A stretch of DNA of 64,000 nt from assembly GCF_038025025.1 (NCBI RefSeq), contig NW_027117351.1, positions 248,001 through 312,000 of the forward strand. The letters run 5' to 3'. This document shows positions 1 to 64,000 of the stretch, one piece after another. The notes below the pieces were generated by a model. The model did not search any database. It saw nothing but the letters and a program-made list of their open reading frames with translations, and was not told where the DNA came from. Source of the DNA: Phyllosticta citribraziliensis (Eukaryota). Positions within the stretch are counted from its first letter, which is position 1. Every line of letters begins with the position of its first letter. Position numbers and translations under genes: made by a program.

Positions 1-847
1 TCTCGCCAACCTCGAAACCTCGCGCGTCCACTCCCTGCCCGACATCGTCGACTTCAACACCAAGCATGCCGACGTAGAGCTGTCTTCCTCCTGTCCTGAC
101 CAAGCCGACCTCATCACCGCGTCGTCAGACACACCCGACGACTCTGCACAGGCGCGCGAAGCCCTCGACCGCCTGCGTCGCCTGGGTGGCAGTGAAGGCA
201 TCGACCTGGTGCTCGAGTGCCACAGGCTGGACGTGCTCGTTGCGCCGGCCGACAGCGCCTTGTGCGAGCTCGCGGCCGCAGCGGGTAAGTTCCACACCCT
301 CCTTACTCTATCTGACTCACCGAGCCTCGACACTGACGCAAATGCAGGCTACCCCATTGCGACAACGCCCCTCTCGATGCTACGTCCACAAGCCCGCCCC
401 TTCGGTCTGGCGGTGACGACGCGCGCGCACCACGAGCACCTCCTCCTGCACTTCGCCAGCGCCTGGGAAGCGCTCTGCCCGCCCGTCACGCCGCCGCCGC
501 TCGACGCCGTACCCCTACACGCCGCCGCCTCCTCCAACCCCACGTCCTCGCCCTCGCCGTCGCGCTCCCCCAGCAGCGCCGGCAGCAGCAGTGTCAACCC
601 CCCGTCCAGCTCCCACGGCCAGGCGCAGTCCGCCCCCGACGCCCCCATCATCCGTGTCATCCTCAAGGAGTGGGACACGCGCGACTTTGGCCACAGCAGC
701 GACGCGCTGGCCGCGTGGCTCAATGCCCGCTGGCGCAAGAGCGGGTACCGCGTCGATGAGGACGTCGTGTGGCGCATCCTCCAAGCCAGCGGGCGCGAGG
801 CGTGGCGCGGGCTCGGGGACCGCAGCCAGGGTGCCTTTGTGCGGTAG
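1..847 (+). CDS. 3' part of an amidase-signature family protein (5' end outside the window), with a Ser/Pro-rich linker and a C-terminal HTH-like extension; in-frame intron 285-347
   Basis: Translation GIDLVLECHRLDVLVAP...AAAAG|YPIATTPL...RPFGL...EHLLLHFASAWE matches the C-terminus of fungal amidases. Intron GTAAGT(285)...CTGAC...CAG(347) restores AGYP. Confidence 0.8.
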   Translation, partial: LANLETSRVHSLPDIVDFNTKHADVELSSSCPDQADLITASSDTPDDSAQAREALDRLRRLGGSEGIDLVLECHRLDVLVAPADSALCELAAAAGKFHTLLTLSDSPSLDTDANAGYPIATTPLSMLRPQARPFGLAVTTRAHHEHLLLHFASAWEALCPPVTPPPLDAVPLHAAASSNPTSSPSPSRSPSSAGSSSVNPPSSSHGQAQSAPDAPIIRVILKEWDTRDFGHSSDALAAWLNARWRKSGYRVDEDVVWRILQASGREAWRGLGDRSQGAFVR

Positions 848-974
848 GTCTGGGTCGCGGCGAAAAAAGGGAAGGGTCTCGTTTGTCGGGTTTGGTTCTG
901 ATCTTTGAATGGGTGGTGGGGCGGTTGGTGTTGCTGCTCTTGTTGTTTGCTGCTTGCGCGCTGTTGTCTCGTTC

Positions 975-1205
975 TCTGCGTCGGTCTTTGTCTGCTCTGC
1001 CGGCCTGCGTGCCTGCCTGCCTGCCTCTTTTTCTGTCTGTCGCTGCCGTCTGCCTGTTTGCTTTGGCTTTGTGTCTGATACCTACCTACCTACCTCTCTG
1101 CCTGGTACTGGCCTTTTATCCTTTTCAATCTTCGATCTTTCCGTCGTCTTATTTTTGCCGTAGTGCGGCGTTTCAATGGTGATGTGACTGACGACGCAGA
1201 CCTGA
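975..1205 (+). repeat. Degenerate direct repeat, copy A (partner at ~3235-3455)
   Basis: Collinear shared words GCTGCCGTCT, GTTTGCTTTG, ATACCTA, GCCTGGTACTG, CTTCGATCTTTC, CAATGG, ACTGACGACGCAGA. Confidence 0.8.
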
Positions 1206-1431
1206 GCTTGCGCGAATGCTGGTCTTAGCAATTAACTTCAAGACAAAAGAGACTAGCCAACTCAGGGTGAGTCGAGGCAGTCATGCGTCGTCAAGAGTAC
1301 GAAGCAACAAAGAGCGTCGAGGCGACAGCAGGGTGAAAAGGTCGACGGCGGTAGCAGGCTTGCCTGCCTGCCAAGCATCGCCTTTATATCCTGCAAAGTT
1401 TGTCCCCAAAGTAAGAACCGAAAGCTGAACG

Positions 1432-1584
1432 GGGTCCTATGGTCTAGTGGTGGCCACTGGGGTGTTAGGGGCGCTTCACACAGCTCCGAATTTGAGTAAG
1501 GTTACTCTGGCCCTAAGTGAACTTAGGGATGCGGAGGAAGACAATACAGTACGCGAGTTCGAATCACGGTTCAAGTTTTTTTTC
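1432..1584 (+). ncRNA. tRNA-like Pol III cassette E1
   Basis: GGGTCCTA + A box TGGTCTAGTGG (1440-1450); B box GAGTTCGAATC (1555-1565); oligo-T from 1576; internal hairpins GAGTAA/TTACTC and CCCTAAGT/ACTTAGGG. T-stem broken, so not a canonical tRNA. Confidence 0.6.
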
Positions 1585-1937
1585 TTTTTCGTCTTTGCTC
1601 CCTAGTTGTTATTCACTTTAGTACGCGCTCTTGACCGTCGATGCCGACGCCCAGCCCACATTGTTTTGTCTTCCACAGCGCCTGCACCCGCGCCGCTGAC
1701 CTTTTCCCTCACAGTCAGACTTGACCGTGCTGTCCTAGGCCCTCGACCTTCAACGCTCAACTTTGCAAACCCTCGTCTCCGTCCGAAAGGCTTTGCGTCG
1801 TGCACCCTGCTGGGCAACAGCACTGGGCCACTTTGCCTTCGTCTCTCCTGTTGGTCACCCTTTGCACGTTTGCGCCGCATTGCGCCCAACACTTTCCCCT
1901 CCCGATCGCAGCTTTTTGATACTTGGAGTCACAGATC

Positions 1938-2865
1938 ATGGCTCCGACCAACCGTGAAAAGGCCATTACTTGGCTAAATAGCATTGGCATCCAAGAGCTC
2001 GTCGACGACTCCATCATGCCGCGCGAATCTCTTGGCCCCAACGACAACCCGATGACTGGAGCAGAGCCCGGAGCCTCGCCCTTGCTCCCGGTCGAGCGCT
2101 TCACGGACTCCCTCTTGAATACCCTCTTCGTCTTGACCCATCTCAGGAGCGACCACGCGGCAATCAAGCAAGAGCTGCTTGAGGCGGTCCACTTCAGGCG
2201 CAATACCAAGGGCCAACCCAACAGGAGAGAGAATTGTCTCATCAACCTCGACGTCAATCGCCTTGTCAATCACGCGAATAACGAACGTAATCAGAAGCGC
2301 TTGCGCGGCGAGCTGCCTCCGCGTGTCAAGAAGAACCCGGGGAAAATGGAGCGTGCTTTGGCAAAGATGAGCCTGGACATGGGCGGCGATGGGCAAGGAG
2401 AAGATGTGTCGATGACGGAGCAGAAGGCTGTCATCGGCCAGCACAACGGTACTATCGGCGAGAAGCGCAAGCGCAGCGGCAGCGACAGCAACAGCAAGAG
2501 CGACTCTTCACCCGCGCGGCCCAGCAAGCTCATGCATATGGAGTGTTCCGATGAGCGTATGGACCTCGCTCTCTCCGGTGCTGAAGACAGGGACCAGCTT
2601 TGAGGGTGGATGCGTGCCTTTGAGATGCAGCGATGGCGAGAGCAACAGGTGGTTCGTTGTGATGAAGGAGCACAACAGTTCGGGGAATGTATGGGGCCGC
2701 TGCGTCTGGTCACGGAGGTGCGCAAGTCCTGGTCAGTGCCTACCTGCCCTCCACCCAGCCTACATTTCATATTGCTCTCGAATACGCGACAAGTGCTGAC
2801 AGAGTGCTCATAGTGAAGTCCTCCACGAGACGTCGTATGTCATTGTTCACCAAATACTTCCCTGA
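1938..2865 (+). pseudogene. Family member P1 (most divergent): ORF 1938-2603, in-frame TGA 2601-2603, frame continues to intron 2732-2813, last exon to ~2865
   Basis: N-domain IGIQELVDDSIMPR...EP..LLPVERF...IKQELLEAVHFRR...LDV. After the TGA the same frame reads GWMRAF...VRKS-TG|GTCAGT...GCTGAC...TAG|, the same phase-2 intron as in other members. Exon 2 reads CEVLHETSYVIVHQILP. Confidence 0.65.
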
Positions 2866-3234
2866 ACCCGACGTTGCAGTCGCCGTCCCTGCGGGCAATG
2901 CCTCTGCTGATTGAGCCTTCCATCGGTCACATCTTCCATAACCATTCGGGGATGTTCTGTCACACTTGGACCGCGGAATTGCAAGTTTCGGATCATTTCG
3001 ACCGCGCAAAACTCGCAAAGTTGCCTGAAGACATGGCTTCAAGACGATGATTGCCCACCAAACCCACCACTGTAAAGCAAACTGCACAATACTAGCGCAG
3101 GAGCCGCACACATGCGGGCGGTATTGAGACTCGGAAGGAATGATGGACACACGAGGGTAGTGGCAAGAAAGGGAAGGACACTCGCTGGACAGTACAGCAC
3201 ATGGAGAAATTTGACAGCAACAAAGGCTGCCCTT

Positions 3235-3455
3235 TACGTCTGTCTTTGTTTACCTGCTCCGTTGGCCAGCCTATTTTTCAGTTGATTGCTGCCGTCTAGC
3301 CGTTTGCTTTGTTTCCATGTCCAATACCTAAGTACCTGTATTTCCGCCTGGTACTGACCTTTCGTCTTCTCAAACCTTCGATCTTTCTCTTACGTTCTTC
3401 CACCGCATTGCAGTGTTCCAATGGGGACGTCACTGACGACGCAGATTCGGAGTTC
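3235..3455 (+). repeat. Degenerate direct repeat, copy B (partner at ~975-1205)
   Basis: Same collinear words as copy A. Confidence 0.8.
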
Positions 3456-3675
3456 ACTTGGGTACTGTGTGACTACACGGATTTGCTGCCTGTAGCTCCA
3501 TAGCTAAGCCATGCACTGAAGGCCTTTGGCCCTTGGACTGGGTCGCGTCCTTCGTAGCGAAGGGAACTGTCCACTCAACTTGCAAAAAGAGAAAGACAAT
3601 GACGACGGAGCGCCGTTAGAAAAACATTCAAGGAGTGGCCAGAGTATGGAGAGAGACAGAACGGAGGAGGACTGG

Positions 3676-3830
3676 AAAAAAAGTGAGCCAATTGTGAGAT
3701 TCGAACTCGTGTTGCTTTTCTTCCGGACCCAAGATCAGCCATCAGTCCCGGCAGCGCCAACTCCAAGCCGAAGCTTACAGGTTATCCCCGCCAGATGAGC
3801 CAGCCGTTCAACCACTAGACCAGATGACCC
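3676..3830 (-). ncRNA. tRNA-like Pol III cassette E2
   Basis: Minus strand: GGGTCATC + A box TGGTCTAGTGG (3822-3812); B box GAGTTCGAATC (3708-3698); 3' TGGCTC pairs with 5' GGGTCA; T7 terminator (3682-3676); internal AAGC-TTCG-GCTT tetraloop hairpin. Confidence 0.65.
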
Positions 3831-5825
3831 AATAAGCTATTGGTTCTTGGGATAGTGGCTAAGTTTGCAGAATATATGCACGTTTTTCACGCACTGGCAG
3901 GATCACACAGTTTTCGACCTTTGACGAGTCCAAACCATGACTGCGAGCACCTCGACGAGATCATCCGCACTTCTTCATCCCGATGAGCCACGTTGCACTC
4001 ACAATCTACTATTCCTGACTCTTATTTATCGGCAGCTATATCAAGATGGATGAATCTTTTGCATTACATGAATCACCGAGAGGCCTGAGTTGAGCCGGTT
4101 GCTGGCACTCATTTTGTTATCATTATTGACACGAGCCCATGAAAGGGTCTAGTCCAACATCTTCATGAATTTTGCCGGGCGGTAGGTGCTTCCAGTAGGT
4201 GCTGGCCCTACAACGCCAACAAGCACTCAGAGCGAAGTGCCGCCTTGGACGATTCGACACAATTTATGCTGACGTTGCTTCGCTTTGGGGCGCCTTGCTT
4301 GCAACTTAGATCCATCCGTCGGCGACCACCTGCTGAAGACATGTCCAGGCAAGCCCACGCGTCGAGGTCACGCCCCCGTCGTGTTTTTTGTTTTGGTTGG
4401 TCGCATGCACGCTCATCCATCCACGACACCTGCGCTGCTGGCCATTTTCCCTTCAGTCACCTGGACCGCTGCACACCATCCGACCCGCTACTTCTTCCAT
4501 TCTCTACTCCCGTCGCCCTGCTTTCTCTCCGAAGATCCTCGACCACGCCATCCCAAGCCTTCAAGCATTAGCGCTCAACTGTCCGCTCGCCGACTTTTGC
4601 CCTCTCAGCCAGACTCGACTGCGCCGCCAGAGCATCATCCTCCTCTCCTACTTCGCCGACCGCTTTCTCGCCGTCTTGCCAGCAAAGTATTGCAGGCTAC
4701 GAGCCAGCATTCCCGCTTATCCCTCACCATTGCCATCTTCTCGCTATCCGATGTCGCCACGGGTACAGAACCTCGCCAGGAAACGACAAAATACAATTCT
4801 GTCCGCCGCACGAACCGATTGCCATCGCTTGAGCCTGACGTCCCGTCCAACCAGCCCACAACAACGGAAACATCGAGTTTGAGGTGCGCCGCCAAAATTC
4901 TGCCCTGAAACCCGTTCGGCCAATGCAACAGGCTCGATGCTCCCAGAAAGAAGAGCGAGCAGGCGGATGCCAGCCCCGCCGTCCTGCCGTGAAGCCCCTG
5001 TGTTTCTTCCAATAGCTGCCATGCCACTGACGCTTTTCCGAGCGAGCCGCAACAGCGAGGCAGTGGCTTGGTGCTTGCGCAAGCTTCATGGCTTGTTTTC
5101 GATCGGTGATGCCTCGGGGAGGTTGCTTGACGGCGCGATTGTGTGTCGATGATATAATTTCTCTCCCCGCCCTCTTCCAGTCATCGCTGTTCAACCCAGA
5201 GCCCATTGACTTCAGTTTCGACCTCGCGACGGAGGCAAATGTTGGATGTTGGAAAAGCTCGAGGTGCTTGTAACGAGCAATTCCCAACAGCTTTACAGAG
5301 CAGCGCCTGGCACGCTGTTTTCACTGAAGTCCTTGGCCTCCTCAAGCCGCAATGCACTGGCCCAAAAGACAAGGACAAGTAGGGAAGAAGCAAAATGGCA
5401 GGGAAAGCAAAGGAACAATTACGTCAATCGAATCTGCATCATGACACTGGCAAAGAAGGGTTTCCCCCGAGCAACTTTTGATTCATGTTTCCAGCATCGG
5501 CTGGGAAACGAAACTGCCCAAGTGTTTGGAGATTTAAGACCTTTCTCGCTTCTCTTCAAACTTCGTGACTACTTAAAGCTCTTCGCCCATCTGCATCGTT
5601 TCTGTGTAAATGGGACGTCTTACGGTAATCCGGCTTCTTTTGGGTAGAGACGTCGATATTTAGACAGTAACCATCATGAACGCCGTACACACTATACCTT
5701 GCCTTTAAAACTATCACTGAGGAAAAGCACCGCCCCATGTAGCCTCTAGAGGGTACCAGTGAGGTAGAAGTGCTCAAGCCAGACTCCTCCAAGTCAAGCA
5801 TCACGGCAGTGTTATTTTCAAGCCA

Positions 5826-5935
5826 GTTGACGGGCGCTCTGCAAGAATCGAACTTGCGCCTGCGCGCCAAGTGTTAATTTTCTCGCACCGCAAATGCTCC
5901 GCAGGCGCAAACTGAGCCGAAATTCTGTGTCGGCG
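5826..5935 (-). ncRNA. tRNA-like element E3 (degenerate tRNA or relic)
   Basis: Minus strand: D-stem-like GCTC...GAGC with A-box-like CGGCTCAGTTTG; perfect T-arm GCAAG-TTCGATT-CTTGC (5857-5841). No good acceptor stem or oligo-T. Confidence 0.5.
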
Positions 5936-6179
5936 CCTGAGGCTTGCGGGCGGTACTTTGGAGTAAATAAAAGCGGACGCGCTGCTTCTGCCCACAACAT
6001 CACCACCCATCGTCCTAAACACACCCGACGCCTCTACTTTCAGATCACCCTCTGCCTTTCTCTCTTCGTTCAAACTAACGACGAAAATAAAGCAGTGAGT
6101 CACTCTGCCCTTCAATGATTTGATCCCTCTGACTTTGAGTCGCAGAACCAAATCCTCCAACCCTTTCCTACAACTCAAA

Positions 6180-7070
6180 ATGTCTTCCAACATGAACGCA
6201 TCTTCCAGCGTCAACGCGGCCTCCGACCTCACCATGGCGGGCTCCACCTCTTCGGCCCCAGCCATCCAGCCCACTCAAAGCGCCCTCGTCTCGTTCATGA
6301 AGCACGGCCCCCAGAGCCTCATGGACGACGAGATCAAGCCTCGAGAAGTCCCCGGCCGCCAGAGCACCAGCAGCCGCGCCGCCAAAGCTCGCATCGACGA
6401 GCCCGACACACGAATCCTCTCGCCAGCTCTGTACCCTCAAGAGTACACCACCAAGCTCAAGCAGCTGGCTACTCTTTGCGTCGAGCTCGACCAGGTTAAG
6501 CAGCTGCTGCGCGACCAAGTCAGGCGTCGCCAGACCGGAGGACGCTACAAGCCTCGGGTCAGGTTCGCGAGAGAGGTGCTGCCCATCGACCTCAATACGG
6601 TCGTGAGGGAGCTTAAGGAGGAGAGGAAGCTCGCTGCCGCTGTCGATGCTGCGGTCGACCAGGCCAACGGCGGCGCGGACTCCGCGATGGACGTCGACAC
6701 GCAGACTCCCAAGGAGGACGCTGTCGGCAAGGGCAAGAAGCGCGCTGCCTCGCCAATGGACTCCGCCATGGAAGTCGACACGCAGGCGCTTTCAAAGAAG
6801 GCCAGGAACCGCCGGAACCGCAAGGCTAAAAAGCTTGCCGCCCTCTCCACGGACACGGAGATGAAGGACGTCGTCGGGAAGCGAAAGCGGAGCGCCGACG
6901 CGGAGATGGAGGACCGCGACGACACCCAGGCGTCCAAAAAGCCAAAGGACGCCCTCGACCTGTCCGATCTCGTCCGCGACCTTCCTTCATTCTCTCCTGC
7001 AGCCCGACTTGTCCCGGAGATCACGGACAAGCCGCTGCTCGATTGGTACCGCGCTTTCCCTGGTGCTTGA
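6180..7070 (+). CDS. Family member P2
   Basis: HGPQSLMDDEIKPRE...ARIDEPDTRILSP..YP...LC.ELDQVKQLLRDQVRRRQ...RFAREVLPIDL; internally repeated basic segments (GKGKKRAASP, GKRKRSADA). A GT-AG intron (7115-7172) follows the stop. Confidence 0.85.
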   Translation: MSSNMNASSSVNAASDLTMAGSTSSAPAIQPTQSALVSFMKHGPQSLMDDEIKPREVPGRQSTSSRAAKARIDEPDTRILSPALYPQEYTTKLKQLATLCVELDQVKQLLRDQVRRRQTGGRYKPRVRFAREVLPIDLNTVVRELKEERKLAAAVDAAVDQANGGADSAMDVDTQTPKEDAVGKGKKRAASPMDSAMEVDTQALSKKARNRRNRKAKKLAALSTDTEMKDVVGKRKRSADAEMEDRDDTQASKKPKDALDLSDLVRDLPSFSPAARLVPEITDKPLLDWYRAFPGA

Positions 7071-8267
7071 TGGAGGACGGGGTGGACATGAGGACGGCTT
7101 ACTCTACCGTTACGGTAAGTGTCTTCCTAATCAAAGGGAGGATCTCGAAGCTAATCATCAGTGCTCTCCCAGGCTCCAGACCGCGTTGAAACGGAATCTT
7201 CTCGCTACTCCGAGCTACGACAGCCTTTTTGTACAAAATCACGACTCCACTTCACGCGGGACATTGTAACGGAAAAAAGGCTTTGAGGTTCAGCTTGGGA
7301 ATGGATGGGTAATACTAAAGTTGGCGTGGTCTTCAAGGGTTGGGTGGAATCAAGGGCCTCGTCGGTACAGTCAAACCAAGAGAGCACAGAAACGCAATGA
7401 ATGCTTCCAGAATCTTCACCTACCATGACTTTGTATGCCCCGTGATTCTTTCTAAGTCCCGCTTGCTCTCAAAACTCCTTCGCCTTGTGACTCCTACCAT
7501 CTAGAGTCCTCGCCTCCCGACGCTGTACATGCTCCATTGTCCACATCTGCAGATGCCTCTGGGCTCGAAAATGACATTGTTTTGACCTCATGACCAGCGG
7601 CAGCAGATGGGTCAACCAACTAGCACGCAGGCTGACTAAAAGCGAGCGAAGTGTCCATGCAGGCGGAGGTTGGCGCAACTCCGCAGCAGGCGAGCAGTGC
7701 CCGACAGAACGACAAAGGCATCACTGACTTCAAAACAGTGCCCTGGCTTTGTTTGTCATCAAGCTTCCAGGGATAACACTGGAAATGCGCAAAGTGTCAA
7801 GTGTGGGCCCTGACCAATACCTCTTTTGCTTGATTCAACAATCTGCTGTCATGTACCCCTGAGCGCCTTCAGTCTCAAACCGGTTTTCTTGAAAGGTTTC
7901 CCTCGGTCATTCAATAACGAGGGGTTCTTTTCATGCGCTATCTCGGAGTAGCTATGACTGCCGCTTTTCCGGCCTCTTGGATTGAGGACAATCCATTGAG
8001 TGTCTACAATGCGATATTGTAAAGGTTCTTCCGCCAAGTAATGCGTTGTCTCATCGTCGAAATTCTGCCCAGTTTTCATAGACAACTTTCCGCTCCTTGA
8101 AATTGTATGCTCGATTCAAATTTTGGCATTGCAGACAGCAGTTCTGCCATTGGTCAGGTTCAGTCTTTTCCAGCGAAGGGGAAAAGAATGAAAAGAATCT
8201 CTACGTCGTCCACGAAAACACAGCTCTCTGTCCGAGTCAGACTCACCGACACAGGACAAAGCCCGAC

Positions 8268-9362
8268 TTACCCCAACTGGTCTGAATGGGGTTGTAGCCT
8301 GAGCAGCTGAGGCTGGGAAGCCCCCCAGTGAGGTGTGCGTAGCTTCGGCCGATAGACTCTTGCGACAACCCACAGGTATGCCTCCGCTAGGTCATGCGGC
8401 AGGCCTACGACCGTTTCATTTCCAAGCGTTCGACTGCAGGGGTATCTGTTGTCAGCCATGCTCGGTAGCAAATAGTGGAGGGGGGGGATGACGCACTACA
8501 ACCGCGCAACTCTATTTGCCATCACCACGTACTCAGATGCGAGGCGAGTTTGCCAGTACTCCTCTCTCAACTTGTTGAACTCGCTCTCGGCAAGTTCTTC
8601 CTCCTCGAAAGTCTTGTCAACAGCTGGAATATCGCTTGTGGCGTGGTATAGCGTCCTTATGGTGTCGTAAGTTGCGAAGATCTCCTCGTCGCTCTTCTTG
8701 AGAATACTCTTGTCGAGTATACTGCTCCTGATATTCTTGAATTCTCCAAGATAAGCGAAGAGTTGCGTTTTGAGGCTTGCCACAGCTCGACCTTCGCGCG
8801 GGCTGTGATCACCAGACAGAGGAGTCAAGTTGGACACTGCGGCGATGCACTGCGTAGCAAACTCGACGCGGGCTCTGAACGCAGCATCCACCGGCGTGGC
8901 GAATCGAATCTCCTCGCAAGGCGGCTCGTCCCCATCTCCCTTGCAAACCAACGACGACGCGCTGCAAGACACAATCGCATTTTTTCCCTCGTTGTCCATC
9001 TGCAGTTGTTGAAGAACTTCAGTGACATCCACGTTTTGCACGCCGGCTAGGAACCTGATCCGCGGCTTCATGCTGTGGTGCGTTTGGCGGAAGCGCATTT
9101 GCCCGCGCAGCAGAGACTTGACTTGGCGCGCATCCTCGCAGATGGAAAGCACTCGCGCAACGTCCAGGATGAAGTTCGAGTTCCACTCGTGGACCTCCAA
9201 GAGCCGGGTTTCGGGGTCGTTGAGCCAGGGTCTCTTGTGTTCGGCGTATGCGTGGGTTTCGTGCGGGCGCATGTCGTTGTCCATGATGTTTTGGATGCCG
9301 ACATCGAGGATTTTGCCCAGTGCGCGGGCCTCTTTGTCGCGCTTTGGGCCGGGAGCGTTCAC
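8268..9362 (-). CDS. Family member P3 (start uncertain: GTG at 9362, nearest in-frame ATG is far upstream); intron 8434-8496
   Basis: VGIQNIMDNDMRP...LNDPETRLLEVHEW...ICEDARQVKSLLRGQMRFRQ...RIRFLAGVQNVDV. Phase-2 intron after ARL: TA|GTGCGT...GCTGAC...CTGCAG|. Exon 2 YRTLGNETVVGLPHDLAEAYLWVV matches the paralogs' hydrophobic pattern. Confidence 0.75.
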
Positions 9363-10255
9363 GGATCTTGCGTTTGTTGAGGGGCGTGGAGCTGTGATGT
9401 TGTATTTGCAAAGGCGCCCAAGAATCCCACTGTTTTGATTTATTGATTCTGCTACGCAGGCTACGTTGAAGCAGGTGGACAGCTTGACCAGCGAGCCGGC
9501 GGCGACTTCCAAATGCAAGAAATTGGAAATGCCAAGAGAAAGGAGCAGGAGGGCAGACTTGGACCTCTGATTAAATGCTCCCATGGTGAACACCACACCA
9601 ATAAACATCTCTTGTAGATACTTTCGGGGAAGGACACTCAATCCCACCAAAATCCCACATGCCCAGTCACAAGAAACCCAAGACTTAAAATTCCTACATT
9701 GCTGACAGCCACCTGCACAAATCAGCAAGCGGTCAACGTCAAAGCAGCACGCCATTGTCTCCCTCTGCCTGATTCAAGCACAAAGCAACCCCATGCTCGC
9801 AGATGAAAATGCGAGCAAACCTTGGATCAATCCACGGACGAAGTGAGTGCCCATCTCCTCACCGCATCTTGAACTGACTTTGTCCTTCCAGAAGCACCTC
9901 CTCCCCAATCCCCTGTTCTTCCTGTCGAAGCACCTGGAGCTTCATCATGCGCTATCCAGAGTGAGCACGATCGCTGTTTGTCAAGCCGCATGCAACGAGT
10001 CCAACAAGTCGAGTTCTCAAACGTGGTGTTCTCTCCCAAAACCCGATTATCCAAACCCACACCAAGTATGCTCATGAGCCGGCGGAATAAAAGCCTTTCG
10101 TGTCATTTGATCGCGAATTCGGAGTCTTTGCAGCCTGCGAAAATACAAGATGTTAGATCATTTTACCACGTGCAAGATTAGAAGGAGAACTTACTACAGG
10201 TGCAATACTACAGGCGGGGACACGTCAGCCAACTGTGAGGCGGCTCTGGGAATAT

Positions 10256-11436
10256 TCATGCGTCCTGGCTGTGTGCTGTGTTTTCGATGACGCTTAAAGG
10301 TAGCACTGATGTGAAGCGATGCTTTAGATGCTCCTCAAGGACTAAGCCAGCATACTCCTCAAGGTGTGCACTGTCGGAAAATCAGCAATGTCTCAAAGCC
10401 TTTCCGCCGCGGAGAACGTTGCGCACCTGATGGCGGCGCACCACATGGCAGCTTCGACCTGCTCATTCGCCAGCTGAGTCTTTCGAATCTGATTATCCAA
10501 GGTGCGAATCTCCAGGCATGCTTGTTCGAAGTCTTCCTTGCCCTTCGTGTGTAGCTTGCGCGTTGCCTGCCTCAGCTTTGTCGACGCGATCAAGTGGGCA
10601 GAGAATGTGGCTTCCTCGCTCTTCCCTCCCTCTTTGTCGTCACCCAAGACTTCATTGATTTTCCGGAGCCGCTCCAGGCACTGGGACAGCATGTCTATCA
10701 AGAATTGGCCGCCGCCATCCGGGCTATCTGCAGCCCGAGCCAGGGTGGTGCCCCCTCCAGGAGCGTTGCTACCAAGATCTGGAAATGCGAGCATCGCTTT
10801 GCCCTTGAAGGTAGGCTGTTGTGTGCTCTCCGGCAAAGTTGGCTTCTCCTCGTCCGGCATAGGCGCGTCAAGGCGAGGCTTCTTCTTGCAGGGCCCTTCC
10901 TCGTCATCTTCCTCTTGTTTAATGTAGACCTCCGGTGAAGCTCTCCCCTCCTCTACCTTGACAGTTACCCGCGGTGACGTTGCTTCTGCCTCCTCCTCTT
11001 TTTTGTTCTTGTCCTCCACTGGCGTCGATGCGCCATGAGATGAAGCCTTGCCCAAGATTCCGACCTCAGTACTGGTTCTCAGACTTTCCAGAGCCCTAGT
11101 GGTGTCGCTGGTCTGAACACCTCTAGCAAGCCTGTAGCGCTTGCGGTAGCTGGGGTGTGTCTGTCTCCAGACCATTTGTTCGCGCAACAAATACTTGACG
11201 CGTGTGGCATCGTTGTCGCAAAGGTGTGCAAGCTTCTCCACATTGATTTGTAACTGGAAGGTCCACTCGTCCACCTCCAGTATGCGAGTTTCCGGCTTGT
11301 CGATACGAGCAGGTCCGGAACCCGGCCGCCTTGCGCGCGGGCGCATGTCTTCATCCATCAGGTTGACGACACCGATTTCCTTGATCCTCGCCAATGCAAA
11401 AGCAATTTTTCTGGGCTTGTTCTCGTTTTCGCTCAT
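10256..11436 (-). CDS. Family member P4, apparently intact; intron 10371-10426
   Basis: MSENENKPRK...IGVVNLMDEDMRPR...ARIDKPETRILEVDEW...VKYLLREQMVWRQ...RYRLARGVQTSD; KKKPR NLS-like; ATFSAHLIASTKLRQATR; exon 2 SAHLEEYAGLVLEEHLKHRFTSVLP. Confidence 0.85.
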
Positions 11437-11978
11437 GTCTGCTGGGTGGAGAGAACAAAAAGAAATCGTTGACGTGGTTGAGAGGATGCGAAAGACCGGC
11501 GGCGGTTGTGACAAGACTACTGCAAGAGGCAAGCGAGGAAACTCGCTGACATTTGCCAATGTCGAAGAATCAGGCGAGCTCAATGGCGATCGATCATTCG
11601 AAATGATAAGCCGGGGCTGTGTTGGCGACAAGAGTGGTTGCAGAGTGTTGGCGGCGAGGCAGCGCGCGAGGAGTGTTCAGCAGTGTGGCAGATCAAGGGT
11701 TGAAACACCTCCAGAAAATTACCGCCTTCAAAGCGGCTGTTAGCGAGGGCGGATAAACCTGGAGTAAGGCCGGCGTATCGAGTATCGCCGCCTCTGATGC
11801 ACCAGTCTCACGAGAAGCTAGGACGGGGAGGGTAGATTCAGTGAAGTGGAGGATGGGACGACGGAGTCAACAAAACAATGTGCATGTAGGGAGACATCAT
11901 TCCAAAAGTCATCGAGCCGACAGAAAATAGAAACGAGCGAGCCCAAGACTTGATTCGAATCGGCAAAAGAAAAACCGC

Positions 11979-12117
11979 AAAAAGAATAGGAGGCGGTAGT
12001 CTGACTCGAACCTCGGACTGGTTTCTGCCCACATAGTAACCTAGTTACCATACGTTGATCCCCTTATTACTTTGGGGAATGGGAATGAAGGCGATTCCAA
12101 TCCGGCCAAGGGACCCC
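11979..12117 (-). ncRNA. tRNA-like Pol III cassette E4
   Basis: Minus strand: GGGGTCCCT + A-box-like TGGCCGGATTGG (12108-12097); B box AGGTTCGAGTC (12013-12003); TTTTT (11983-11979); internal hairpins CCCC/GGGG and GGTAAC-TAG-GTTACT. Confidence 0.55.
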
Positions 12118-13030
12118 GGATCTCCATGATTGACATTCTGGACTTTTGAAACATATAGCAATCGATTCAAGCCGAAGTATTTTCTCGTCACCTCTACTTC
12201 GCATCACTAAGCTTTAGAAGCAAACAAAGAAGCTGCAAACACTGTTCTCATTTCTGTTCTAGAAGGATACTGAAAGTCCAAGGCCATTCTATTCCTAGAA
12301 AATTCCATCCTCGTTCGTGCTGTATTGCCGGCCGTTGATTTTCTGGCTCCCCATTTTGAATTACTAACTTTCCCTACCTAAATAGGCGTAGTCGCGCTCC
12401 ATGACGCCGCCTTGTGGTGTTTGGAGTTGCAGTCCGCGCACCTGATTGGCTCAACCCTTAATTTTTGAAGCTGCCAGAACTACTGAATTGGGTAGCATGC
12501 AAGGAATCCACGGTGTTTTATCCACTCCTACTTGTTTGCCCTGCCTTTGCCTTTTGCCTTGCGGTTTCCCTTATTCTTGCCTGTTATTATATCCTCCTCT
12601 CCCTCCTCGTCAATATCCACGCCAACAAATTCGCCTGCGCGAACAGCTGGGCGCTGGGCGGGGGCGGCGGGGGCGGCGGCGCGCGGAGCGTCTTCAGTCT
12701 CTTTGTCGCTTAAGGATCTGCCAGAGGAGCTATTACTTGCCATGATTACTGAGCACAACGGCGCGATGGCATGACAGTGGCGAGGTGTAAGGTGTAAGGT
12801 GTAAGGCGTGGCGGCGCAAGATGGCGGCGAGACTTGGTGCTGGAGGTGAAAGCAAGCAAACTACTACTCGTGGTGGTGACTATCACAGTTGGCCAATCAG
12901 ATGCGTTCAACTACAACTTCAAACGTCGTAAGGCGGTACCGCGGAGCGCGACTACGCCTATCCAGGTAGGGAGAGTCAGTAATTCAAAATGGGGAGTCAG
13001 AAATCCAGCGGCCGTATTGCTGATGACACG

Positions 13031-13991
13031 TCAAGGGAGCACCGAGGTGAAGCGCTTCTTGAGGTGCTCCTCAAGGACCAAGCCAGCGTGCTCCTCCAAG
13101 TACGCGCTGTGTCCAAAGTCAGCCATAGAGCCATCCACCATTGATGGAAATCACTAACCATATCTTTGCGGCCTTGGTCGCCAGCACCGCACGCTTATGG
13201 GCAAGGGCGGTCTTGTCAATCTGCATCTCCTAGACGCTGACTTCGAGACACGCGCAGCCAAAGTCGTCCGGGCGGTTGGAGTCCATGTCGTCCAATGTCT
13301 CTCCCAACCTCTTTATGGCAAACGTGGCGCCGAAACGCTTGGTCGGCTCGTTCTCGATTCGCTCCTCCACGTGCTCCATGGCAAGCTCGATCTCTCGAAG
13401 GCGGTCCAGATCTTGGAACAGCATGTCCCACACCCACGGCTCACGCTTGTCCTTGTGCTGTGAAACGGTCGCGTTCTGGCGGCCAAGCACGTCGCTGCTC
13501 TCCTCGGACGCTGCAGCCCTGGCTTTCTTGGTGGGCGGCTGCTGGGTGGCGCCGTTCTCGTCCTCGGCGGGGGTGTCGCCTCTGGTCTTTCGCTTGTCGC
13601 CTGCCTGAGCCGTGGGAGCGCCGCCGTCTTTGGAGACCACTTCCATGTGCACTAGGCGGACGTCACTGAGGAGAAGGCCGCGAGCAAGCTGGGTGGTGAC
13701 TCTCAGTGTGGTGTCGTTTTGTCGACGATGCACCTGGCGGCGCAACAATGACTTGACTTTCTCTGCGGGCCCGCATTCGCGGAGGAGCATCTGGAGAGCG
13801 AAAAGGAATTCGGGAGTCCACTCGTCGATTCTCTGGGGGCGAGTGTCAGGCTCGTTGATGAGAGGCCTTTTCCGCTGTCTCCATCCCGTGGCGGCAGCAC
13901 GAGGCATCAGGTCTTCATCCATGATGTTGTGCACACCGATATCCTGGATTTCGCCCTTGGCGAGGGTGACCTTCTTGTTGTGATTGGGCAT
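13031..13991 (-). pseudogene. Family member P5 with in-frame TAG at 13232-13230; intron 13107-13158
   Basis: IGVHNIMDEDLMPR...LINEPDTR..IDEW...VKSLLRRQVHRRQ...LARGL..SDV. Past the TAG the frame continues EMQIDKTALAHKRAVLATKAAKI-TG|GTTAGT..GCTGAC..CAG|, then exon 2 CAYLEEHAGLVLEEHLKKRFTSVLP*. Confidence 0.85.
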
Positions 13992-14413
13992 GATGAAGGC
14001 TTAGCGGAGCTGAAGAGTCAGGTTGTGCGATGTTGGTGTTGGGAAAGACGAGCGGTGGGATGGTTGAAGATGGATGTAGGACAAGAAGAAGATGGATGTA
14101 AACAATGGCAGCTTTGGATAGGGAGGCTTGTGCGCCGACTCGCTTCCGGTGCGGGTGACGTCAGTGGTGATTGGCACGGCAGGGTCGGGTAGTAACTTCG
14201 GTTGCCCGGGTTGATTTGACGCGTCTTTGCGCGCGTCGTGTCCTTACGGACGTCTCGGACGGGCGCTTGAGCAGCGAGGACAAAGACAGCGAGAATGCTG
14301 GATCTGGTGGATGGCCAAAAGCAAAAAGTCAGCTCGATATCGATCATTGTGACAAAGACAGGCCAGTACGCGGGCAACTTCATGCATTTGGCGAGCAGCG
14401 CAGCAAAAACAGC

Positions 14414-14576
14414 AAAAAGATCAGCCAGGCCCGGAGTCGAACTCAGGCCCGGAGGAAAAAAGTTGAGCCAGCGACGGTCACTCAGCCGATCGGAAGACTT
14501 ATTGCGGATTTTAGAGTGGTGGTATTTTTGCGGTAAAGTAGAAATTGGGCGTCAATCCAACTCGGCCGAGGCGCCG
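14414..14576 (-). ncRNA. tRNA-like Pol III cassette E5
   Basis: Minus strand: A-box-like TCGGCCGAGTTGG (14569-14557); B box GAGTTCGACTC (14444-14434) in a GC-rich hairpin; TTTTT (14418-14414). An extra T6 run precedes the B box. Confidence 0.5.
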
Positions 14577-14812
14577 GGGCTCGTGAAAGATTGGACAATT
14601 TGACCGGATTATATAGATCACTTTTGGCAATGGGTCGTCGAGCGCCCGTTTGCCTCAATCTTGCTGTTTGACGACAAGGCAGCCGGCTCTCGCCGTCGAT
14701 GGACCTCATCGCCTCTTATATCGTCCTCGTCAACGTGTTTTCAACTTCACCAAAGCTTGTCGCCCACACCACAAACATCCTTCTCCTTACAGTCGTAGGT
14801 AAACGAGCAGTA

Positions 14813-14965
14813 GGGGGCGTTCATTCCCTGCTCCAGCTGCACTCAAGGAGTATCCATTTACTGCTCAGCTACACTTAAGAAGCATTCATTCACTGCTCAG
14901 CCATACTCAAGAAGCATTCATTCACTACTACAGCTGTATTCAAGGAGCGTTCATCTACTGCAGCC
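14813..14965 (+). repeat. Minisatellite, ~32-bp unit x ~4.7
   Basis: Units resembling AGAAGCATTCATTCACTGCTCAGCCATACTCA repeated in tandem with substitutions. Confidence 0.85.
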
Positions 14966-15305
14966 ATTTCTTCCGACACGCGCTATGACTTCGAGAGAGC
15001 GCACAACACTTGACGCTTCCAACAACACTCAAGGCCAGAAACAAGCACTCTCACACTCACGCAAAAGAAGATCAAAGCAACTTTTAGATACCCCCACCTA
15101 CGCACTGACTACCCTTCCCTACCTGCCAGAATCTTCAATGACTGAACCCTTCCAGAAGCAGCCACCTCCACCCGCACTCCATACTCTACATTTTGCCCCA
15201 CGCCATTCCTCGCTTTTGTTCGGGCGATCCATGAAGCCCCCTTCGTCAACGTGTCCAACCATGAATCCTCCCACCCGCTCAACCACTCTCGCGCTCCAAG
15301 AACCC

Positions 15306-18300
15306 TCACACGTTCCGCGGGCCCTGCAGCATGGCGCCCTCGACCCAGAACGTCGTTTCGACCCTTCTCGTCGTCACCATGCCACCACCACCGCCGCTGC
15401 TGCTGCCGTGCTCGCCCGCCGCCGGAGCAACCACCTCCTCATCTTTCTCAAAACTAAGGACCAGTGCCGTGTTCGTCTGGTCGAAGTGCTGGACCTGGGC
15501 GTCGAAATCCTTCTTGGCGTCGATGCGCGCTTGAATCTGGTCGACGCCGCGTTGAGACGGCGGGTACGCGTGGTCCAGTGCGCACCGCGCGGCTTCGCTG
15601 TTGGCGCCGTCGAGGACCGTAAAGGTGGCCAGGTCCGTGATGGCGAGGGTTTTGCTTTCTGCCTCGACGTCCATGGCATCTTCGTCTCCTGCTTCCACGC
15701 TGTCGGCGCGCCTCGTGCGGCGCACCTCGACGTCCTTGCGCTTGACGACCCAGATCGTCTTTGCGAGCCAGCCGTGCTTGCTCACTTCGGGCGGATCTGC
15801 TACGCCTGGCGCCCGCGCGAACCGGTCCACCCACACGCGCACCACGACGTTGTTGAAGTAGTGCGCTTCAAGGATAATCATGCCGTGAGGGCCGTACGTG
15901 GACTTGTGGCTGATCAAACCCGTTTTGTCGATGGGTCCAATGCCACCGATACCGAAGCGTGAACCACACATTTCCTTGATGGCTTCATCGTTGGCGTCTT
16001 TCAGGGTGTGGTAGTATGCTTCGCCAGGGACATACTTTTCCGCGCCCTCCTCAGGGTCAACTTCCTCCACATCGACTTCCTCTTCCTCGGACTCGGCATC
16101 CGATCCCGAATCTGAATCTGAATCCGATTCGGACATTGTCTCAGAGTCTTCGTCTTGGTCTGCAAACGATGGGCCAGGAAAGCGAGAGAGCATGTCCTGC
16201 TCCTCCTTCTTCTTCAACTTTTCCGCCTCCTTCTCCTGCTTCTTCGATTCTTTCTCTTCCCTCCTCATCTCCTTCTCCTTCTTCCTCATCTCCGCCCTCT
16301 CCGCCTTCTCCTTCTCCCTCGCCTTCTTCTCACTCCTCATCGCCTTCTTATCCTCTTCTGTCCTCTTGGTCCACGACTTGCGCCAGACCTGGTACATCCA
16401 CCAGCAGTCGTTCTTATCCAGAGCCTCGGGCGTCTTCTCACGCACAGGCTGCTGGCTACGCAGCTCTTGCTCAACCGGCTCGTACTCGTCGTCCGTCTCA
16501 TCTTCGCCGCTCGTCAAGAACGCATCGATTTCGCGCTGGTTGGCAATGTGCGCCTCCAATGCGTCCAAATTCCACGTCTTGCCACCGGGGCCAGGCTTGG
16601 GCGGTCCTGCCTCCTTCTCATCTTCCTCCGCACTGGCAGGAACAGGCGCATCATCAGGTGGCGGGACGTCCGTCTTCTTAGCAGCAGCAGCAGCCAGGTC
16701 CGGATTATCCTTCAGAACGCGCTTGTGGCGGTGTTGCAGTGACTGCGGAGCCAGAATACGGTTTGTCTCGTTGGCGTAGAGGATGCGGACGTCTTTCCAC
16801 TTAAGACCCGCACTGCGCCACGTGGCAAGGTGTTTGTCCGCTTCACCCAGTTCAAGGCAGCGCGCACCTTTGTTGGAGGGGGGCGTCTCAAACTTCTTGT
16901 CAACCATGATGATGCCGTCGTGATCTTCAGGTACACCCGAGTCTGTGCTGGGAGCATTCGCGCCTTGTTTCGACACCTTCCCCGGGGTTTTCGGACTCCT
17001 TTTCGCAGGCTTTGCCGCTGATTCCTCCAGCTCGTCCTGCTCTTCAATCGGCACATGAACGGCCTCAAGCCAGGCCCTTCCTTTCCGATACGCAGGTCGC
17101 AGGTTGTTGGTGTTTATCGGTTTCGGCGGAGGCGTGGTTCGCTTCAAATGAGGAGACCTCAGATTGCCGTTGGTTTCAGGGTCGTCATCACGATCCATCT
17201 CATCAGCCAGGACTTGAGCACAGATCGGTGCGTGAGCTTTCATGGCATGCATGTCGCCTCCATACTTCTTGAAGAAAGTCTTCACCTCAGGCGAACCAAT
17301 GGGTGACTCCAGTGCGGGCAGACCGTGTCTGTTGCCTTCAGATTCAAAACGCAATTTGCCCGGCTGCTCTTGCTCATGAGAAGTCTTGCGCTTCTTGACC
17401 CTTGTTGATGCTGCTTCTTCGGGTTTTCTCTTTTGAAGAGCGTAATTGTGCATACTGATGGGGCCATTGTGTGCAAGAGTCCCATTTGCCTGGCCACGAC
17501 GCTGCACCACAGTCTGCGTCTGGGTATCCGCATCAGAATCAGGCTCGTCAGACTCAGTGGCAACGAGCTCAGAAGCGGGCTGCTTTGGAGGAGCCTTCCT
17601 CTTCACTGGTTTTACTGGCTTCTTCCCGACAGTCTTCTTTGACGTTGAAACTGGAGGCCTTCCGCGCCGCTTTGGAATCGCTTTACGAACGGCGTCAGTC
17701 AGCGGATCTTCGCCTTGGTCGTCGTTGTCGATGTCAGACTCGGGCAGGGCAAGCTGCTCCATCTGGTCTTCAGCCTCGCGCTTTTGCTGGTTCTGCCTCT
17801 CCGTTTCGGCCCGCAGAGCCATGACGTCTTCGCCAAAGCTCTCAAGGGTCTGCTGCCTCTCTCTCCTCTGGCTCTTGCTCTCCTCGCTTTGAATGCCGTT
17901 CTCCTCGGGACTCTTCGCATTGGAAGCAGCAGAGGTGGCAGCGTTTGGCGTCTTGACATTGGTTGCGGCTGGGAGCTTCTGGACGATGGCAGTAGCAGCC
18001 TGCCAGCCAGACGGCTGACCACTGGCAGCACTGGCCTTTGGTGGTGCGTCGAGCTTGAGACCTGGCGTCGTACCGGCTGTCGATGGGATGGGAGCGGTCG
18101 ATTTTGGAGCCGATTCAGTGTTGCGAGCCGTGGTGCCTTTGTCGAGAATCGAACTTGGACCACTGCTCTGAAACAATCCCAGAGTTCTTGTAAGTTCCTT
18201 AGCCCGGCTCTGTTCAGCTGTCAAATTGCCCTCAGCATCGCCATTCTCATGCTCGTCAGAGGAGCTGTCGCTCAGTGGGCTCTCGCTCTTTTCGCTGGAA

Positions 18301-20306
18301 ATGGAAATGGCACGCTCCCGCGAATGACCAATTTCAGCAAGAGGCGGCTGTGTCGTCTTTGCGACTTGAAGGATTTGCGGCTTTGGATTGATGACCTCTG
18401 TTGCTCGATTCCGCTCGGCCATCATCTTGGCCATCTGCTCCCTGCTCATCATCGAAAATGGGCTCGGGGCAACATTCGACAGCGTAGACGGCTTGGGGGT
18501 TTGATCGTGAACAATGCCCGCATCAGGGCGGGGCTGTCGACGAGGGCTGTCAATCACATCCTGCTGAGGGTCTGCCGCGCTTCCAAGACCAGAATGCTTC
18601 TGCTTCACGGGAGTCGTCTTCGGGACAAACAACGGCTCTTGCTCGTTGGAAGCACTCGATCCCTCAAAAAGACTTCCAACGTCATCGTCGTGCTCTGTCG
18701 CTCTGATCGGCGTGTCGTGCCGGGCCCGTTCACGAAGCAACTTGCTTTTGATGGCTCCCGAGGAAGGTGTCGCCTGGTTTGGCGCCGCAGGCTCGACCGT
18801 GGTACTGCTGCCGTCTTGCTCAGGGTTTCGGCCACTTGCAGTGCCTGACGGCGTCACTTCGTCGTCATCGTCCTCGTCGCTTTGGACAAATGGGCCAATG
18901 GCAGAGGCTGGCCGCACTGGCTTCAAGACTGGCTTTGCCCTCCAATGAGCGTTTGGTTTCGCTGCTTCTGTAGCATTGAGTCGTTGCAGGAGGAGTCGTG
19001 CGGCTTGTTCAAGATACGGGCTGCCGCAGTTGAGGACATCATCAAGCTCACCCCTCTCAAATGATTCGACGGCGAAATCCATGGCCTTTTGTTTCTTCGA
19101 CTCCTCGTCATTCGCAATTGGTTGGGCACGGCCTCTTTCTGCATCTGAACGTTGGCTTGCAGTAACTGTCATTCGTTCATCCTCGTGGGGAACATGGTCG
19201 CGTGGACGGGTAACTGCTTCCTCGTAGGCTGGAGGCGCCTCGTGATGGCGGCTTGATTCACGGTCATGACGGACCATGCGTTCCTCCTTTTCATGTGGTC
19301 CTCGACTGCCCATGCGGCGGTCACGCATTTCATGGTGATTCCAATCGGTGCGAGGGGCGGGTGAAGTCTCCCAGGAGCTCTGTCGCGCATTTCCATACAA
19401 TTGTGCATCATCGCGTCTCTGACGCTCTGCGTTGGAGGCCTGGCTTAAATACGGAAGGAAGCCGCTTCGGACCTGCGCTTGGGTGTATCTGAGCTCTTCA
19501 TGTTCTACCTCGCTGCGGTGTGTGGCGTTCCGGAAATCGACGTGTCCACGATACTCGTCCGGGTAGGGCGCCCGCCTGTGTCTGTCCTCCGCCATGTATC
19601 TCGGGTCTTCAGCTGGGATACCGTATGTGTGAGAGGCGTGACGAGGTGGAGCGCGATCGTAGCTGGAGTCGTGGCGGCGGTAATGAGCGGAGGACTCTGG
19701 CGGAAGCGTCTGATCAGAGGGAACCATGCGCGGGTGCGTCGATCGCTGCCGGGTTGCGCGGTGACTCGTCTCGTACTCGTCGACTTCCCATCTACTCACA
19801 GGGCGGACGTATGTCTCTTCCACTCGTTCAGGCCGCTCGCTCTGACGCTGATCTCTTGACTGACCGTAGTAGTTGGTCGTGTTGGGCTGGAATCCAAAAC
19901 CAGACTCGCGAGAATGGTGGTCGGAGTAGTAAGCGTCTCCGAGGTGAACGACCCTCTGGCCGCGCTGCGTGTCTAATGCTGCAGGGCGGTGGTGACCGAG
20001 GCTAGAGGCGGGCTGTTGTTGTCTGAACCAGGCCTCTTGTCGCGGCGAGTCGGAGTGGCGGGGAGGGACGACGTGCGAGGGCAGGTGATGGTGAGGTTTA
20101 CGACCATGATCTGGAGAGATGTGCCTCTCGTAAGGATTGGTGGAGCCTCTATCATGCGGCCATGGAACATTCGCTTCAGTGCTGCGCCTGTATGCGTCTC
20201 GGCGCCGCGCATAGTGGTCGCCGCGCTCGCTGGGAGCGTTCGTCATCGTGAGCACGCCGCCAAGTTTGTTTACTTGACTGCTCGGCGTCGACGAAGAGAA
20301 TGTCAA
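15306..20306 (-). CDS. Large (up to 1666 aa), mostly disordered putative nuclear protein with an AT-hook-like motif, a Myb/HTH-like segment and a globular C-terminal domain
   Basis: 5-kb uninterrupted ORF; KRRGRPP motif; ADKHLATWRSAGLKWKDVRILY...SLQHRHKRV; charged coiled coil; C-terminus WWMYQVWRK...FTVLDGANSEA...FWVEGAMLQGPRNV. Confidence 0.85.
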   Translation of the reverse strand: MTFSSSTPSSQVNKLGGVLTMTNAPSERGDHYARRRDAYRRSTEANVPWPHDRGSTNPYERHISPDHGRKPHHHLPSHVVPPRHSDSPRQEAWFRQQQPASSLGHHRPAALDTQRGQRVVHLGDAYYSDHHSRESGFGFQPNTTNYYGQSRDQRQSERPERVEETYVRPVSRWEVDEYETSHRATRQRSTHPRMVPSDQTLPPESSAHYRRHDSSYDRAPPRHASHTYGIPAEDPRYMAEDRHRRAPYPDEYRGHVDFRNATHRSEVEHEELRYTQAQVRSGFLPYLSQASNAERQRRDDAQLYGNARQSSWETSPAPRTDWNHHEMRDRRMGSRGPHEKEERMVRHDRESSRHHEAPPAYEEAVTRPRDHVPHEDERMTVTASQRSDAERGRAQPIANDEESKKQKAMDFAVESFERGELDDVLNCGSPYLEQAARLLLQRLNATEAAKPNAHWRAKPVLKPVRPASAIGPFVQSDEDDDDEVTPSGTASGRNPEQDGSSTTVEPAAPNQATPSSGAIKSKLLRERARHDTPIRATEHDDDVGSLFEGSSASNEQEPLFVPKTTPVKQKHSGLGSAADPQQDVIDSPRRQPRPDAGIVHDQTPKPSTLSNVAPSPFSMMSREQMAKMMAERNRATEVINPKPQILQVAKTTQPPLAEIGHSRERAISISSEKSESPLSDSSSDEHENGDAEGNLTAEQSRAKELTRTLGLFQSSGPSSILDKGTTARNTESAPKSTAPIPSTAGTTPGLKLDAPPKASAASGQPSGWQAATAIVQKLPAATNVKTPNAATSAASNAKSPEENGIQSEESKSQRRERQQTLESFGEDVMALRAETERQNQQKREAEDQMEQLALPESDIDNDDQGEDPLTDAVRKAIPKRRGRPPVSTSKKTVGKKPVKPVKRKAPPKQPASELVATESDEPDSDADTQTQTVVQRRGQANGTLAHNGPISMHNYALQKRKPEEAASTRVKKRKTSHEQEQPGKLRFESEGNRHGLPALESPIGSPEVKTFFKKYGGDMHAMKAHAPICAQVLADEMDRDDDPETNGNLRSPHLKRTTPPPKPINTNNLRPAYRKGRAWLEAVHVPIEEQDELEESAAKPAKRSPKTPGKVSKQGANAPSTDSGVPEDHDGIIMVDKKFETPPSNKGARCLELGEADKHLATWRSAGLKWKDVRILYANETNRILAPQSLQHRHKRVLKDNPDLAAAAAKKTDVPPPDDAPVPASAEEDEKEAGPPKPGPGGKTWNLDALEAHIANQREIDAFLTSGEDETDDEYEPVEQELRSQQPVREKTPEALDKNDCWWMYQVWRKSWTKRTEEDKKAMRSEKKAREKEKAERAEMRKKEKEMRREEKESKKQEKEAEKLKKKEEQDMLSRFPGPSFADQDEDSETMSESDSDSDSGSDAESEEEEVDVEEVDPEEGAEKYVPGEAYYHTLKDANDEAIKEMCGSRFGIGGIGPIDKTGLISHKSTYGPHGMIILEAHYFNNVVVRVWVDRFARAPGVADPPEVSKHGWLAKTIWVVKRKDVEVRRTRRADSVEAGDEDAMDVEAESKTLAITDLATFTVLDGANSEAARCALDHAYPPSQRGVDQIQARIDAKKDFDAQVQHFDQTNTALVLSFEKDEEVVAPAAGEHGSSSGGGGGMVTTRRVETTFWVEGAMLQGPRNV

Positions 20307-21335
20307 TGGAGATGATGCGCCAACTTAAGATACTGTGTCGATGTTGAGAGTTGAAGTTAGAAGTCGGTAGAGGGTCAAGGTGTGGCGGTAGGTGGAAGTT
20401 GTTGGTCCATGTAGAACAAAAGGGCAGAGGGGAATGTCGATGGAGATGACTTGCAAGCTCAGCTTACCGTGTCGGTATCGAGAGTTGAAGTCAAAATCAG
20501 GAGAGGTTTGAGGTGTGCGGTAGGTGGCGGTCGGTGGTCGATTAAAACCAAGAAGTCAGAAGACAACCACCCGGGGACGTGCTCCAGGGGAGTTGACGAA
20601 AAGTGAGGCCAAGTGCAGAAAGCATGCACACAGCACATGCTAGCGCTATGCTGCCTTTTGGCTTTTGGAACGACTTTTTGGGAATTCCGTCTCTTGCATC
20701 AGCTGCTTGAGTGCAGTGCAGACAGGAAAATCTGATCGACGCAACGCCAAATCTACTCGGGATCTTGCTCCTCCGCCATGTATCCTTACCAGCTTCTGGC
20801 CCAAGTGCATTTGTGCAAGAGGCAGGGAAGCTTATGGGGTGGTTGGCATGACCTGGCTATATGCGCAGGCTTGCCGAACTATTTCTACTCCAAGCTCCTC
20901 AAGAGAGAATGGTATTTCTTGAGGTCCAATGCTTTTTGCTCATGCCGACCTGAAATAACACCCAAAACTTTTGTCTGCCGGATCGAGCTCGAATGTTCGG
21001 GGTCTTTTGATCCTCCTCCTCTTCCTGAGACGCAAACTGCCCAGACACGCATCCAATTACCTATGGCCCCGTTTTCTGCCGTCCGGAGTGAGAGGCGAAA
21101 GTGCACTTACAACACATTTTCCGAGGATTCCGCCGCGGCACTCACACCGCATCTAAGAATCTCTCGTATTGATTCCGATCGTTGTGCAAAGCCCACTCAC
21201 CAGAGGCAATCCAGAATGAAACCAAGCCTCGCCAAACCTAACAATCCAAAGTGAAATAATACAGACCAAGCCGCAAGGCCAGACGAGCACGCCAGCCACC
21301 GCTTTTCTTTTCCGCTTCATGTGACCAGAAGCTCT

Positions 21336-22762
21336 TCACAGCTTGAACAAGTCCTCAAACTTGGGCAGCTCAAAATCACTAGCTCCTGCATTAGAGAAAA
21401 CTCTGAATCCAAGGAGGGCATCCAATCTCGAGAATTTCGGCCCAGGTAGTGAGCTCCACTTACAGAAACTGTGCATACGTCGGCACGTGCTCGTAACGTA
21501 TTTTGTCAGGCATGACCGGTTCGAAGGTGCGGGTGCGCCAGTTCCAGATATGCGTATCGGTATTTCGCGACGTAGGGTCGAAGTACAGATCGATAGGCGG
21601 ACCGGAGACACCGCTCGAGGTTCCTTGGTTGGCAGCAGGTGTGCTCGCGAGAGTTGGGGAAGAGACGATTGTCGCAGACGAGGCCCGTTCGATTGGCGTG
21701 CTGATGGGCAGGGCCGGCGAGCTGGGAACCTTCGGTTGAGGGACGTGCTTCGATGGCTGGATCGTCTCGAAAGTGTCAGCAGTAGCCATTCAACTCGACT
21801 TCCGACCTCTTGGGATGGAAAAGCAAAAATGAACACCGGTTCCCACTGACCTTATCTTGGCGCATCGAGCCTTGCGTGCGGACAGGATTGAAATGGTCGC
21901 ATGGAATAATTATGTCCTCTCGATGAATGACATGACGCGTCACCGGCAGCGGATGGGAATTCTGAAGACGATGCTGGAGCTCTCGTGGTTTGCTGCTTTG
22001 AGAGGGTTTCAATCTCTTTTCTGTTCACATTCTTAGCGACCGAACAGTGACTGCAAGGAGGAAAGCCAACGTCAGTCTGGACAAGACTATAGCCAAATCC
22101 ACGTTGACTCCAATGGTTTCTCAACATATGAATCGAATTCTGACGTGGATGGTGGAGATGGTGAAGTCAAGCCAGACTGGTCGCCGTCCTCAAAGATGAG
22201 GCATGCTCTGGTGGCAAAGTTCATCTTACTTTCGGGTGCCTTCTTCAACATCTTCTTCTTTGCCTTGGTCAAGGTGTGGAGGAATGTTTCGAAAAACTCC
22301 CTCTCCGCGCGGTCCAGTCGCCTTTGGCCGGGCAAATGATGAAACGTCAAACAAAAGTCGAGGTTCTTGCCAGGACGTGCGGCAGACTTTGGCGAGCCCA
22401 TGTCTTCGAACATTGCAATATTAATGTCCTCCGTTGTCTTGAGTCTGCCATTGGGCTTGTTCTTAACAACAGCAGAGGTTGAGGGCGGTGGGTTGGAAGC
22501 GGCAGCTTTTGGTGACATGTCTGGCCTCGATTCGTCGTCACCACCCCCCTGTTGACGGTGACCCTTTGCTGAAAGTCGAGGCACGGGGCTGCCACCCGTG
22601 GTATCATGCGCGCCTGTTCCGCCAACTTGATCTGGCTCATCGTCGAGGTTCAGCAGCTCTCTTTCCATCTTGGCTATCCCATCTTCTTCTGTGGTGTTGT
22701 CGGCGTCGACACGCTCAGCAAGCAGCTGTTCATGAGGCGGAGGATCCTGGGCCGGTTCCATG
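21336..22762 (-). CDS. Hypothetical multi-exon protein (exon structure uncertain)
   Basis: Minus-strand ORFs MEPAQDPPPHEQ... and ...PIDLYFDP...HIWNWRTRTFEP...AQF, followed by a GTAAGT donor and a short last exon LDFELPKFEDLFKL*. Confidence 0.45.
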
Positions 22763-23308
22763 GTCGGGCGCTGACGCCAACATTTGTCGAAGCCGAAGTT
22801 AACAAAACTTGTAAGGTGTATGCTCAAAAAAGAAATGTAGAGAGGCAGATGTTGTTGGCGAGAGTATGTCGTGTTGTCGAACCTCGCGAGACGAGAAGCG
22901 GGCTGTCAGCGGTGGTGGAAGGGGCAGGCGCCGACTTGGAAAGAGCGCGGCAGGCTTTGGCTACAGTACGATGGGAGAGGCACCCAAAATTAAAACGAGA
23001 CCTTTGCACATTGTCTTCGAACAACGAAATCGAGCAAATATGAAAGATACCAACCTTTCCATCCCGCACCAGCTTCACTACAGATTGGTCGCGCACGCCA
23101 ACCTGGAGCCAAAATGGTTGTCGTTGATTCAATCATTACCGACTAGGAGAACGCCCGACACGTTCGCTATGCAGTCCCCATACGCCCCATTCAGCAGCAA
23201 CCCTCAAGGTAAGGTATCCGCAAAGACCCGTCTAGACAAGAGCCCGGCTCCGCCAAAGCCTTGAGCCTCTTTTCGCCAAAAATCATACAGCATCTATCAC
23301 AACGCAAT

Positions 23309-25597
23309 TCAAGACCTAGCCTCTTCCAACTCCAGCTCCAGCTGCCTGATCCTTTCGTCCTTCTCGCCCCCCCTCTCCAACTCCACCAGTCTATGCTTCA
23401 TGGTGTTGACCTCGGCCGTCAAGTGCGCCATTTGCTGCATTTGGCTCGTCATCGCCTGGTTCTGAGTTTGTAGCATGTTCTTGATCTCGGCAAGTTGGTC
23501 CTTGATTCCTGCCGCCGCAGCACTGGCCGCACCAGATACACTCCGCCTCTCCTCCCGGGCGGGCGGAGTCGCCGCTGGAGCCTCTGCGGGAGCTGGCTCG
23601 GGCGCTTGGGCAACCTCAGGACCGCGAGTCTTTTCCTCCACACGCGCGGTGACATTGGGCCGTTCAGCGGGCTTGGGAATCTCCTCGAAGCTCGATGCCT
23701 CATCCGCAGACGACTCGGCTTCGTCCTTGTCAGCGAACTTGGCCGCTGCGTTGGCCATGCTTGTCTTGTTCTCGTTGACTGATGGAGCAGGGGCTCGAGC
23801 TGCGGCTGCAGGAGCAGGCGTGGGCTCAGGCTTTGGCTCAGGCTGAGGCTCAGCTTTTGGCTCAACCTTTGGTTCCTGCTTCGGCTCGACCTTGGGAGCG
23901 GGCGCAGAGTTGGGCTTGGGCACCGCTTCGGCGGGTACCTCAACTGGGGCCTCGCCCTCGTACGTGGCCTCCAGAGAAAACTTGGGAGGCACGGCTTCCT
24001 TTCCAGCAAAGTACTCGCTCGAAGACATGCCTGGCTTGAGGCCGACACAAGGAGGGTAAATGTCACCCTGGAAGACCTCGGCACGTCTAGGGACGATGAA
24101 GGAAACAGGCTCAATATAGGAGTCGTTGACGGTCTTGTACGCGCGCATGACTTCATTTTCGTGGAGCTGAACATGTTAGATATGGTTTTTGTCCTTTTGG
24201 CTCGAGACTCACATTGACGCCGCGCTTGGGCAAAAAGGCGATGCCGCGCTGCGGTTCGATCGACTTGTACTCGGAAAGGAATTGGAACTTGTCGTTTTCG
24301 TACTCAAAGTACCGGATGTTGCCGTCACTGTAGCCGGTTAGTTGCGCCTCGTCACGTGTGATGCTCGACTTACCCCTTGCCCGCAAGGTAGAGACATTGA
24401 GTGCCGTCGTCCCAGAATGGCATGCACACGCCAGAGATGGAGTCGAGAATTTCGAAACCGTTCAATGGCTCCCGAGCAGCCCTGACGTCCCACAAACCGA
24501 GTTGGCGGTCGCTCATCTTGGAGAAGCCGGTGGTGGCTATCCTATCCAGCTCTCCCATCCACACAGCACGGCTGTTCTTGGCACCAGAGTGACCCTGACC
24601 TTCGTGCGCAGGCCTCTCCTGGCGCACATCCCAGATTCTCAGCTTCTTGTCTCTGCTCGTAGAGACGAGGTATGCGCCGTTGGCGCTGAATGACAAAGAT
24701 TGGACGATGTCTGGGTGCTTCAAAGTAATTTTGGGGGAGCCAGCTTCAACGTCCCAAAGCTTGACGGTGTAATCGCCCGATGACGAGGCAAGGACATTTT
24801 CAGCGGATGGGTTGAAGAGGACGTGTCCAACTTTTCTTCCCAGTCGTTAGTGCTGCCCGACGGAGAAGAGCTCGATAACCTACCTCGTGTGGCCTGTCAA
24901 TTTGGCGACAGGCGCGACATCTTCAGGTTCCTCTGCTTCGCTGTAGAGGGAAAAGTTCTCGGGGACTTGCCAGATGAAGACCTAGCCAGAATTAGTCCCA
25001 ACAGGCGCATCGCAGGCAGAGGCGCGTGCGTACCTTGCCATCATCGGAACCCGAGGCGACGATGTTGTCGTTGAAAGTATTCCTGCAGGCCATCAGCACG
25101 CAAAGTCCCCATTGTTGCTATTGTGAGACAACCCACCAATCCGTGTCCAAGACGGGTCCAGTGTGACCACGAAACAGCGGTATAATCTCCGGCAACTTGC
25201 CACGCTCCTGGAGCGGGATGACAGCGAAAGCGCCTCCGCCACCAGACTCGTAGTTGACCGAGAGGTATTTGGGGTTGGCCTGGAGCTGCCGTCAGCGCCT
25301 GAAGCAGCCAGGGGGCGGTCTGCGCGGGGGAGAGCGGACCTTGATCAGGTTGGTGTCCCAGGCATTCTTTGAGATTTTGAGGTTATCATAGCATTGTTCC
25401 TGGGGACGCGTGTCAGGTGGCGGACGGTCATCGAGAGTCGCATAGGGCGCGCTCGGGGTTGGGTTCGGTTGGGTACCTTCTTCGTCGAGCGTCCGAAGAC
25501 GTGACCTTTTGGACGACGCGGATCAGCGAGTGTCAATGCAGCAGAGTGGTGTAGACGACGTACGGTACTTGGAAGCTCTGACGAAGCGGCCGGACAT
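23309..25597 (-). CDS. CRN1: Coronin (WD40 actin-binding protein with C-terminal coiled coil), multi-exon
   Basis: MSGRFVRASKY|RHVFG..., GHSGAKNSRAVW, YLAGKG|DGNIRYFEY, PQRGIAFLPKRGVN, IEPVSFIVPRRAEVFQGDIYPP, C-terminal coiled coil. Confidence 0.95.
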
Positions 25598-27746
25598 CGG
25601 GGACGGATGAGGGGGTATGGGAGTGCAGGCAAGGGAGAAAGAATATAGAAACGTGGAGGAGAGGAGGCAGAACAGCAGCAAGCGAAGCGAACCCCAGAGC
25701 TGTGATGGTCCAGGTCAAGTCGGCGAGCGTCGCAAGGGACAATCCTGGGACGAACACCCGACGGGGGGACGCATCTTGGCACCGGCGCCCAGGCATTATC
25801 CTCCGCCATCCACCTCTCATCCACTCCCGTCACGTCCACCTTCAACTCGAAAACGTCTAGCTGCAGCTGTTCGTCATGCTGCGCTGCCATCGCCTCTGGT
25901 TGTCGGACTCAGCACGGTTGCGCCACGTCGACATCCACTCGACATCCCACCAGTTTCACGACTACACAGCCGGCCACTCGATCTGGACTTGGACTCGATC
26001 GATGTGTCTCCATTGCAACTGCTGGACACTTTTGGCGCATTGATAACGGCTAATTTGAAGCTCCATCAGCTCCGTCCTCAATCCCCACTATCAAACCAAA
26101 TCGATGCCAGCTGTCAGCCCTTTCTAGCGTCTACATTGAAATGCCACGGCTACTCACAGCCCTCACCCACCCCATTATCTCTCGAGGTTCCCAAAGGCCC
26201 TCAGTTCACGCCTCGCCCACACCTCCATCGCTTGAGACGATGCGCTCTTTGGCCTGCTCGCGCTCCATCGCCAACATGTCGTTGGACTGCCTGCCAACGG
26301 CGTATTCGCTCTCCTAAATCAGAGCATTATCCGTTCAGAAAGCCAGGATTCACGTGATGTCGTGGCGTGTTAAACTTTACGTCTGTTTCGATATACAGAT
26401 AAAACCTCCTCGTAGTTTCCGTCAACCTCACCCTACGCACGCATCAACCGCTTCCAGCGGCGCGAATCTTTGGACCAACAACCAACCCATGCCTGTCCAC
26501 AGGTTCAAGGCCACATACTGAGAGCTTCACAGCTTTCCCGCATGCTGTACACCATGACTGTAATTTCAGCCTGTGCGACTTGGTCACCGATATAAATGTT
26601 CTCCTACTCCCGCCACCAAAGCGCTAGCGCCGGAACGGCTACCAACAGACCAATAAAGCCACCAAGGGTTTAGCTCGCCTCCTACGTCCTCGTCTCCTAA
26701 AACGGTAGCTCAGGACGGCAAAGACTTGACATTTGTGCACTCGGTTGCGTCGTACTCGACCGTCTGGCCGCTTTTGCATCCTCAATTCACGCGTGGTTTC
26801 GAGATCCTGGTTGGCGGCGCTCGACTTCCCTAACATGGTTCGCGCATGGACGACGCTGAATTGCAGCAGCAAAACGAATCAAAGCACCGCCATCAAACTC
26901 GTGAACTTCAGCTGCCTCTCCCTCGGGACGCGCCCCTCCAATCCGTGGGGGTTGGGACACGCCCGGGTAAGGCGGCATCATGATGAAAACTAGAGCACGC
27001 TACCGATTCTCACCGCTCCCAACCTGACAAGGAAACACGACCATTGGACCGAATCTCAACTGGACAGCTTCGAGTTCCAAGGCCAGATGTTGTTCTGCGA
27101 TCATTCCAAGATGTTCGCCCCTGTTTTCAACATTGCCGAGGAATGACCGGGCGGCGTGAGGCTGCACCAGCTGTCTTGTATTTTTGTGCAGCGCTGCCGC
27201 GTCACCATCTGTGGCTTGCCATCAACTCCATTTTCCTGGTGGCTCACAACTGGTTTTGTGGTCTGCCATCTCTGGATTCTGATTCTTGACGCGCGGATCG
27301 AGCCGACCAAAGCGGGTCGTGCGAACAGGCTCCACTCCGCCTTGCGTTGAGAAGCCCGAGTGGCTTGAAATCCAGGGCTGTGGTTGAGCGTCTTCAGGCC
27401 TTTTCAAGGCCCTCGATTCCTGTCCGGTTCAACGACCACGCTCCCGCCCCAGCCATTGTCCTGCTGTCGTCATCATCCTGGCATCTTCTCAAAAGTACCG
27501 TTGCGCGTTCCAGCATATCGATTGCTGAAAATACCCACTTCGCCGCGCAACTAGTGCGCCGCTGGGCCAACTATAGATCCGAGTTGGCCGTCCATGAAGG
27601 GGTCCTTTTTTCTCGGCGCGGGGAAGATGGTCATTCTCCGAGAATAACTTCTCGGCCATGGAATCTTCGATTCTTCCATGTCCACCCTTTTCCCTTCTCT
27701 CAGCAGCTCGTTGCGCTGTGGCTCGCCCTAGCCGCGCGCGTTTTGG

Positions 27747-30700
27747 ATGATGCATCTTCGTCTTTGGGCCCGTCTGTCGTTACCGCTTCTTCACCTCCTG
27801 AATCTTGCCACCGCTCAAGATTCCCTCGAAGACGATACTGGACTGTCTTCATTTGTAACAGTAGGTCGATTCATCACTACTTTCTATAATCGTTGCTTGT
27901 GCTAGCTATTCATGGGCACAGCGAGGCTGATTCGAACAGCGGCCTGATCTGAGAGCCCCTAAGCTGGCTGTCAGGGTTGTCAATAAAACAGCAGTGAGCC
28001 CAGGATACCATTTCGTGGCCCCATACAACACCAACAATGACTGGGAATCCCACAAGACGCCCTTGATCGAAGCTTGTCAAGTAGGGCCACACATTTACGA
28101 CAACAATGGAGAACTCATCTGGAGTGGCGCTTGCCTGTTTCGCAACGAGAACGGCTTTGACTTCAAGGCAATCCATTATGACAACAAGACCTACTTGAGC
28201 CTGGACAATGTCCGTGGAGATCCCAGCCTGTACGGCGCAGGAATCATCTTGTCGGATCAGTACAAGATTATCAAGGATGTCCAGATGGCCGAGCACACCA
28301 ACCAATTCGACCAGCACGAGTTTGCAGTCTTCGAAGACGGGAAGAGGGCCCTCTATTCAACATCGGACTTGCGTGACATGGACGGCGACTCCATTGGTCT
28401 CGGCCGCAATTCCCAGACTCGAGTCCACAGCACCGGTTTCAAAGAGGTCGACATTTCGGGTGAAAATCCCAAGACCATTTTCGATTGGCAAGGCGCGGAT
28501 CACGTACCACTAGAAGAGAGCACTTTCGCCTGGCCAGAAGAAGCGGATCCGTACGGCAAGGGATGGGATTATCTCCACCTGAACTCGGTCGACAAATTTC
28601 CCAATGGCGACTACCTGGTTTCTTTTCGATACACCAACTCGCTGATGCGGCTTTCCGGTGGAAACGGCGATGTCTTGTGGAGACTGGGTGGCAAAAGATC
28701 GGACTTTGACACCAAGGATTTCGTCTTTTCCAGGCAGCATCACGGCCGCATCATCACTTCGAACGAAACGCACACTATTCTTTCATTTTTTGATAATGCC
28801 TCGAGCAGCCAGAATTCCGACAAGGGCGTCACGACTGCCGATAGAAGCTCGGCATACGTTATCCAGCTCAGTCATGACCCCAACGACAAAGGCTCTTGGA
28901 CTGCTACGCCCTTGCGCCACTTTGAACGGCCAGACTGGCGATACACTCGGCTGCGCGGCTCAATGCAAATTCTTCCAGGCTCCGAATCTTCAAGCCTCGA
29001 GCACGACACGACCGACGACTGGACAAAATCGAACGCATTTGTCTCATGGTCCGACCATGGCTACGCCACCGAGTTCTCACCTGCCGGAGACGTCGTCATG
29101 GAGACGCAGTTTGTCAGCAGGCGCTTTGACACGTACCGCGCGTTCAAGATGGTCGGATTTGTTGGACGGCCCACCGAACCTCCCGCGTTGAAAGCTTTGG
29201 TATACGGTGACATTCTCCCGGGCCAGGGCAGCGGCGTCGGCCCATTCACCGTCGTCTACATTAGCTGGAACGGTGCCACAGAAGTCCGCGCGTGGAGGGT
29301 GTACGGGAAAATCGTCAAAGACGCCGCTGAGCCTGGCTCGCAGACTACCACCTCCTCCGCGTCTCCTACCACGGAATCGTCCAGTCTCTTTCGCTTTGCG
29401 CGCAGCATCAGATCAGTAGCGGTTCCGTCGTCAGCGAAGGAGGAGGGCGAGAGCCAGCCTCGTTCGACACGCTTTGCGTATCTCGGCACGTACCGCAAGA
29501 CTGGGTTCGAGACGGCCATCACCATTCCTGGCGCAGTGTCCTACCTGTGGGCCGAAGCGCTTGATTCGGAGGGCAGCAAGATCGGCCAGTCGAGCGTTGC
29601 CAGAGGCATTGTCCCTGGAGTATCAATCGCGGCATGGGAAGAAGCCGAATCAACAAACTCAACCGCCAACAGCAGCAGCACCTCGAGCGCGTCGGATCTC
29701 TCGCTCGACTTCGACACCGATGCCGACGCGGCGGCCTTCTCCACAGACCTGACGCTCTCGGAGTCTTCATCGCCATTCTACTCGACGACTGAGGATTCGT
29801 CAGACGTCTCTCCTGCCATTGCCCTGGCACCGCTCACCTTCCCTTCAGCCTTCCCCCACGGATGGGGCTACGGCGACACAGAAGCCGGCGCCAAATCCGA
29901 TCAAGAGGAGGCAAAGAGCTGGTGGGAGAGCCACGAGGGGAACAAGTACGAGCTCACCGTCTCGCGCAACACGGCTGCAATCGTCGTCGGCGCCGTGCTC
30001 GTGCTGCTGCTCTGCCTGCTGGCCGCACTGGTATGGACGGGTCTGCAGATGTGGCAGTTGCGCAAGCGACGACATGGTACAAATTTGCCGCTCGCCGTGC
30101 GCAGACGCCGCCAACTCGGGCACAACTCGAGCACCAGCTCCCTCGACAGCACCGGCCCTTCACATCCTGGACCCAACTCTGGAGGCCCGTCGCAAGGGGC
30201 GCAACGGCCGTGGTGGCGCGCCGCCTTCTTCTGGCGCCCCCGCCGCCCGAGCAGCCGCTACGAGCGCGTCCTCGACCACGACCTCGACGAGGAGGAAATC
30301 GACATGGACACGTGGGACGACGTTGGCGCCAACGTGCCTCTCTACCAGCCACAGCATCAGCATCAGCAACACCACCACCCTATCTCCGCATCGTCCATCC
30401 AGCGCCGCGAAATGGCGCAAGTCCGCCACCCCGTCGCGCCGCCGCCGCTGCAAGGCCACGACCTGGGCGCCGGCGGCATGCGCATGGCCGGGCACGTCCA
30501 CGCCGAAGCATCAGCATCAGCGTCAGCGTCGTCTTCGGCGTCGGCGCCGCCGTTGCCCCTGATCTATCAAATCGCGGAGCGCGAGCGCGGCCGCAAGGCG
30601 TCGAGTAGCGGTGGTGCTGGAGAACAGGGCCACGCAGAGCAGAGCAAGCACAAACACAAGACGCCGCCGGGGCGGTACAAGCGCGGGCGGTCGTTCACAA

Positions 30701-30969
30701 CGGAGCAGGTGGAGGGGGAGGGGATCGGGGAGGGGTGGGTTAAGCATCGGGGCGCGGGTCTGGCGCAGCAGCAGCAGCAGCAGAGCGGAGGCCACGGAGG
30801 AACGACGGCGACAGCGACTGGAGGAAAAGGCAAAGCAGCCAGAGACGAGGATGAAGATGACGACGAGGGATGGGGCAGCAGCAGCGCGGGGAAGAGGAGG
30901 GCGTTTGGCGCGGGTGGACGAGGGCGCGAGGGGGCGAGTGGAGGGCAGGCTGCGGAAGAGCTGGAGTGA
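27747..30969 (+). CDS. Type-I membrane arylsulfotransferase (ASST)-like protein; intron 27861-27939
   Basis: Signal peptide MMHLRLWARLSLPLLHLLNLATAQ; SFVT|RPDLRAPKL; ASST motifs DQHEF, WDYLHLNSVDK, WRLGGKRSDF, FSRQHHGR, FDNA, YISWNGATEV, GFET; TM helix AAIVVGAVLVLLLCLLAALVW; long low-complexity cytosolic tail. Confidence 0.9.
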
Positions 30970-33038
30970 TGGGGGTATACATAGTGCATGTGTGTATGGG
31001 GTGTCGTGACGCCGTGGAGAACAGAGAAAAGGGGGTTATGTCTGCATGTGTAAACATACGTAGGGTGAGAGAGAGGTAGTAGGCCTTGTTGGAGCACCGG
31101 CATGTTGGCTGGTGCTTGTAGACTTAGCCAGTGTCTCAGGACAGCAGGTTGGAAGAATCATTGAGCGTTCAAAGATGAAGAGTTGCTGCGCAAAAGGAGA
31201 CGCAAGTCTTCGCGACCATCGTCTTCACGGCAGACTTGCTTGTATTGAGGAAAAGGAAGAAGCGACAATGGTGGAAGTTGCGGATGCGAGATCGTTTCTT
31301 TCACGCCTACAATGCTTTCTTCCGCCCGAAGCGAGGTGCGGTCAAGTGAGGTTGTCCAGGCGAACGTACCACGGTAGCACAAAAGACTTGCACCTTGACA
31401 TGTCGAGTCTCCCGTTCCCCAGGTGACGTCCTCATCCCCTCCCCTGCCCTCACCACGCGCCCACGTCAAAGAACCCAACTCGAGTCCCCGCAAAGAAAAG
31501 ACAACGAAAAATGAGGGCGCTCCGGCAACGACGCCGTTCAAGACCCTTCCGTGAACCCAATTACCCACACACCAGACTCTTTTTCTGTTTCACGCGCTCA
31601 GTGTCATGCCACACGGCGCGATTGGCTCGGCCGGCATTGTCATTGTTTGCTGCAGCGCATTGTCCGCGGTCAGGCGGGCCGCACTGCATTGCGCTGCGGC
31701 GCTGCGAGGGCAGTGTGCGCGTTTCATATGCTCATGGCGTTGTGAGGGAGAGGGGGGAAGAAGGCAACGATTAAACAAGGGGAAGAAGCGAAGGCTGGTC
31801 AAAGAGACTCCGTCGTCGGCTGCGCCAAGGTCGGCGGGGGAGGAAGGGAGCGAGGGGATAACGGAAACGAGACGGCGGGCGAGCCGGCGAGGGCGGCGCA
31901 AACAATGATGATGGCGGCAACGACATGGACAACAACGGCGCGGGCGACATGGCGAGGTACGGACTGGTGCGGTGCTACCTACGTCATGGCAACAATTTGG
32001 GTTTGTGTGAGGGCGCCGTTGAAGACAATCGATCCAGACGACGAGGGTGAGATGGACGGTTGGGAGAAGCACGCGTCGAGGCTGACTGTGTCGCCGTGAT
32101 GGGTTTGGGGAGTGTGTAAGAGGAGGGAGGACTAGCGAGGAGCGTGTACCTGAGGTAAGGTGCTCCTATGTGTGTGCCTGTAGCAAACAAGGCTCGGTGA
32201 AGGAACAGCGCGCGCGCGCGGGCAGGGCGTGTTTGGGGCGTGGAGTCTATGCATCCTTTGCGTCGGGACCGACGGCCGGGTGACGTTGGGCGTGGGTGAG
32301 AGGATGGCTTTGTGCTGAATATGCATGGCCGAGTTCATGTTGGCAAGGAGAGAGAGGCGGTATCCGTGGCGGCATGCGGTGGCTGCTTGGTTGGTTGCGA
32401 GTCGAGAGTCGTCTCTTGTGGCGACCGACGTGTTTACTCGATCCATTACTGATGCACGACGTCAAGATGCGAAAGAGGACGAAGTTGGGCGAAGAAAGAG
32501 TGCATTGATCAGGTCGGGCCAAGTCTGACCGACTGTCATTTGCGACAACTGGAACCATGTATTCGTCGCCGTCTGACAGCCGTCAAATCCTTTGAGAGGG
32601 TGATGTAGTGGAGTCGTCGGGTGGGGTGCGCAGTGCGGAGTAGTAGTGTAGGGAGTGCTGTCTGTCTGTCGTCTCCAAAGGCCAAAGGGCTGACGGATCA
32701 TCGGGCTGGGCCTTTCCTTGCCCTGACCGTCGTCGTCCCTAACTGATTCCGACCAACCTCTTCACAACCACCACAACCACCACCACTCCACTCCACTCCA
32801 AAAGCCACGCCTCTCTTACTTTGCAATCACCGCGCTTCCAATCTAAAAACGGCCTTGGCCAATTTGTCCTGTCTCTGCGCCCGTGCTCGCCGTCCTCAAA
32901 CCCTAGCGTCATCCTTCCTCCTACAGCACACCCCCCGGCCACCACGTCTCCTCGCTCCACTACAACGGCCTGCCGTCCGCTCTCCTAATCTGCTGCCCGG
33001 CCCTGTTCCAAACACCTCGAGCCAAAACACCATTCTCG

Positions 33039-33058
33039 CCCCCCCCCCCCCCCCCCCC
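33039..33058. repeat. Poly-C tract upstream of the F-box gene
   Basis: Run of ~20 C. Confidence 0.9.
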
Positions 33059-33112
33059 GGCCACCGTCTGCTCTGCTGAAGACACGACTCCCGCTTCGAC
33101 TCCCTTGTCGTC

Positions 33113-35278
33113 ATGGAACATGACTATACCACACACGTCGACGATGCCACCTCGGACATGGAGATGCAGCTGAGCGGCGAGCACGACATCTCCCTGTCGC
33201 CGAAAAGAACTTCGGCCACCTCGTCGCTCTTCAACGCCTCGCCCACCTCGCGCACTCGGAAACGCGGCGTCATGTCCCGTTCGCAGCCACGCCCTATACA
33301 CACTCCCACCTCGCCCGTTTCGTCGACCCTCCCGCACAACCTCCTGCCTTCGGCGCCAGCATCGCCGCCCACACCGGCCCCGAGTCCGACGCCGACGCAG
33401 CGCGCTCCAGACTGGAGCACTGCGGCCGAGCACGAGGACGCCCAGGTCAGGAGCATTCGGGCCCTTTTCAGCGACATGAACGATGCCGAAAAGTGTCGGT
33501 TGCTGGGCGAGCTATTGAATATATGCAACTCGAATCAGTTGAGCTTTGTTCACGATTTCGTCAGCCCGAGGCTGAAGAAGGACCCTTTCCAAATCTTGCC
33601 CAATGAGCTGTGCCTTCGCGTATGCTTTGCGCCCCTCGCGACTCTCGGCCGCGCCTGCTGACCTTTTCCAGATATTGACCTTTGTCGATGACCCCACCAC
33701 TCTCGCTCGCTCCTCCCAGGTCTCGCGGCGGTGGCATGAGCTCGTCAACGATGACATGGCGTGGAAGTCGCTGTGTGAAAAGCACGCTTACCGCCGACTC
33801 TCCGATGCTGACGACTCTGCGTACCGCCCCGCACCCGTCAACTCGCTGACTCCAGGCGGCTCGCCCATGCACTCGCATCAGTGGAGATACGGAACGACGA
33901 GACCATACATTGCACCGACCGCCGGCCCCGCAAGCAGCGCAACAGATTTGCGCACCCAGAGCCTAGACCGCGTGGGCACCGCAAAGGTTGCGAGACGGAA
34001 AAACAAGGCTACGACCTACAGGTCGCATTTCAAGCAGCGCTACATGGTGGAGACGGCCTGGAGATCCGGGGGTCGCTGCGACTCGCGGCAAATCACACCA
34101 GACCAGGGTGTGGTGACGAGTCTGCACCTCACGGACAAGTACATTGTCGTGGCTCTTGACAACGCCAAGATCCACGTCTTTGACACGGATGGACAGCACC
34201 AAAAGACGCTGCAGGGCCACGTTATGGGCGTGTGGGCAATGGTGCCTTGGGACGACATTCTCGTCAGCGGCGGCTGTGATCGAGACGTGCGGGTATGGAA
34301 CATGGCGACAGGGTGAGTAGACGCGCAATTTGCCGGTTTTGCAAACGCTGACTTGTACAGTGCGGCTGTCCACACTCTGCGAGGACACACGTCGACCGTT
34401 CGTTGCTTGAAAATGTCAGACGCAAACACGGCCATCTCGGGGTCGAGGGACACCACCTTGCGCATTTGGGACATTCAAAAAGGAATCTGCCGACATGTGC
34501 TCGTAGGACACCAGGCGAGTGTGCGATGCCTCGAAATACACGGAAACCTGGTTGTTTCGGGTAGCTACGACACGACGGCACGCATTTGGAGCATCTCCGA
34601 GGGAAGGTGCCTCAGGACGTTGACCGGCCACTTTAGCCAGATTTATGCCATTGCATTTGATGGCAAGAGGATAGCGACGGGAAGTTTGGACACGAGTGTG
34701 AGGATTTGGGACCCCAACGACGGACGCTGTCTCGGTCTGCTACAAGGCCACACGTCGCTCGTCGGCCAGCTGCAGATGCGAGGAGATGTCTTGGTGACGG
34801 GAGGGTCGGACGGCTCAGTGCGCGTGTGGTCGTTGAACGAATACCAGCCGATCCACCGGCTAGCTGCACACGATAATAGTGTTACGAGCTTGCAGTTTGA
34901 CGACACGCGGATCGTGTCTGGCGGCAGTGATGGCCGAGTCAAGGTCTGGAACCTGCGGACAGGCACACTCGTCCGCGAGCTCAGCCAGCCGGCCGAGGCG
35001 GTTTGGCGTGTCGTCTTTGAAGAGGAGAAGGCGGTGGTGATGGCGAGCAGAGGCGGCAAGACTGTCATGGAGGTACGTCGATTAAAAGAATCCGGTTTGC
35101 AACTAGCTGACACAAACAGGTCTGGAGCTTCTCCCCGCCTGACGAGGAAGAAGAAGGATACCGGTCTAGCAGTCCGCTCAGCCTGCCCGAGTACGGCAAC
35201 CAAGCGTCAGCAGCAGTCGCAGCAATCGAGCCTGCCGACATTTCCATGGCCGATGCCGGTGTGGAAACAGTTGACTGA
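33113..35278 (+). CDS. F-box/WD40 protein (Cdc4/Fbw7/SEL-10-like SCF substrate receptor); introns ~33620-33671, ~34313-34360, ~35073-35119
   Basis: Dimerisation-like helix, F-box DPFQILPNELCLR|ILTFVDDP..SQVSRRW, and about seven WD40 repeats (GHVMGVW, GHTSTVRCL, GHQASVRCL, GHFSQIYAI, GHTSLVGQL, AHDNSVTSL). Confidence 0.92.
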
Positions 35279-36906
35279 CGAGGCGCCGGGTTTCGCATTT
35301 CTTCCCATCAGCTCCCGACACGAATAGAGGCGTAATCAAACTTCCTGCTTCCCGGAGTATTCGGCAGGCGGTTGGACCCAATCTGGCATTTCCAGCGGAG
35401 TTATTCTTTACACATCTTTGTCCTTCAAGGGAGCCTCTCAAAAATTCTCGCGCAGGCTAAGCAGCGCATTTATTGGTCTTCGGCGGTGGTGGGCCCTCTC
35501 GGAACGGTCCTCTTTCTCTCTCATCTGGACCCGCTCTTTCCATTTCCCTGACGATTACATTACATTGCTGGCTGCGACCATGGGGCCGCCGGGTTTTGGC
35601 AACCAAATTACGGAATGATCTTTATTACAAGTGCACGCAAGCAAATTTTTTCAATACTTTGGGCTTGGGAGGGCTTGTTCGGTCTCATCTCAACGGACGG
35701 AGCATCAAGTATTGGGAGGAACCCCCCAAAACTGGAACAGAATGGACTCGAGCGCAGCAGGAGTTTTTTTGTCGATTGTTTTTCGTTGTCCAAGTCGCGG
35801 CCGATACGGCCGGACTCGACATGCTTTTGTCGTCGTCGTTATCCTGTTTGCTTTGCTGCTGCACACCGGTAGTTTCAGCTCGTCTGTTTTTCTGTTTGCT
35901 TCAAAGACGGAGCGCTCGTCTTGTCTTGTTTCTCGTCACCCTTCGTATATTTCCCCCCTCGCCCCGCCCCGCCCCCTTTTTGTCTTTTCCTCCTGCTTCT
36001 CTTCGGCGCACCACTTGACAAAAGAAAGACGAGTTTAATAGCGGCGTCGTTTGCCGTCGTGTCTCTTCTTGGAGGCACCGATCGGCAACTTGTGGTCATG
36101 GATCAATATCAATCGATTTGATGGAATCTTTTGCCAAGGCTTTGAGTGTTTGTCCTTGCTGGGGGCGGGAGTGGGCGAGAGGATGGTGATGGCTTAATTA
36201 TCACTGGCCTGACAGGGCGGTTGGTTGTGGATGCAGCGAGGCTTTGCCGTGGAGGTTGCCGTCGTGGTTTCTTGAAAAGGGGTCAGGGCTGGTGGAAGCA
36301 TCTGGTCGGTGTAGTCACAATGGGTGTTGAAAGGAATGAGACACTTTGAGTCTGGCAGTAACAGTGAATGAATGCTCTCTAGATGCTCTCACTTTGCTGG
36401 AACGTTGTGGTACGGTAGGGATACCTCGGCGGGAACGGAAGTGGGGTAGTCAAGTCATTCACGCCGCTTTTCCGTCTTCCAGAATGTGTGAAGACGACAC
36501 GACACGACGTGTGGTCGTTGGAATGATGTGCCGTCCGTGGCCGAACGGGCCCCGAAGCGCGCCGTTGCCGACGAGCCGACTTGAGGCCGACTGGCCATTG
36601 GCTGCCCGTGCTCGCGGATGTCCGGCTCCCCCGGCCATCGTCAATGGACGTACCATCGACGTCATACGCTGCGACCAGCCTGACTTCACTACAACTTCCA
36701 TCTCTGCTGTGCCCAGCGTTATAAACCTGGCCCGCCTACGCTCAATTCTCGCCTATCGCGGCTACCTCTTCCTGCTTTTTCCATTGTCCACTTGTACCAG
36801 GATTCTTGCTGCTTGCACGCGATAGCTTTCCTTGTTCGACGTAGTTCCATCTTCTGGTATCGCCTGGACGTCTAGCACTTTTCCCCGTTGGCAACAAGCA
36901 ACAAAC

Positions 36907-38039
36907 ATGGCGAGCAAAGACAGCCCTAGAGTCTTCTCCCCCAAAAAGAAAATTGAGCTCTTCTCTGGAACCTACTTTGCGGCATGCACGCTGGGAGGTG
37001 TCGTGGGTACGTTCCCAGCTCCAAACACCACATAACGGCCACCAGCTAACCCGCATCCGCAGCCTGCGGGCCCACGCACACGCTCGTCACGCCGCTCGAC
37101 CTGATTAAATGCCAGCGGCAAATCTCGCCCAAGCGGTACCCGTCCAACGCGGCGGCGTTCCGGACGATCCTGTCGTCGCAAGGGCTGCGCGGCGTGTTCC
37201 TGGGCTGGACGCCGACGTTTGTCGGCTACAGCTTGCAGGGCGCCGGCAAGTACGGCTTCTACGAGGTCTTCAAGTACTACTACGGCGAGTCGCTGTTCCC
37301 GTCCATGAACAAGACGCTCGTGTACCTGGCCGCCAGCGCGTCGGCCGAGTTCCTGGCCGACATGGCGCTGTGTCCGTGGGAGGCCGTCAAGGTGCGCATG
37401 CAGACGAGCGACCCGCCGTTTGCGCGCAACTTGCGCGACGGCATGTCCAAGATGATCAAGGCCGAGGGCGTGGGCGGACTGTACGCCGGTCTCGCGCCGC
37501 TCTGGGGGTAAGTCCAATCAACCAACCCCAAGCATTGTTCTAAATTAACGAAAAACAGCCGTCAAATCCCCTACACCATGTGCAAGTTTGCCAGCTTCGA
37601 AAAGGCCGTCGAGGCCATCTACAAGTACCTGGGCAAGCCCAAGGAGAGCTACAGCTCGCTGCAGCAGACGGGCGTCAGCTTCGCCGGCGGCTACATTGCC
37701 GGCATCGCCTGCGCCGTCATTTCGCACCCGGCCGACGTCATGGTCAGCAAGCTCAACGCCGAGAGGAACAAGGGCGAGGGCGCCGTGCAGGCCATGGGCA
37801 GGGTGTATCGCGCCATTGGCTTCAGTGGCCTGTGGAATGGTCTGCCGATGCGGATTATGATGATTGGAACTTTGACGGTGAGTTTCTGCGGCGTCTTTGG
37901 CAGCATCTCCTTTGCCGACCGCACATCCATGTATCCCGCGGCGGACAGAAGCTGACAGTGTGTTCAACAGGCCTTCCAATGGTTCATCTACGACAGCTAC
38001 AAGTCGGCGCTCGGCATGCCCACGACCGGCGGCCACTAG
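36907..38039 (+). CDS. PIC2: Mitochondrial phosphate carrier (Pic2-like), 4 exons
   Basis: [104 protein letters not shown]. Confidence 0.92.
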
Positions 38040-38710
38040 ATTCCCAGCCGAACCACATCTTGCCCCTCACGGCTCGACTCCCCTGAGCCTACTACTACTA
38101 CTACTACGACGACTCCTCCTGACTCCTCCACACCTTCAAGCCACTCCACCTTCTCAGGTTACACGACACCCACCTCCCTACCTTTCTACCTCCAACTCTT
38201 GGCCTCCTTTGTGCCATCGTCATTGTCGTCCTTGTCGTTGTCAAGTCTACCTGTCTGTCTGTCTGTCTGTCTGTCTGGTCGAAGACCCAAGCTTTGCTTT
38301 TCCCAGAGCGCGGCGGCGTCGAGGCGTTTGTCGGTGAACGAGATTGCTTTTCTTTCTAGACTTATTGTTTTCTTCTTTGAATCCCACATCTTCTTGAATG
38401 ATCTTTCCAAACTCTCCTTGAGTCCTTTACCGTTCCTCTCCCTGCAGTGTGGTGTGGTGTGTCTTGTCTACAGCTAGCCTGCGTACCGGATCGTCACGAG
38501 GTGGTGCTCCCGATCCTGTGCTGCAATACAATCATGGCCTTTGATGAGGCAAGTCTTACGCGGACTTGTCAACAAAAAAGGCGGTAATTGTATGCTGAGT
38601 CTTTGGTTTCCTACTATTTTGGATCTTTGAGCTGATGCGGATTGGAGTCCAGGTGAAGAGGTAAGAGGAGAGACCTGACTCCGTGTCAGACGCGTACTTG
38701 AGCCTGTTGG

Positions 38711-38979
38711 CCTGTCTTGGTGAAGTTGGCGGCGCGGTGGAGTAGCAAGACAACCAACACTACCAGCCACGACACTTACGCAGCTAACCAACGCCAGGCT
38801 CCGAAGAGTATGCTTTATATTTTCAAAAGTTTGATTCCTTCTCAAGGATTGTGTAGGATGCCAGTTGTGGACGTTTGGCGCCGTGGTACGATGGCATCTT
38901 TCAGGTGCTGCCAACCACAGAGGCGGATTCCGCGTTCGATACCCTGCCCTTCCGATTTTCTTTTGCCCTTTTTTTTTTG
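38711..38979 (+). other. Possible further tRNA-like Pol III relic (E8)
   Basis: A-box-like TGGTGAAGTTGG (38718-38729); B-box-like GCGTTCGATAC (38932-38942) followed by T-runs; spacing longer than in the other elements. Confidence 0.3.
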
Positions 38980-39844
38980 TTCCGTCACTGCTCTAGCCGA
39001 AGGAAAGAGTACATATCAGACGAGGCAACGAAATCGGCGCCTACGCTTCCGCCCTCCGCTTCCGCCTTCCGGTTCTGCCCTCCGCGCTCCGCGCTCCGCC
39101 CTCCACCACAGCTCTGCGCCTCTCCATTGCTGTCAATTCTTTTTGCCCTCCTGTCGGTGCCCAAGCAGCGACTGCATGAGCTCTGTCGCCGTGCGCAGAC
39201 AAGTCTGGATATCTCGCACTTCGACTCTCTCCCCTCTCCAAAAAGTGCGCTCTCGCCCCGAAACTTTTCCCAAAGCCTCACCACACTTGGACAGCATCCG
39301 CCGCACACCGCTTTCCGACAATTCGCAGATCGCAGGTCGCAGGTCAACATGGGGATCTCAACTCTTTCCAACCTTTCTTCGTGCCTCTTGTCTCTGATCC
39401 TGTAGACATGATCTTTTTCTTCATCTTTTCCTGTTTCGGCGTTGACACCAATCACGAGAATGACGCCGCTTTATCCTTGAGCTTCCGCAAGGTGTGCAAC
39501 AAAGAAGGTAGGCGTTTGCGAGGAAGAATGGCACTACTTCAACAGGGCCGGCTTTGTGCTCTTCTACAGCACGCCCTGGTTTCAGCCACGCACTCAGGCG
39601 CGCTCCTTGGTCGCCACCTTCATGGGCCGTAGAAGCGCTCGGTCGTGCACGAAGTGCGGTAGGTCAATGTTCGGACATCCCTCCTTTGGATTTTTGGGCC
39701 GACCCAGGTGAGAGCGTACGTAGGTAGGTGCGGAGGCAAAAGGAAGAGAGTGAGTGGAGCGGCAAAAGAATTAACACCACTCAGTCAACCTGCGCGACAT
39801 TTGGGCCGACATCTGGTTGCCGGCAGGCGCAAAACGAAACGAGC

Positions 39845-39963
39845 AAAAAGGAATTAGGACCAAGGTGGAATCGAACTTAGGAGCGACTGTGTTGGTTCAT
39901 CTTGCACAGAGGCCAAGTAATCAAACCCGGTTTGTAGACGTAACCAATTGCGCTATCCGACCC
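39845..39963 (-). ncRNA. tRNA-like Pol III cassette E6
   Basis: Minus strand: GGGTCGGA + A box TAGCGCAATTGG (39955-39944); B box AAGTTCGATTC (39878-39868); 3' TTGGTCC pairs (WC or wobble) with 5' GGGTCGG; TTTTT (39849-39845); internal CAAAC/GTTTG hairpin. Confidence 0.6.
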
Positions 39964-40465
39964 ATTTCTTGATCCATGACTGAAGGTCAAAGTTTTCAAA
40001 TTATATCCTAAAAAAAAGTTCTTAGGTTGCCTGTGCTATTTTCAGCCGGAAAGGGACGAATACTTTGCCAATTAATCGACAAGAACCAGCACCACACGTG
40101 CAGCTGCACAGTTATTTCCCGAGCTGCAAGCTTTGGCGCTACGATCAAGACCCGCTCACCATGAGCGTGGTGTCGCATCGGCGTAGGCGACGCGACGCAC
40201 ACCGCCTGGCAGAACTCCTCCATGTTTTATGGCACCAAGGTAGGTAACGTTCGCGAGCTTTACCTCTCTCTTCCTCTTTCCTTTTCCTTCCAAACTTGAA
40301 GGAATGTCTTGTCGTCCTGCGGTCTGGTCGCAACACCGTCTACCAGTTTCTCTTCAAACTTTTGACGCCATCTCGCTGTCGCCACTTCTGCCACCGCCAC
40401 CACCACCACCACCCACCATCACCCACCCAGCGAAAGGGTTTCAGAACACTCGGTCGCACTTCATC

Positions 40466-41810
40466 ATGAGTGCCTCCGCGTCAGCCCTTGGGGCGGAAAT
40501 CCCCAGCTTTTCTGAGGCTGATGAGTCGCAAAGGCCACTTCTGACAATCCAGCACGTGGGCATCAACAACATCCTCGACAAAGATGTGCAGCCACGCGAA
40601 CGCTCCCGTGACAATTCAAGAGCGCGCATCGACGAGCCAGACGTGCGCATCTTGAGCCCTGAGGAGTATCCGTACCATTTTCTTCGCGCACTCGAGCGGC
40701 TTGTGCGCCTATGCGACGACCTGGCCCAGCTCAAGCTGCTGATACGCCGCCGCGTCGATTGCAGGAAGAGTGACGCAAGGTATCGCACACGATGTCGGCT
40801 TGCGCGAGAGGTCCTCACCCTCGACCTTCATGCTGTCCACAATGATCTCTGCGACGAACGCGAAGAAGACGTGTCCGCCACCGATAGGGCAGCCTAGGGC
40901 ACATCGCAGCGTAAGCGCCCCGCCGACTCGCCCATAAGGACCGTCGAGCAGCAAGCAAATGCCAAGAAGCCGCGAATGAACTTTCCGGAACAAGACGACG
41001 AGCTCAATGATGATGTGCATATCAAGCAGGAAGAGGAGCGGGGCGACGACCAGTACATCAAACAAGAAGAGCAGGAATGCGGACTACGATATGTGCTGGA
41101 ATACGCGCCCGGTGGTCAGGATATCGATCAGGAGGACATCAAGCAGGAGGACGTCAAGCATGAGGAAGAGCGGAGTGATGACCAAAATGACGACGACCCG
41201 CAGGATGGTGAGCCCAGTGCCCAGGCATCGAAGAAGAGTCGGAGGGGCACAGCCCACAGAGCTGGCAAGGCACGCAAGGAGCAGCAAGAGAGAAGGGAAC
41301 GGAAGGTAGAGTACGCCAGGCGGACAGCCGACATCTTGAGCGCCCACCCTCGCCACGACGACGCTCTCACCAAGGACTTCAACTCGACTGCAGAGTCCAG
41401 CTGGATCCTGCGGCTGCTCCAATCCCAAGTCAACCGTCTCGGAGAGATCAGGCGCCGCCTGGACTTCAGCGAGCAGGACGCAGAGCCGCAGGCTGCCAAG
41501 CTCGCCGCGCACCTGGCTGCCTCGTCGGCGCTCAGTGAGGCCACGCGCACGCTGGATGGAAAGGACAAGTGGAAGTTACTGCAGCACCACGTGTTGGACA
41601 TGGAAGACGACCGCACGCACCTGGAGCACAAGGCCGTTGTTCTCAAGACGAGCATCCGCAAGCTCTAGTACGTCCGACCCTCCTTTCCCATCATGCGCGG
41701 CTGTAGAGTAGCCTGAGTTGACTGACTTCCGACACAGCGAATTCACCAAGGAGAAGAATTATCGTCTTCGGAGAGATATGGAGGCAAGCGTTCTCGAGGC
41801 ACTCACTTGA
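40466..41810 (+). pseudogene. Family member P6 with in-frame TAG at 40895-40897; intron 41668-41737
   Basis: VGINNILDKDVQPRE...ARIDEPDVRILSPEEYP...LCDDLAQLKLLIRRRV...RLAREVLTLDL. After the TAG the same frame reads GTSQRKRPADSP...IKQE repeats...AAHLAASSALSEATR...RKL-TA|GTACGT..CTGAC..CAG|, then exon 2 YEFTKEKNYRLRRDMEASVLEALT*. Confidence 0.85.
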
Positions 41811-42163
41811 AGCCATAGGCGCGTCTGCCAGTGCCATCAAGAGTTCGCAAAGACAGTCTTGTATCATGCAGCACCACGACCACCGACCAGCTGTACCGCC
41901 ATGCGTCGACGACAGAAGGCAGTGCCTCTCTACTCACATCAGCCACGCGCCAGAGCAGCCAGACGCGCTTTCTTGTAGGGATCAGCAACATTCACGCCCG
42001 ACCCCCTCACTGTCCACGGAGCAGCCATGTCTCCTCTTCTGCAAAGGTCTCGGGAGCGGAAGCCACCAACCCACACAAAGGCAAGCCCCCCAATTTCATC
42101 GCTGCCGAAACCTTCCTAACACGCTTGACAGCACCTCCAGACAACCGCCCAGTTAGTACGGCA

Positions 42164-42268
42164 GTTGGCACTCTTTGGCACTTTCAGCGCTCTATTTTGG
42201 ACAAGAAGGTGTTGGGAAAGGAGGGGAAGGCTTGGATTGCTTGGTATTCGAGGGGCTAGAGGATCGCT
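42164..42268 (+). repeat. Conserved non-coding block downstream of P6 (partner 45293-45397)
   Basis: TTTGGCACT..GCGCTCTATTTTGGACA.GAAGG.GT.GG.AAGG..GGGAA..CTTGGATTGCTTGGTATTCGA shared between the two copies. Confidence 0.85.
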
Positions 42269-42861
42269 GTGTCGTGCATTGCATTGAATTTACTACACAA
42301 AGCCGCCCTACAGGCAACGAAATGTGTTTCGGCGTTGCGATGGGAGCGGCAGTCGCAGGCGCCATTCATTGTGCACATAGGACAAACGCAAGTAGATGGG
42401 AGGCGTAATTTGGAGCGACAGCACCTCTTCATGTTGCCTCGAAGCGCGACCACCCACACGAGGGCCAGCAACCTCAACAGCGTTGCTCTCTGAGCGCACC
42501 TGGCTGCGTTGATCACCTACCTACGCACCTACACGGAAAGGCTCTCGACTCAGCGCCGCGGCTCCACTGCCTACCGCCCGAAAGCTTGGTCAAACCTTTG
42601 TCTAGAAACACATCTTCTGACCCCCTCGGCCGGCGCTCGATTGCTCGCTTTGTTGATTGAAGCGGGTGATGCGGTCTAATTCTTCTGTAGATTTTCTTGT
42701 GATGACTTGATTTTTGTTACTATGACGCGATGGGCGCGTTGGGCGCGTTTGGAAATGAGCGATGGTGCTAAGAAGACAGAGATTGGTTGGGAGTTTGTCG
42801 TAGAAGGCTCGCGTCAGGATTGCGCAGAGCGGTAGAGACAATCGCAGGGTCAGCCGTACCT

Positions 42862-43102
42862 AGCCCGGCGGCTTAGTTGATCATTCAAACAGAGCTAGCT
42901 GGTACCTTTGACAATGGTGGGGCATGCCTTTAACTATATAATTTTGTTCAGCAGTCATTTCTTTCAAGTAAGTCTTAGGTCCTTTGGCGACGTTGGGAGA
43001 TGCTTTGGAGTCATCCACATAATTGAAAAAGTGGCTCTGATTCGGCTGTAAAAGGCTTCTAGAGTATCAAACAGTTCGAGCCTCCTTCCGGGCTTACTTT
43101 TT
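42862..43102 (+). ncRNA. tRNA-like Pol III cassette E7 (two alternative 5' ends)
   Basis: AGCCCGG (42862-42868) pairs perfectly with CCGGGCT (43088-43094) and is followed by A-box-like CGGCTTAGTTGA. Internal family-type start GGTCCTT + TGGCGACGTTGG (42978-42996). B box CAGTTCGAGCC (43072-43082); oligo-T from 43098. Confidence 0.6.
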
Positions 43103-43992
43103 GTTTTCTTTTTTGTCTGTCCTACTTCTTTTTGCGGGCTCGGATCTCTATCTCTCTGCCTCTGTGCCTGTCGTTTTTGCTCCATGGCGATCTAGAGTAG
43201 CGTCTTTGGCATCGGCTCGCCTGTCTGGCTGCTGTGGCTGTTCTTTTGGGCGCTCCGCTACGAAATGAATTCATCCAGGCCCGACTTTGCAGACTCAAAT
43301 TCTCACCTGAAGATTGTTGGCCCTCTCTCTGTAGCTCTTCACCTGGTCGCGTTGGCATGCAAGGAATCGCTAGTGACGAGGTTGTGTTTGATGGCGGGTG
43401 TTGTCTGCGCCCCAGAAAGCAGAGTGCAGCAGTCGACAAGGCGCATTACGTACCAAAGAGTCAACACTCTCTCTGTCTGATGTAGGGCCTCGTGCACAAC
43501 AGCTCACTAAGACCATCAGCAGCAGTAGTAGTAGGAGCGCGCACTCTGGCTGCTGGGCATGATGCCGCTTGGTACATTGAGTACTTACCTTACTCTACCC
43601 TGCCCAGCCAACCACTGCCCGCCAATTCCGCGTCTTCGCAACTTGTGCCAAAAACTTGCAATTCCTTTTCAAGGCGTGACTGAGCGCCGAAGTACCCAGG
43701 TTGCGGGCGCTGCGTAGATTTCCATCTGACACTGGGCCAGATCACCCGGACCTCAACGACCCGATTCCTTCGGCGCGTCCTCTCCTCGACTTTGTTCGGT
43801 GCACCGAAGCCAATTGTTTTGCGCCTGACGTCTCTCCAAGTTTCGCCGCCGGGCGCACCTCGTCGTCCGCATTCTCTTGGTGTTGACACCCAACTTCAAC
43901 GCCTACCATCATCACTTTGTCGCCAGCGTTTTTCTCCACAACAACAAGTCCTCCACGATCCCTCCCTCTCTTTCGAATGAGCGCGATTCACC

Positions 43993-45175
43993 ATGCCTAA
44001 GATTACGCATGTCAAGATTCGCGATGCCTTGACGCGCATCCAAGATGTCGGAGTGGACAACATCCTCCATGACCACATCAGGCCGCGCGCTCCACGCAAC
44101 GGTGACCCGAGCTTGAAGATATTGATGAACGAGCCCGACACACGCATCCTGAGCGTTCACGACTGGTCCCAGCATCTCATCACGACCATAGACAAGCTGC
44201 TCATCGAATGCAAGGACCACCCGCGCGCCAAGGCTCTGCTTCTCCACCACGTCCAGAAAAGACAACAGGACACTCGCATTCGCGAACGCATGCGGCTGAT
44301 CAGAGAAGTCCAGGCGACTGACGTTGACGCCGCGCGAAAGGAAATTGCGGGTGGGGCCAATCCGGGTGGAAAGCGCAAGCAGAGAGCCGACTCGCCGCTC
44401 GATGAGCATATCCACAAAGCTGAGCAGCAGCAGCCCACGAAGAAACAGAGGGTTGATCTCAAAAGTCTGAGCTTGGGAGACAAGGGACAGAACACTTCGT
44501 CGAGCAACAGCAATGGTGCTCGGCGCCCGCCCGCGGCAAGTGGCATCAACGCCCTCGCGCCCATCAACACCAGCGACAGCGCTGAGCGCCCGACCACGGG
44601 AGCAAACACCCGCGCCCGCGAGCCCTTCAGCACGAACGGTGCTCGCCACCCACTCATGGATAGCAGCGTCAGTCTCCTCGCGCCAACCCCGACCGCCAGC
44701 AACAACACTGAGCCGCCGTCCGTGGGCTCCAATCTCGACACCCATCCACCCAGCAACGAAGCGCTGCAGGCTTTCAGGCGTTTCCGCCACAAGCGCAGCT
44801 GGGTCACCGAGTTGCTTGCCGAAGACCTTGACCGCATCGAGGCGACAGAGAAACCGAAGCTGCGAAGTTCTCAGCGCACATGATTTCGTCGTCCTCGCTG
44901 GGTGACGCGACCCGCGACATGGTCGGCAAACGCGACGGCGAGTTTCTCGAGCACTACAGGCTCCGGGTGCTGGATGAGCACTCTTACCTGGCGCACCATC
45001 GCGCAGTCACCCAGACGAGCGCTCGGAAGCTCGTGTAGGCCTTTCCTCTCTGTGCCTCTCCGGTTCAGCCTTTTGATGCGAGGTGGCTAACGGTTTCTGC
45101 AGCAAGTACATCAGAGAGGAAGCGGCACTCAATCTGAGCTGGACGCTCCAGAAGCGCGTCAGGGACTTGTTGTAA
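43993..45175 (+). pseudogene. Family member P7 with a frameshifting deletion near 44840; intron 45035-45102
   Basis: VGVDNILHDHIRPR...LMNEPDTRILSVHDW...KALLLHHVQKRQ...RLIREVQATDV. After DLDRIE the homologous AAKFSAHMISSSSLGDATRDM...EHYRLRV...SARKL lies in a different frame. Exon 2 reads VKYIREEAALNLSWTLQKRVRDLL*. Confidence 0.85.
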
Positions 45176-45292
45176 GAAGCCGAGACGCCTTGAAGTTGGT
45201 GCCGGTACCAAGGAGCATTCGTGTGGAGCACTTGACGCCTTTTCGTCGACCATGGAGTACTTTGGGGGTGTTGTTGGAAACCCGCGTCTGTT

Positions 45293-45397
45293 GTTGGGGC
45301 TATTTGGCACTCTCGCGCTCTATTTTGGACATGAAGGCGTCGGAAAGGGAAGGGAAAGACTTGGATTGCTTGGTATTCGAAGTGATGGATGGTCACT
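45293..45397 (+). repeat. Conserved non-coding block downstream of P7 (partner 42164-42268)
   Basis: Same shared sequence as the partner copy. Confidence 0.85.
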
Positions 45398-45975
45398 TTC
45401 GACTTGGAAAAAGCGTCATGAAATTCAAAACCACTGGATTTTTGGGAGAAATGCAGCAGAAGAGGAATTGGAGGATGGTAGTTGGATACGTACTGTAGGA
45501 ACATGCCAGGCGGCGGCGCCATGCCTGGCAGCCATTGCGGTGGTCTATCTCTGTTGATTTCGAATGAACTGCTACCTCCTGATACGGCGGCCACACTTAG
45601 GGAGCATTCATATCCTACAATAGATGAAGTCAGGGCGCTGTCGTCCGCGAGGTACCTACCTACCGGCAGGTACGGCACCAGACACGTGTAGTCTCAATTC
45701 CATGGTTCCGTCCGCACCGTTCCTCTCTCGACCACCGTACCGTACCGCACACCGACCGCACCGGACGCGACGCGAGGCCAGATATTCCGCGGCAGGCGCT
45801 GCGGTTGGTTGGTTGATGCTCTCAAACTCAACGGAATAATTACGACCGCCCGGCCCACCACCTACCTACCTACCTAACTACCAACCAACCAACCTCACCA
45901 CCAGCATCTGCCTCCCCACACACATCACGAACGCTCCCACCACGCGTCCCACTCAAACCTACGCACGCACGCACG

Positions 45976-47126
45976 ATGACCCTTCCGCCGCCATCACCGC
46001 CATCGCCGCCGCCGGCACTCGACGCAAAGCACCACGCGCTGACGCGCCTGCGCGCCATCGGCATCGCCAACCTGCTCGACGCCAGCATCGCACCGCGCGC
46101 GAGCCCGAACGGGCTGATCCACGCGCGCAAGGTTCGCATCGACGAGCCAGACACGCGCGTCCTGGAGCTGCACGAGTGGCCGCCGAACCTGCTGTTCGAT
46201 GTGGATAGGTTGGCGCAGGCGTGCGAGAGGCCGGCGCGCGTCAAGGAGGTGCTGTTGCGGTGCGTGCGCGAGAGGCAGACGCAGCCGAGCGGGCGGCTGC
46301 GGAGAAAGATACGGTTGAATAGGGAGGTGCATGCGGCTGATATACAGATGGCGATGGCGGAGGTGAGGGGTGAGGGTGAGGGTGGAGCTGGGGCGCCGGC
46401 GGCCGCGGGAGAAAAGCGCAAACTGAGGGTCGATTCGGGGTCGCCGCTTGGGGAGCCCGGTGAAGGAGGCGATGGGGACGAGAGGCAGCCGATGAGGAAG
46501 ATGAAGAGGGTGCGTTTTGACGAGCTGGTACTGGGGGTAGGGGGACAGCGCGCTTCGCCGACCAGCACTACCACTACTACAACTATCAGCAGCAGCCGCC
46601 GCGTTGAGCGCCCGGTCATGGACACCAGCGTCAGCCTCCGCGCGCATGCTCCCAACAACGACGCCCTCGCCGCCTTCGAACGCAAAAGCCACCAGTGCTA
46701 CATGCTCATAGAGCTGCTGATCAAAGACCTAGACCGCCTCGACGAAATCAAGCGGCTCATCGGGCCCAAGACGCGCGAAGAAGACAACGGCAGCTCCGCG
46801 TCCGAAACCAGCGCCACGTTCGCGAGCCACTTGATCGCGTCGGCGCGGCTGAGCGACGCCACGCGCGACATGGACGGCAGCAGCGCGGCCGAGTTTGTCG
46901 AGCACTACAGGCTGCGAGTCGAGGACGAGCGGACGCACTTGGACCATCAGCGCGCAGTCGTTGAGGCGAGCGCGAGGAAGCTTTGGTGGGTTTGGTGTTC
47001 CTGCGGTGCTTCTCTGAGGATGTGGTGACTGACAGCTTCTGCAGCAAGCACATCAGAGAGAAGTGGAGCCCTCCGCTGTGTCTGAACAAGGACCTTCAGA
47101 AGCGGATCAAGGCGTTGTTGAATTGA
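45976..47126 (+). CDS. Family member P8, apparently intact; intron 46986-47044
   Basis: IGIANLLDASIAPR...VRIDEPDTRVLELHEWP...VKEVLLRCVRERQ...RLNREVHAADI; GEKRKLRVDS..RKMKR; ATFASHLIASARLSDATRDM; RKL-TG|GTGGGT..CTGAC..CAG|; exon 2 CKHIREKWSPPLCLNKDLQKRIKALLN*. Confidence 0.88.
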
Positions 47127-48540
47127 CGTCGGGTCGTCTCGCTGTCGGTGGCAGTATCGAGGAGCATTCGACCTGCTTCCAAGCAACACCCGGGAGCATT
47201 CCATCGTGTCCGCCCGGCGATACACAGGAGGATCTAGTTTCTTTTTCCTTGTGAGCTATGGGAGCATCCGACCGTCATCGAGGGTAGAGGTGGGAAGCTG
47301 ATGGAGCTTCCTTGTAAGTACCGCGGTCTTTCTCTTGGCAACGTGTAGCTGATACGTTTGGCCGTCGTCCAGGTACAGAACATGTGTTTAATACTCACGC
47401 CAACCACTCCACCGCACCTCGCTCCGTTCAAAAAGCAGTATGACCCCATATCGCCTGCCAATAGTCAGCGCCCATCTTTTTTTGAGGTCTCTCTCTTCTC
47501 CTTCGAGCTTGGCATCGGAGACGCGGACGCCTAGAAGTTGGTAGCTTGACACGCGACAAGTCTCGGACGAGCGAGCGGGGCGGCTGAAAGTTGGATGCAA
47601 AGATAGGGTCGCCCGGATAATGCGCATCAAGGAAAGGAGAAGAAAGATTTTATTTTCAGTGTCTATGAGCAGCTTTTGTGGTGCCTGGGGGATGGGGTTG
47701 CGTGCCATAGATCTGGAGCCACGATGGTCGCGTGCCTGGGTGGATGTTTCCTCATCAACGCAAGGCAGACGTTCGGGTAGAGCGGCACAGAGGGGCTGCA
47801 GGGAGGAGCGCAACGAGAGAAGAGTGATGAATTGAAAAATGACGATGATAAGCAGGAAAAGAAGCAGCGTTGTCGGATTAGATCAAGTAAACTCCCATCT
47901 CCGTCGCACCAGCCAGGACCGACGGCCGGGAACCACGGTCGCGCGCTCGGATGATGGGCGCGAGGGCTTCGGGCAGCAGGACGGAGCACTGGCTGGTGTG
48001 GATATCGACTCTGGGCTCTAGGGGTCGTCATTCAACGCGTTGTCTTTTGGACGAGAGGAAGAGGTTGAGCGGCGCACGGGAGGGATGGGGGGCTTTATGA
48101 CGGATGGGGCTTCGCTACTGACGGGCGGGTGGGATTGGGATTGGGTTCCTTGGGCAGTGAGTGGCAGGCTGGTTCCATCAGCGGGACCCCTGCCTTCTGC
48201 TCCTCTGCCACTACCGCAGACGTACATAAGCACCCTACCATCCCATCCCGTTCCGCCGTTCAATCCTTTCCTTTCTCCGCTGCCTGCCCACTCCTTGCTT
48301 GCCTGCTCACCGCCCGGCATTTACATCGGATTGCTGGCTGTTGTCGTTATTCCTTGGTGTTGTATTACACAGACTGCACTGCACTGCACCCGACCATTCG
48401 CGCCGACTCACGGTCCATCCGGACGTCTCGCCCCCTGCCCTGCTGCCCACCCGACACCACTGCACGAATCAAATCTCTACAAAAAAAGAAAACAAAGAAC
48501 GGACCTCTTGGCGCCACTACATCTCCACCGGGCAGGCACT

Positions 48541-49462
48541 ATGAAAGAGGACCCGGACGGCGACTACGCGCCGCGCTCGCCCGACCTGTCCGCCTACGAC
48601 AGCTCCGACACCGTCACCGCCTTTGACCAAAAGTATCGCGGCTCCATCTCGCACCCCACGCCCCACATACAACCACCACCACCACCACCACCACCACCGC
48701 AACAACCACAACCGCCGCTACAGCTCGCGCCGCACACCCCGCAGCACGCCCAACCCTACCATCCGCCGCCCTTTGTCAACACCCCAGGTACCGTCCCCAT
48801 GCCGTCCCGATTCGGGAAAATGAAGCTGGAAGCTGAGGACCATGATTGGAGCCCCCAGAGACACGCGCCACAACACGCCATGGAAGACCAACAACTTCCA
48901 CAACCTTCCAATGGCCTCAGGTCGCACTCGGAGCTGGCCCCCGGCGTCGCAGAGGGCATCGAGGTGCGGACAAAGTTCCCCGCCGCCCGCATCAAGCGCA
49001 TCATGCAGGCCGACGAAGACGTCGGCAAGGTCGCCCAAGTCACTCCGCACGTTGTTGGTGAGTCGCACCTTTTCCCCCCTCCTCAATTCCTCGTCACACT
49101 CGCGCCAACGCATTTTATCCCCCGCCGCAGCAAAAGCCCTCGAGCTCTTCATGATCTCGCTCGTCACAAAGGCCGCCAACGAGGCCAAGAGCCGCTCGTC
49201 GAAACGCGTCACCGCCGTCCACCTCAAGCAGGCCGTGCTCAAGGAGGAGCATTTTGACTTTCTAAACGAAATCGTCAACAAGGTGTCGGATGCCACGGCT
49301 GCCACGGCGACTGCTACTGCTGCCGCTCCCGAAGCGCGCGCCGGATCGCCCGACGATGCCGTCGCTGCTGCTGCTGCTGCCACGGCCGCGGCCCCGGCCG
49401 CCGAGACCAAGAAGCGCAGGTCGGGCCGCAAGAAGCAGCGCAAGGACAGCGACGACATGTAA
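48541..49462 (+). CDS. BUR6: NC2 alpha subunit (Bur6/DRAP1-like histone-fold protein); intron ~49058-49130
   Basis: [42 protein letters not shown]...[26 protein letters not shown]. Confidence 0.92.
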
Positions 49463-50595
49463 CACTTTTCACGACCGACACGACTTCTTTTTTTCGCCTT
49501 GGACCCTTTTTGCGCTGTCGCCAATCGCGGCTAGCTTGCTATTAGACCCTTGTCTTTTCACTCCTGTCCTCTTCTCTTCGCGACGGCTTTTCACAATCTT
49601 CGGGGGTTTGGCGTGCTACACGGGTTCGGGCTGCCTGTTGCAGACATGTACGGTGGATGATGGACGGACGGATGGATGCGATGACACAAAAGCCGTGTTA
49701 TGCTGGCTTTCTTTGCTTTGGCTTCGTCCCACGGCGCATGTAGGAGGAGGAGCGCGACCGACAAGCGGGCCGACGCGCGCGCAAGCGGCGCAAGTGGAAC
49801 AAAACAACGAAGTGACGGACCATTCTTTCGAACCGAAACTTGCCACTTCATCAACGCGCCACGCGCGACAAGTGCGCGTCATTTTGCTTGAGGCGACGGC
49901 ATTTCTGCGCAGAGGACTGTAGTTGGGGTGCGGGTTGCTGGGGTGTTGCGGTGCGCAAGAGTGGAGGGTGAGGCCATGGTAGCCTGGGTTATCTCTAAGT
50001 GAATAGCTCTATCGATGGAAGGTAGGGGTAGCTTACCATGAGCTCTGCATCGTTGCGTAATGGAGCTGGTGGTTACTAAGCGCGTTGCGGCTCCCGTCAG
50101 CCACTGAGATGGCTCTTGCTAGGAGGACGCAGCTCTTGAGCGGGTGCGATGACGAGACCATGCAGCGTCGCAAATTCTACTACTCGGCGAAACTGCCTCT
50201 TGTGAAAGCGAGATAAAACATGACCGGCTCACTAGCAAGTTGCTTTGGTTTGAAAAACATGCCTACCTGTAGGGTCCAGACACTCCACTGACGTCTGGCA
50301 GCCGGGGCAGCGTCTAACTTTTGTCCGAGATGATCGACGTCAACCCAGTCGTCCGCCGAAGCAGATGACCCCAGCCCTGCCAATCTTCAACACCACCTGC
50401 ACCGAAACCTGCGCCATCACGCGTCACACGCTGTCCTCCACGCGTCTCTGCGCGCCGTCGCCCTGCTCTCGCTCCAACAACCCACGCCGCCGCTCCTCAT
50501 CCATACGACGAGCTCTCGCGCTAGCTATACAACCTCTTCCTCTTCGACTGTAGCTTGACGGATCCGGCCATCACTCTCGCCTCTTCGGTCTCGCC

Positions 50596-51594
50596 ATGGC
50601 GCAAAAAGCAGGATTCGGCATGGTGGCCGCCGCCATGGCCGCTGGCATCGCCGTCGGCTACTCGGCGCAAATCGTCAAGCGCGAGAAGCAAGACAACATC
50701 GGCACCACACCCACAACACCCACGGCGGCGGCAGCAGCACCAAAGGCCCCGGCGCCAACCGTGTCGCAGGCCGTCAAGGGCGCCGCCAACGCGCCCGTCG
50801 ACCCGGACGGCCTCTTCCAATACGGCTTCCCGGGACCCGTCAACGACCTACGCTTCGCCAACTCGCTCGTGTCGTCGCACGACCGGCGCACGCGCAACCC
50901 GCACTGGGTGGCCGAGCACATCACGCCGGCGTCACTCTCACTGAAAAACGCGGACCGCAAGCACAGCAGCTTCTTCGAGGACGACGCGATCCCGGAGCCG
51001 TTCCGCGCAAGGCTCAAGGACTACTACCGCAGCGGCTACGACCGCGGCCACCAGGTGCCCGCCGCCGACGCCAAGTGGAGCCAGGCGGCCATGGACGACA
51101 CGTTCGCGCTGAGCAACATGTGCCCGCAGGTCGGCGACGGCTTCAACCGCGACTACTGGGCGCACCTGGAGGACTTCTGCCGCCGCCTGACGGCGCGCTT
51201 CCCCAGCGTGCGCGTCGTGACGGGGCCACTGTACCTCCCCAAGCGCGACCCGGCCGACGGCAAGTGGCGCGTGTCGTACGAGGTCATCGGCTCGCCGCCC
51301 AATGTCGCCGTGCCGACGCACTTCTACAAGGTCATTTTCGCCGAGGACGGCAAGGCCGGCGGAAGCGTCGCCCTGGGTGCCTTCGTCCTGCCCAACGCGC
51401 CCATCCCCAACGACAAGCCGCTCGTCGAGTTCGAGGTCCCCGTCGAGGTGGTTGAGCGCGCCAGCGGCCTGCAGTTCGCCTCCAAGCTGCCCGATGCGCG
51501 GCGCAAGCGGCTGTGCGCCGAGTTCCAGTGCTCGCTGGTCGTCAAGGAGTACAAGGAGCGGCAGAAGAGCTTTGGTGGTGGAGGAAAGAGCTAG
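50596..51594 (+). CDS. NUC1: Mitochondrial DNA/RNA non-specific nuclease (Nuc1/EndoG)
   Basis: YGFPGP, RNPHWVAEHIT, SGYDRGHQVPAAD, LSNMCPQVGDGFNRDYWAHLE, VAVPTHFYKVI. Confidence 0.96.
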   Translation: MAQKAGFGMVAAAMAAGIAVGYSAQIVKREKQDNIGTTPTTPTAAAAAPKAPAPTVSQAVKGAANAPVDPDGLFQYGFPGPVNDLRFANSLVSSHDRRTRNPHWVAEHITPASLSLKNADRKHSSFFEDDAIPEPFRARLKDYYRSGYDRGHQVPAADAKWSQAAMDDTFALSNMCPQVGDGFNRDYWAHLEDFCRRLTARFPSVRVVTGPLYLPKRDPADGKWRVSYEVIGSPPNVAVPTHFYKVIFAEDGKAGGSVALGAFVLPNAPIPNDKPLVEFEVPVEVVERASGLQFASKLPDARRKRLCAEFQCSLVVKEYKERQKSFGGGGKS

Positions 51595-52010
51595 ACGGTT
51601 TGAAGCGGCGTCAATGATGAAGATGCGGTTGCATGGCATTATTTGAGTGGTGAGGATTTTTGAGCTCGTGGTTGGAGATGGTATTTTTCTTTCTTGACTG
51701 CATTTCTATTTTTTTACACTTTCTCCCGCTTCTTCGTCTGGAGTGGCGTGTTGTAGAGTACGTAGAACCCGATATAAAGCGCTGGTTGCGCTGCGGTGCT
51801 GCGTCAAACGGCGCCGCCAATCTCCATCCATGCATGACCACCACCACCACCAAACCTCCCCTCCTTAGTTTTCCCCCCATTGTCCCTCTCCAAAACGCAC
51901 CTCAGCGACCCCAATATCCCCAGGACAATCCCCTCTCCTCTTCTCTTCCTCTCCTCCCTCCCTTTCCATCCTCTCCATCTTTTCCTTTGCCCTTCCTTCT
52001 CCTTCCGTTT

Positions 52011-52331
52011 CTACTGCAGCCCTCCACCGCCGCGCTGCTGCAGCCGCTGCACATACTGCCGCGAGACGACATTCCACCCGTTCATGTACTTCTCCAGGCA
52101 GGCGGAGAAGCAGGCCTTTTCGCCGCTCGACAGCGACGAGCCGGGCGTCGGCACGCAGCGCTCGAAGCAGTGCTCGTTTAGTTTCTGGTGGGCGTGTTAG
52201 CGGTGGAGTGGGGATTGGATCTGCTTTCTACATACGTCGACCAGCGCGCGCGCGTTGGCAATGGCGGCTTCTTGGCGCACTTGCTGCATGATGGCCGTCT
52301 TGCCGTCGCCGCTGGAGGAGAGGCTGTCCAT
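52011..52331 (-). CDS. TIM13: Mitochondrial small Tim chaperone Tim13; intron 52185-52235
   Basis: MDS...KTAIMQQVRQEAAIANARALVD|KLNEHCFERCVPTPGSSLSSGEKACFSACLEKYMNGWNVVSRQY (twin CX3C). Confidence 0.93.
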
Positions 52332-52779
52332 TGTGTGTTTTGCGTGTGTGGTTGTGTGGGGAGAGAGAGAGAGAGAGGGAGGACGGGCGGGGGGCGCGCG
52401 GACGAAAGGTGGGTGGGCGTTGAGTAGAATTGGTTGATTGGAGCGACGGTGTGTGGTGTTGTTGAAGAAGTTGAAAGTTGAAGAAGAGAACAAACTCGAG
52501 TGACGACAAGACGAGAGCTGCCGGCCCGCGGGCGGCGCGCTAGGGCTGACGGCTGGTCCGGGTTCCTTAGGTTCGTGCTGCGGTGCTGTCTCCCCCGGGG
52601 GCGTGCGGTGCCGAGACCACCGTCCAACCTTGAGGCCACCTCAGACATCACGGCCGCCATCGTATCCCATTCATCACCGCGAGCCTGCCGCCCATTCGAC
52701 GAGGAGCTGTGCTGCCTTTGCTGGCTGTCGTTCCCCGTCCGTTGTTGCCACGACCCACGCCGTCGACGACCATCTCAGG

Positions 52780-52780
<1 letters not shown>

Positions 52781-52815
<35 letters not shown>
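52781..52815. repeat. Poly-C tract (~35 nt) in the divergent TIM13/lectin promoter region
   Basis: Uninterrupted C run. Confidence 0.9.
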
Positions 52816-52817
<2 letters not shown>

Positions 52818-53048
52818 CGTGTTTAGTTCGGTCCCTGGTGGAAGCTGTAGAGGGGCGCCGCGTCTGGCTTCTTCTGAGCTCCACTGCTTGACGCTCTTTC
52901 TCTCCTTTCCATTTTTTTACTCGCCACTGTCTCTTATTTCGATACCGAGCTTCGCTTCTACCTCACGGCCGCCGTCTCCGCACTCCCGCCGCTGCTTAAA
53001 GGGTGCTCACGCCAACAACAAAACACCTCCTCCTCCTCCTCCTCCACG

Positions 53049-54316
53049 ATGCTTCTCCCATGGGCGACGTCGCTGCTGCTGCTCGCCAGCAGCTTCGGCC
53101 TCGGCGCGTCCGCGCAGGACGACGCCGCCGCCGAGCCCGAAGTCAAGAGCATACCGGTATGAGCATCCCAATTGGCATCCGCGCTTGATGCACGCCAGCC
53201 AGGGACACGCCGCTAACAACCAACGCAGCTCCGCACGCACAGCTTGAGCACGGTCAGTAGACGCCTCTCCCCAGACGGCCGGCGGACAAGCGCGGCCAAA
53301 CGCACGCCGCAGCCGCGCCAATGGCAGCAAAACACCAGACTAACACGCGCCACAGCCGTACCTCGACTCGGACATGCAATCGCGCTGGTTCGACTTCGGC
53401 GGCGACACGGTGGTGCGAACGGACCGCTACATCCGGCTAACACCGGACAAGGGGTCGCGGGCGGGGTGGATCTTCTCGCGCGTGCCGCTGACGGCGACGA
53501 ACTGGGAGATCGAGTTCGAGTTCAAGATCCACGGGCAGGGCAACCTGTACGGCGACGGCATGGCGCTGTGGCTGACCAAGCAGCGCGCGCAGCAGGGCCC
53601 CGTCTTCGGCAGCGTCGACAACTTCGAGGGCCTCGCCATCTTCTTCGACACGTACAAGAATAACCGCCCCGGCGTTGTTTTCCCGTACGTCATGGCTATG
53701 CTTGGTGATGGGCAGACGAGCTATGATAAATCGACGGATGGCAAGGGGCAGGAGTTGGCGGGCTGCTCTGTACGTTTTCCCTTCTACAACTCAACCAAAC
53801 AAAAGACGAGACAGGGAACAAGGGAAAACAAGAAGACGAGACACTAACATCACCTCCCACCAGGCCCGCGGCCTCCGCAACGCCGCCATCCCCACCAAAG
53901 CGCGCCTCACCTACTTCGCCGAAAAGTCCCTCACCCTCCAGCTGCAATACAAGTCGGAAACCGAGTGGACCGACTGCTTCACGCTGGGCGACAACATCAA
54001 GATCCCGCCGGTGACGTACCTCGGCTTCAGCGCCGAGACGGGCGAGCTGGCCGACAACCACGACATCGTCTCGCTCAAGACCAAGAACCTGTACTCGCCG
54101 ACCGGCGCCGCCGGCGGCGTGGCCGGCAGCAAGGACCGCGATCGCGCCAAGGGCCGCGCGCAGAAGCTGAAGCCGTACAAGGGCCGCAAGGGCGACGGCG
54201 AGGGCGGCGGCTGGGGCTGGTTCGTGCTCAAGTTTGTCGTGTTTGGCGCCCTGCTTGCCGGCGCCTATGTCGGGTTCACGGCGTACCGCGCGCAGAGGGC
54301 GCGGTCGAGGTTTTGA
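53049..54316 (+). CDS. L-type lectin cargo receptor (VIP36/ERGIC-53/Emp46-like), 4 exons including a 24-nt microexon
   Basis: Signal peptide; IP|LRTHSLST|PYLDSDMQSRWFDFGG, YIRLTPD, LYGDGMALW, FFDTYKN, ELAGCS|ARGLRN, YLGFSAETGELADNHDI; TM helix; C-terminal RSRF. Confidence 0.93.
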
Positions 54317-55504
54317 TGGGCTGGAGAGAGAGAGAAGTGAGAGGTGTGACGTGACGAGAGGACGTGGTGGGCTGGGAGCGTTGATTGAGTTGGATGGACG
54401 CGTTTGTGGCTGGGCTGCTTGCTGCAGCGAGTGAAAAAGTCAAGTGCGTGGGTAAGGTGGGTAAATGGTAGGACGTATGCGAATCGAACCAAGTGGAATT
54501 GATTTCATGCTGCAACGCAAAACTGCAGAGTGGGAAGAAACAGCTTACCTTCCCCACATCGACAGCGAGTGAGCACTGAATCGCTCGACACATGCAACGC
54601 GTGAGAGGAAGCAAGACCGCCTGTCATCCATTCAGTTCAATTCAGTCATCTCAATTCCTTTTTTTCCGCCGCGCCTACCCTACCCTATCAACCCACCCTA
54701 ACCTTTCCACTCCACCGACCGGCCAGGTATCCATTCCGTTCCGTTCCATCCCATCCCATGGCATCGCATGGCATCGCATCTCGAAAAGCAGAAAGACAGA
54801 GAGAAAAAGAGAAAAAGACGCCAGTAGCACCATACCATACCATACCGCAAGCTCCGCGGGCACCGCAAGCAGCATACCGCAACACAACCAAAGCGCCAGC
54901 CAGGCAGTAGGAAGGAAGACGGAGAGTAGTCCGTCGATCCATTCAACCATTCAGTCCGTCGACCATCCATTCAGTCGACCATTCTCAAGACCCCCCGTCG
55001 ACAAAACGAAAACGCAAAAAGGCAAATGTGAGAAGACAGAAAAAGGGTCTTGCTCTTTTTATTCCCCGTGGTGTAGCAGCAGTGGTAGCGGTGGCTGGGC
55101 TGCGTCGTCCACTGACGAAGAACCGCGGAAACCCGCCAACCCACCAATCCCACGCATTCCGTAGAACCACCACCAGAGAGAGGCCCAAGACGTGACGTAC
55201 GTCCCAGGCGGTGTGAATCAAGGTAAAAAACAAGAAAAGAAAAAAAAAAAAAAAAGGAAGAGCAAGAGGAGAGAAGAGGAGAAGAGGAGAGAAAACAACA
55301 AAAAGGTTTGCCCAAGCCTCCTCCGGTAGCCGATCCATGTAGGAGAAAAGGGGAGGGAGGCCGAGCTCTATCAAGTCAAGAAGTCGTGAGAGAAGCAAAA
55401 GTCTTTTGAAGGAGTTTGCCAAGAGAGTCTAGTTTTTTTGGTGGTGTGTCGTCGTCGTGATCAGCCAGTCGTAAGGCATGGAGCGTACGGAGCAAGCGCG
55501 CGCG

Positions 55505-58500
55505 CTACACGCCCTCGACGTCTTCCGCGTACTCCAATTCGTCGTCGCCCGAGACTGTGGCGCGTGTCGTTAGCAAACTGAAATTGGTCGAGCGCCTCTA
55601 CCAGAGCCGTCGCAAAAGTTCCGCCTCCGCTAGTCGTGGATTGTTTCGGAGGAGAAAAGCATGTCATCCTCCTCCCCCTCGACGCCGTCCAGATTCCCGT
55701 TGCCTTCGTCGTACGGATCAAACGTGGGAGACGGAGCAGGAGGGAGCGGACGGCTCTTGATGGAACGGTAGTGGTGGCGGGCATACTTACTCGACTCGTA
55801 TTCGTCGCTCTCCGGCCACGACCGGACGTACTGGTCGCTGATTTCGCACATGTGCAGCAGCTCGCTCGTCTCGACGTCGTCACCGTACACGTTGGGCAGA
55901 GCGTGACGCAGCGTCCGCAGGAAACGGTGGCAGTCCAGCATCATCGTGTGAAGACCTTCGACCGAAACGCGCGACACTTCGGCTTCCTTGTGAAGCACGA
56001 GAATACGCTCGAAGCCAACGCGCGTCAGTTCTCGAACAGCCTTGATGCGGGCGCTAGCAAGGGCTCCGTGCGGGTCCATGTGGTCAAGCCGACCAGGCTG
56101 GCAAGGTCCGTTTGCAAAGACCCAGCTGCGGATATACTTGGTCGCTTGAGCCTGAATGTCGCGTTCCTCGTACGATAGAAAAGCAGGCGCCCACTGGGGG
56201 GCTAACCGGAGAAGTTCGCCTTGGAAGAATGCGGGCAAGTTCTCGCCCCATCTTGCCCTCGGTGTGAGGCCCCAGATGTTGTTGAGTGTCCACAGGTAAG
56301 TCTCTGCAGTGGCCAGCCCGTCTTGGTCAACTTTTTTGGTAAAAGTGATCAGAGTTTCAATTGCCCGCTTCGACCAGTTGGGAGTTGAGGCGGCCCATAC
56401 AAAGTAGGCCACTGTCGAGATGTAGGGTTGCATAGCTGCAGTGTCCATAATCGCCATGCCCTCGAAGAGAGTGTTATATGTCTTGGTTGTAATGTCTGAG
56501 TCTGAGAGGCTGATCAAGGCCATGACAATCTCTCCGCAAGGTTGGCAAGTCGTAGTCGTTGCATTCTCCAGAAGCTTGTCGAGGACAGCGTAGCACGAAT
56601 CCTCGGGATAATAAAGGTATAAGAGGGAAGCTTCTGCAGGTGTCAAAGGAAACTTTGTGGCTTCTTCAATGGGACTGGCAATCTTGAATCTCTCGTCATT
56701 GCTCTTGGTAAAATTGAACCGAATGTCGAGGTGGTTTACCATTGCCGAGACGAACTGGCTGAAAAAGGTCAAATCCGGCTTGGCTTTCTTGTTCAGAAGA
56801 GCTTTGCGGACTTCCGGGTACGGCGTTACGATATTGCCATCGCTATCGGCTGTAGCTATATCCAGGGCCATCTTGAAAAAGCCTGTGTGCAACATCGATG
56901 CTCTCTCATGCGGGCCGAGATACCAAATGTTTTTCAAGAGGATAAAGTAGCTGTCCCATGGATGCTGGTAAAGCTCCAGACCATTTGCGGGAATCCAGCC
57001 AAGGTCAAAGACCATGAAAACGAGCCTTTTGAGCAGTTGCGGCAAGACTCCTGCGTCATGGGTCCGCTTTTCTACTTCGTAGACCTGCTCAAGCTCCGGA
57101 TTTTGCACATCGAGGCCGTATTCGGGGGCGTTACTGTCGCGAAGGCTCTTAAGGATGTCCACAAGAAAAGTCGTAATCCTGTTGCTGACGGGACTGATGC
57201 CATCGACAGGGCAGGAGTAGATGATCAAGTCACTCAGCGCATTATGGCGTTGATCGGAGAGCCAGTACATGAAGGACTGTTTGCACACGTGACATGAACG
57301 TGTGACGCGGATGAGGTCGTCGAGGATTCTTCCAAGTTCATCAATGTCGCCTGAGCGCCCCGTCACCTGGTAGATGTGTGTTATTGCCATTTCCGTCACA
57401 AGGTATTCCAGTTCGTGAGAGTCAGAGCAGACGCCGCGGTTGAGCGACGGCAGATGCAGGAGCAGTCGGCGAACGAAGTAACAGTGAGCGCGGTCAAACG
57501 AGCAGTAGTCCAGGATTTGTCGCTCGTTCTCTTTTTCGATTTCGTCTTCGAGTTCCTCTGGCAGCTTTGCAATGGGGTTCAACGACTGCGGGGCGCGGAG
57601 GACGTCGGATGAGCCGTGGGCAACCGCAGAGGCTCGCTGATATAGCAACATGTAAGCAGAAGTGTGACGGGCAGAGCCGCCATAGCACTCCATGTCGACC
57701 TTGGCCATGTCTTGCTCGGTGACGGTGTCGTCGTTGAACTTGATCCATCTGCCAGGCATATCCGTGGTGGGACGCACACGGCTGTACGACCAGTAGTGGC
57801 CCTGCTCTACTCCGCCGGCGTGGACCAAGATGCCGACCAACTCGAACCAGTCATCTTCGATCGGAGACTCCGGGTCGCTCAGGTACTCGACCTTGTAGGG
57901 GCTCATGTTGATGCGCGGCGGAAAGTGGAAATAGTCGTTAATCTTGCTCCGGCTCAGAGTGAAGGGGTCAAAGTCGAACCGCTTGAGGTGTACAATCAAG
58001 TTGTCGGGCACGCTTTGCAGGCAAGTGCGCTTGACGGCATTGACAAGACGGCCACCACACGGCTCGCACTTGTACTTGTTTTCGCCATCAAGGCTCTCTC
58101 CTTCGACGTAGGCGCGTAGACTCTCCTCCAGCGTCTCCTTACCCTTGACCTCGAGCGGCAGATTGAACAGCGTCTCAGTCGTCTCCGACACGTGTTGGCA
58201 GTCTCTTGACTTGATCTGATTGACAGAGCGGCCGCCGTAAAAGTTCTTCAACCGCTGCTTGTCCTCGGCGGTGGCGAGTTGGCTTTCTAGCTGGTCCATG
58301 AGCAGCCGGAAAAACTCTTCAGTGTCCATCTGGATGGTGACGTTGATGGGTTTCTTGTCTGTTCCCCTGACGCATAGGGCAAACGAGCGAATGTCGACCG
58401 ATCGGCCATAGCTGCTCTGCATTTTTGCAAACAACTCCTTCATGGATTTCAGCAGGCCGTCCTCGCCAGAGCCCTCGGCCTCGAAGATGAATTTGCGGAA

Positions 58501-61500
58501 CTCGAGATCCATGAACAGCTGGGTCATGAGAGAATTCATGTAGCACAGGGCCTGGGGGTTGTCGAGCCCGACGTAGCCTGTTTCTGAGCGGAGTTCTCTC
58601 GACGCGCTGTTGCCGTATATTGCATCTTCTGGGAATTCCGTCATGCCAAGCACTTGGTGTTCGAGACCGACAATCCGTTGATAGACGGACGCGTCCTCGC
58701 ATAGCGCAAGCACGAGCTCATAGAGCTCATAGCGTGTCGGAGTATCGAGGACAGGCAGCGTACGGGGCGTGGTTTGTTCCGAGGTCATGGGGAACAAGAA
58801 CTTGGTAAAGACCTTGACGGCCAAGTCGTCGACAGCGAGCGGCTTCTTGAACGACTTGAGGGACTGCACGGCGGTGCGGAGCAGCTGGGTGAAGCCGAGG
58901 ACGATGATGTCGATGTCGAAACGGCCCACAAACGGCTCATGTTTATGGCCAAGCAAGAGGTCGCTCCACGTAGAAATGTACCCTCTGAGCACTGCTTCGT
59001 TGCGCTGATGCTCATCGTACCGGCGAAACGTCTTCGTCGTAATTTCGAAGAATTCTCTGGCGTTGCTGGCATGAGCTTCGGCGCGTGGAAGCAGCTCGGA
59101 CAAGACCTTCCAGTAAAACGACAGGACTTCTTGCATGCTAAAGCTCGTCCTCTCCGCGACGTGTAGGCAGTTGTTCTCAATGGTTTGCGCAATTTGATGT
59201 CGCGCGCCTTCTTGGAGAAATGAGAGCAAAAGCGTCGAGTGCATGTCTTGGAGGTCAGAGCGACCTGTAAAGGCAGTCCAGACATCGCGACTGTGCTGTG
59301 CCGATTCCAAGATGGCCTTGTAGCACAGACATGTCAAGTGAGCATTGACAGGCGCGCACAAGGACGACTGCAAAAAGGAGACGAGACGCCCCACCAAACG
59401 TCCTCCGTCGGGAAAGTAGGAGGACGAGATATCGGGCTCGACGCGTTCTGGACATGTCAGAATTCGTCAGATCAAGACAGAAGTCAACTCACCCTTTAGC
59501 AAGTCGTTGAAGACTTCCAAAGTCATCATAGTCAGGGACACGTCGTGTGGGCCAGAAAGTTCGCCGTCAATGAGCTCATCCTGGAGAATGGCAGCGCCAA
59601 GAAGCTGAACAGAGTGGCTGATCAATTGAACATTCACAGGTCCCTGAACATTGTCAGCATGTGTCTCTAGACGATTTCTAGGCGCTTGAGGTCGTACGGC
59701 TTTGAGATGGGTTTGGAAATCCTTCGCCAAGGTCATAATGGATACCCTCGCTTTGAAGGTCTTGCCCGGCTGGAATGCCAAGGAAGCGAGTTCATCAATG
59801 TTTTCGGTGCTTCTTCCACCATAAGTCAAGGCCAGTGACTTGCCATGTGGTTGAAGCAGCTTCAGAAATTCATAAGTCTGCCAAATGTTAGCAACGCACA
59901 ACGGTAGATGAAGGGCGACCTACAGCATGACTAAAGGAATCATCACCGCCGTCCAAAAAGTCGTAAATCGTGTCGTAATTCTTGAGGATTTCCTTTTCCA
60001 CAGTCGTGATGGAGCCGGTGCTATAGGTAGTCGGCTCCACATCTCCAACTTGTTTGACCAGGATGAGGCCTTTGTCCAGTCCCATTTCTTCAAGCGGGCG
60101 ATCGCTGTTCTCTTGCTGGTTGATTCGGCCTCCGCAATGAATGATGTGGACCTCGGGGAAGCCAGTCCACTCGCAGAGGCGGTCGACAAGCCACGAGTAC
60201 GTTTCGCCATTCTTGACCGTCACAGTCTTGATGTCGGTGCGGTCCCCGCCAAAGGCCTGGAACTTGATCTGGATTGGCTCTCCTGTCGAGCCTTCACACG
60301 AGGAAGGAAGAGAGGGCTTCCGCAGCCGCGGAGACGAGATTTGCAAATCAGCCCGCCTTCTGGCTCCTGCGATCAATAGAGTCGTGAACAAGAGCGTTCG
60401 CTGGAACTGGCGCTCGTTTCCGTCATCTCTCTCATCCACGTCCGCCATTCTCACCTCGCCAGACTTGGCACTCGAATACGCCTCGACAAGCTGACGAATA
60501 CAGCGTTCAACGAGCGCGGTGTGAGTGTCCAAGATGACGTTGGGATGCTCCGCGGTGTAGCTCTTCAAAGTCCGAACGTCCAGGTACAAGGCGGAGAGGA
60601 ACTCGGCCGTGGTTTGCTCAATGGTCCCATTCGGAGCCTTGAGTAGAACGTGCCAAAGAAGCTCGACGCCCGCTGGCTCGACGATTCCCTCGGAGGAAAT
60701 TTCTCCGGTGCCAGAGATTCGCCGTTGATAGTCAATCAGTTGGCGGAGGAATTCAAACAGACCTGGCGTGTAGTACTCTGGCTCCACCTTGGGCAGCAAA
60801 TCTACAGCGCAGCGCGACAGGAATGAGTTTTCCGAATACTGAGACTTGACCATTTGCGACAATTGGTGCCATGCAATGTCGCGAGCCTGCTGGCTGATGG
60901 CCTCTTTCCCAACCAGGTGCTCCCACACGGTTTCTTGCAGTTCGATGGATAAAAAGTCCGGATCGATGCTAATGAGGTTAAACAAGAGGGTCAAGCGGGA
61001 TGCCAATGCATGGACCAAGTATTCGGACGGCTCAGACGGTTCACGCTTTACGAATTCGCAAAGCTCGTTGGCCACTTGCTCGACCAGTCCGCGTTGATGC
61101 AAGAAGGACGCATCTGCAGGTGTTGTCGAAAGCAACATCGAGATGATTCGCGCACTCGCGGCCGCGTTTGGAGTTCTGTTGTGAATGGCTTCTGCACAGA
61201 CTGCGTAAATCGAGTGCCTGTCCTCGGCAGTAATCATGTCTGGCTTCGTCATGCTGGAAAGCTCTTGAAGAGCAAACCTGTGCAGGTTCTCAGTCACAGG
61301 AGTCGAAGTCTCGTTGGGAAAGCTCTCTTGAATGACGTTGATCAAGAACGAAAAGAGCTCTTGGCGCATCGCTTCTCCCGTATACCAGGAGGAATGGGTT
61401 TGAGTCGATTTCTGACTGACGCAGTTGCACGCCTTGCGGAACAGATCCAGGAAAGAGCCCGTGAAGCCCGATACGGGCAGGGTGCGGAGCTTGGTGCAAA

Positions 61501-63504
61501 TGTAGACGACCTCGTCGAGATCCATCAAAGTGGCCAAATAAGCAAGCACTTCGATCAGAGCTTCGACCATCCGCGGGTCCTGATTCTCCATGATCGAACT
61601 CCAGAGGGCGTCTGTCTGGTCATGACCGTAGTGACGGTTGACGGCGAGAAAGCCAATAATGTTGCCGCACCGCGACACCAATTGCGGATGGGAGTCGATT
61701 CCAATGATGTAGCTCATGACGTCAGTTTCCAACAGAAATTCGCAATAGAGATCGAGTAGCCTGGCTCCCTCTTGATCCTTGGGGTTGCTGGTCCACAGGT
61801 GGACAAAGCGCTGGCTCATGGTCTCGACTGCCCAGATTCGATTATTCATGTGGCTTTTCAAAATGTACTCCTGCAATGTCTTGAGGAACCAACATTCGGC
61901 GAGCGTGGTAGGCGTCGACGCCTGTGGGTGTCTTGCCAAGTTTGGCCCGAGAATGTCCTGAGCAAGACTGTCTCGAGCCGTTTGACGTTCCATCTCCGCG
62001 AACGTGTTCAGGACTTCGCGGGCGGTGAGGAGGAGTTCGTTGCACAGCTCAACGGGGGCTTTGAGGGATGCTTTGATTTCGCGATCCAGCTCCACGAATA
62101 AGAGGTTGAATGAAGCCGTCATGAAGCGGGGTTCCAGGTCCAACCTGTGCCAGGGGATCGGGCGAGACGCATGGACCAGGTTCTGGATGAGTCGCAAGCC
62201 TTCACTTGCAGCAGCGCGCAGGTAGTTGTTGGAGAGTCCAATCTTAACGAGGCCAACAAGATCCTCGAGCTGGTCCAGTCCATTGATGAAATCCTGCAGG
62301 ACAACTCCGGAACAAGCTGGGACGTCTCCGTCCAAGAGGTTCTTAACCAAAGCCCAGAACGGGACATCTTCCGAGCATTTGAAAAAGTTGGCCAAATTCT
62401 TCATGTGGATTGGCGATACGAGGAGAGAAGTCTTGTTGAAAGAGGAGCCGGTTTCCTTCAAGTAGTCCAGCTCGGCGCGTATTATTTGTGCGGCGCATGT
62501 GCTGTAAGCTCCCCACAAGTGAGTCAGGGCCACGTCTTCCGTTTCGTTCCTGGCCAGGTGGAACGATTCACCATACGGGACTTGTCGGTTAAGGATGCAC
62601 TTGAACATTTTGCCAATGCACTCCCACGAAGAGGCCTCTTCGAGGTAGGCGGCTTGAGGGCTCACCACCTCGAACTTGACCATTCTGGCGACATTGTGAA
62701 GCCAGCGTGTGATTAGCGTCAGCTCACCCTCGCTGTTTGGGTTCTGCACTGCAAGCAAGTCAGTATGCGCTCACCGGATCATGTTTTGAACGACTTACAT
62801 GGCTTGGCAACGGCCTTGGAGATGACGACAATGGCAGCTTCCCGGCCATGCTCAAGCGCCCAAGGAAACTTGTCAAAGACATTCTCAGCCACCTGCTCGT
62901 CATCATCGTCATCAGGAATCTCAACAATATTGTCCTGGTGGTCCTCCATGTCTTGGTCGTCATCGACGTCGATCTCAACGACGGCGGGCGAATGCGCAGA
63001 AGAGGTGGGGGAGTCGCCGGGACCAGCGGTGGTAGAGGGCGAGTCGGGCTTGGTCTTGGGAGAGGGTTGGAGGGGCGAGGAGAGCAGAGTGCCGCTCGAA
63101 TCGGTGTCGTGGTCGGCGTCCATGGCGTGGTCCAAGGAAGCAGAAGCGGCGGGGTGGGAGGAAGGCGCGCAATCGTTGGGAGGGGTAGATTGCTGGGGAG
63201 TGCGGACGTTGATTGTCATGCGGCTTGGAGTGTGTGGAGCGTGGGCGCCGTTGGCGGTGGTTTGCTCGTCGTCGTCGTTGTTGGGAGTGGTGGGCGCGGC
63301 GGCGTCTGAGAGGTCCAGCCTTGCGGCTTCGTCGTCGCTGTCGACGCTGGCCGACATGTTGCGGACTGCGCGGCTACCGCTGTCCAGGCGGGGTCGCTTG
63401 AATCTACCGGGGGAGGAGTTTGTGTCTTCCATAGAGTCGCGGCGTTCTTGTGTAGACTCCAGGGTCGGTGGCGGAGGGGTTTGCCTTAGGCTGGGAGAAT
63501 CCAT
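55505..63504 (-). CDS. Large ubiquitin-specific protease (USP9X/USP24/USP34-like, peptidase C19), multi-exon; last intron 55555-55790
   Basis: Cys box GYVGLDNPQALCYMNSLMTQLFM, QMDTEEFF, LIVHLKRFDFD, His box LVGILVHAGGVEQGHYWSY..WIKFNDD, SAYMLLYQR; long helical N-terminal region. Confidence 0.93.
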
Positions 63505-64000
63505 AACATGGTGGATCTGGAGCTGTGAAGTCAGCAGCGGACGACGAGGGCGAGCAGCAAGCGCAGGAGCTGCAGAGAAGGGGTGGGGACGTGGAAGAGA
63601 GGGTGAGCGGCGGGCGGGCGTACGTGAAGCTGTGACAGGGTACAGTACGCACGGTTGCCTGCAATTGAATTTGAGCGGGTTCGCAGGGAGGAGAGGCGCA
63701 AGTGGTAGCGGCGGGGAGAAGAGGCTAGCTGGTGCAGCAGCAGGACAAAGGCCGTGTGGTGTGGGCAGGGCGGATTGGGCGAGGTGGTTGTGGACGATTG
63801 TCGAATCTATCATGCAGAGCGGTGGGTGCGGTGGGTTGTGTTGAACGCGTCTGTCCGCGGGGGAAAGTAAATCAGTGCGGGAGCGGGCGCTGTGCTGCTC
63901 TCCGCTGCTCTTCGCCTTCACGTCCGTTGGCGCCGCCCGCCTGCCCTGCATCAACGACGTCACAAAACACCACGGCTCAAGAACGCCATGGTCGTCCACA

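What the first reader, a model, noticed from the sequence alone, without database searches (positions are those of the whole stretch)
1432..43102. Family of tRNA-like Pol III cassettes paired with the paralogs: candidate ncRNA or TFIIIC-site plus protein module
Seen: seven elements (E1 1432+, E2 3830-, E3 5935-, E4 12117-, E5 14576-, E6 39963-, E7 42862/42978+) have an A box or A-box-like motif, a B box (GTTCGANNC) and, except E3, an oligo-T terminator right after it. E1, E2, E4, E6 and E7 start GGTCNNN-T[AG]G and can form a terminal stem. The A-to-B inserts are 65-115 nt, differ in sequence and contain short hairpins. T-stems are mostly broken and no clean anticodon arm is visible. Six elements lie upstream of a family member: E1-P1 ~350 bp, E3-P2 ~250 bp (divergent), E4-P4 ~540 bp, E5-P5 ~420 bp, E6-P6 ~500 bp (divergent), E7-P7 ~890 bp. 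I saw none of comparable quality in the housekeeping blocks. Established: A/B boxes bind TFIIIC, drive Pol III, act as chromatin barriers and are targeted by some mobile elements. Inference: promoter boxes and terminators were kept while tRNA structure decayed, so these may be non-tRNA Pol III RNAs or TFIIIC sites co-duplicated with the gene as a two-part unit.
Basis: partly seen in the sequence, partly recalled or inferred. Interest (0 to 1): 0.9.

Follow-up and report, generated by a model that had tools for sequence, protein, structure and literature searches.

The report
Fungal Pol III small-RNA gene family
Seven short cassettes scattered among copies of an unknown fungal-type protein family carry every signal of genes read by RNA polymerase III but are not tRNAs, so they look like a previously undescribed family of small structured RNAs that needs confirmation at the bench.

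Summary
Six loci (E1, E2, E4-E7) carry a full set in fixed order and spacing: TATA box, A box 47-55 bp downstream, B box GTTCGANNC 67-114 bp after the A box, and a T5-T8 run 10-19 nt after the B box. None appeared in 300 simulated windows. An eighth element (E8, 38816-38978) has all signals except a canonical A box. E3 is doubtful, because it has a B box only.

None is a tRNA or any Rfam family. New here: a YCA start-site-like motif lies 21-29 nt after each TATA. The ~20 nt leader before "GGTC" is complementary to that element's own tail between B box and T-run (cognate arrangement ranks 1 of 5040 permutations; five control pairings 740-4795).

The units therefore look like genes for 114-173 nt "panhandle" RNAs, similar in layout to vault RNA, with a freely diverging core. 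All lie in the two clusters of an orphan protein family (8 members, one of them new). Five of the eight genes have a well-formed cassette within 900 bp upstream.

Transcription by Pol III, conservation in relatives and function could not be tested. No genome was held, and RNA contigs cover only E1.

The parts
1385..1589 (+). E1 cassette. TATA 1385-1389; YCA motif at TATA+21; predicted RNA about 1414-1580; A box 1440-1450; B box 1557-1565; T8 1576-1583 and T5 1585-1589. Leader 1415-1420 pairs with tail 1567-1572.
   Evidence: RNA contigs of two runs end at 1568 and 1580.
3676..3876 (-). E2 cassette. TATA 3876-3872; A box 3822-3812; B box 3706-3698; T7 3682-3676; predicted RNA about 3846-3680. 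Two alternative closing stems: leader with tail, or acceptor-like 3832-3824 with 3691-3683.
5815..5975 (-). E3, a doubtful or decayed member. B box 5853-5845 sits in a perfect 5-bp T-stem hairpin. There is no TATA[TA], no A-box match and no T-run.
11965..12157 (-). E4 cassette. TATA 12157-12153; A box 12108-12097; B box 12011-12003; T5 11983-11979 with back-up T-runs to 11965; predicted RNA about 12128-11980.
14405..14615 (-). E5 cassette. TATA 14615-14611; A box 14568-14557; internal T6 14461-14456; B box 14442-14434; T5 14418-14414 and T5 14409-14405; predicted RNA about 14587-14415, or a short form ending at the internal T6.
38816..38978 (+). E8, a new element. TATA 38816-38820; no canonical A box; B box 38934-38942; T4 38956-38959, T4 38961-38964 and T10 38969-38978; predicted RNA about 38845-38958.
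39845..40005 (-). E6 cassette. TATA 40005-40001; A box 39955-39944; B box 39876-39868; T5 39849-39845; predicted RNA about 39976-39848. An 8-bp leader-tail helix lies within 39976-39960 and 39869-39856.
42935..43114 (+). E7 cassette. TATA 42935-42939; A box 42985-42996; B box 43074-43082; T5 43098-43102 plus T4 and T6 to 43114; predicted RNA about 42965-43101.
1938..2603 (+). P1, orphan family member. An RNA contig spans 1720-3542 with introns 1850-1934 and 2731-2812.
6180..7070 (+). P2, orphan family member.
8496..9755 (-). P3, orphan family member. No cassette upstream.
10393..11436 (-). P4, orphan family member.
13230..13991 (-). P5, orphan family member.
40304..41668 (+). P6, orphan family member, seen as two ORFs (40304-40897 and 40976-41668) that both match relatives.
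43993..44883 (+). P7, orphan family member.
45976..47028 (+). P8, a new eighth family member. No cassette upstream.

Best explanation

**Inferred mechanism.**
1. TFIIIC binds the B box and the A box.
2. TFIIIC places TFIIIB on the TATA box about 50 bp upstream of the A box.
3. Pol III starts at a YCA motif about 26-30 nt after the TATA box.
4. Pol III stops at the T-run 10-19 nt after the B box. Most units have back-up T-runs.

**Inferred product.** Each RNA is 114-173 nt long and is closed by a helix between its first and its last ~6-11 nucleotides. The A-box and B-box segments sit just inside that helix, and a 65-115 nt core differs in every copy. This is the panhandle layout of vault RNA.

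**Shown by sequence analysis.**
- The motif set and its spacing.
- The absence of tRNA structure.
- Leader-tail complementarity specific to each copy.
- Restriction of the units to the clusters of the orphan protein family.

**Inferred only.**
- Actual Pol III transcription.
- The RNA ends.
- That the RNA itself, rather than only factor binding, is under selection.

**Function, a weaker step (about 0.3).** The RNAs act together with, or on, the adjacent orphan nuclear-looking proteins. They could be RNP partners or local regulators.
For: **1. Composite signal.** TATA, A box, B box and T-run occur together at 6 loci, against 0 in 300 simulations. B box plus T5 occurs 7 times against a mean of 0.20. 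The relaxed scan adds nothing comparable elsewhere.

**2. Geometry.**
- The TATA box lies 47-55 bp before the A box in 6 of 6 units (coordinates). As I recall it, this is the TFIIIC-directed TFIIIB placement known from yeast.
- A YCA[ACT][AG] motif lies at TATA+21 to +29 in 7 of 7 units (found post hoc).

**3. Terminal helix.**
- RNAduplex energy of the leader (20 nt before GG) with the tail (after the B box to the T-run) is -8.4 for cognate pairs and -5.3 for non-cognate pairs.
- The true pairing ranks 1 of 5040 permutations.
- Five control segment pairs rank 740, 844, 1020, 2581 and 4795.
- In all 20 window definitions that include at least 10 nt of leader, the rank is 1-100 of 5040.
- The 5' strand of the helix starts 28-30 nt after the TATA box in 5 of 7 units.
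- The minimum-energy fold of the predicted RNA has a closing 5'/3' stem in 6 of 7 units, and z is -2.8, -3.0 and -3.3 for E1, E6 and E5.

**4. Selection on signals.** Between E1 and E2 the boxes match 22 of 22 and the rest 72 of 137. The linked proteins are only 18-42% identical in their conserved domain, so neutral DNA of that age should be scrambled.

**5. Not a known RNA family.** ARAGORN finds 0 genes, including with introns of 0-200 nt. Rfam gives no relevant match.

**6. RNA contigs, a weak hint.**
- Spliced contigs from two runs cover E1 and stop at 1568 (followed by adaptor sequence) and at 1580. The T-run is at 1576-1583.
- Neither contig end carries a poly(A) tail.
- The P1 mRNA contig begins at 1720.

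**7. Precedents.**
- Pol III-made non-tRNA small RNAs with TATA-like elements, putative A and B boxes and poly-T in Neurospora (PMC3547838, passages read).
- Rodent 4.5SH and 4.5SI genes with A and B boxes plus a TATA-like box at -31/-24 (PMC10137851, abstract in the listing).
Against: - There is no direct evidence that Pol III transcribes any unit.
- The only RNA cover, on E1, is continuous with the upstream mRNA contig. It could be a long Pol II 3' UTR.
- The leader-tail complementarity is almost all Watson-Crick: 5 G-U among 51 pairs.
- That complementarity is about as strong on the opposite strand (total -57.6 against -58.9; antisense rank 42 of 5040). On its own it does not prove an RNA-level rather than a DNA-level inverted repeat.
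- Fold stability is unremarkable for 4 of 7 units (z -0.25 to -1.5). For the bodies without the leader, z is -1.6 to +0.5.
- Beyond the B box and T-run, no k-mer is shared more often than in shuffles.
- E5 carries a T6 before its B box, and E8 lacks a canonical A box.
- The patterns, segment windows and YCA motif were defined after inspection.
- No orthologues were available, so there is no cross-species covariation or conservation test.
Confidence: 0.6

Rival explanations
1. The units work as DNA elements. They would be tDNA-like TFIIIC/TFIIIB/Pol III platforms that act as insulators, nucleosome-free regions or roadblocks between tightly packed paralogs and in front of their Pol II promoters. 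The RNA would be a by-product.
For: - Only promoter and terminator signals are shared, and the RNA core is free to vary.
- The units sit 130-900 bp upstream of family genes in either orientation.
- E1 and E2 bracket P1 in inverted orientation.
- Multiple back-up T-runs suggest that stopping Pol III before the neighbouring promoter matters.
- The leader-tail complementarity shows no strand asymmetry.
- Barrier and regulatory roles of tDNAs and extra-TFIIIC sites in yeasts are established knowledge.
Against: - A bare factor platform does not need a copy-specific complementarity that begins at the predicted start site and ends at the terminator.
- As I recall, extra-TFIIIC sites are B boxes without a TATA box, an A box at tRNA spacing or terminators. 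Here all of these are kept.
Confidence: 0.2
2. The units are Pol III-transcribed precursors of Dicer-type small RNAs, like the milRNAs of Neurospora. The short hairpins in the cores would be the product.
For: - Neurospora milR genes are Pol III-dependent and have TATA-like elements, putative A and B boxes and poly-T (PMC3547838, passages read).
- The cores contain hairpins, for example an 11-bp stem in E4 and a 7-bp stem in E1.
Against: - The hairpins are short (7-11 bp) and are not conserved between copies.
- No complementarity of 13 nt or more to neighbouring genes was found at E<=5.
- No small-RNA data were available.
Confidence: 0.08
3. The units are decaying relics of tRNA genes or tRNA-derived SINEs that were carried along when the protein genes duplicated. 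They would have no present function.
For: - The geometry at both ends is like a tRNA gene: the A box lies 8-9 nt after GG, and the T-run starts 19-28 nt after the start of the B box.
- T-stems are broken.
- E3 looks like a further decayed copy.
- E5 has an internal T6 and E8 lacks an A box.
- At a lowered ARAGORN threshold, E2 gives a weak pseudo-tRNA call (3685-3828).
Against: - Neutral decay would erase the TATA box, A box, B box and T-run as fast as the body. Instead 6 loci keep all four at fixed spacing, and E1 and E2 keep 22 of 22 box positions against 72 of 137 elsewhere.
- There are no target-site duplications beyond chance. For 7 of 7 elements, at least 22 of 200 shuffles reach the observed repeat length.
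- The copies are not similar enough to be a repeat family.
Confidence: 0.08
4. The motifs are a chance co-occurrence, or features of Pol II untranslated regions, over-read by eye.
For: - The B box alone is at chance frequency.
- E1 lies inside an RNA contig that is continuous with the upstream mRNA.
Against: - The composite pattern was seen 0 times in 300 simulations against 6 loci observed.
- The signals keep a consistent order, spacing and strand.
- The leader-tail signal ranks 1 of 5040.
Confidence: 0.03

Closest known systems
Vault RNA genes (animals and other eukaryotes)
   Same: - Pol III type 2 genes with an internal A box and B box.
- An RNA of about 90-140 nt whose 5' and 3' ends pair into a 'panhandle'.
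- A central domain highly variable in sequence and size.
- Paralogs clustered at one locus.

Source: PMC9179338, passages read.
   Different: - No match to the Rfam vault model, even at lax thresholds.
- The handle is not conserved in sequence between copies here.
- Whether this organism has a major vault protein could not be checked, because no genome was held. As I recall, vaults are generally reported absent from fungi.
Rodent 4.5SI and 4.5SH small RNA genes
   Same: These are lineage-restricted multi-copy Pol III genes, derived from tRNA and from 7SL RNA respectively. They have A and B boxes plus a TATA-like box at about -31/-24 that is needed for efficient transcription (PMC10137851, abstract only, listing).
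   Different: As I recall, those genes are near-identical repeats with normal A-B spacing. Here the copies share only the signals, and the A-B distance is 67-114 nt.
Neurospora Pol III-dependent milRNA genes
   Same: A filamentous fungus with non-tRNA Pol III products that have TATA-like elements, putative A and B boxes and a T-cluster terminator (PMC3547838, passages read).
   Different: - Those are single loci giving about 19-25 nt RNAs.
- milR-1 has no A or B box.
- No paralog family or link to a protein family is described in the passages I read.
5S rDNA genes flanking wtf driver genes in fission yeasts
   Same: Dispersed Pol III genes are tightly associated with members of a fast-evolving gene family: 72 of 83 wtf genes in S. 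octosporus. They lie upstream, downstream or on both sides, in either orientation (PMC9562144, passages read).
   Different: - There the Pol III genes are ordinary, highly similar 5S genes that are thought to serve as recombination landing pads.
- Here the Pol III units are not a known RNA and share too little sequence to drive recombination (at most 12-nt identities).
Extra-TFIIIC (ETC) and chromosome-organising clamp sites of yeasts
   Same: B-box-containing sites near Pol II genes that are not tRNA genes (recalled).
   Different: Those sites lack the TATA box, an A box at tRNA spacing and terminators, and they are not transcribed (recalled). The cassettes here have all of these signals.

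Membership tests
tRNA genes (including intron-containing) | A cloverleaf that tRNA finders can score (acceptor, D, anticodon and T arms) | tested here: not met
   ARAGORN finds 0 genes at default settings, with and without introns of 0-200 nt. Only at -ps90 does E2 appear, among 6 low-grade calls. The Rfam tRNA models give no match at E<=10 on E1-E5, on E6-E8, or on E1 and E2 searched alone.
Pol III type 2 transcription unit (with upstream TATA) | A box and B box in order on one strand, followed by an oligo-T terminator | tested here: met
   Met at 6 loci with both boxes and T5-T8. E8 has a B box and T-runs only.
Pol III type 2 transcription unit (with upstream TATA) | TATA box about 30 bp upstream of the start, that is about 50 bp before the A box | tested here: met
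   TATA[TA] lies 47-55 bp before the A box in 6 of 6 units, and a YCA motif lies 21-29 nt after the TATA box in 7 of 7. The expected spacing is recalled, not taken from a call.
Pol III type 2 transcription unit (with upstream TATA) | Occupancy by TFIIIC, TFIIIB and Pol III, and a Pol III-dependent transcript | not testable with these tools
   This needs ChIP, inhibitor treatment or mutant analysis. The RNA contigs over E1 cannot identify the polymerase.
Vault RNA | Sequence and structure match to the family model | tested here: not met
   No Rfam hit at the gathering threshold or at E<=10.
Vault RNA | Panhandle: a 5'/3' terminal helix with a variable central domain | tested here: met
   The cognate leader-tail pairing ranks 1 of 5040. 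A closing stem appears in 6 of 7 minimum-energy folds. This is a prediction only.
Vault RNA | Association with the major vault protein particle | not testable with these tools
   No genome is held for the window.
Y RNA | Match to the family model with its Ro-binding helix | tested here: not met
   No Rfam hit.
tRNA-derived SINE | Many similar copies flanked by target-site duplications | tested here: not met
   The copies share only identities of 12 nt or less at the boxes. Flanking direct repeats are no longer than in shuffles for 7 of 7 elements.
Extra-TFIIIC site | An isolated B box without the other gene signals, not transcribed | tested here: not met
   A TATA box, A box and terminators are present. 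E3 alone would fit this description.

The most novel reading that the evidence does not exclude
Each orphan protein would work as an RNP with a Pol III panhandle RNA encoded next to it. The conserved ends would serve as promoter, stability element and protein handle. The free-evolving 65-115 nt core would give each pair its own specificity. Protein gene and RNA gene would then duplicate and diverge as a two-gene module. That would be a eukaryotic family of paired protein and cognate small-RNA genes with no described counterpart.
Probability: 0.12. Interest if true: 0.9.

Novelty: new variant of a known kind. Interest (0 to 1): 0.62.

Why it matters
Outside tRNA, 5S, U6, 7SL and RNase P/MRP RNAs, very few Pol III products are known in fungi. 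A multi-copy, lineage-restricted family of structured Pol III RNAs would add a new class.

This family keeps only its transcription signals and a copy-specific terminal helix, and it is interleaved with an orphan protein family. That gives a clean system for two questions:
- Does selection act on the RNA or on Pol III factor binding?
- Why do a protein family and a Pol III gene family travel together?

The predictions are concrete: RNA sizes, RNA ends, and which point mutations should abolish expression. They are cheap to test.

Tried and rejected
**Searches that were unavailable or came back empty**
- No whole genome is held for the window. A genome-wide scan, a comparison with real tRNA-gene promoters and orthologous loci were therefore impossible.
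- The look-up of sequencing runs listed no holder on record as RNA.
- The two runs that were laid gave no contig cover over E2, E3, E4 or E5.
- The earlier-findings index returned nothing by place, sequence or words.

**Search for related elements in metagenomes**
- I scanned for E1/E2-type units with A box, N88-118, B box, N8-30 and T5. This gave 50 loci.
- ARAGORN calls two adjacent tRNA genes in 44 of the 50.
- The other 6 have no ARAGORN call and were not followed up.
- No relative of the cassettes was recognised.
- The search for related loci with the domain alignment could not run, because the alignment has no conserved stretch.

**Identity of the protein family**
- Pfam gave nothing significant (at E<=1).
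- The PDB sequence profile gave only GCN4 coiled-coil noise at E>=0.15.
- Foldseek against the PDB had a best E of 4.4.
- VIA-align had a best Z of 4.4, to generic helical lid domains.
- The ESM Atlas gave no usable hit.
- The word-based protein search returned only the window's own protein.

**Tests on the elements that gave no signal**
- Complementarity of the elements to neighbouring genes or to each other: only box-sized matches of 11-16 nt at E 0.03-2.4.
- Shared k-mers beyond the B box and T-run: none above shuffles.
- Co-duplication by Mantel test: rank 231 of 720, and the element alignments were unstable.
- Strand asymmetry of the helix through G-U pairs: none.
- The MAFFT alignment of all 8 elements misaligned the A boxes and was not used for structure counts.
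- The two-sequence RNAalifold run on E1 and E2 gave 2 compensatory pairs among 30, which is too few to weigh.
- C/D-box and H/ACA motifs were looked for by eye only, and none was seen.

**Technical**

Full report
**What the window is**

The window looks like a filamentous-fungus-type eukaryote.
- GC content is 53-62%.
- RNA contigs show GT..AG introns of 63-85 nt.
- Ordinary eukaryotic genes are present, including WD40 and F-box proteins, a UCH protease and an NS-type endonuclease.
- No whole genome is held for it, so everything below rests on the 64 kb window and on public protein and read collections.

**Checking the observation**

The B box alone means nothing. There are 14 GTTCGANNC matches against 12.2 expected, and 37 of 100 shuffles gave at least 14. 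The context of those 14 is what matters:
- Six are followed by a T5-T8 run starting 10-19 nt later. These are E1, E2, E4, E5, E6 and E7.
I call it E8. It has T4 at +13 and T10 at +26.
- The remaining seven, E3 among them, have no T-run.

I compared the composites with 300 first-order Markov simulations of the window:
- B box plus T5: 7 observed against a mean of 0.20 (maximum 2).
- A box, B box and T4: 7 against 0.06.
- TATA, A box, B box and T-run: 8 matches at 6 loci, against 0 in all 300 simulations.

These patterns were written after I had seen the elements, so the figures overstate the significance somewhat. The gap is still very large. Allowing one mismatch in the B box adds only two sites (54635+ and 24261-), and both lack a TATA and an A box. 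No comparable unit therefore lies in the housekeeping parts of the window.

**Anatomy of the cassettes**

E3 is the exception.
- The TATA box lies 47-55 bp upstream of the A box in all six elements that have an A-box match.
- A-to-B gaps are 67-114 nt.
- The T-run begins 19-28 nt after the start of the B box. In E1, E4, E5, E7 and E8 it is followed by further T-runs.
- A YCA[ACT][AG] motif lies 21-29 nt after the first T of the TATA box in 7 of 7 elements. I found this post hoc.
- E5 has a T6 (14461-14456) before its B box.
- E8 has no canonical A box.
- E3 has only a B box inside a perfect 5-bp hairpin. I treat it as doubtful or decayed.

**Not tRNAs, and not any known RNA family**

- ARAGORN finds nothing at default settings, with or without introns of 0-200 nt.
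- With the threshold lowered to 90% it makes 6 calls. One is E2 (3685-3828) and five fall in unrelated sequence. At 80% it makes 189 calls, which is noise.
- Rfam gives no hit at gathering thresholds over the whole window.
- At E<=10 it gives only chance matches: over 1-15000 (1 hit), 38800-43120 (4 hits), E1 alone (2 hits) and E2 alone (3 hits). None is to a tRNA, vault, Y RNA or other Pol III family.

**A terminal helix made by the leader**

I noticed instead that in E1, E4 and E6 the bases upstream of GGTC pair with the tail.

To test this, I computed RNAduplex energies for every leader against every tail. I then asked how the true assignment ranks among all permutations.
- With the leader taken as the 20 nt before GG and the tail as the bases between B box and T-run, cognate pairs average -8.4 kcal/mol against -5.3 for non-cognate pairs.
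- The true assignment ranks 1 of 5040 (seven elements, E3 left out).
- Five control pairings rank 1020, 740, 2581, 844 and 4795 of 5040. In that order they are:
  - leader against sequence after the terminator;
  - leader against sequence before the B box;
  - sequence upstream of the TATA box against the tail;
  - TATA+5..25 against the tail;
  - sequence after the A box against the tail.
- Across 28 window definitions, the 20 that include at least 10 nt of leader rank 1-100. The 8 that use only GG onward rank 482-4407.
- With all eight elements and a different window, a permutation test gave p about 1e-4.
- The 5' strand of the best duplex starts 28-30 nt after the TATA box in E1, E5, E6, E7 and E8. 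Its 3' strand ends within 6 nt of the T-run.

I then folded the RNAs predicted from these ends (114-173 nt).
- A closing 5'/3' stem appears in 6 of 7.
- z-scores against 100 dinucleotide shuffles are -2.76, -0.25, -1.48, -3.32, -2.98, -1.19 and -0.75 for E1, E2, E4, E5, E6, E7 and E8.

One caveat applies. The helices are almost purely Watson-Crick (5 G-U in 51 pairs) and are about as stable on the other strand. The complementarity by itself therefore does not say RNA rather than DNA. What points to an RNA is that the helix starts at the predicted start site and ends at the terminator.

**What is and is not shared between copies**

- Apart from the B box and the T-run, no 6-8-mer is shared more often than in shuffled elements.
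- BLAST between the elements finds only the 12-nt A and B boxes of E1 and E2.
- E1 and E2 are the closest pair. They have 94 of 159 aligned columns identical: 22 of 22 in the two boxes and 72 of 137 elsewhere.
- No flanking target-site duplications exceed chance.
- No complementarity to neighbouring genes was seen.
- The linked proteins are only 18-42% identical in their best-conserved domain. The duplications therefore look old, and keeping four signals at fixed spacing in six or seven copies argues for selection on those signals. This step is inference.

**RNA evidence**

Two public runs, coded X1 and X2 and from two studies, hold spliced contigs of this region.
- One contig in each run covers the upstream gene and runs on through E1.
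- The X1 contig ends at 1568 with adaptor sequence directly behind it. The X2 contig ends at 1580. The T-run is at 1576-1583.
- No poly(A) tail is seen at either end. A poly(A) tail is seen elsewhere in the same data, at 14947.
- The P1 mRNA contig starts at 1720.

This fits a transcript ending at the E1 terminator. The contig is continuous with the upstream mRNA, and contigs show neither strand nor polymerase. I count it as a weak hint only.

**The protein family**

- A profile of the 116-residue N-terminal domain finds eight members in the window. tblastn with all relatives finds no more.
- In 1.84 billion representative proteins only 50 match at E<=1e-3, and 30 at E<=1e-10.
- No Pfam family matches.
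- The domain is predicted with high confidence as a small helical fold (pLDDT 93.6).
- It has no convincing match in the PDB: Foldseek best E 4.4 and VIA-align best Z 4.4.
- The domain is basic (pI about 10) in 5 of 8 copies.
- In a tree of 35 domains, P3, P4 and P5 form a supported clade (96/90). P2 and P6 group weakly (88/56). P1 sits in a separate deep clade.

**How the elements and the family genes are arranged**

- Upstream in tandem: E1 before P1 (about 350 bp to the ATG, about 135 bp to the start of the mRNA contig), E4 before P4 (about 540 bp), E5 before P5 (about 420 bp) and E7 before P7 (about 890 bp).
- Divergent: E6 and P6 (about 300 bp), and the doubtful E3 and P2.
- E2 lies tail-to-tail with P1.
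- E8 lies 860 bp from E6 and is convergent with it.
- P3 and P8 have nothing upstream.

Five of the eight genes thus have a well-formed cassette within 900 bp upstream. Six of the seven well-formed cassettes lie within the family clusters extended by 1 kb, which make up about 36% of the window. By my own arithmetic the binomial probability is about 0.01. A Mantel test of element similarity against protein similarity is not significant (231 of 720). The P2/P6 pair shares the divergent layout. Co-duplication as a unit is therefore plausible but not shown.

**Interpretation**

The best reading is a family of Pol III-transcribed small RNA genes with a type 2 promoter plus a TATA box. Each would give a panhandle RNA with a variable core.

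The closest known layout is vault RNA: a type 2 promoter, a 5'/3' handle, a highly variable central domain and clustered paralogs (PMC9179338, passages read). Membership fails on the family model, and the vault proteins could not be checked.

Other relevant precedents:
- Rodent 4.5SH and 4.5SI genes with A and B boxes plus a TATA-like box (PMC10137851, abstract only).
- Pol III-dependent milRNA genes of Neurospora (PMC3547838, passages read).
- For a Pol III gene family interleaved with a fast-evolving protein family, the 5S rDNA-wtf association in fission yeasts (PMC9562144, passages read). There the Pol III genes are ordinary and similar to each other.

The main rival is a DNA-level role as tDNA-like platforms, in which the RNA is incidental.

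Five literature searches found no description of such a fungal family. The searches were keyword-based and cannot find a sequence family, so 'not in print' is not established.

**Verdict**

The reading of the units as non-tRNA Pol III RNAs is supported in silico and sharpened by the TATA box, the start motif and the leader-tail helix. The two-part module idea remains open. Transcription, conservation and function all need experiments or genome access.

Noticed in passing
It lies directly downstream of P7 and has no Pol III-like cassette upstream.
   Followed up: yes
43993-44346 (+) and the seven paralogous domains: The conserved 116-residue N-terminal domain of the family is predicted with pLDDT 93.6 as a small helical fold. 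It has no Pfam, PDB-sequence or fold match. Only 50 relatives were found among 1.84 billion representative proteins. It is basic (pI about 10) in 5 of 8 copies.
   Followed up: partly
1720-3542 (+): The RNA contig of P1 shows an intron in the 5' UTR (1850-1934), ending 3 nt before the ATG. A second intron (2731-2812) lies after the stop codon of the 1938-2603 ORF. Either the 3' UTR is spliced or the true coding frame continues differently.
   Followed up: no
14456-14587 (-): E5 has a T6 before its B box. In the minimum-energy fold of its body, the 5' end pairs with the stretch just before that T6. A short RNA whose B box lies downstream of the terminator, as I recall for yeast U6, is therefore possible.
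   Followed up: partly
1385-3876: E1 and E2 are the most similar pair, with identical A and B boxes and A-B spacings of 106 and 105 nt. They flank P1 in inverted orientation, like brackets around the gene.
   Followed up: partly
38985-39846: E8 and E6 are convergent and 860 bp apart. No family member or recognisable gene lies between them.
   Followed up: no
668-1334: Summed contig depth in this bin is far above that of the single long contig laid there. Many contigs fit at only 90-95% identity or in two places. This is probably caused by the CTGC- and TACC-type simple repeats in the stretch downstream of the first ORF.
   Followed up: no
L007, L012, L036, L038, L040, L043 (metagenome loci): Six metagenome loci match the pattern of A box, about 100 nt, B box and T5 without an ARAGORN tRNA call, and five share a similar 5' end. 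My guess is archaeal tRNA genes with long introns. I did not examine them.
   Followed up: no

Follow-up and report, generated by a model that had tools for sequence, protein, structure and literature searches.

Gene families that are confined to one lineage and arrayed in tandem are generally framed by the concept of birth-and-death evolution. RIP, which needs a duplicate of about 400 nt at about 80%, and the single-gene poison-antidote drivers such as wtf and Spok provide further points of reference. So does A-to-I mRNA editing, which has been reported from Sordariomycetes and from Pyronema; in Aspergillus and Botrytis it was not detected (PMC11156358). According to PMC11087585, Ame1 came to interact with Tad3 in Sordariomycetes, and the interaction requires MV500-501 (ancestral KN). 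The gene cluster described here bears comparison with each of these systems.

Architecture and extent of the family

The window, meaning the whole stretch of 64,000 nucleotides analysed, carries 8 of the 16 family copies on one contig of Phyllosticta citribraziliensis (C14:168-295 kb; Table 1), and four genome searches, each with a single protein, returned no family copy outside that cluster. P. citribraziliensis is a citrus-dwelling fungus of the class Dothideomycetes. It is heterothallic, with MAT1-1 in every strain examined in bioRxiv 2020.04.14.040725, whereas P. capitalensis is homothallic. The clustered paralogues have one-to-one orthologues in related species, and the orthologue pairs of P2, P5, P6, U3 and U8 carry starred support.

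Table 1. Family copies in the window and the repeats that flank P7, numbered from the first letter of the window.
Feature	Position	Strand	Description
P1 ORF	1938..2603	+	221 aa; N-domain and basic/Ser linker; ends at TGA 2601-2603
P1 decayed tail	2604..2884	+	Putative intron 2732-2813; out-of-frame last-exon remnant 2837-2884
P2	6234..7070	+	278 aa; N-domain and linker, without C-domain; same end in sister species
P3	8268..9584	-	Open copy; no ATG beside N-domain (GTG at 9362; nearest in-frame ATG 9584); predicted intron 8496-8434
P4	10256..11436	-	Intact, 374 aa; intron 10426-10371; P3/P4/P5 clade
P5	13031..13991	-	TAG 13232-13230 (codon 254 of 302) inside C-domain; intron 13158-13107
P6	40466..41810	+	TAG 40895-40897 (codon 144 of 424) just past N-domain; intron 41668-41737 seen spliced
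P7	43993..45175	+	34-nt deletion 44838-44843 between two 6-nt repeat copies; out-of-frame TGA 44881-44883; predicted intron 45035-45102
Direct repeats	42187-42268 and 45315-45397 (span 42187..45397)		Flank P7
P8	45976..47126	+	Intact, 363 aa; intron 46986-47044

The encoded proteins consist of a helical N-domain of ~120 residues, a disordered linker, which in intact members joins a basic NLS-like part to an acidic disordered part, and a helical C-domain. To judge from this anatomy, the intact members are most likely nuclear adaptor-type proteins. Alone, the N-domain is predicted to fold with a pLDDT of 94.6. Pfam gave no match for the family ORFs (9/9), with no Pfam family common to two or more of 64 members; a PDB sequence search returned nothing specific (best E=0.32), the ESM Atlas no usable feature match, and Foldseek no match at E<=0.001. 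The best VIA-align results were non-specific, being AAA+ lid-like for the N-domain (Z 4.8, rmsd 4.3, 87 aligned) and a generic helical bundle for the C-domain (Z 8.4, rmsd 7.2, 98 aligned). The absence of a structural relative does not show that either domain is a new fold. A literature search by titles and abstract beginnings found no publication on the P1-P8 family.

The preliminary description of this DNA had noted that the N-domain is open in the broken copies, and this holds across the entire cluster: all 16 N-domains are stop-free in the 182 kb examined. The C-domain is lost or broken in 6 of the 16 copies, an imbalance that speaks against pure decay. C-domains were recognised with a family C-domain profile, for which the reversed-sequence null reached at most 5.2 bits, and a six-frame read-through profile search of the 182 kb found neither orphan C-domains nor N-lesioned relics above the null. 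Identity to the sister species, P. citrichinensis, is 91% in the N-domain and 80.5% in the C-domain for U8, and 93% and 83% for P6; the family is, on sequence grounds, under weak constraint even where intact. In other species, where lesions were taken from automatic gene models and not from DNA, damaged N-domains occur in P0109, P0106, P0050, P0058 and P0073.

Broken and shortened copies

All four lesions listed in the preliminary description were found, namely the stop codons of P1, P5 and P6 and the frame change at ~44840-44850 in P7. A recognisable region beyond the lesion, likewise claimed for all four, is present in P5, P6 and P7 (67, 81 and 46 bits with the C-domain profile) and is lacking in P1. 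In the latter, the TGA and the open N-domain stand as described, the best of six spliced candidates after the TGA scores 3.0 bits, and no C-domain match of at least 6 bits lies downstream in any frame. The last-exon remnant matches the sister-species model at 11 of 16 residues (E=0.18, weak) and, because this shared remnant sits in another frame, P1 has more than one lesion. The 221-aa product is present on two contigs. We abandoned the idea that the TGA stands in place of a Trp, which had come from alignment to the P. capitalensis orthologue (local scores 21-26, profile scores <=3 bits).

P2 and U3 show a fixed loss of the C-domain, and in P5 the loss has happened repeatedly. The paracitricarpa orthologue of P2 (P0112) also lacks the C-domain and has an N-domain identity of 67%, and the upstream copy U3, whose C-domain is missing, shares its end residue with one of two sister-species models. 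An overlooked frameshift in P2 was considered and dropped, its sister-species orthologue stopping at the same residue. Neither P2 nor U3 had been noticed as a C-domain-less copy earlier.

In P5, 48 open codons follow the TAG (chance of so many clean codons 0.68-0.84 under assumed rates), and the 253 codons before it have stayed open over the whole branch, for which the chance is 0.10-0.36 if the copy were dead, again under assumed rates. The stop column holds Trp in P. citricarpa P0107, and P. citrichinensis P0106 has the same end; TGG ancestry is nonetheless not certain, because the paralogues carry Leu there. P0106, a protein model rather than a DNA codon, also lacks 43 N-domain residues, and P0107 is a gene model bridging a frame change. 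Both citriasiana records (P0108, P0111) end at residue 136, and paracitricarpa P0110 ends after the linker start. Across five species, at least two separate events have truncated P5 beyond its N-domain. As far as sequence can tell, only P5 among the four lesions resembles an editing substrate, and its orthologues are also broken elsewhere.

Past the P6 stop we counted 280 open codons, confirming the earlier figure of about 280; the chance of so many clean codons after a recent stop is 0.34-0.57, i.e. about 0.3-0.6, under assumed rates. The site is Gln in P. citrichinensis (P0022; both records intact), and the orthologue is full-length in paracitricarpa/citricarpa. The stop replaced this Gln and, among the orthologues compared, is confined to P. 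citribraziliensis. P6 is transcribed, and spliced beyond the stop. Amino-acid changes on its own branch (1 vs 4 in the N-domain, 5 vs 6 in the C-domain) show no excess, so that post-stop relaxation is not demonstrated and the counts are compatible with a recent stop. The open codons preceding the P5 stop, the splicing of P6 past its stop and the P6 branch without excess change are observations that count against pure decay.

Over P7, one X4 contig has 34 extra bases and keeps the frame, and another joins 42182 to 45313, skipping 3130 nt together with P7; depth is about 15 over P7 against about 70 in the flanks. One related genome is intact at P7, and another, in run X4, appears to lack the copy. 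Verification of the bases in reads, proposed earlier, was achieved for two of the lesions, those of P6 and P7, in a read-contig comparison that covered 40300-47200. Within this region, an independent DNA contig of run X2 spans the P6 TAG with 0 differences at a depth of 3.1, and a run X1 contig crosses the P7 site with 0 gaps. The X1 contigs, guessed to be RNA and possibly from the source strain, have a hole across the P6 TAG (40858-41013). For X1, 8 letter changes are listed (1 A>G), of which 7 are shown at 43050-43073, outside genes.

Explanations for the broken copies

The broken copies probably reflect loss-of-function mutations of an ordinary kind, in a tandem family that is under weak constraint, has expanded within the genus and evolves by birth and death. 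Spare copies would arise by duplication via unequal exchange between flanking repeats, and would then be struck by transition or transversion nonsense changes and by repeat-mediated deletions. Lesions would fall after the N-domain because roughly two thirds of the coding region lies there and the C-half is less constrained. Broken copies would remain transcribed or readable for a time and then erode, as P1 may have done, or vanish, as P7 may have in a relative; recoding would be unnecessary for the observed pattern. Inactivation is lineage-specific: P6 and P7 are broken here and intact in relatives, and P5 is broken at differing sites by species. Of the three options raised in the preliminary description, pseudogenisation fits best, N-domain-only products keep comparative support from P2, U3 and P5, and there is no support for regulated editing or read-through combined with poison-antidote logic.

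The fixed loss of the C-domain in P2 and U3 and its repeated loss in P5 imply that N-domain-only proteins may work. It is conceivable, although in our view rather unlikely, that the C-domain is a Phyllosticta accessory which the proteins can do without, and that truncated proteins with an N-domain and NLS are kept or favoured by selection, for instance because they compete with full-length copies. On that view the old, fixed cases would be P2 and U3 and the young ones P5, P6 and P7, a division that we hold to be comparably doubtful. Along with the shared ends of P2 and U3 and the separate truncations of P5, this proposal draws on three P. capitalensis clusters without a C-domain (P0035, P0038, P0046), on the 32 weakest representatives (P0051-P0082), all of which score <=11.1 bits with the C-profile, and on the predicted autonomous fold of the N-domain. 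However, the lesion sites are scattered from codon 144 to about 285 with no common cut point, and the position of all four lesions after the N-domain, correctly observed earlier, is not beyond chance (P(all four outside)=0.165). Furthermore, P7 is apparently deleted entirely in one relative, the N-domain is damaged in the sister-species models of the P1 and P5 orthologues, and conservation of the P5 C-domain matched that of its N-domain over most of the copy's history (62-72% vs 68%). Transcripts with a premature stop far ahead of an intron may be subject to NMD, which also counts against functional truncation. In its broadest form the proposal holds that an undescribed helical domain, present in Phyllosticta and at least one further Dothideomycete, gained a helical-bundle C-domain by fusion and multiplied within Phyllosticta, and that the C-domain was repeatedly shed as forms with an N-domain and NLS work, perhaps as dominant-negative tuners in nuclear conflict or recognition; this, too, we regard as a minority prospect. 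If truncated copies were functional, the cluster would represent modular domain loss under selection.

It is very improbable that sexual-stage A-to-I editing converts the UAG codons of P5 and P6 into UGG, as in PSC pseudogenes, or that these codons are read through to yield short and long products. Two of the four lesions (P5, P6) are in-frame UAG codons in an otherwise intact coding region, each with a purine at +3 and an A that is unpaired in local folds; P5 adds the Trp of its P. citricarpa orthologue and the end common to the sister species, and P6 the splicing of an intron past the stop. According to PMC10776026, disordered hypothetical proteins are over-represented among the products of PSC genes, which often derive from non-TGG codons. 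Against this, at ~30-31 residues before the nucleophile Ser, MV occurs in 0 of 3 DUF726 (Ame1-family) genes (residues 31-28 are ARSR, AKSR and SLAR), a position estimated by offset from S531, not by alignment to FgAme1. Editing also cannot account for P7, a deletion, or for P1, whose TGA precedes a decayed tail; among the compared orthologues the P6 stop occurs in one species only, and P5 has an uncertain TGG ancestry and orthologues with non-editable lesions. That at least two of three nonsense changes are TAG has a probability of 0.67. All three stop codons (P1, P5, P6) are followed by G, which is not a leaky context and counts against read-through. A-to-I editing of these stops is unlikely, and restorative editing in a Dothideomycete of the P5 UAG, at which the sister-species model also ends, is highly improbable; editing of P5 or P6, if it occurred, would add one more class to those with fungal mRNA editing. 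RIP, mentioned earlier as a source of CAG>TAG changes, is unsupported as a process because the copies lack RIP composition (TpA/ApT is >=1 in none of the 8 copies and none of the 32 two-kb bins) and have diverged far too much, the best paralogue matches being 274 nt at 70% (the longest) and 78 nt at 81%. Excision of the lesions as short introns of recent origin (48 nt at the P5 stop, 38 nt over the P7 break) is barely credible: the second-assembly models P0084 and P0010 do skip both stretches at GT..AG ends, but the X1 contig over P7 contains no such joint (this contig could be DNA, unspliced RNA or antisense RNA), and both skips would delete conserved helix residues. Assembly error, to which we likewise assign next to no weight, is largely refuted. 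The reads are contigs only, X2 has low depth, and P1 and P5 fall outside the compared region; nevertheless, X2 and X1 agree at the P6 and P7 sites, the P1 product recurs on a second contig, the P5 stop is also where a sister-species model ends, and the second assembly's models skip the P5 stop and P7 break.

Significance and comparison with known systems

As found, the cluster is a clear case of gene-family turnover that matters little in itself. It carries a warning that annotation pipelines conceal damage of this kind by inventing short introns or fusing models, and its by-product is a 16-copy, genus-expanded family with a 120-residue domain that is confidently predicted to fold and has no Pfam or clear PDB relative.

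With RIP-mutated duplicates the locus has in common that the P6 change, and that of P5 if it came from TGG, fit CpA>TpA; unlike them, all 8 window copies have TpA/ApT of 0.25-0.56 and (CpA+TpG)/(ApC+GpT) of 1.15-1.48. The likeness to wtf and Spok drivers goes no further than a multigene family that is clustered, evolves fast and has both long and short forms, whereas Pfam searches gave no sequence link and fold searches no clear match. Compared with the Fusarium graminearum PSC pseudogenes (PUK1, AMD1, FgRID; PMC11156358, PMC10776026), the locus is alike in its in-frame UAG, largely disordered hypothetical protein, open downstream frame (P5, P6) and Trp in one orthologue (P5). It is unlike them in that the host, a Dothideomycete, lies outside the classes with reported editing, no MV-type Ame1 was found among the three DUF726 genes, the P6 stop is private to one species among the orthologues compared, and the other lesions are a TGA or a deletion. 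From birth-and-death families it departs in having neither a Pfam name nor a clear structural relative, and in some C-domain-less copies that are kept across species and unexplained by pure decay. It resembles such families in its tandem diverged paralogues, in the presence of recently broken copies next to old ones, in the apparent presence and absence of P7 between flanking repeats, and in the parallel loss of one duplicate, P5, in several species.

A tandem gene family in one cluster

The genome of Phyllosticta citribraziliensis, a species of the class Dothideomycetes, spans 31.4 Mb in 22 contigs and carries, by N-domain profile search, 16 copies of an unnamed gene family within the 182 kb examined, eight in the window (P1–P8; G000:C14:248001-312000) and eight upstream (U1–U8). 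An excerpt of bioRxiv 2020.04.14.040725 gives the fungus as a citrus endophyte. Four single-protein whole-genome searches found no family copies elsewhere in the genome. A full-length copy comprises an N-domain of ~120 residues, a disordered linker that carries acidic tracts and basic NLS-like ones, and a helical C-domain, and has a single phase-2 intron near its 3′ end; P8 is identical to an uncharacterized protein of the species. No Pfam family and no entry in a PDB sequence search matched these proteins, an Atlas search gave no feature match, and the publications listed by a literature search included none on them. Fold matches are weak: for the N-domain, AAA+ lid-like helices at Z 4.8; for the C-domain, generic bundles at Z 8.4. 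With their acidic linker, NLS-like motifs, and Arg and Asp residues that never vary, they may be nuclear adaptor proteins.

A tree of 52 N-domain sequences, with none left out and two long branches flagged, gives one-to-one orthologues for P2, P5, P6, U3, and U8, and groups P3, P4, and P5. A P. capitalensis relative of that group (protein model P0018) has two tandem N-domains and one C-domain, a form found in eight of nine cluster members, judged by length. P3 has GTG where other copies start with ATG, the nearest in-frame ATG lying 74 codons upstream; this is possibly a start-codon lesion before the N-domain. U3 is a 155-aa N-domain-only form, fused with U4 in public models P0002 and P0003.

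Features of the cluster (window coordinates unless stated; − denotes the minus strand)
Feature	Position	Detail
U1–U8	G000:C14:168-202 kb (L021-L025)	N-domain profile search; 7 appear intact
Direct repeats flanking P1	1019-1200 and 3265-3445	123 nt at 74%, 43 nt at 81%; resemble pair flanking P7
P1 segment compared with sister species	2163-2549	N-domain end and following linker
P3 GTG	9362-9360 (−)	
Inverted repeat just downstream of P5	12329-12433 and 12910-13014	105 nt, 82%
Tandem units upstream of P5	14834-14962	four of 32 nt; weak copy at 45588
Open frame between two copy groups	15309-20324 (−)	1672 codons; no Pfam match
Pfam neighbours, a set called ordinary	23312-59466	WD40_4 (coronin-like), arylsulfotransferase, histone-fold NF-Y-like, DNA/RNA non-specific endonuclease, L-type lectin, ubiquitin hydrolase with DUF3517
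P6 intron	41667>41738	GT..AG
Junction in deeper X4 genome	42182 to 45313	beside direct repeats flanking P7
Spliced X1 transcript	43074-44044 (−)	intron 43588-43507 (−); reaches P7 5′ end
X1 contig over P7	44079-45442	
P7 six-base repeat	44838-44843	
X1 contig over P8	from 45434	depth 240

The lesions, copy by copy

The three stop codons (P1, P5, P6) and the frame change (P7) all lie at the coordinates given in the preliminary description. In run X2 (depth 3.1) an independent DNA contig runs across the P6 TAG with 0 differences, an X1 contig spans the P7 site without a gap, and the truncated P1 protein is present on two contigs; assembly error is an exceedingly improbable source of the lesions. 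Gene models of a second assembly bridge the P5 stop with a 48-nt gap and the P7 break with a 38-nt gap, which suggests that it shares both; that these two lesions are removed as new introns is hardly credible.

P6 is full length in the sister species P. citrichinensis (85% identical, two records), with Gln at the stop position, and therefore CAG or CAA became TAG in P. citribraziliensis, CAG being the one-step route; the P. paracitricarpa and P. citricarpa orthologues are also full length. The P6 intron is spliced in X1 as predicted, so P6 would be transcribed past its stop, X1 being taken as RNA by guess only. There is no excess change on the P6 branch (N-domain 1 vs 4, C-domain 5 vs 6), counts that fit a recent stop and do not prove relaxation.

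At the P5 stop the P. citricarpa orthologue has Trp, and Leu stands there in both P4 and the P. capitalensis relative; descent from TTG is therefore as parsimonious as descent from TGG. In P. citrichinensis the model stops at this position too and is without 43 N-domain residues. As judged from automatic gene models, other P5 orthologues end at residue 136 in both P. citriasiana records and just into the linker in P. paracitricarpa (four contigs), where the P. citricarpa model shows a frame change.

P7 in one X4 genome has 34 extra bases, with the six-base repeat present twice and the frame kept, which makes the window copy the product of a short-repeat deletion. A second, deeper X4 genome appears to lack P7 altogether, on the basis of a single contig with 67 letters on its short side and a fall in depth over P7 from ~70 to ~15. 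Over P7 and P8 the X1 contigs still contain the introns, suggestive of antisense transcripts across both genes.

P1, which had been described as a single-stop gene, is instead an eroded copy: its tail after the TGA scores ≤3.0 bits with the C-domain profile, not above null, versus 46–89 bits for P4–P8, and a remnant common to a sister-species model sits in another frame. Identity to the sister-species model is 18/45 at the N-domain end and 70/84 in the following linker (Fisher p about 1e-6), the reverse of other copies; diversifying selection, a chimera, or a mis-modelled gene are possible.

Chance, short forms, and recoding

The preliminary observation is for the most part real, and its pattern lies within chance. 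The N-domain makes up 31–41% of each coding region, and four random lesions all fall outside it with probability 0.165. Of the single-base changes that could create a stop in these genes, 61% give TAG, and two TAGs among three stops are thus expected (probability 0.67). A 1063-nt X4 contig with 71 differences guided the assumed rates per branch of 2.5–4.5% substitutions and 0.5–1.5 frameshifting indels per kb. These give a probability of 0.34–0.57 that 280 codons stay clean behind a P6 stop of random age, and of 0.68–0.84 for the 48 behind the P5 stop. The N-domain is better conserved than the C-domain whether a copy is broken (P6 93/83%) or intact (U8 91/80.5%).

Six of the 16 copies are without a working C-domain, and the N-domain is open in all 16. 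The sister-species P2 stops at an identical residue, and in P. paracitricarpa P2 has no C-domain; the U3 end is matched in one of two sister-species models; P. capitalensis has three clusters that are C-less; and the N-domain is predicted to fold alone (pLDDT 94.6, pTM 0.86). With the C-profile, the 32 weakest of 73 representatives all stay at or below 11.1 bits; two of these 32 were looked up, and one is named, from Byssothecium circinans. A protein of N-domain plus linker is therefore viable in this family, P2 being the most convincing case. Functional N-domain-only products are a rather unlikely explanation of the young truncations P5–P7: their positions are scattered, a relative seems to have lost P7 by deletion, and N-damaged models exist in other species. 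RIP finds no support (TpA/ApT 0.25–0.56 in 8/8 window copies; best paralogue match 274 nt at 70%). The best explanation, and probably the right one, is that this fast-evolving tandem family decays by birth and death.

Recoding of the P5 and P6 stops by A-to-I editing or read-through is very unlikely. In its favour, the A that editing would target is unpaired in local folds of both, one P5 orthologue has Trp, the P5 end is common to the sister species, and PSC genes are, in an excerpt of PMC10776026, often disordered hypothetical proteins that can come from non-TGG codons. Editing cannot, however, account for P1 or P7, and X1 contigs leave a hole over the P6 TAG. Excerpts of PMC11156358 place genome-wide editing in Sordariomycetes and Pyronema and report none in Aspergillus nidulans and Botrytis cinerea; those of PMC10041177 and PMC10962958 add nothing on Dothideomycetes. 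Editing requires Ame1, whose Tad3-binding MV500-501 replaced ancestral KN in Sordariomycetes (PMC11087585, in excerpt). The three DUF726 genes of this genome all differ from MV ~30–31 residues before the catalytic Ser, a position set by offset.
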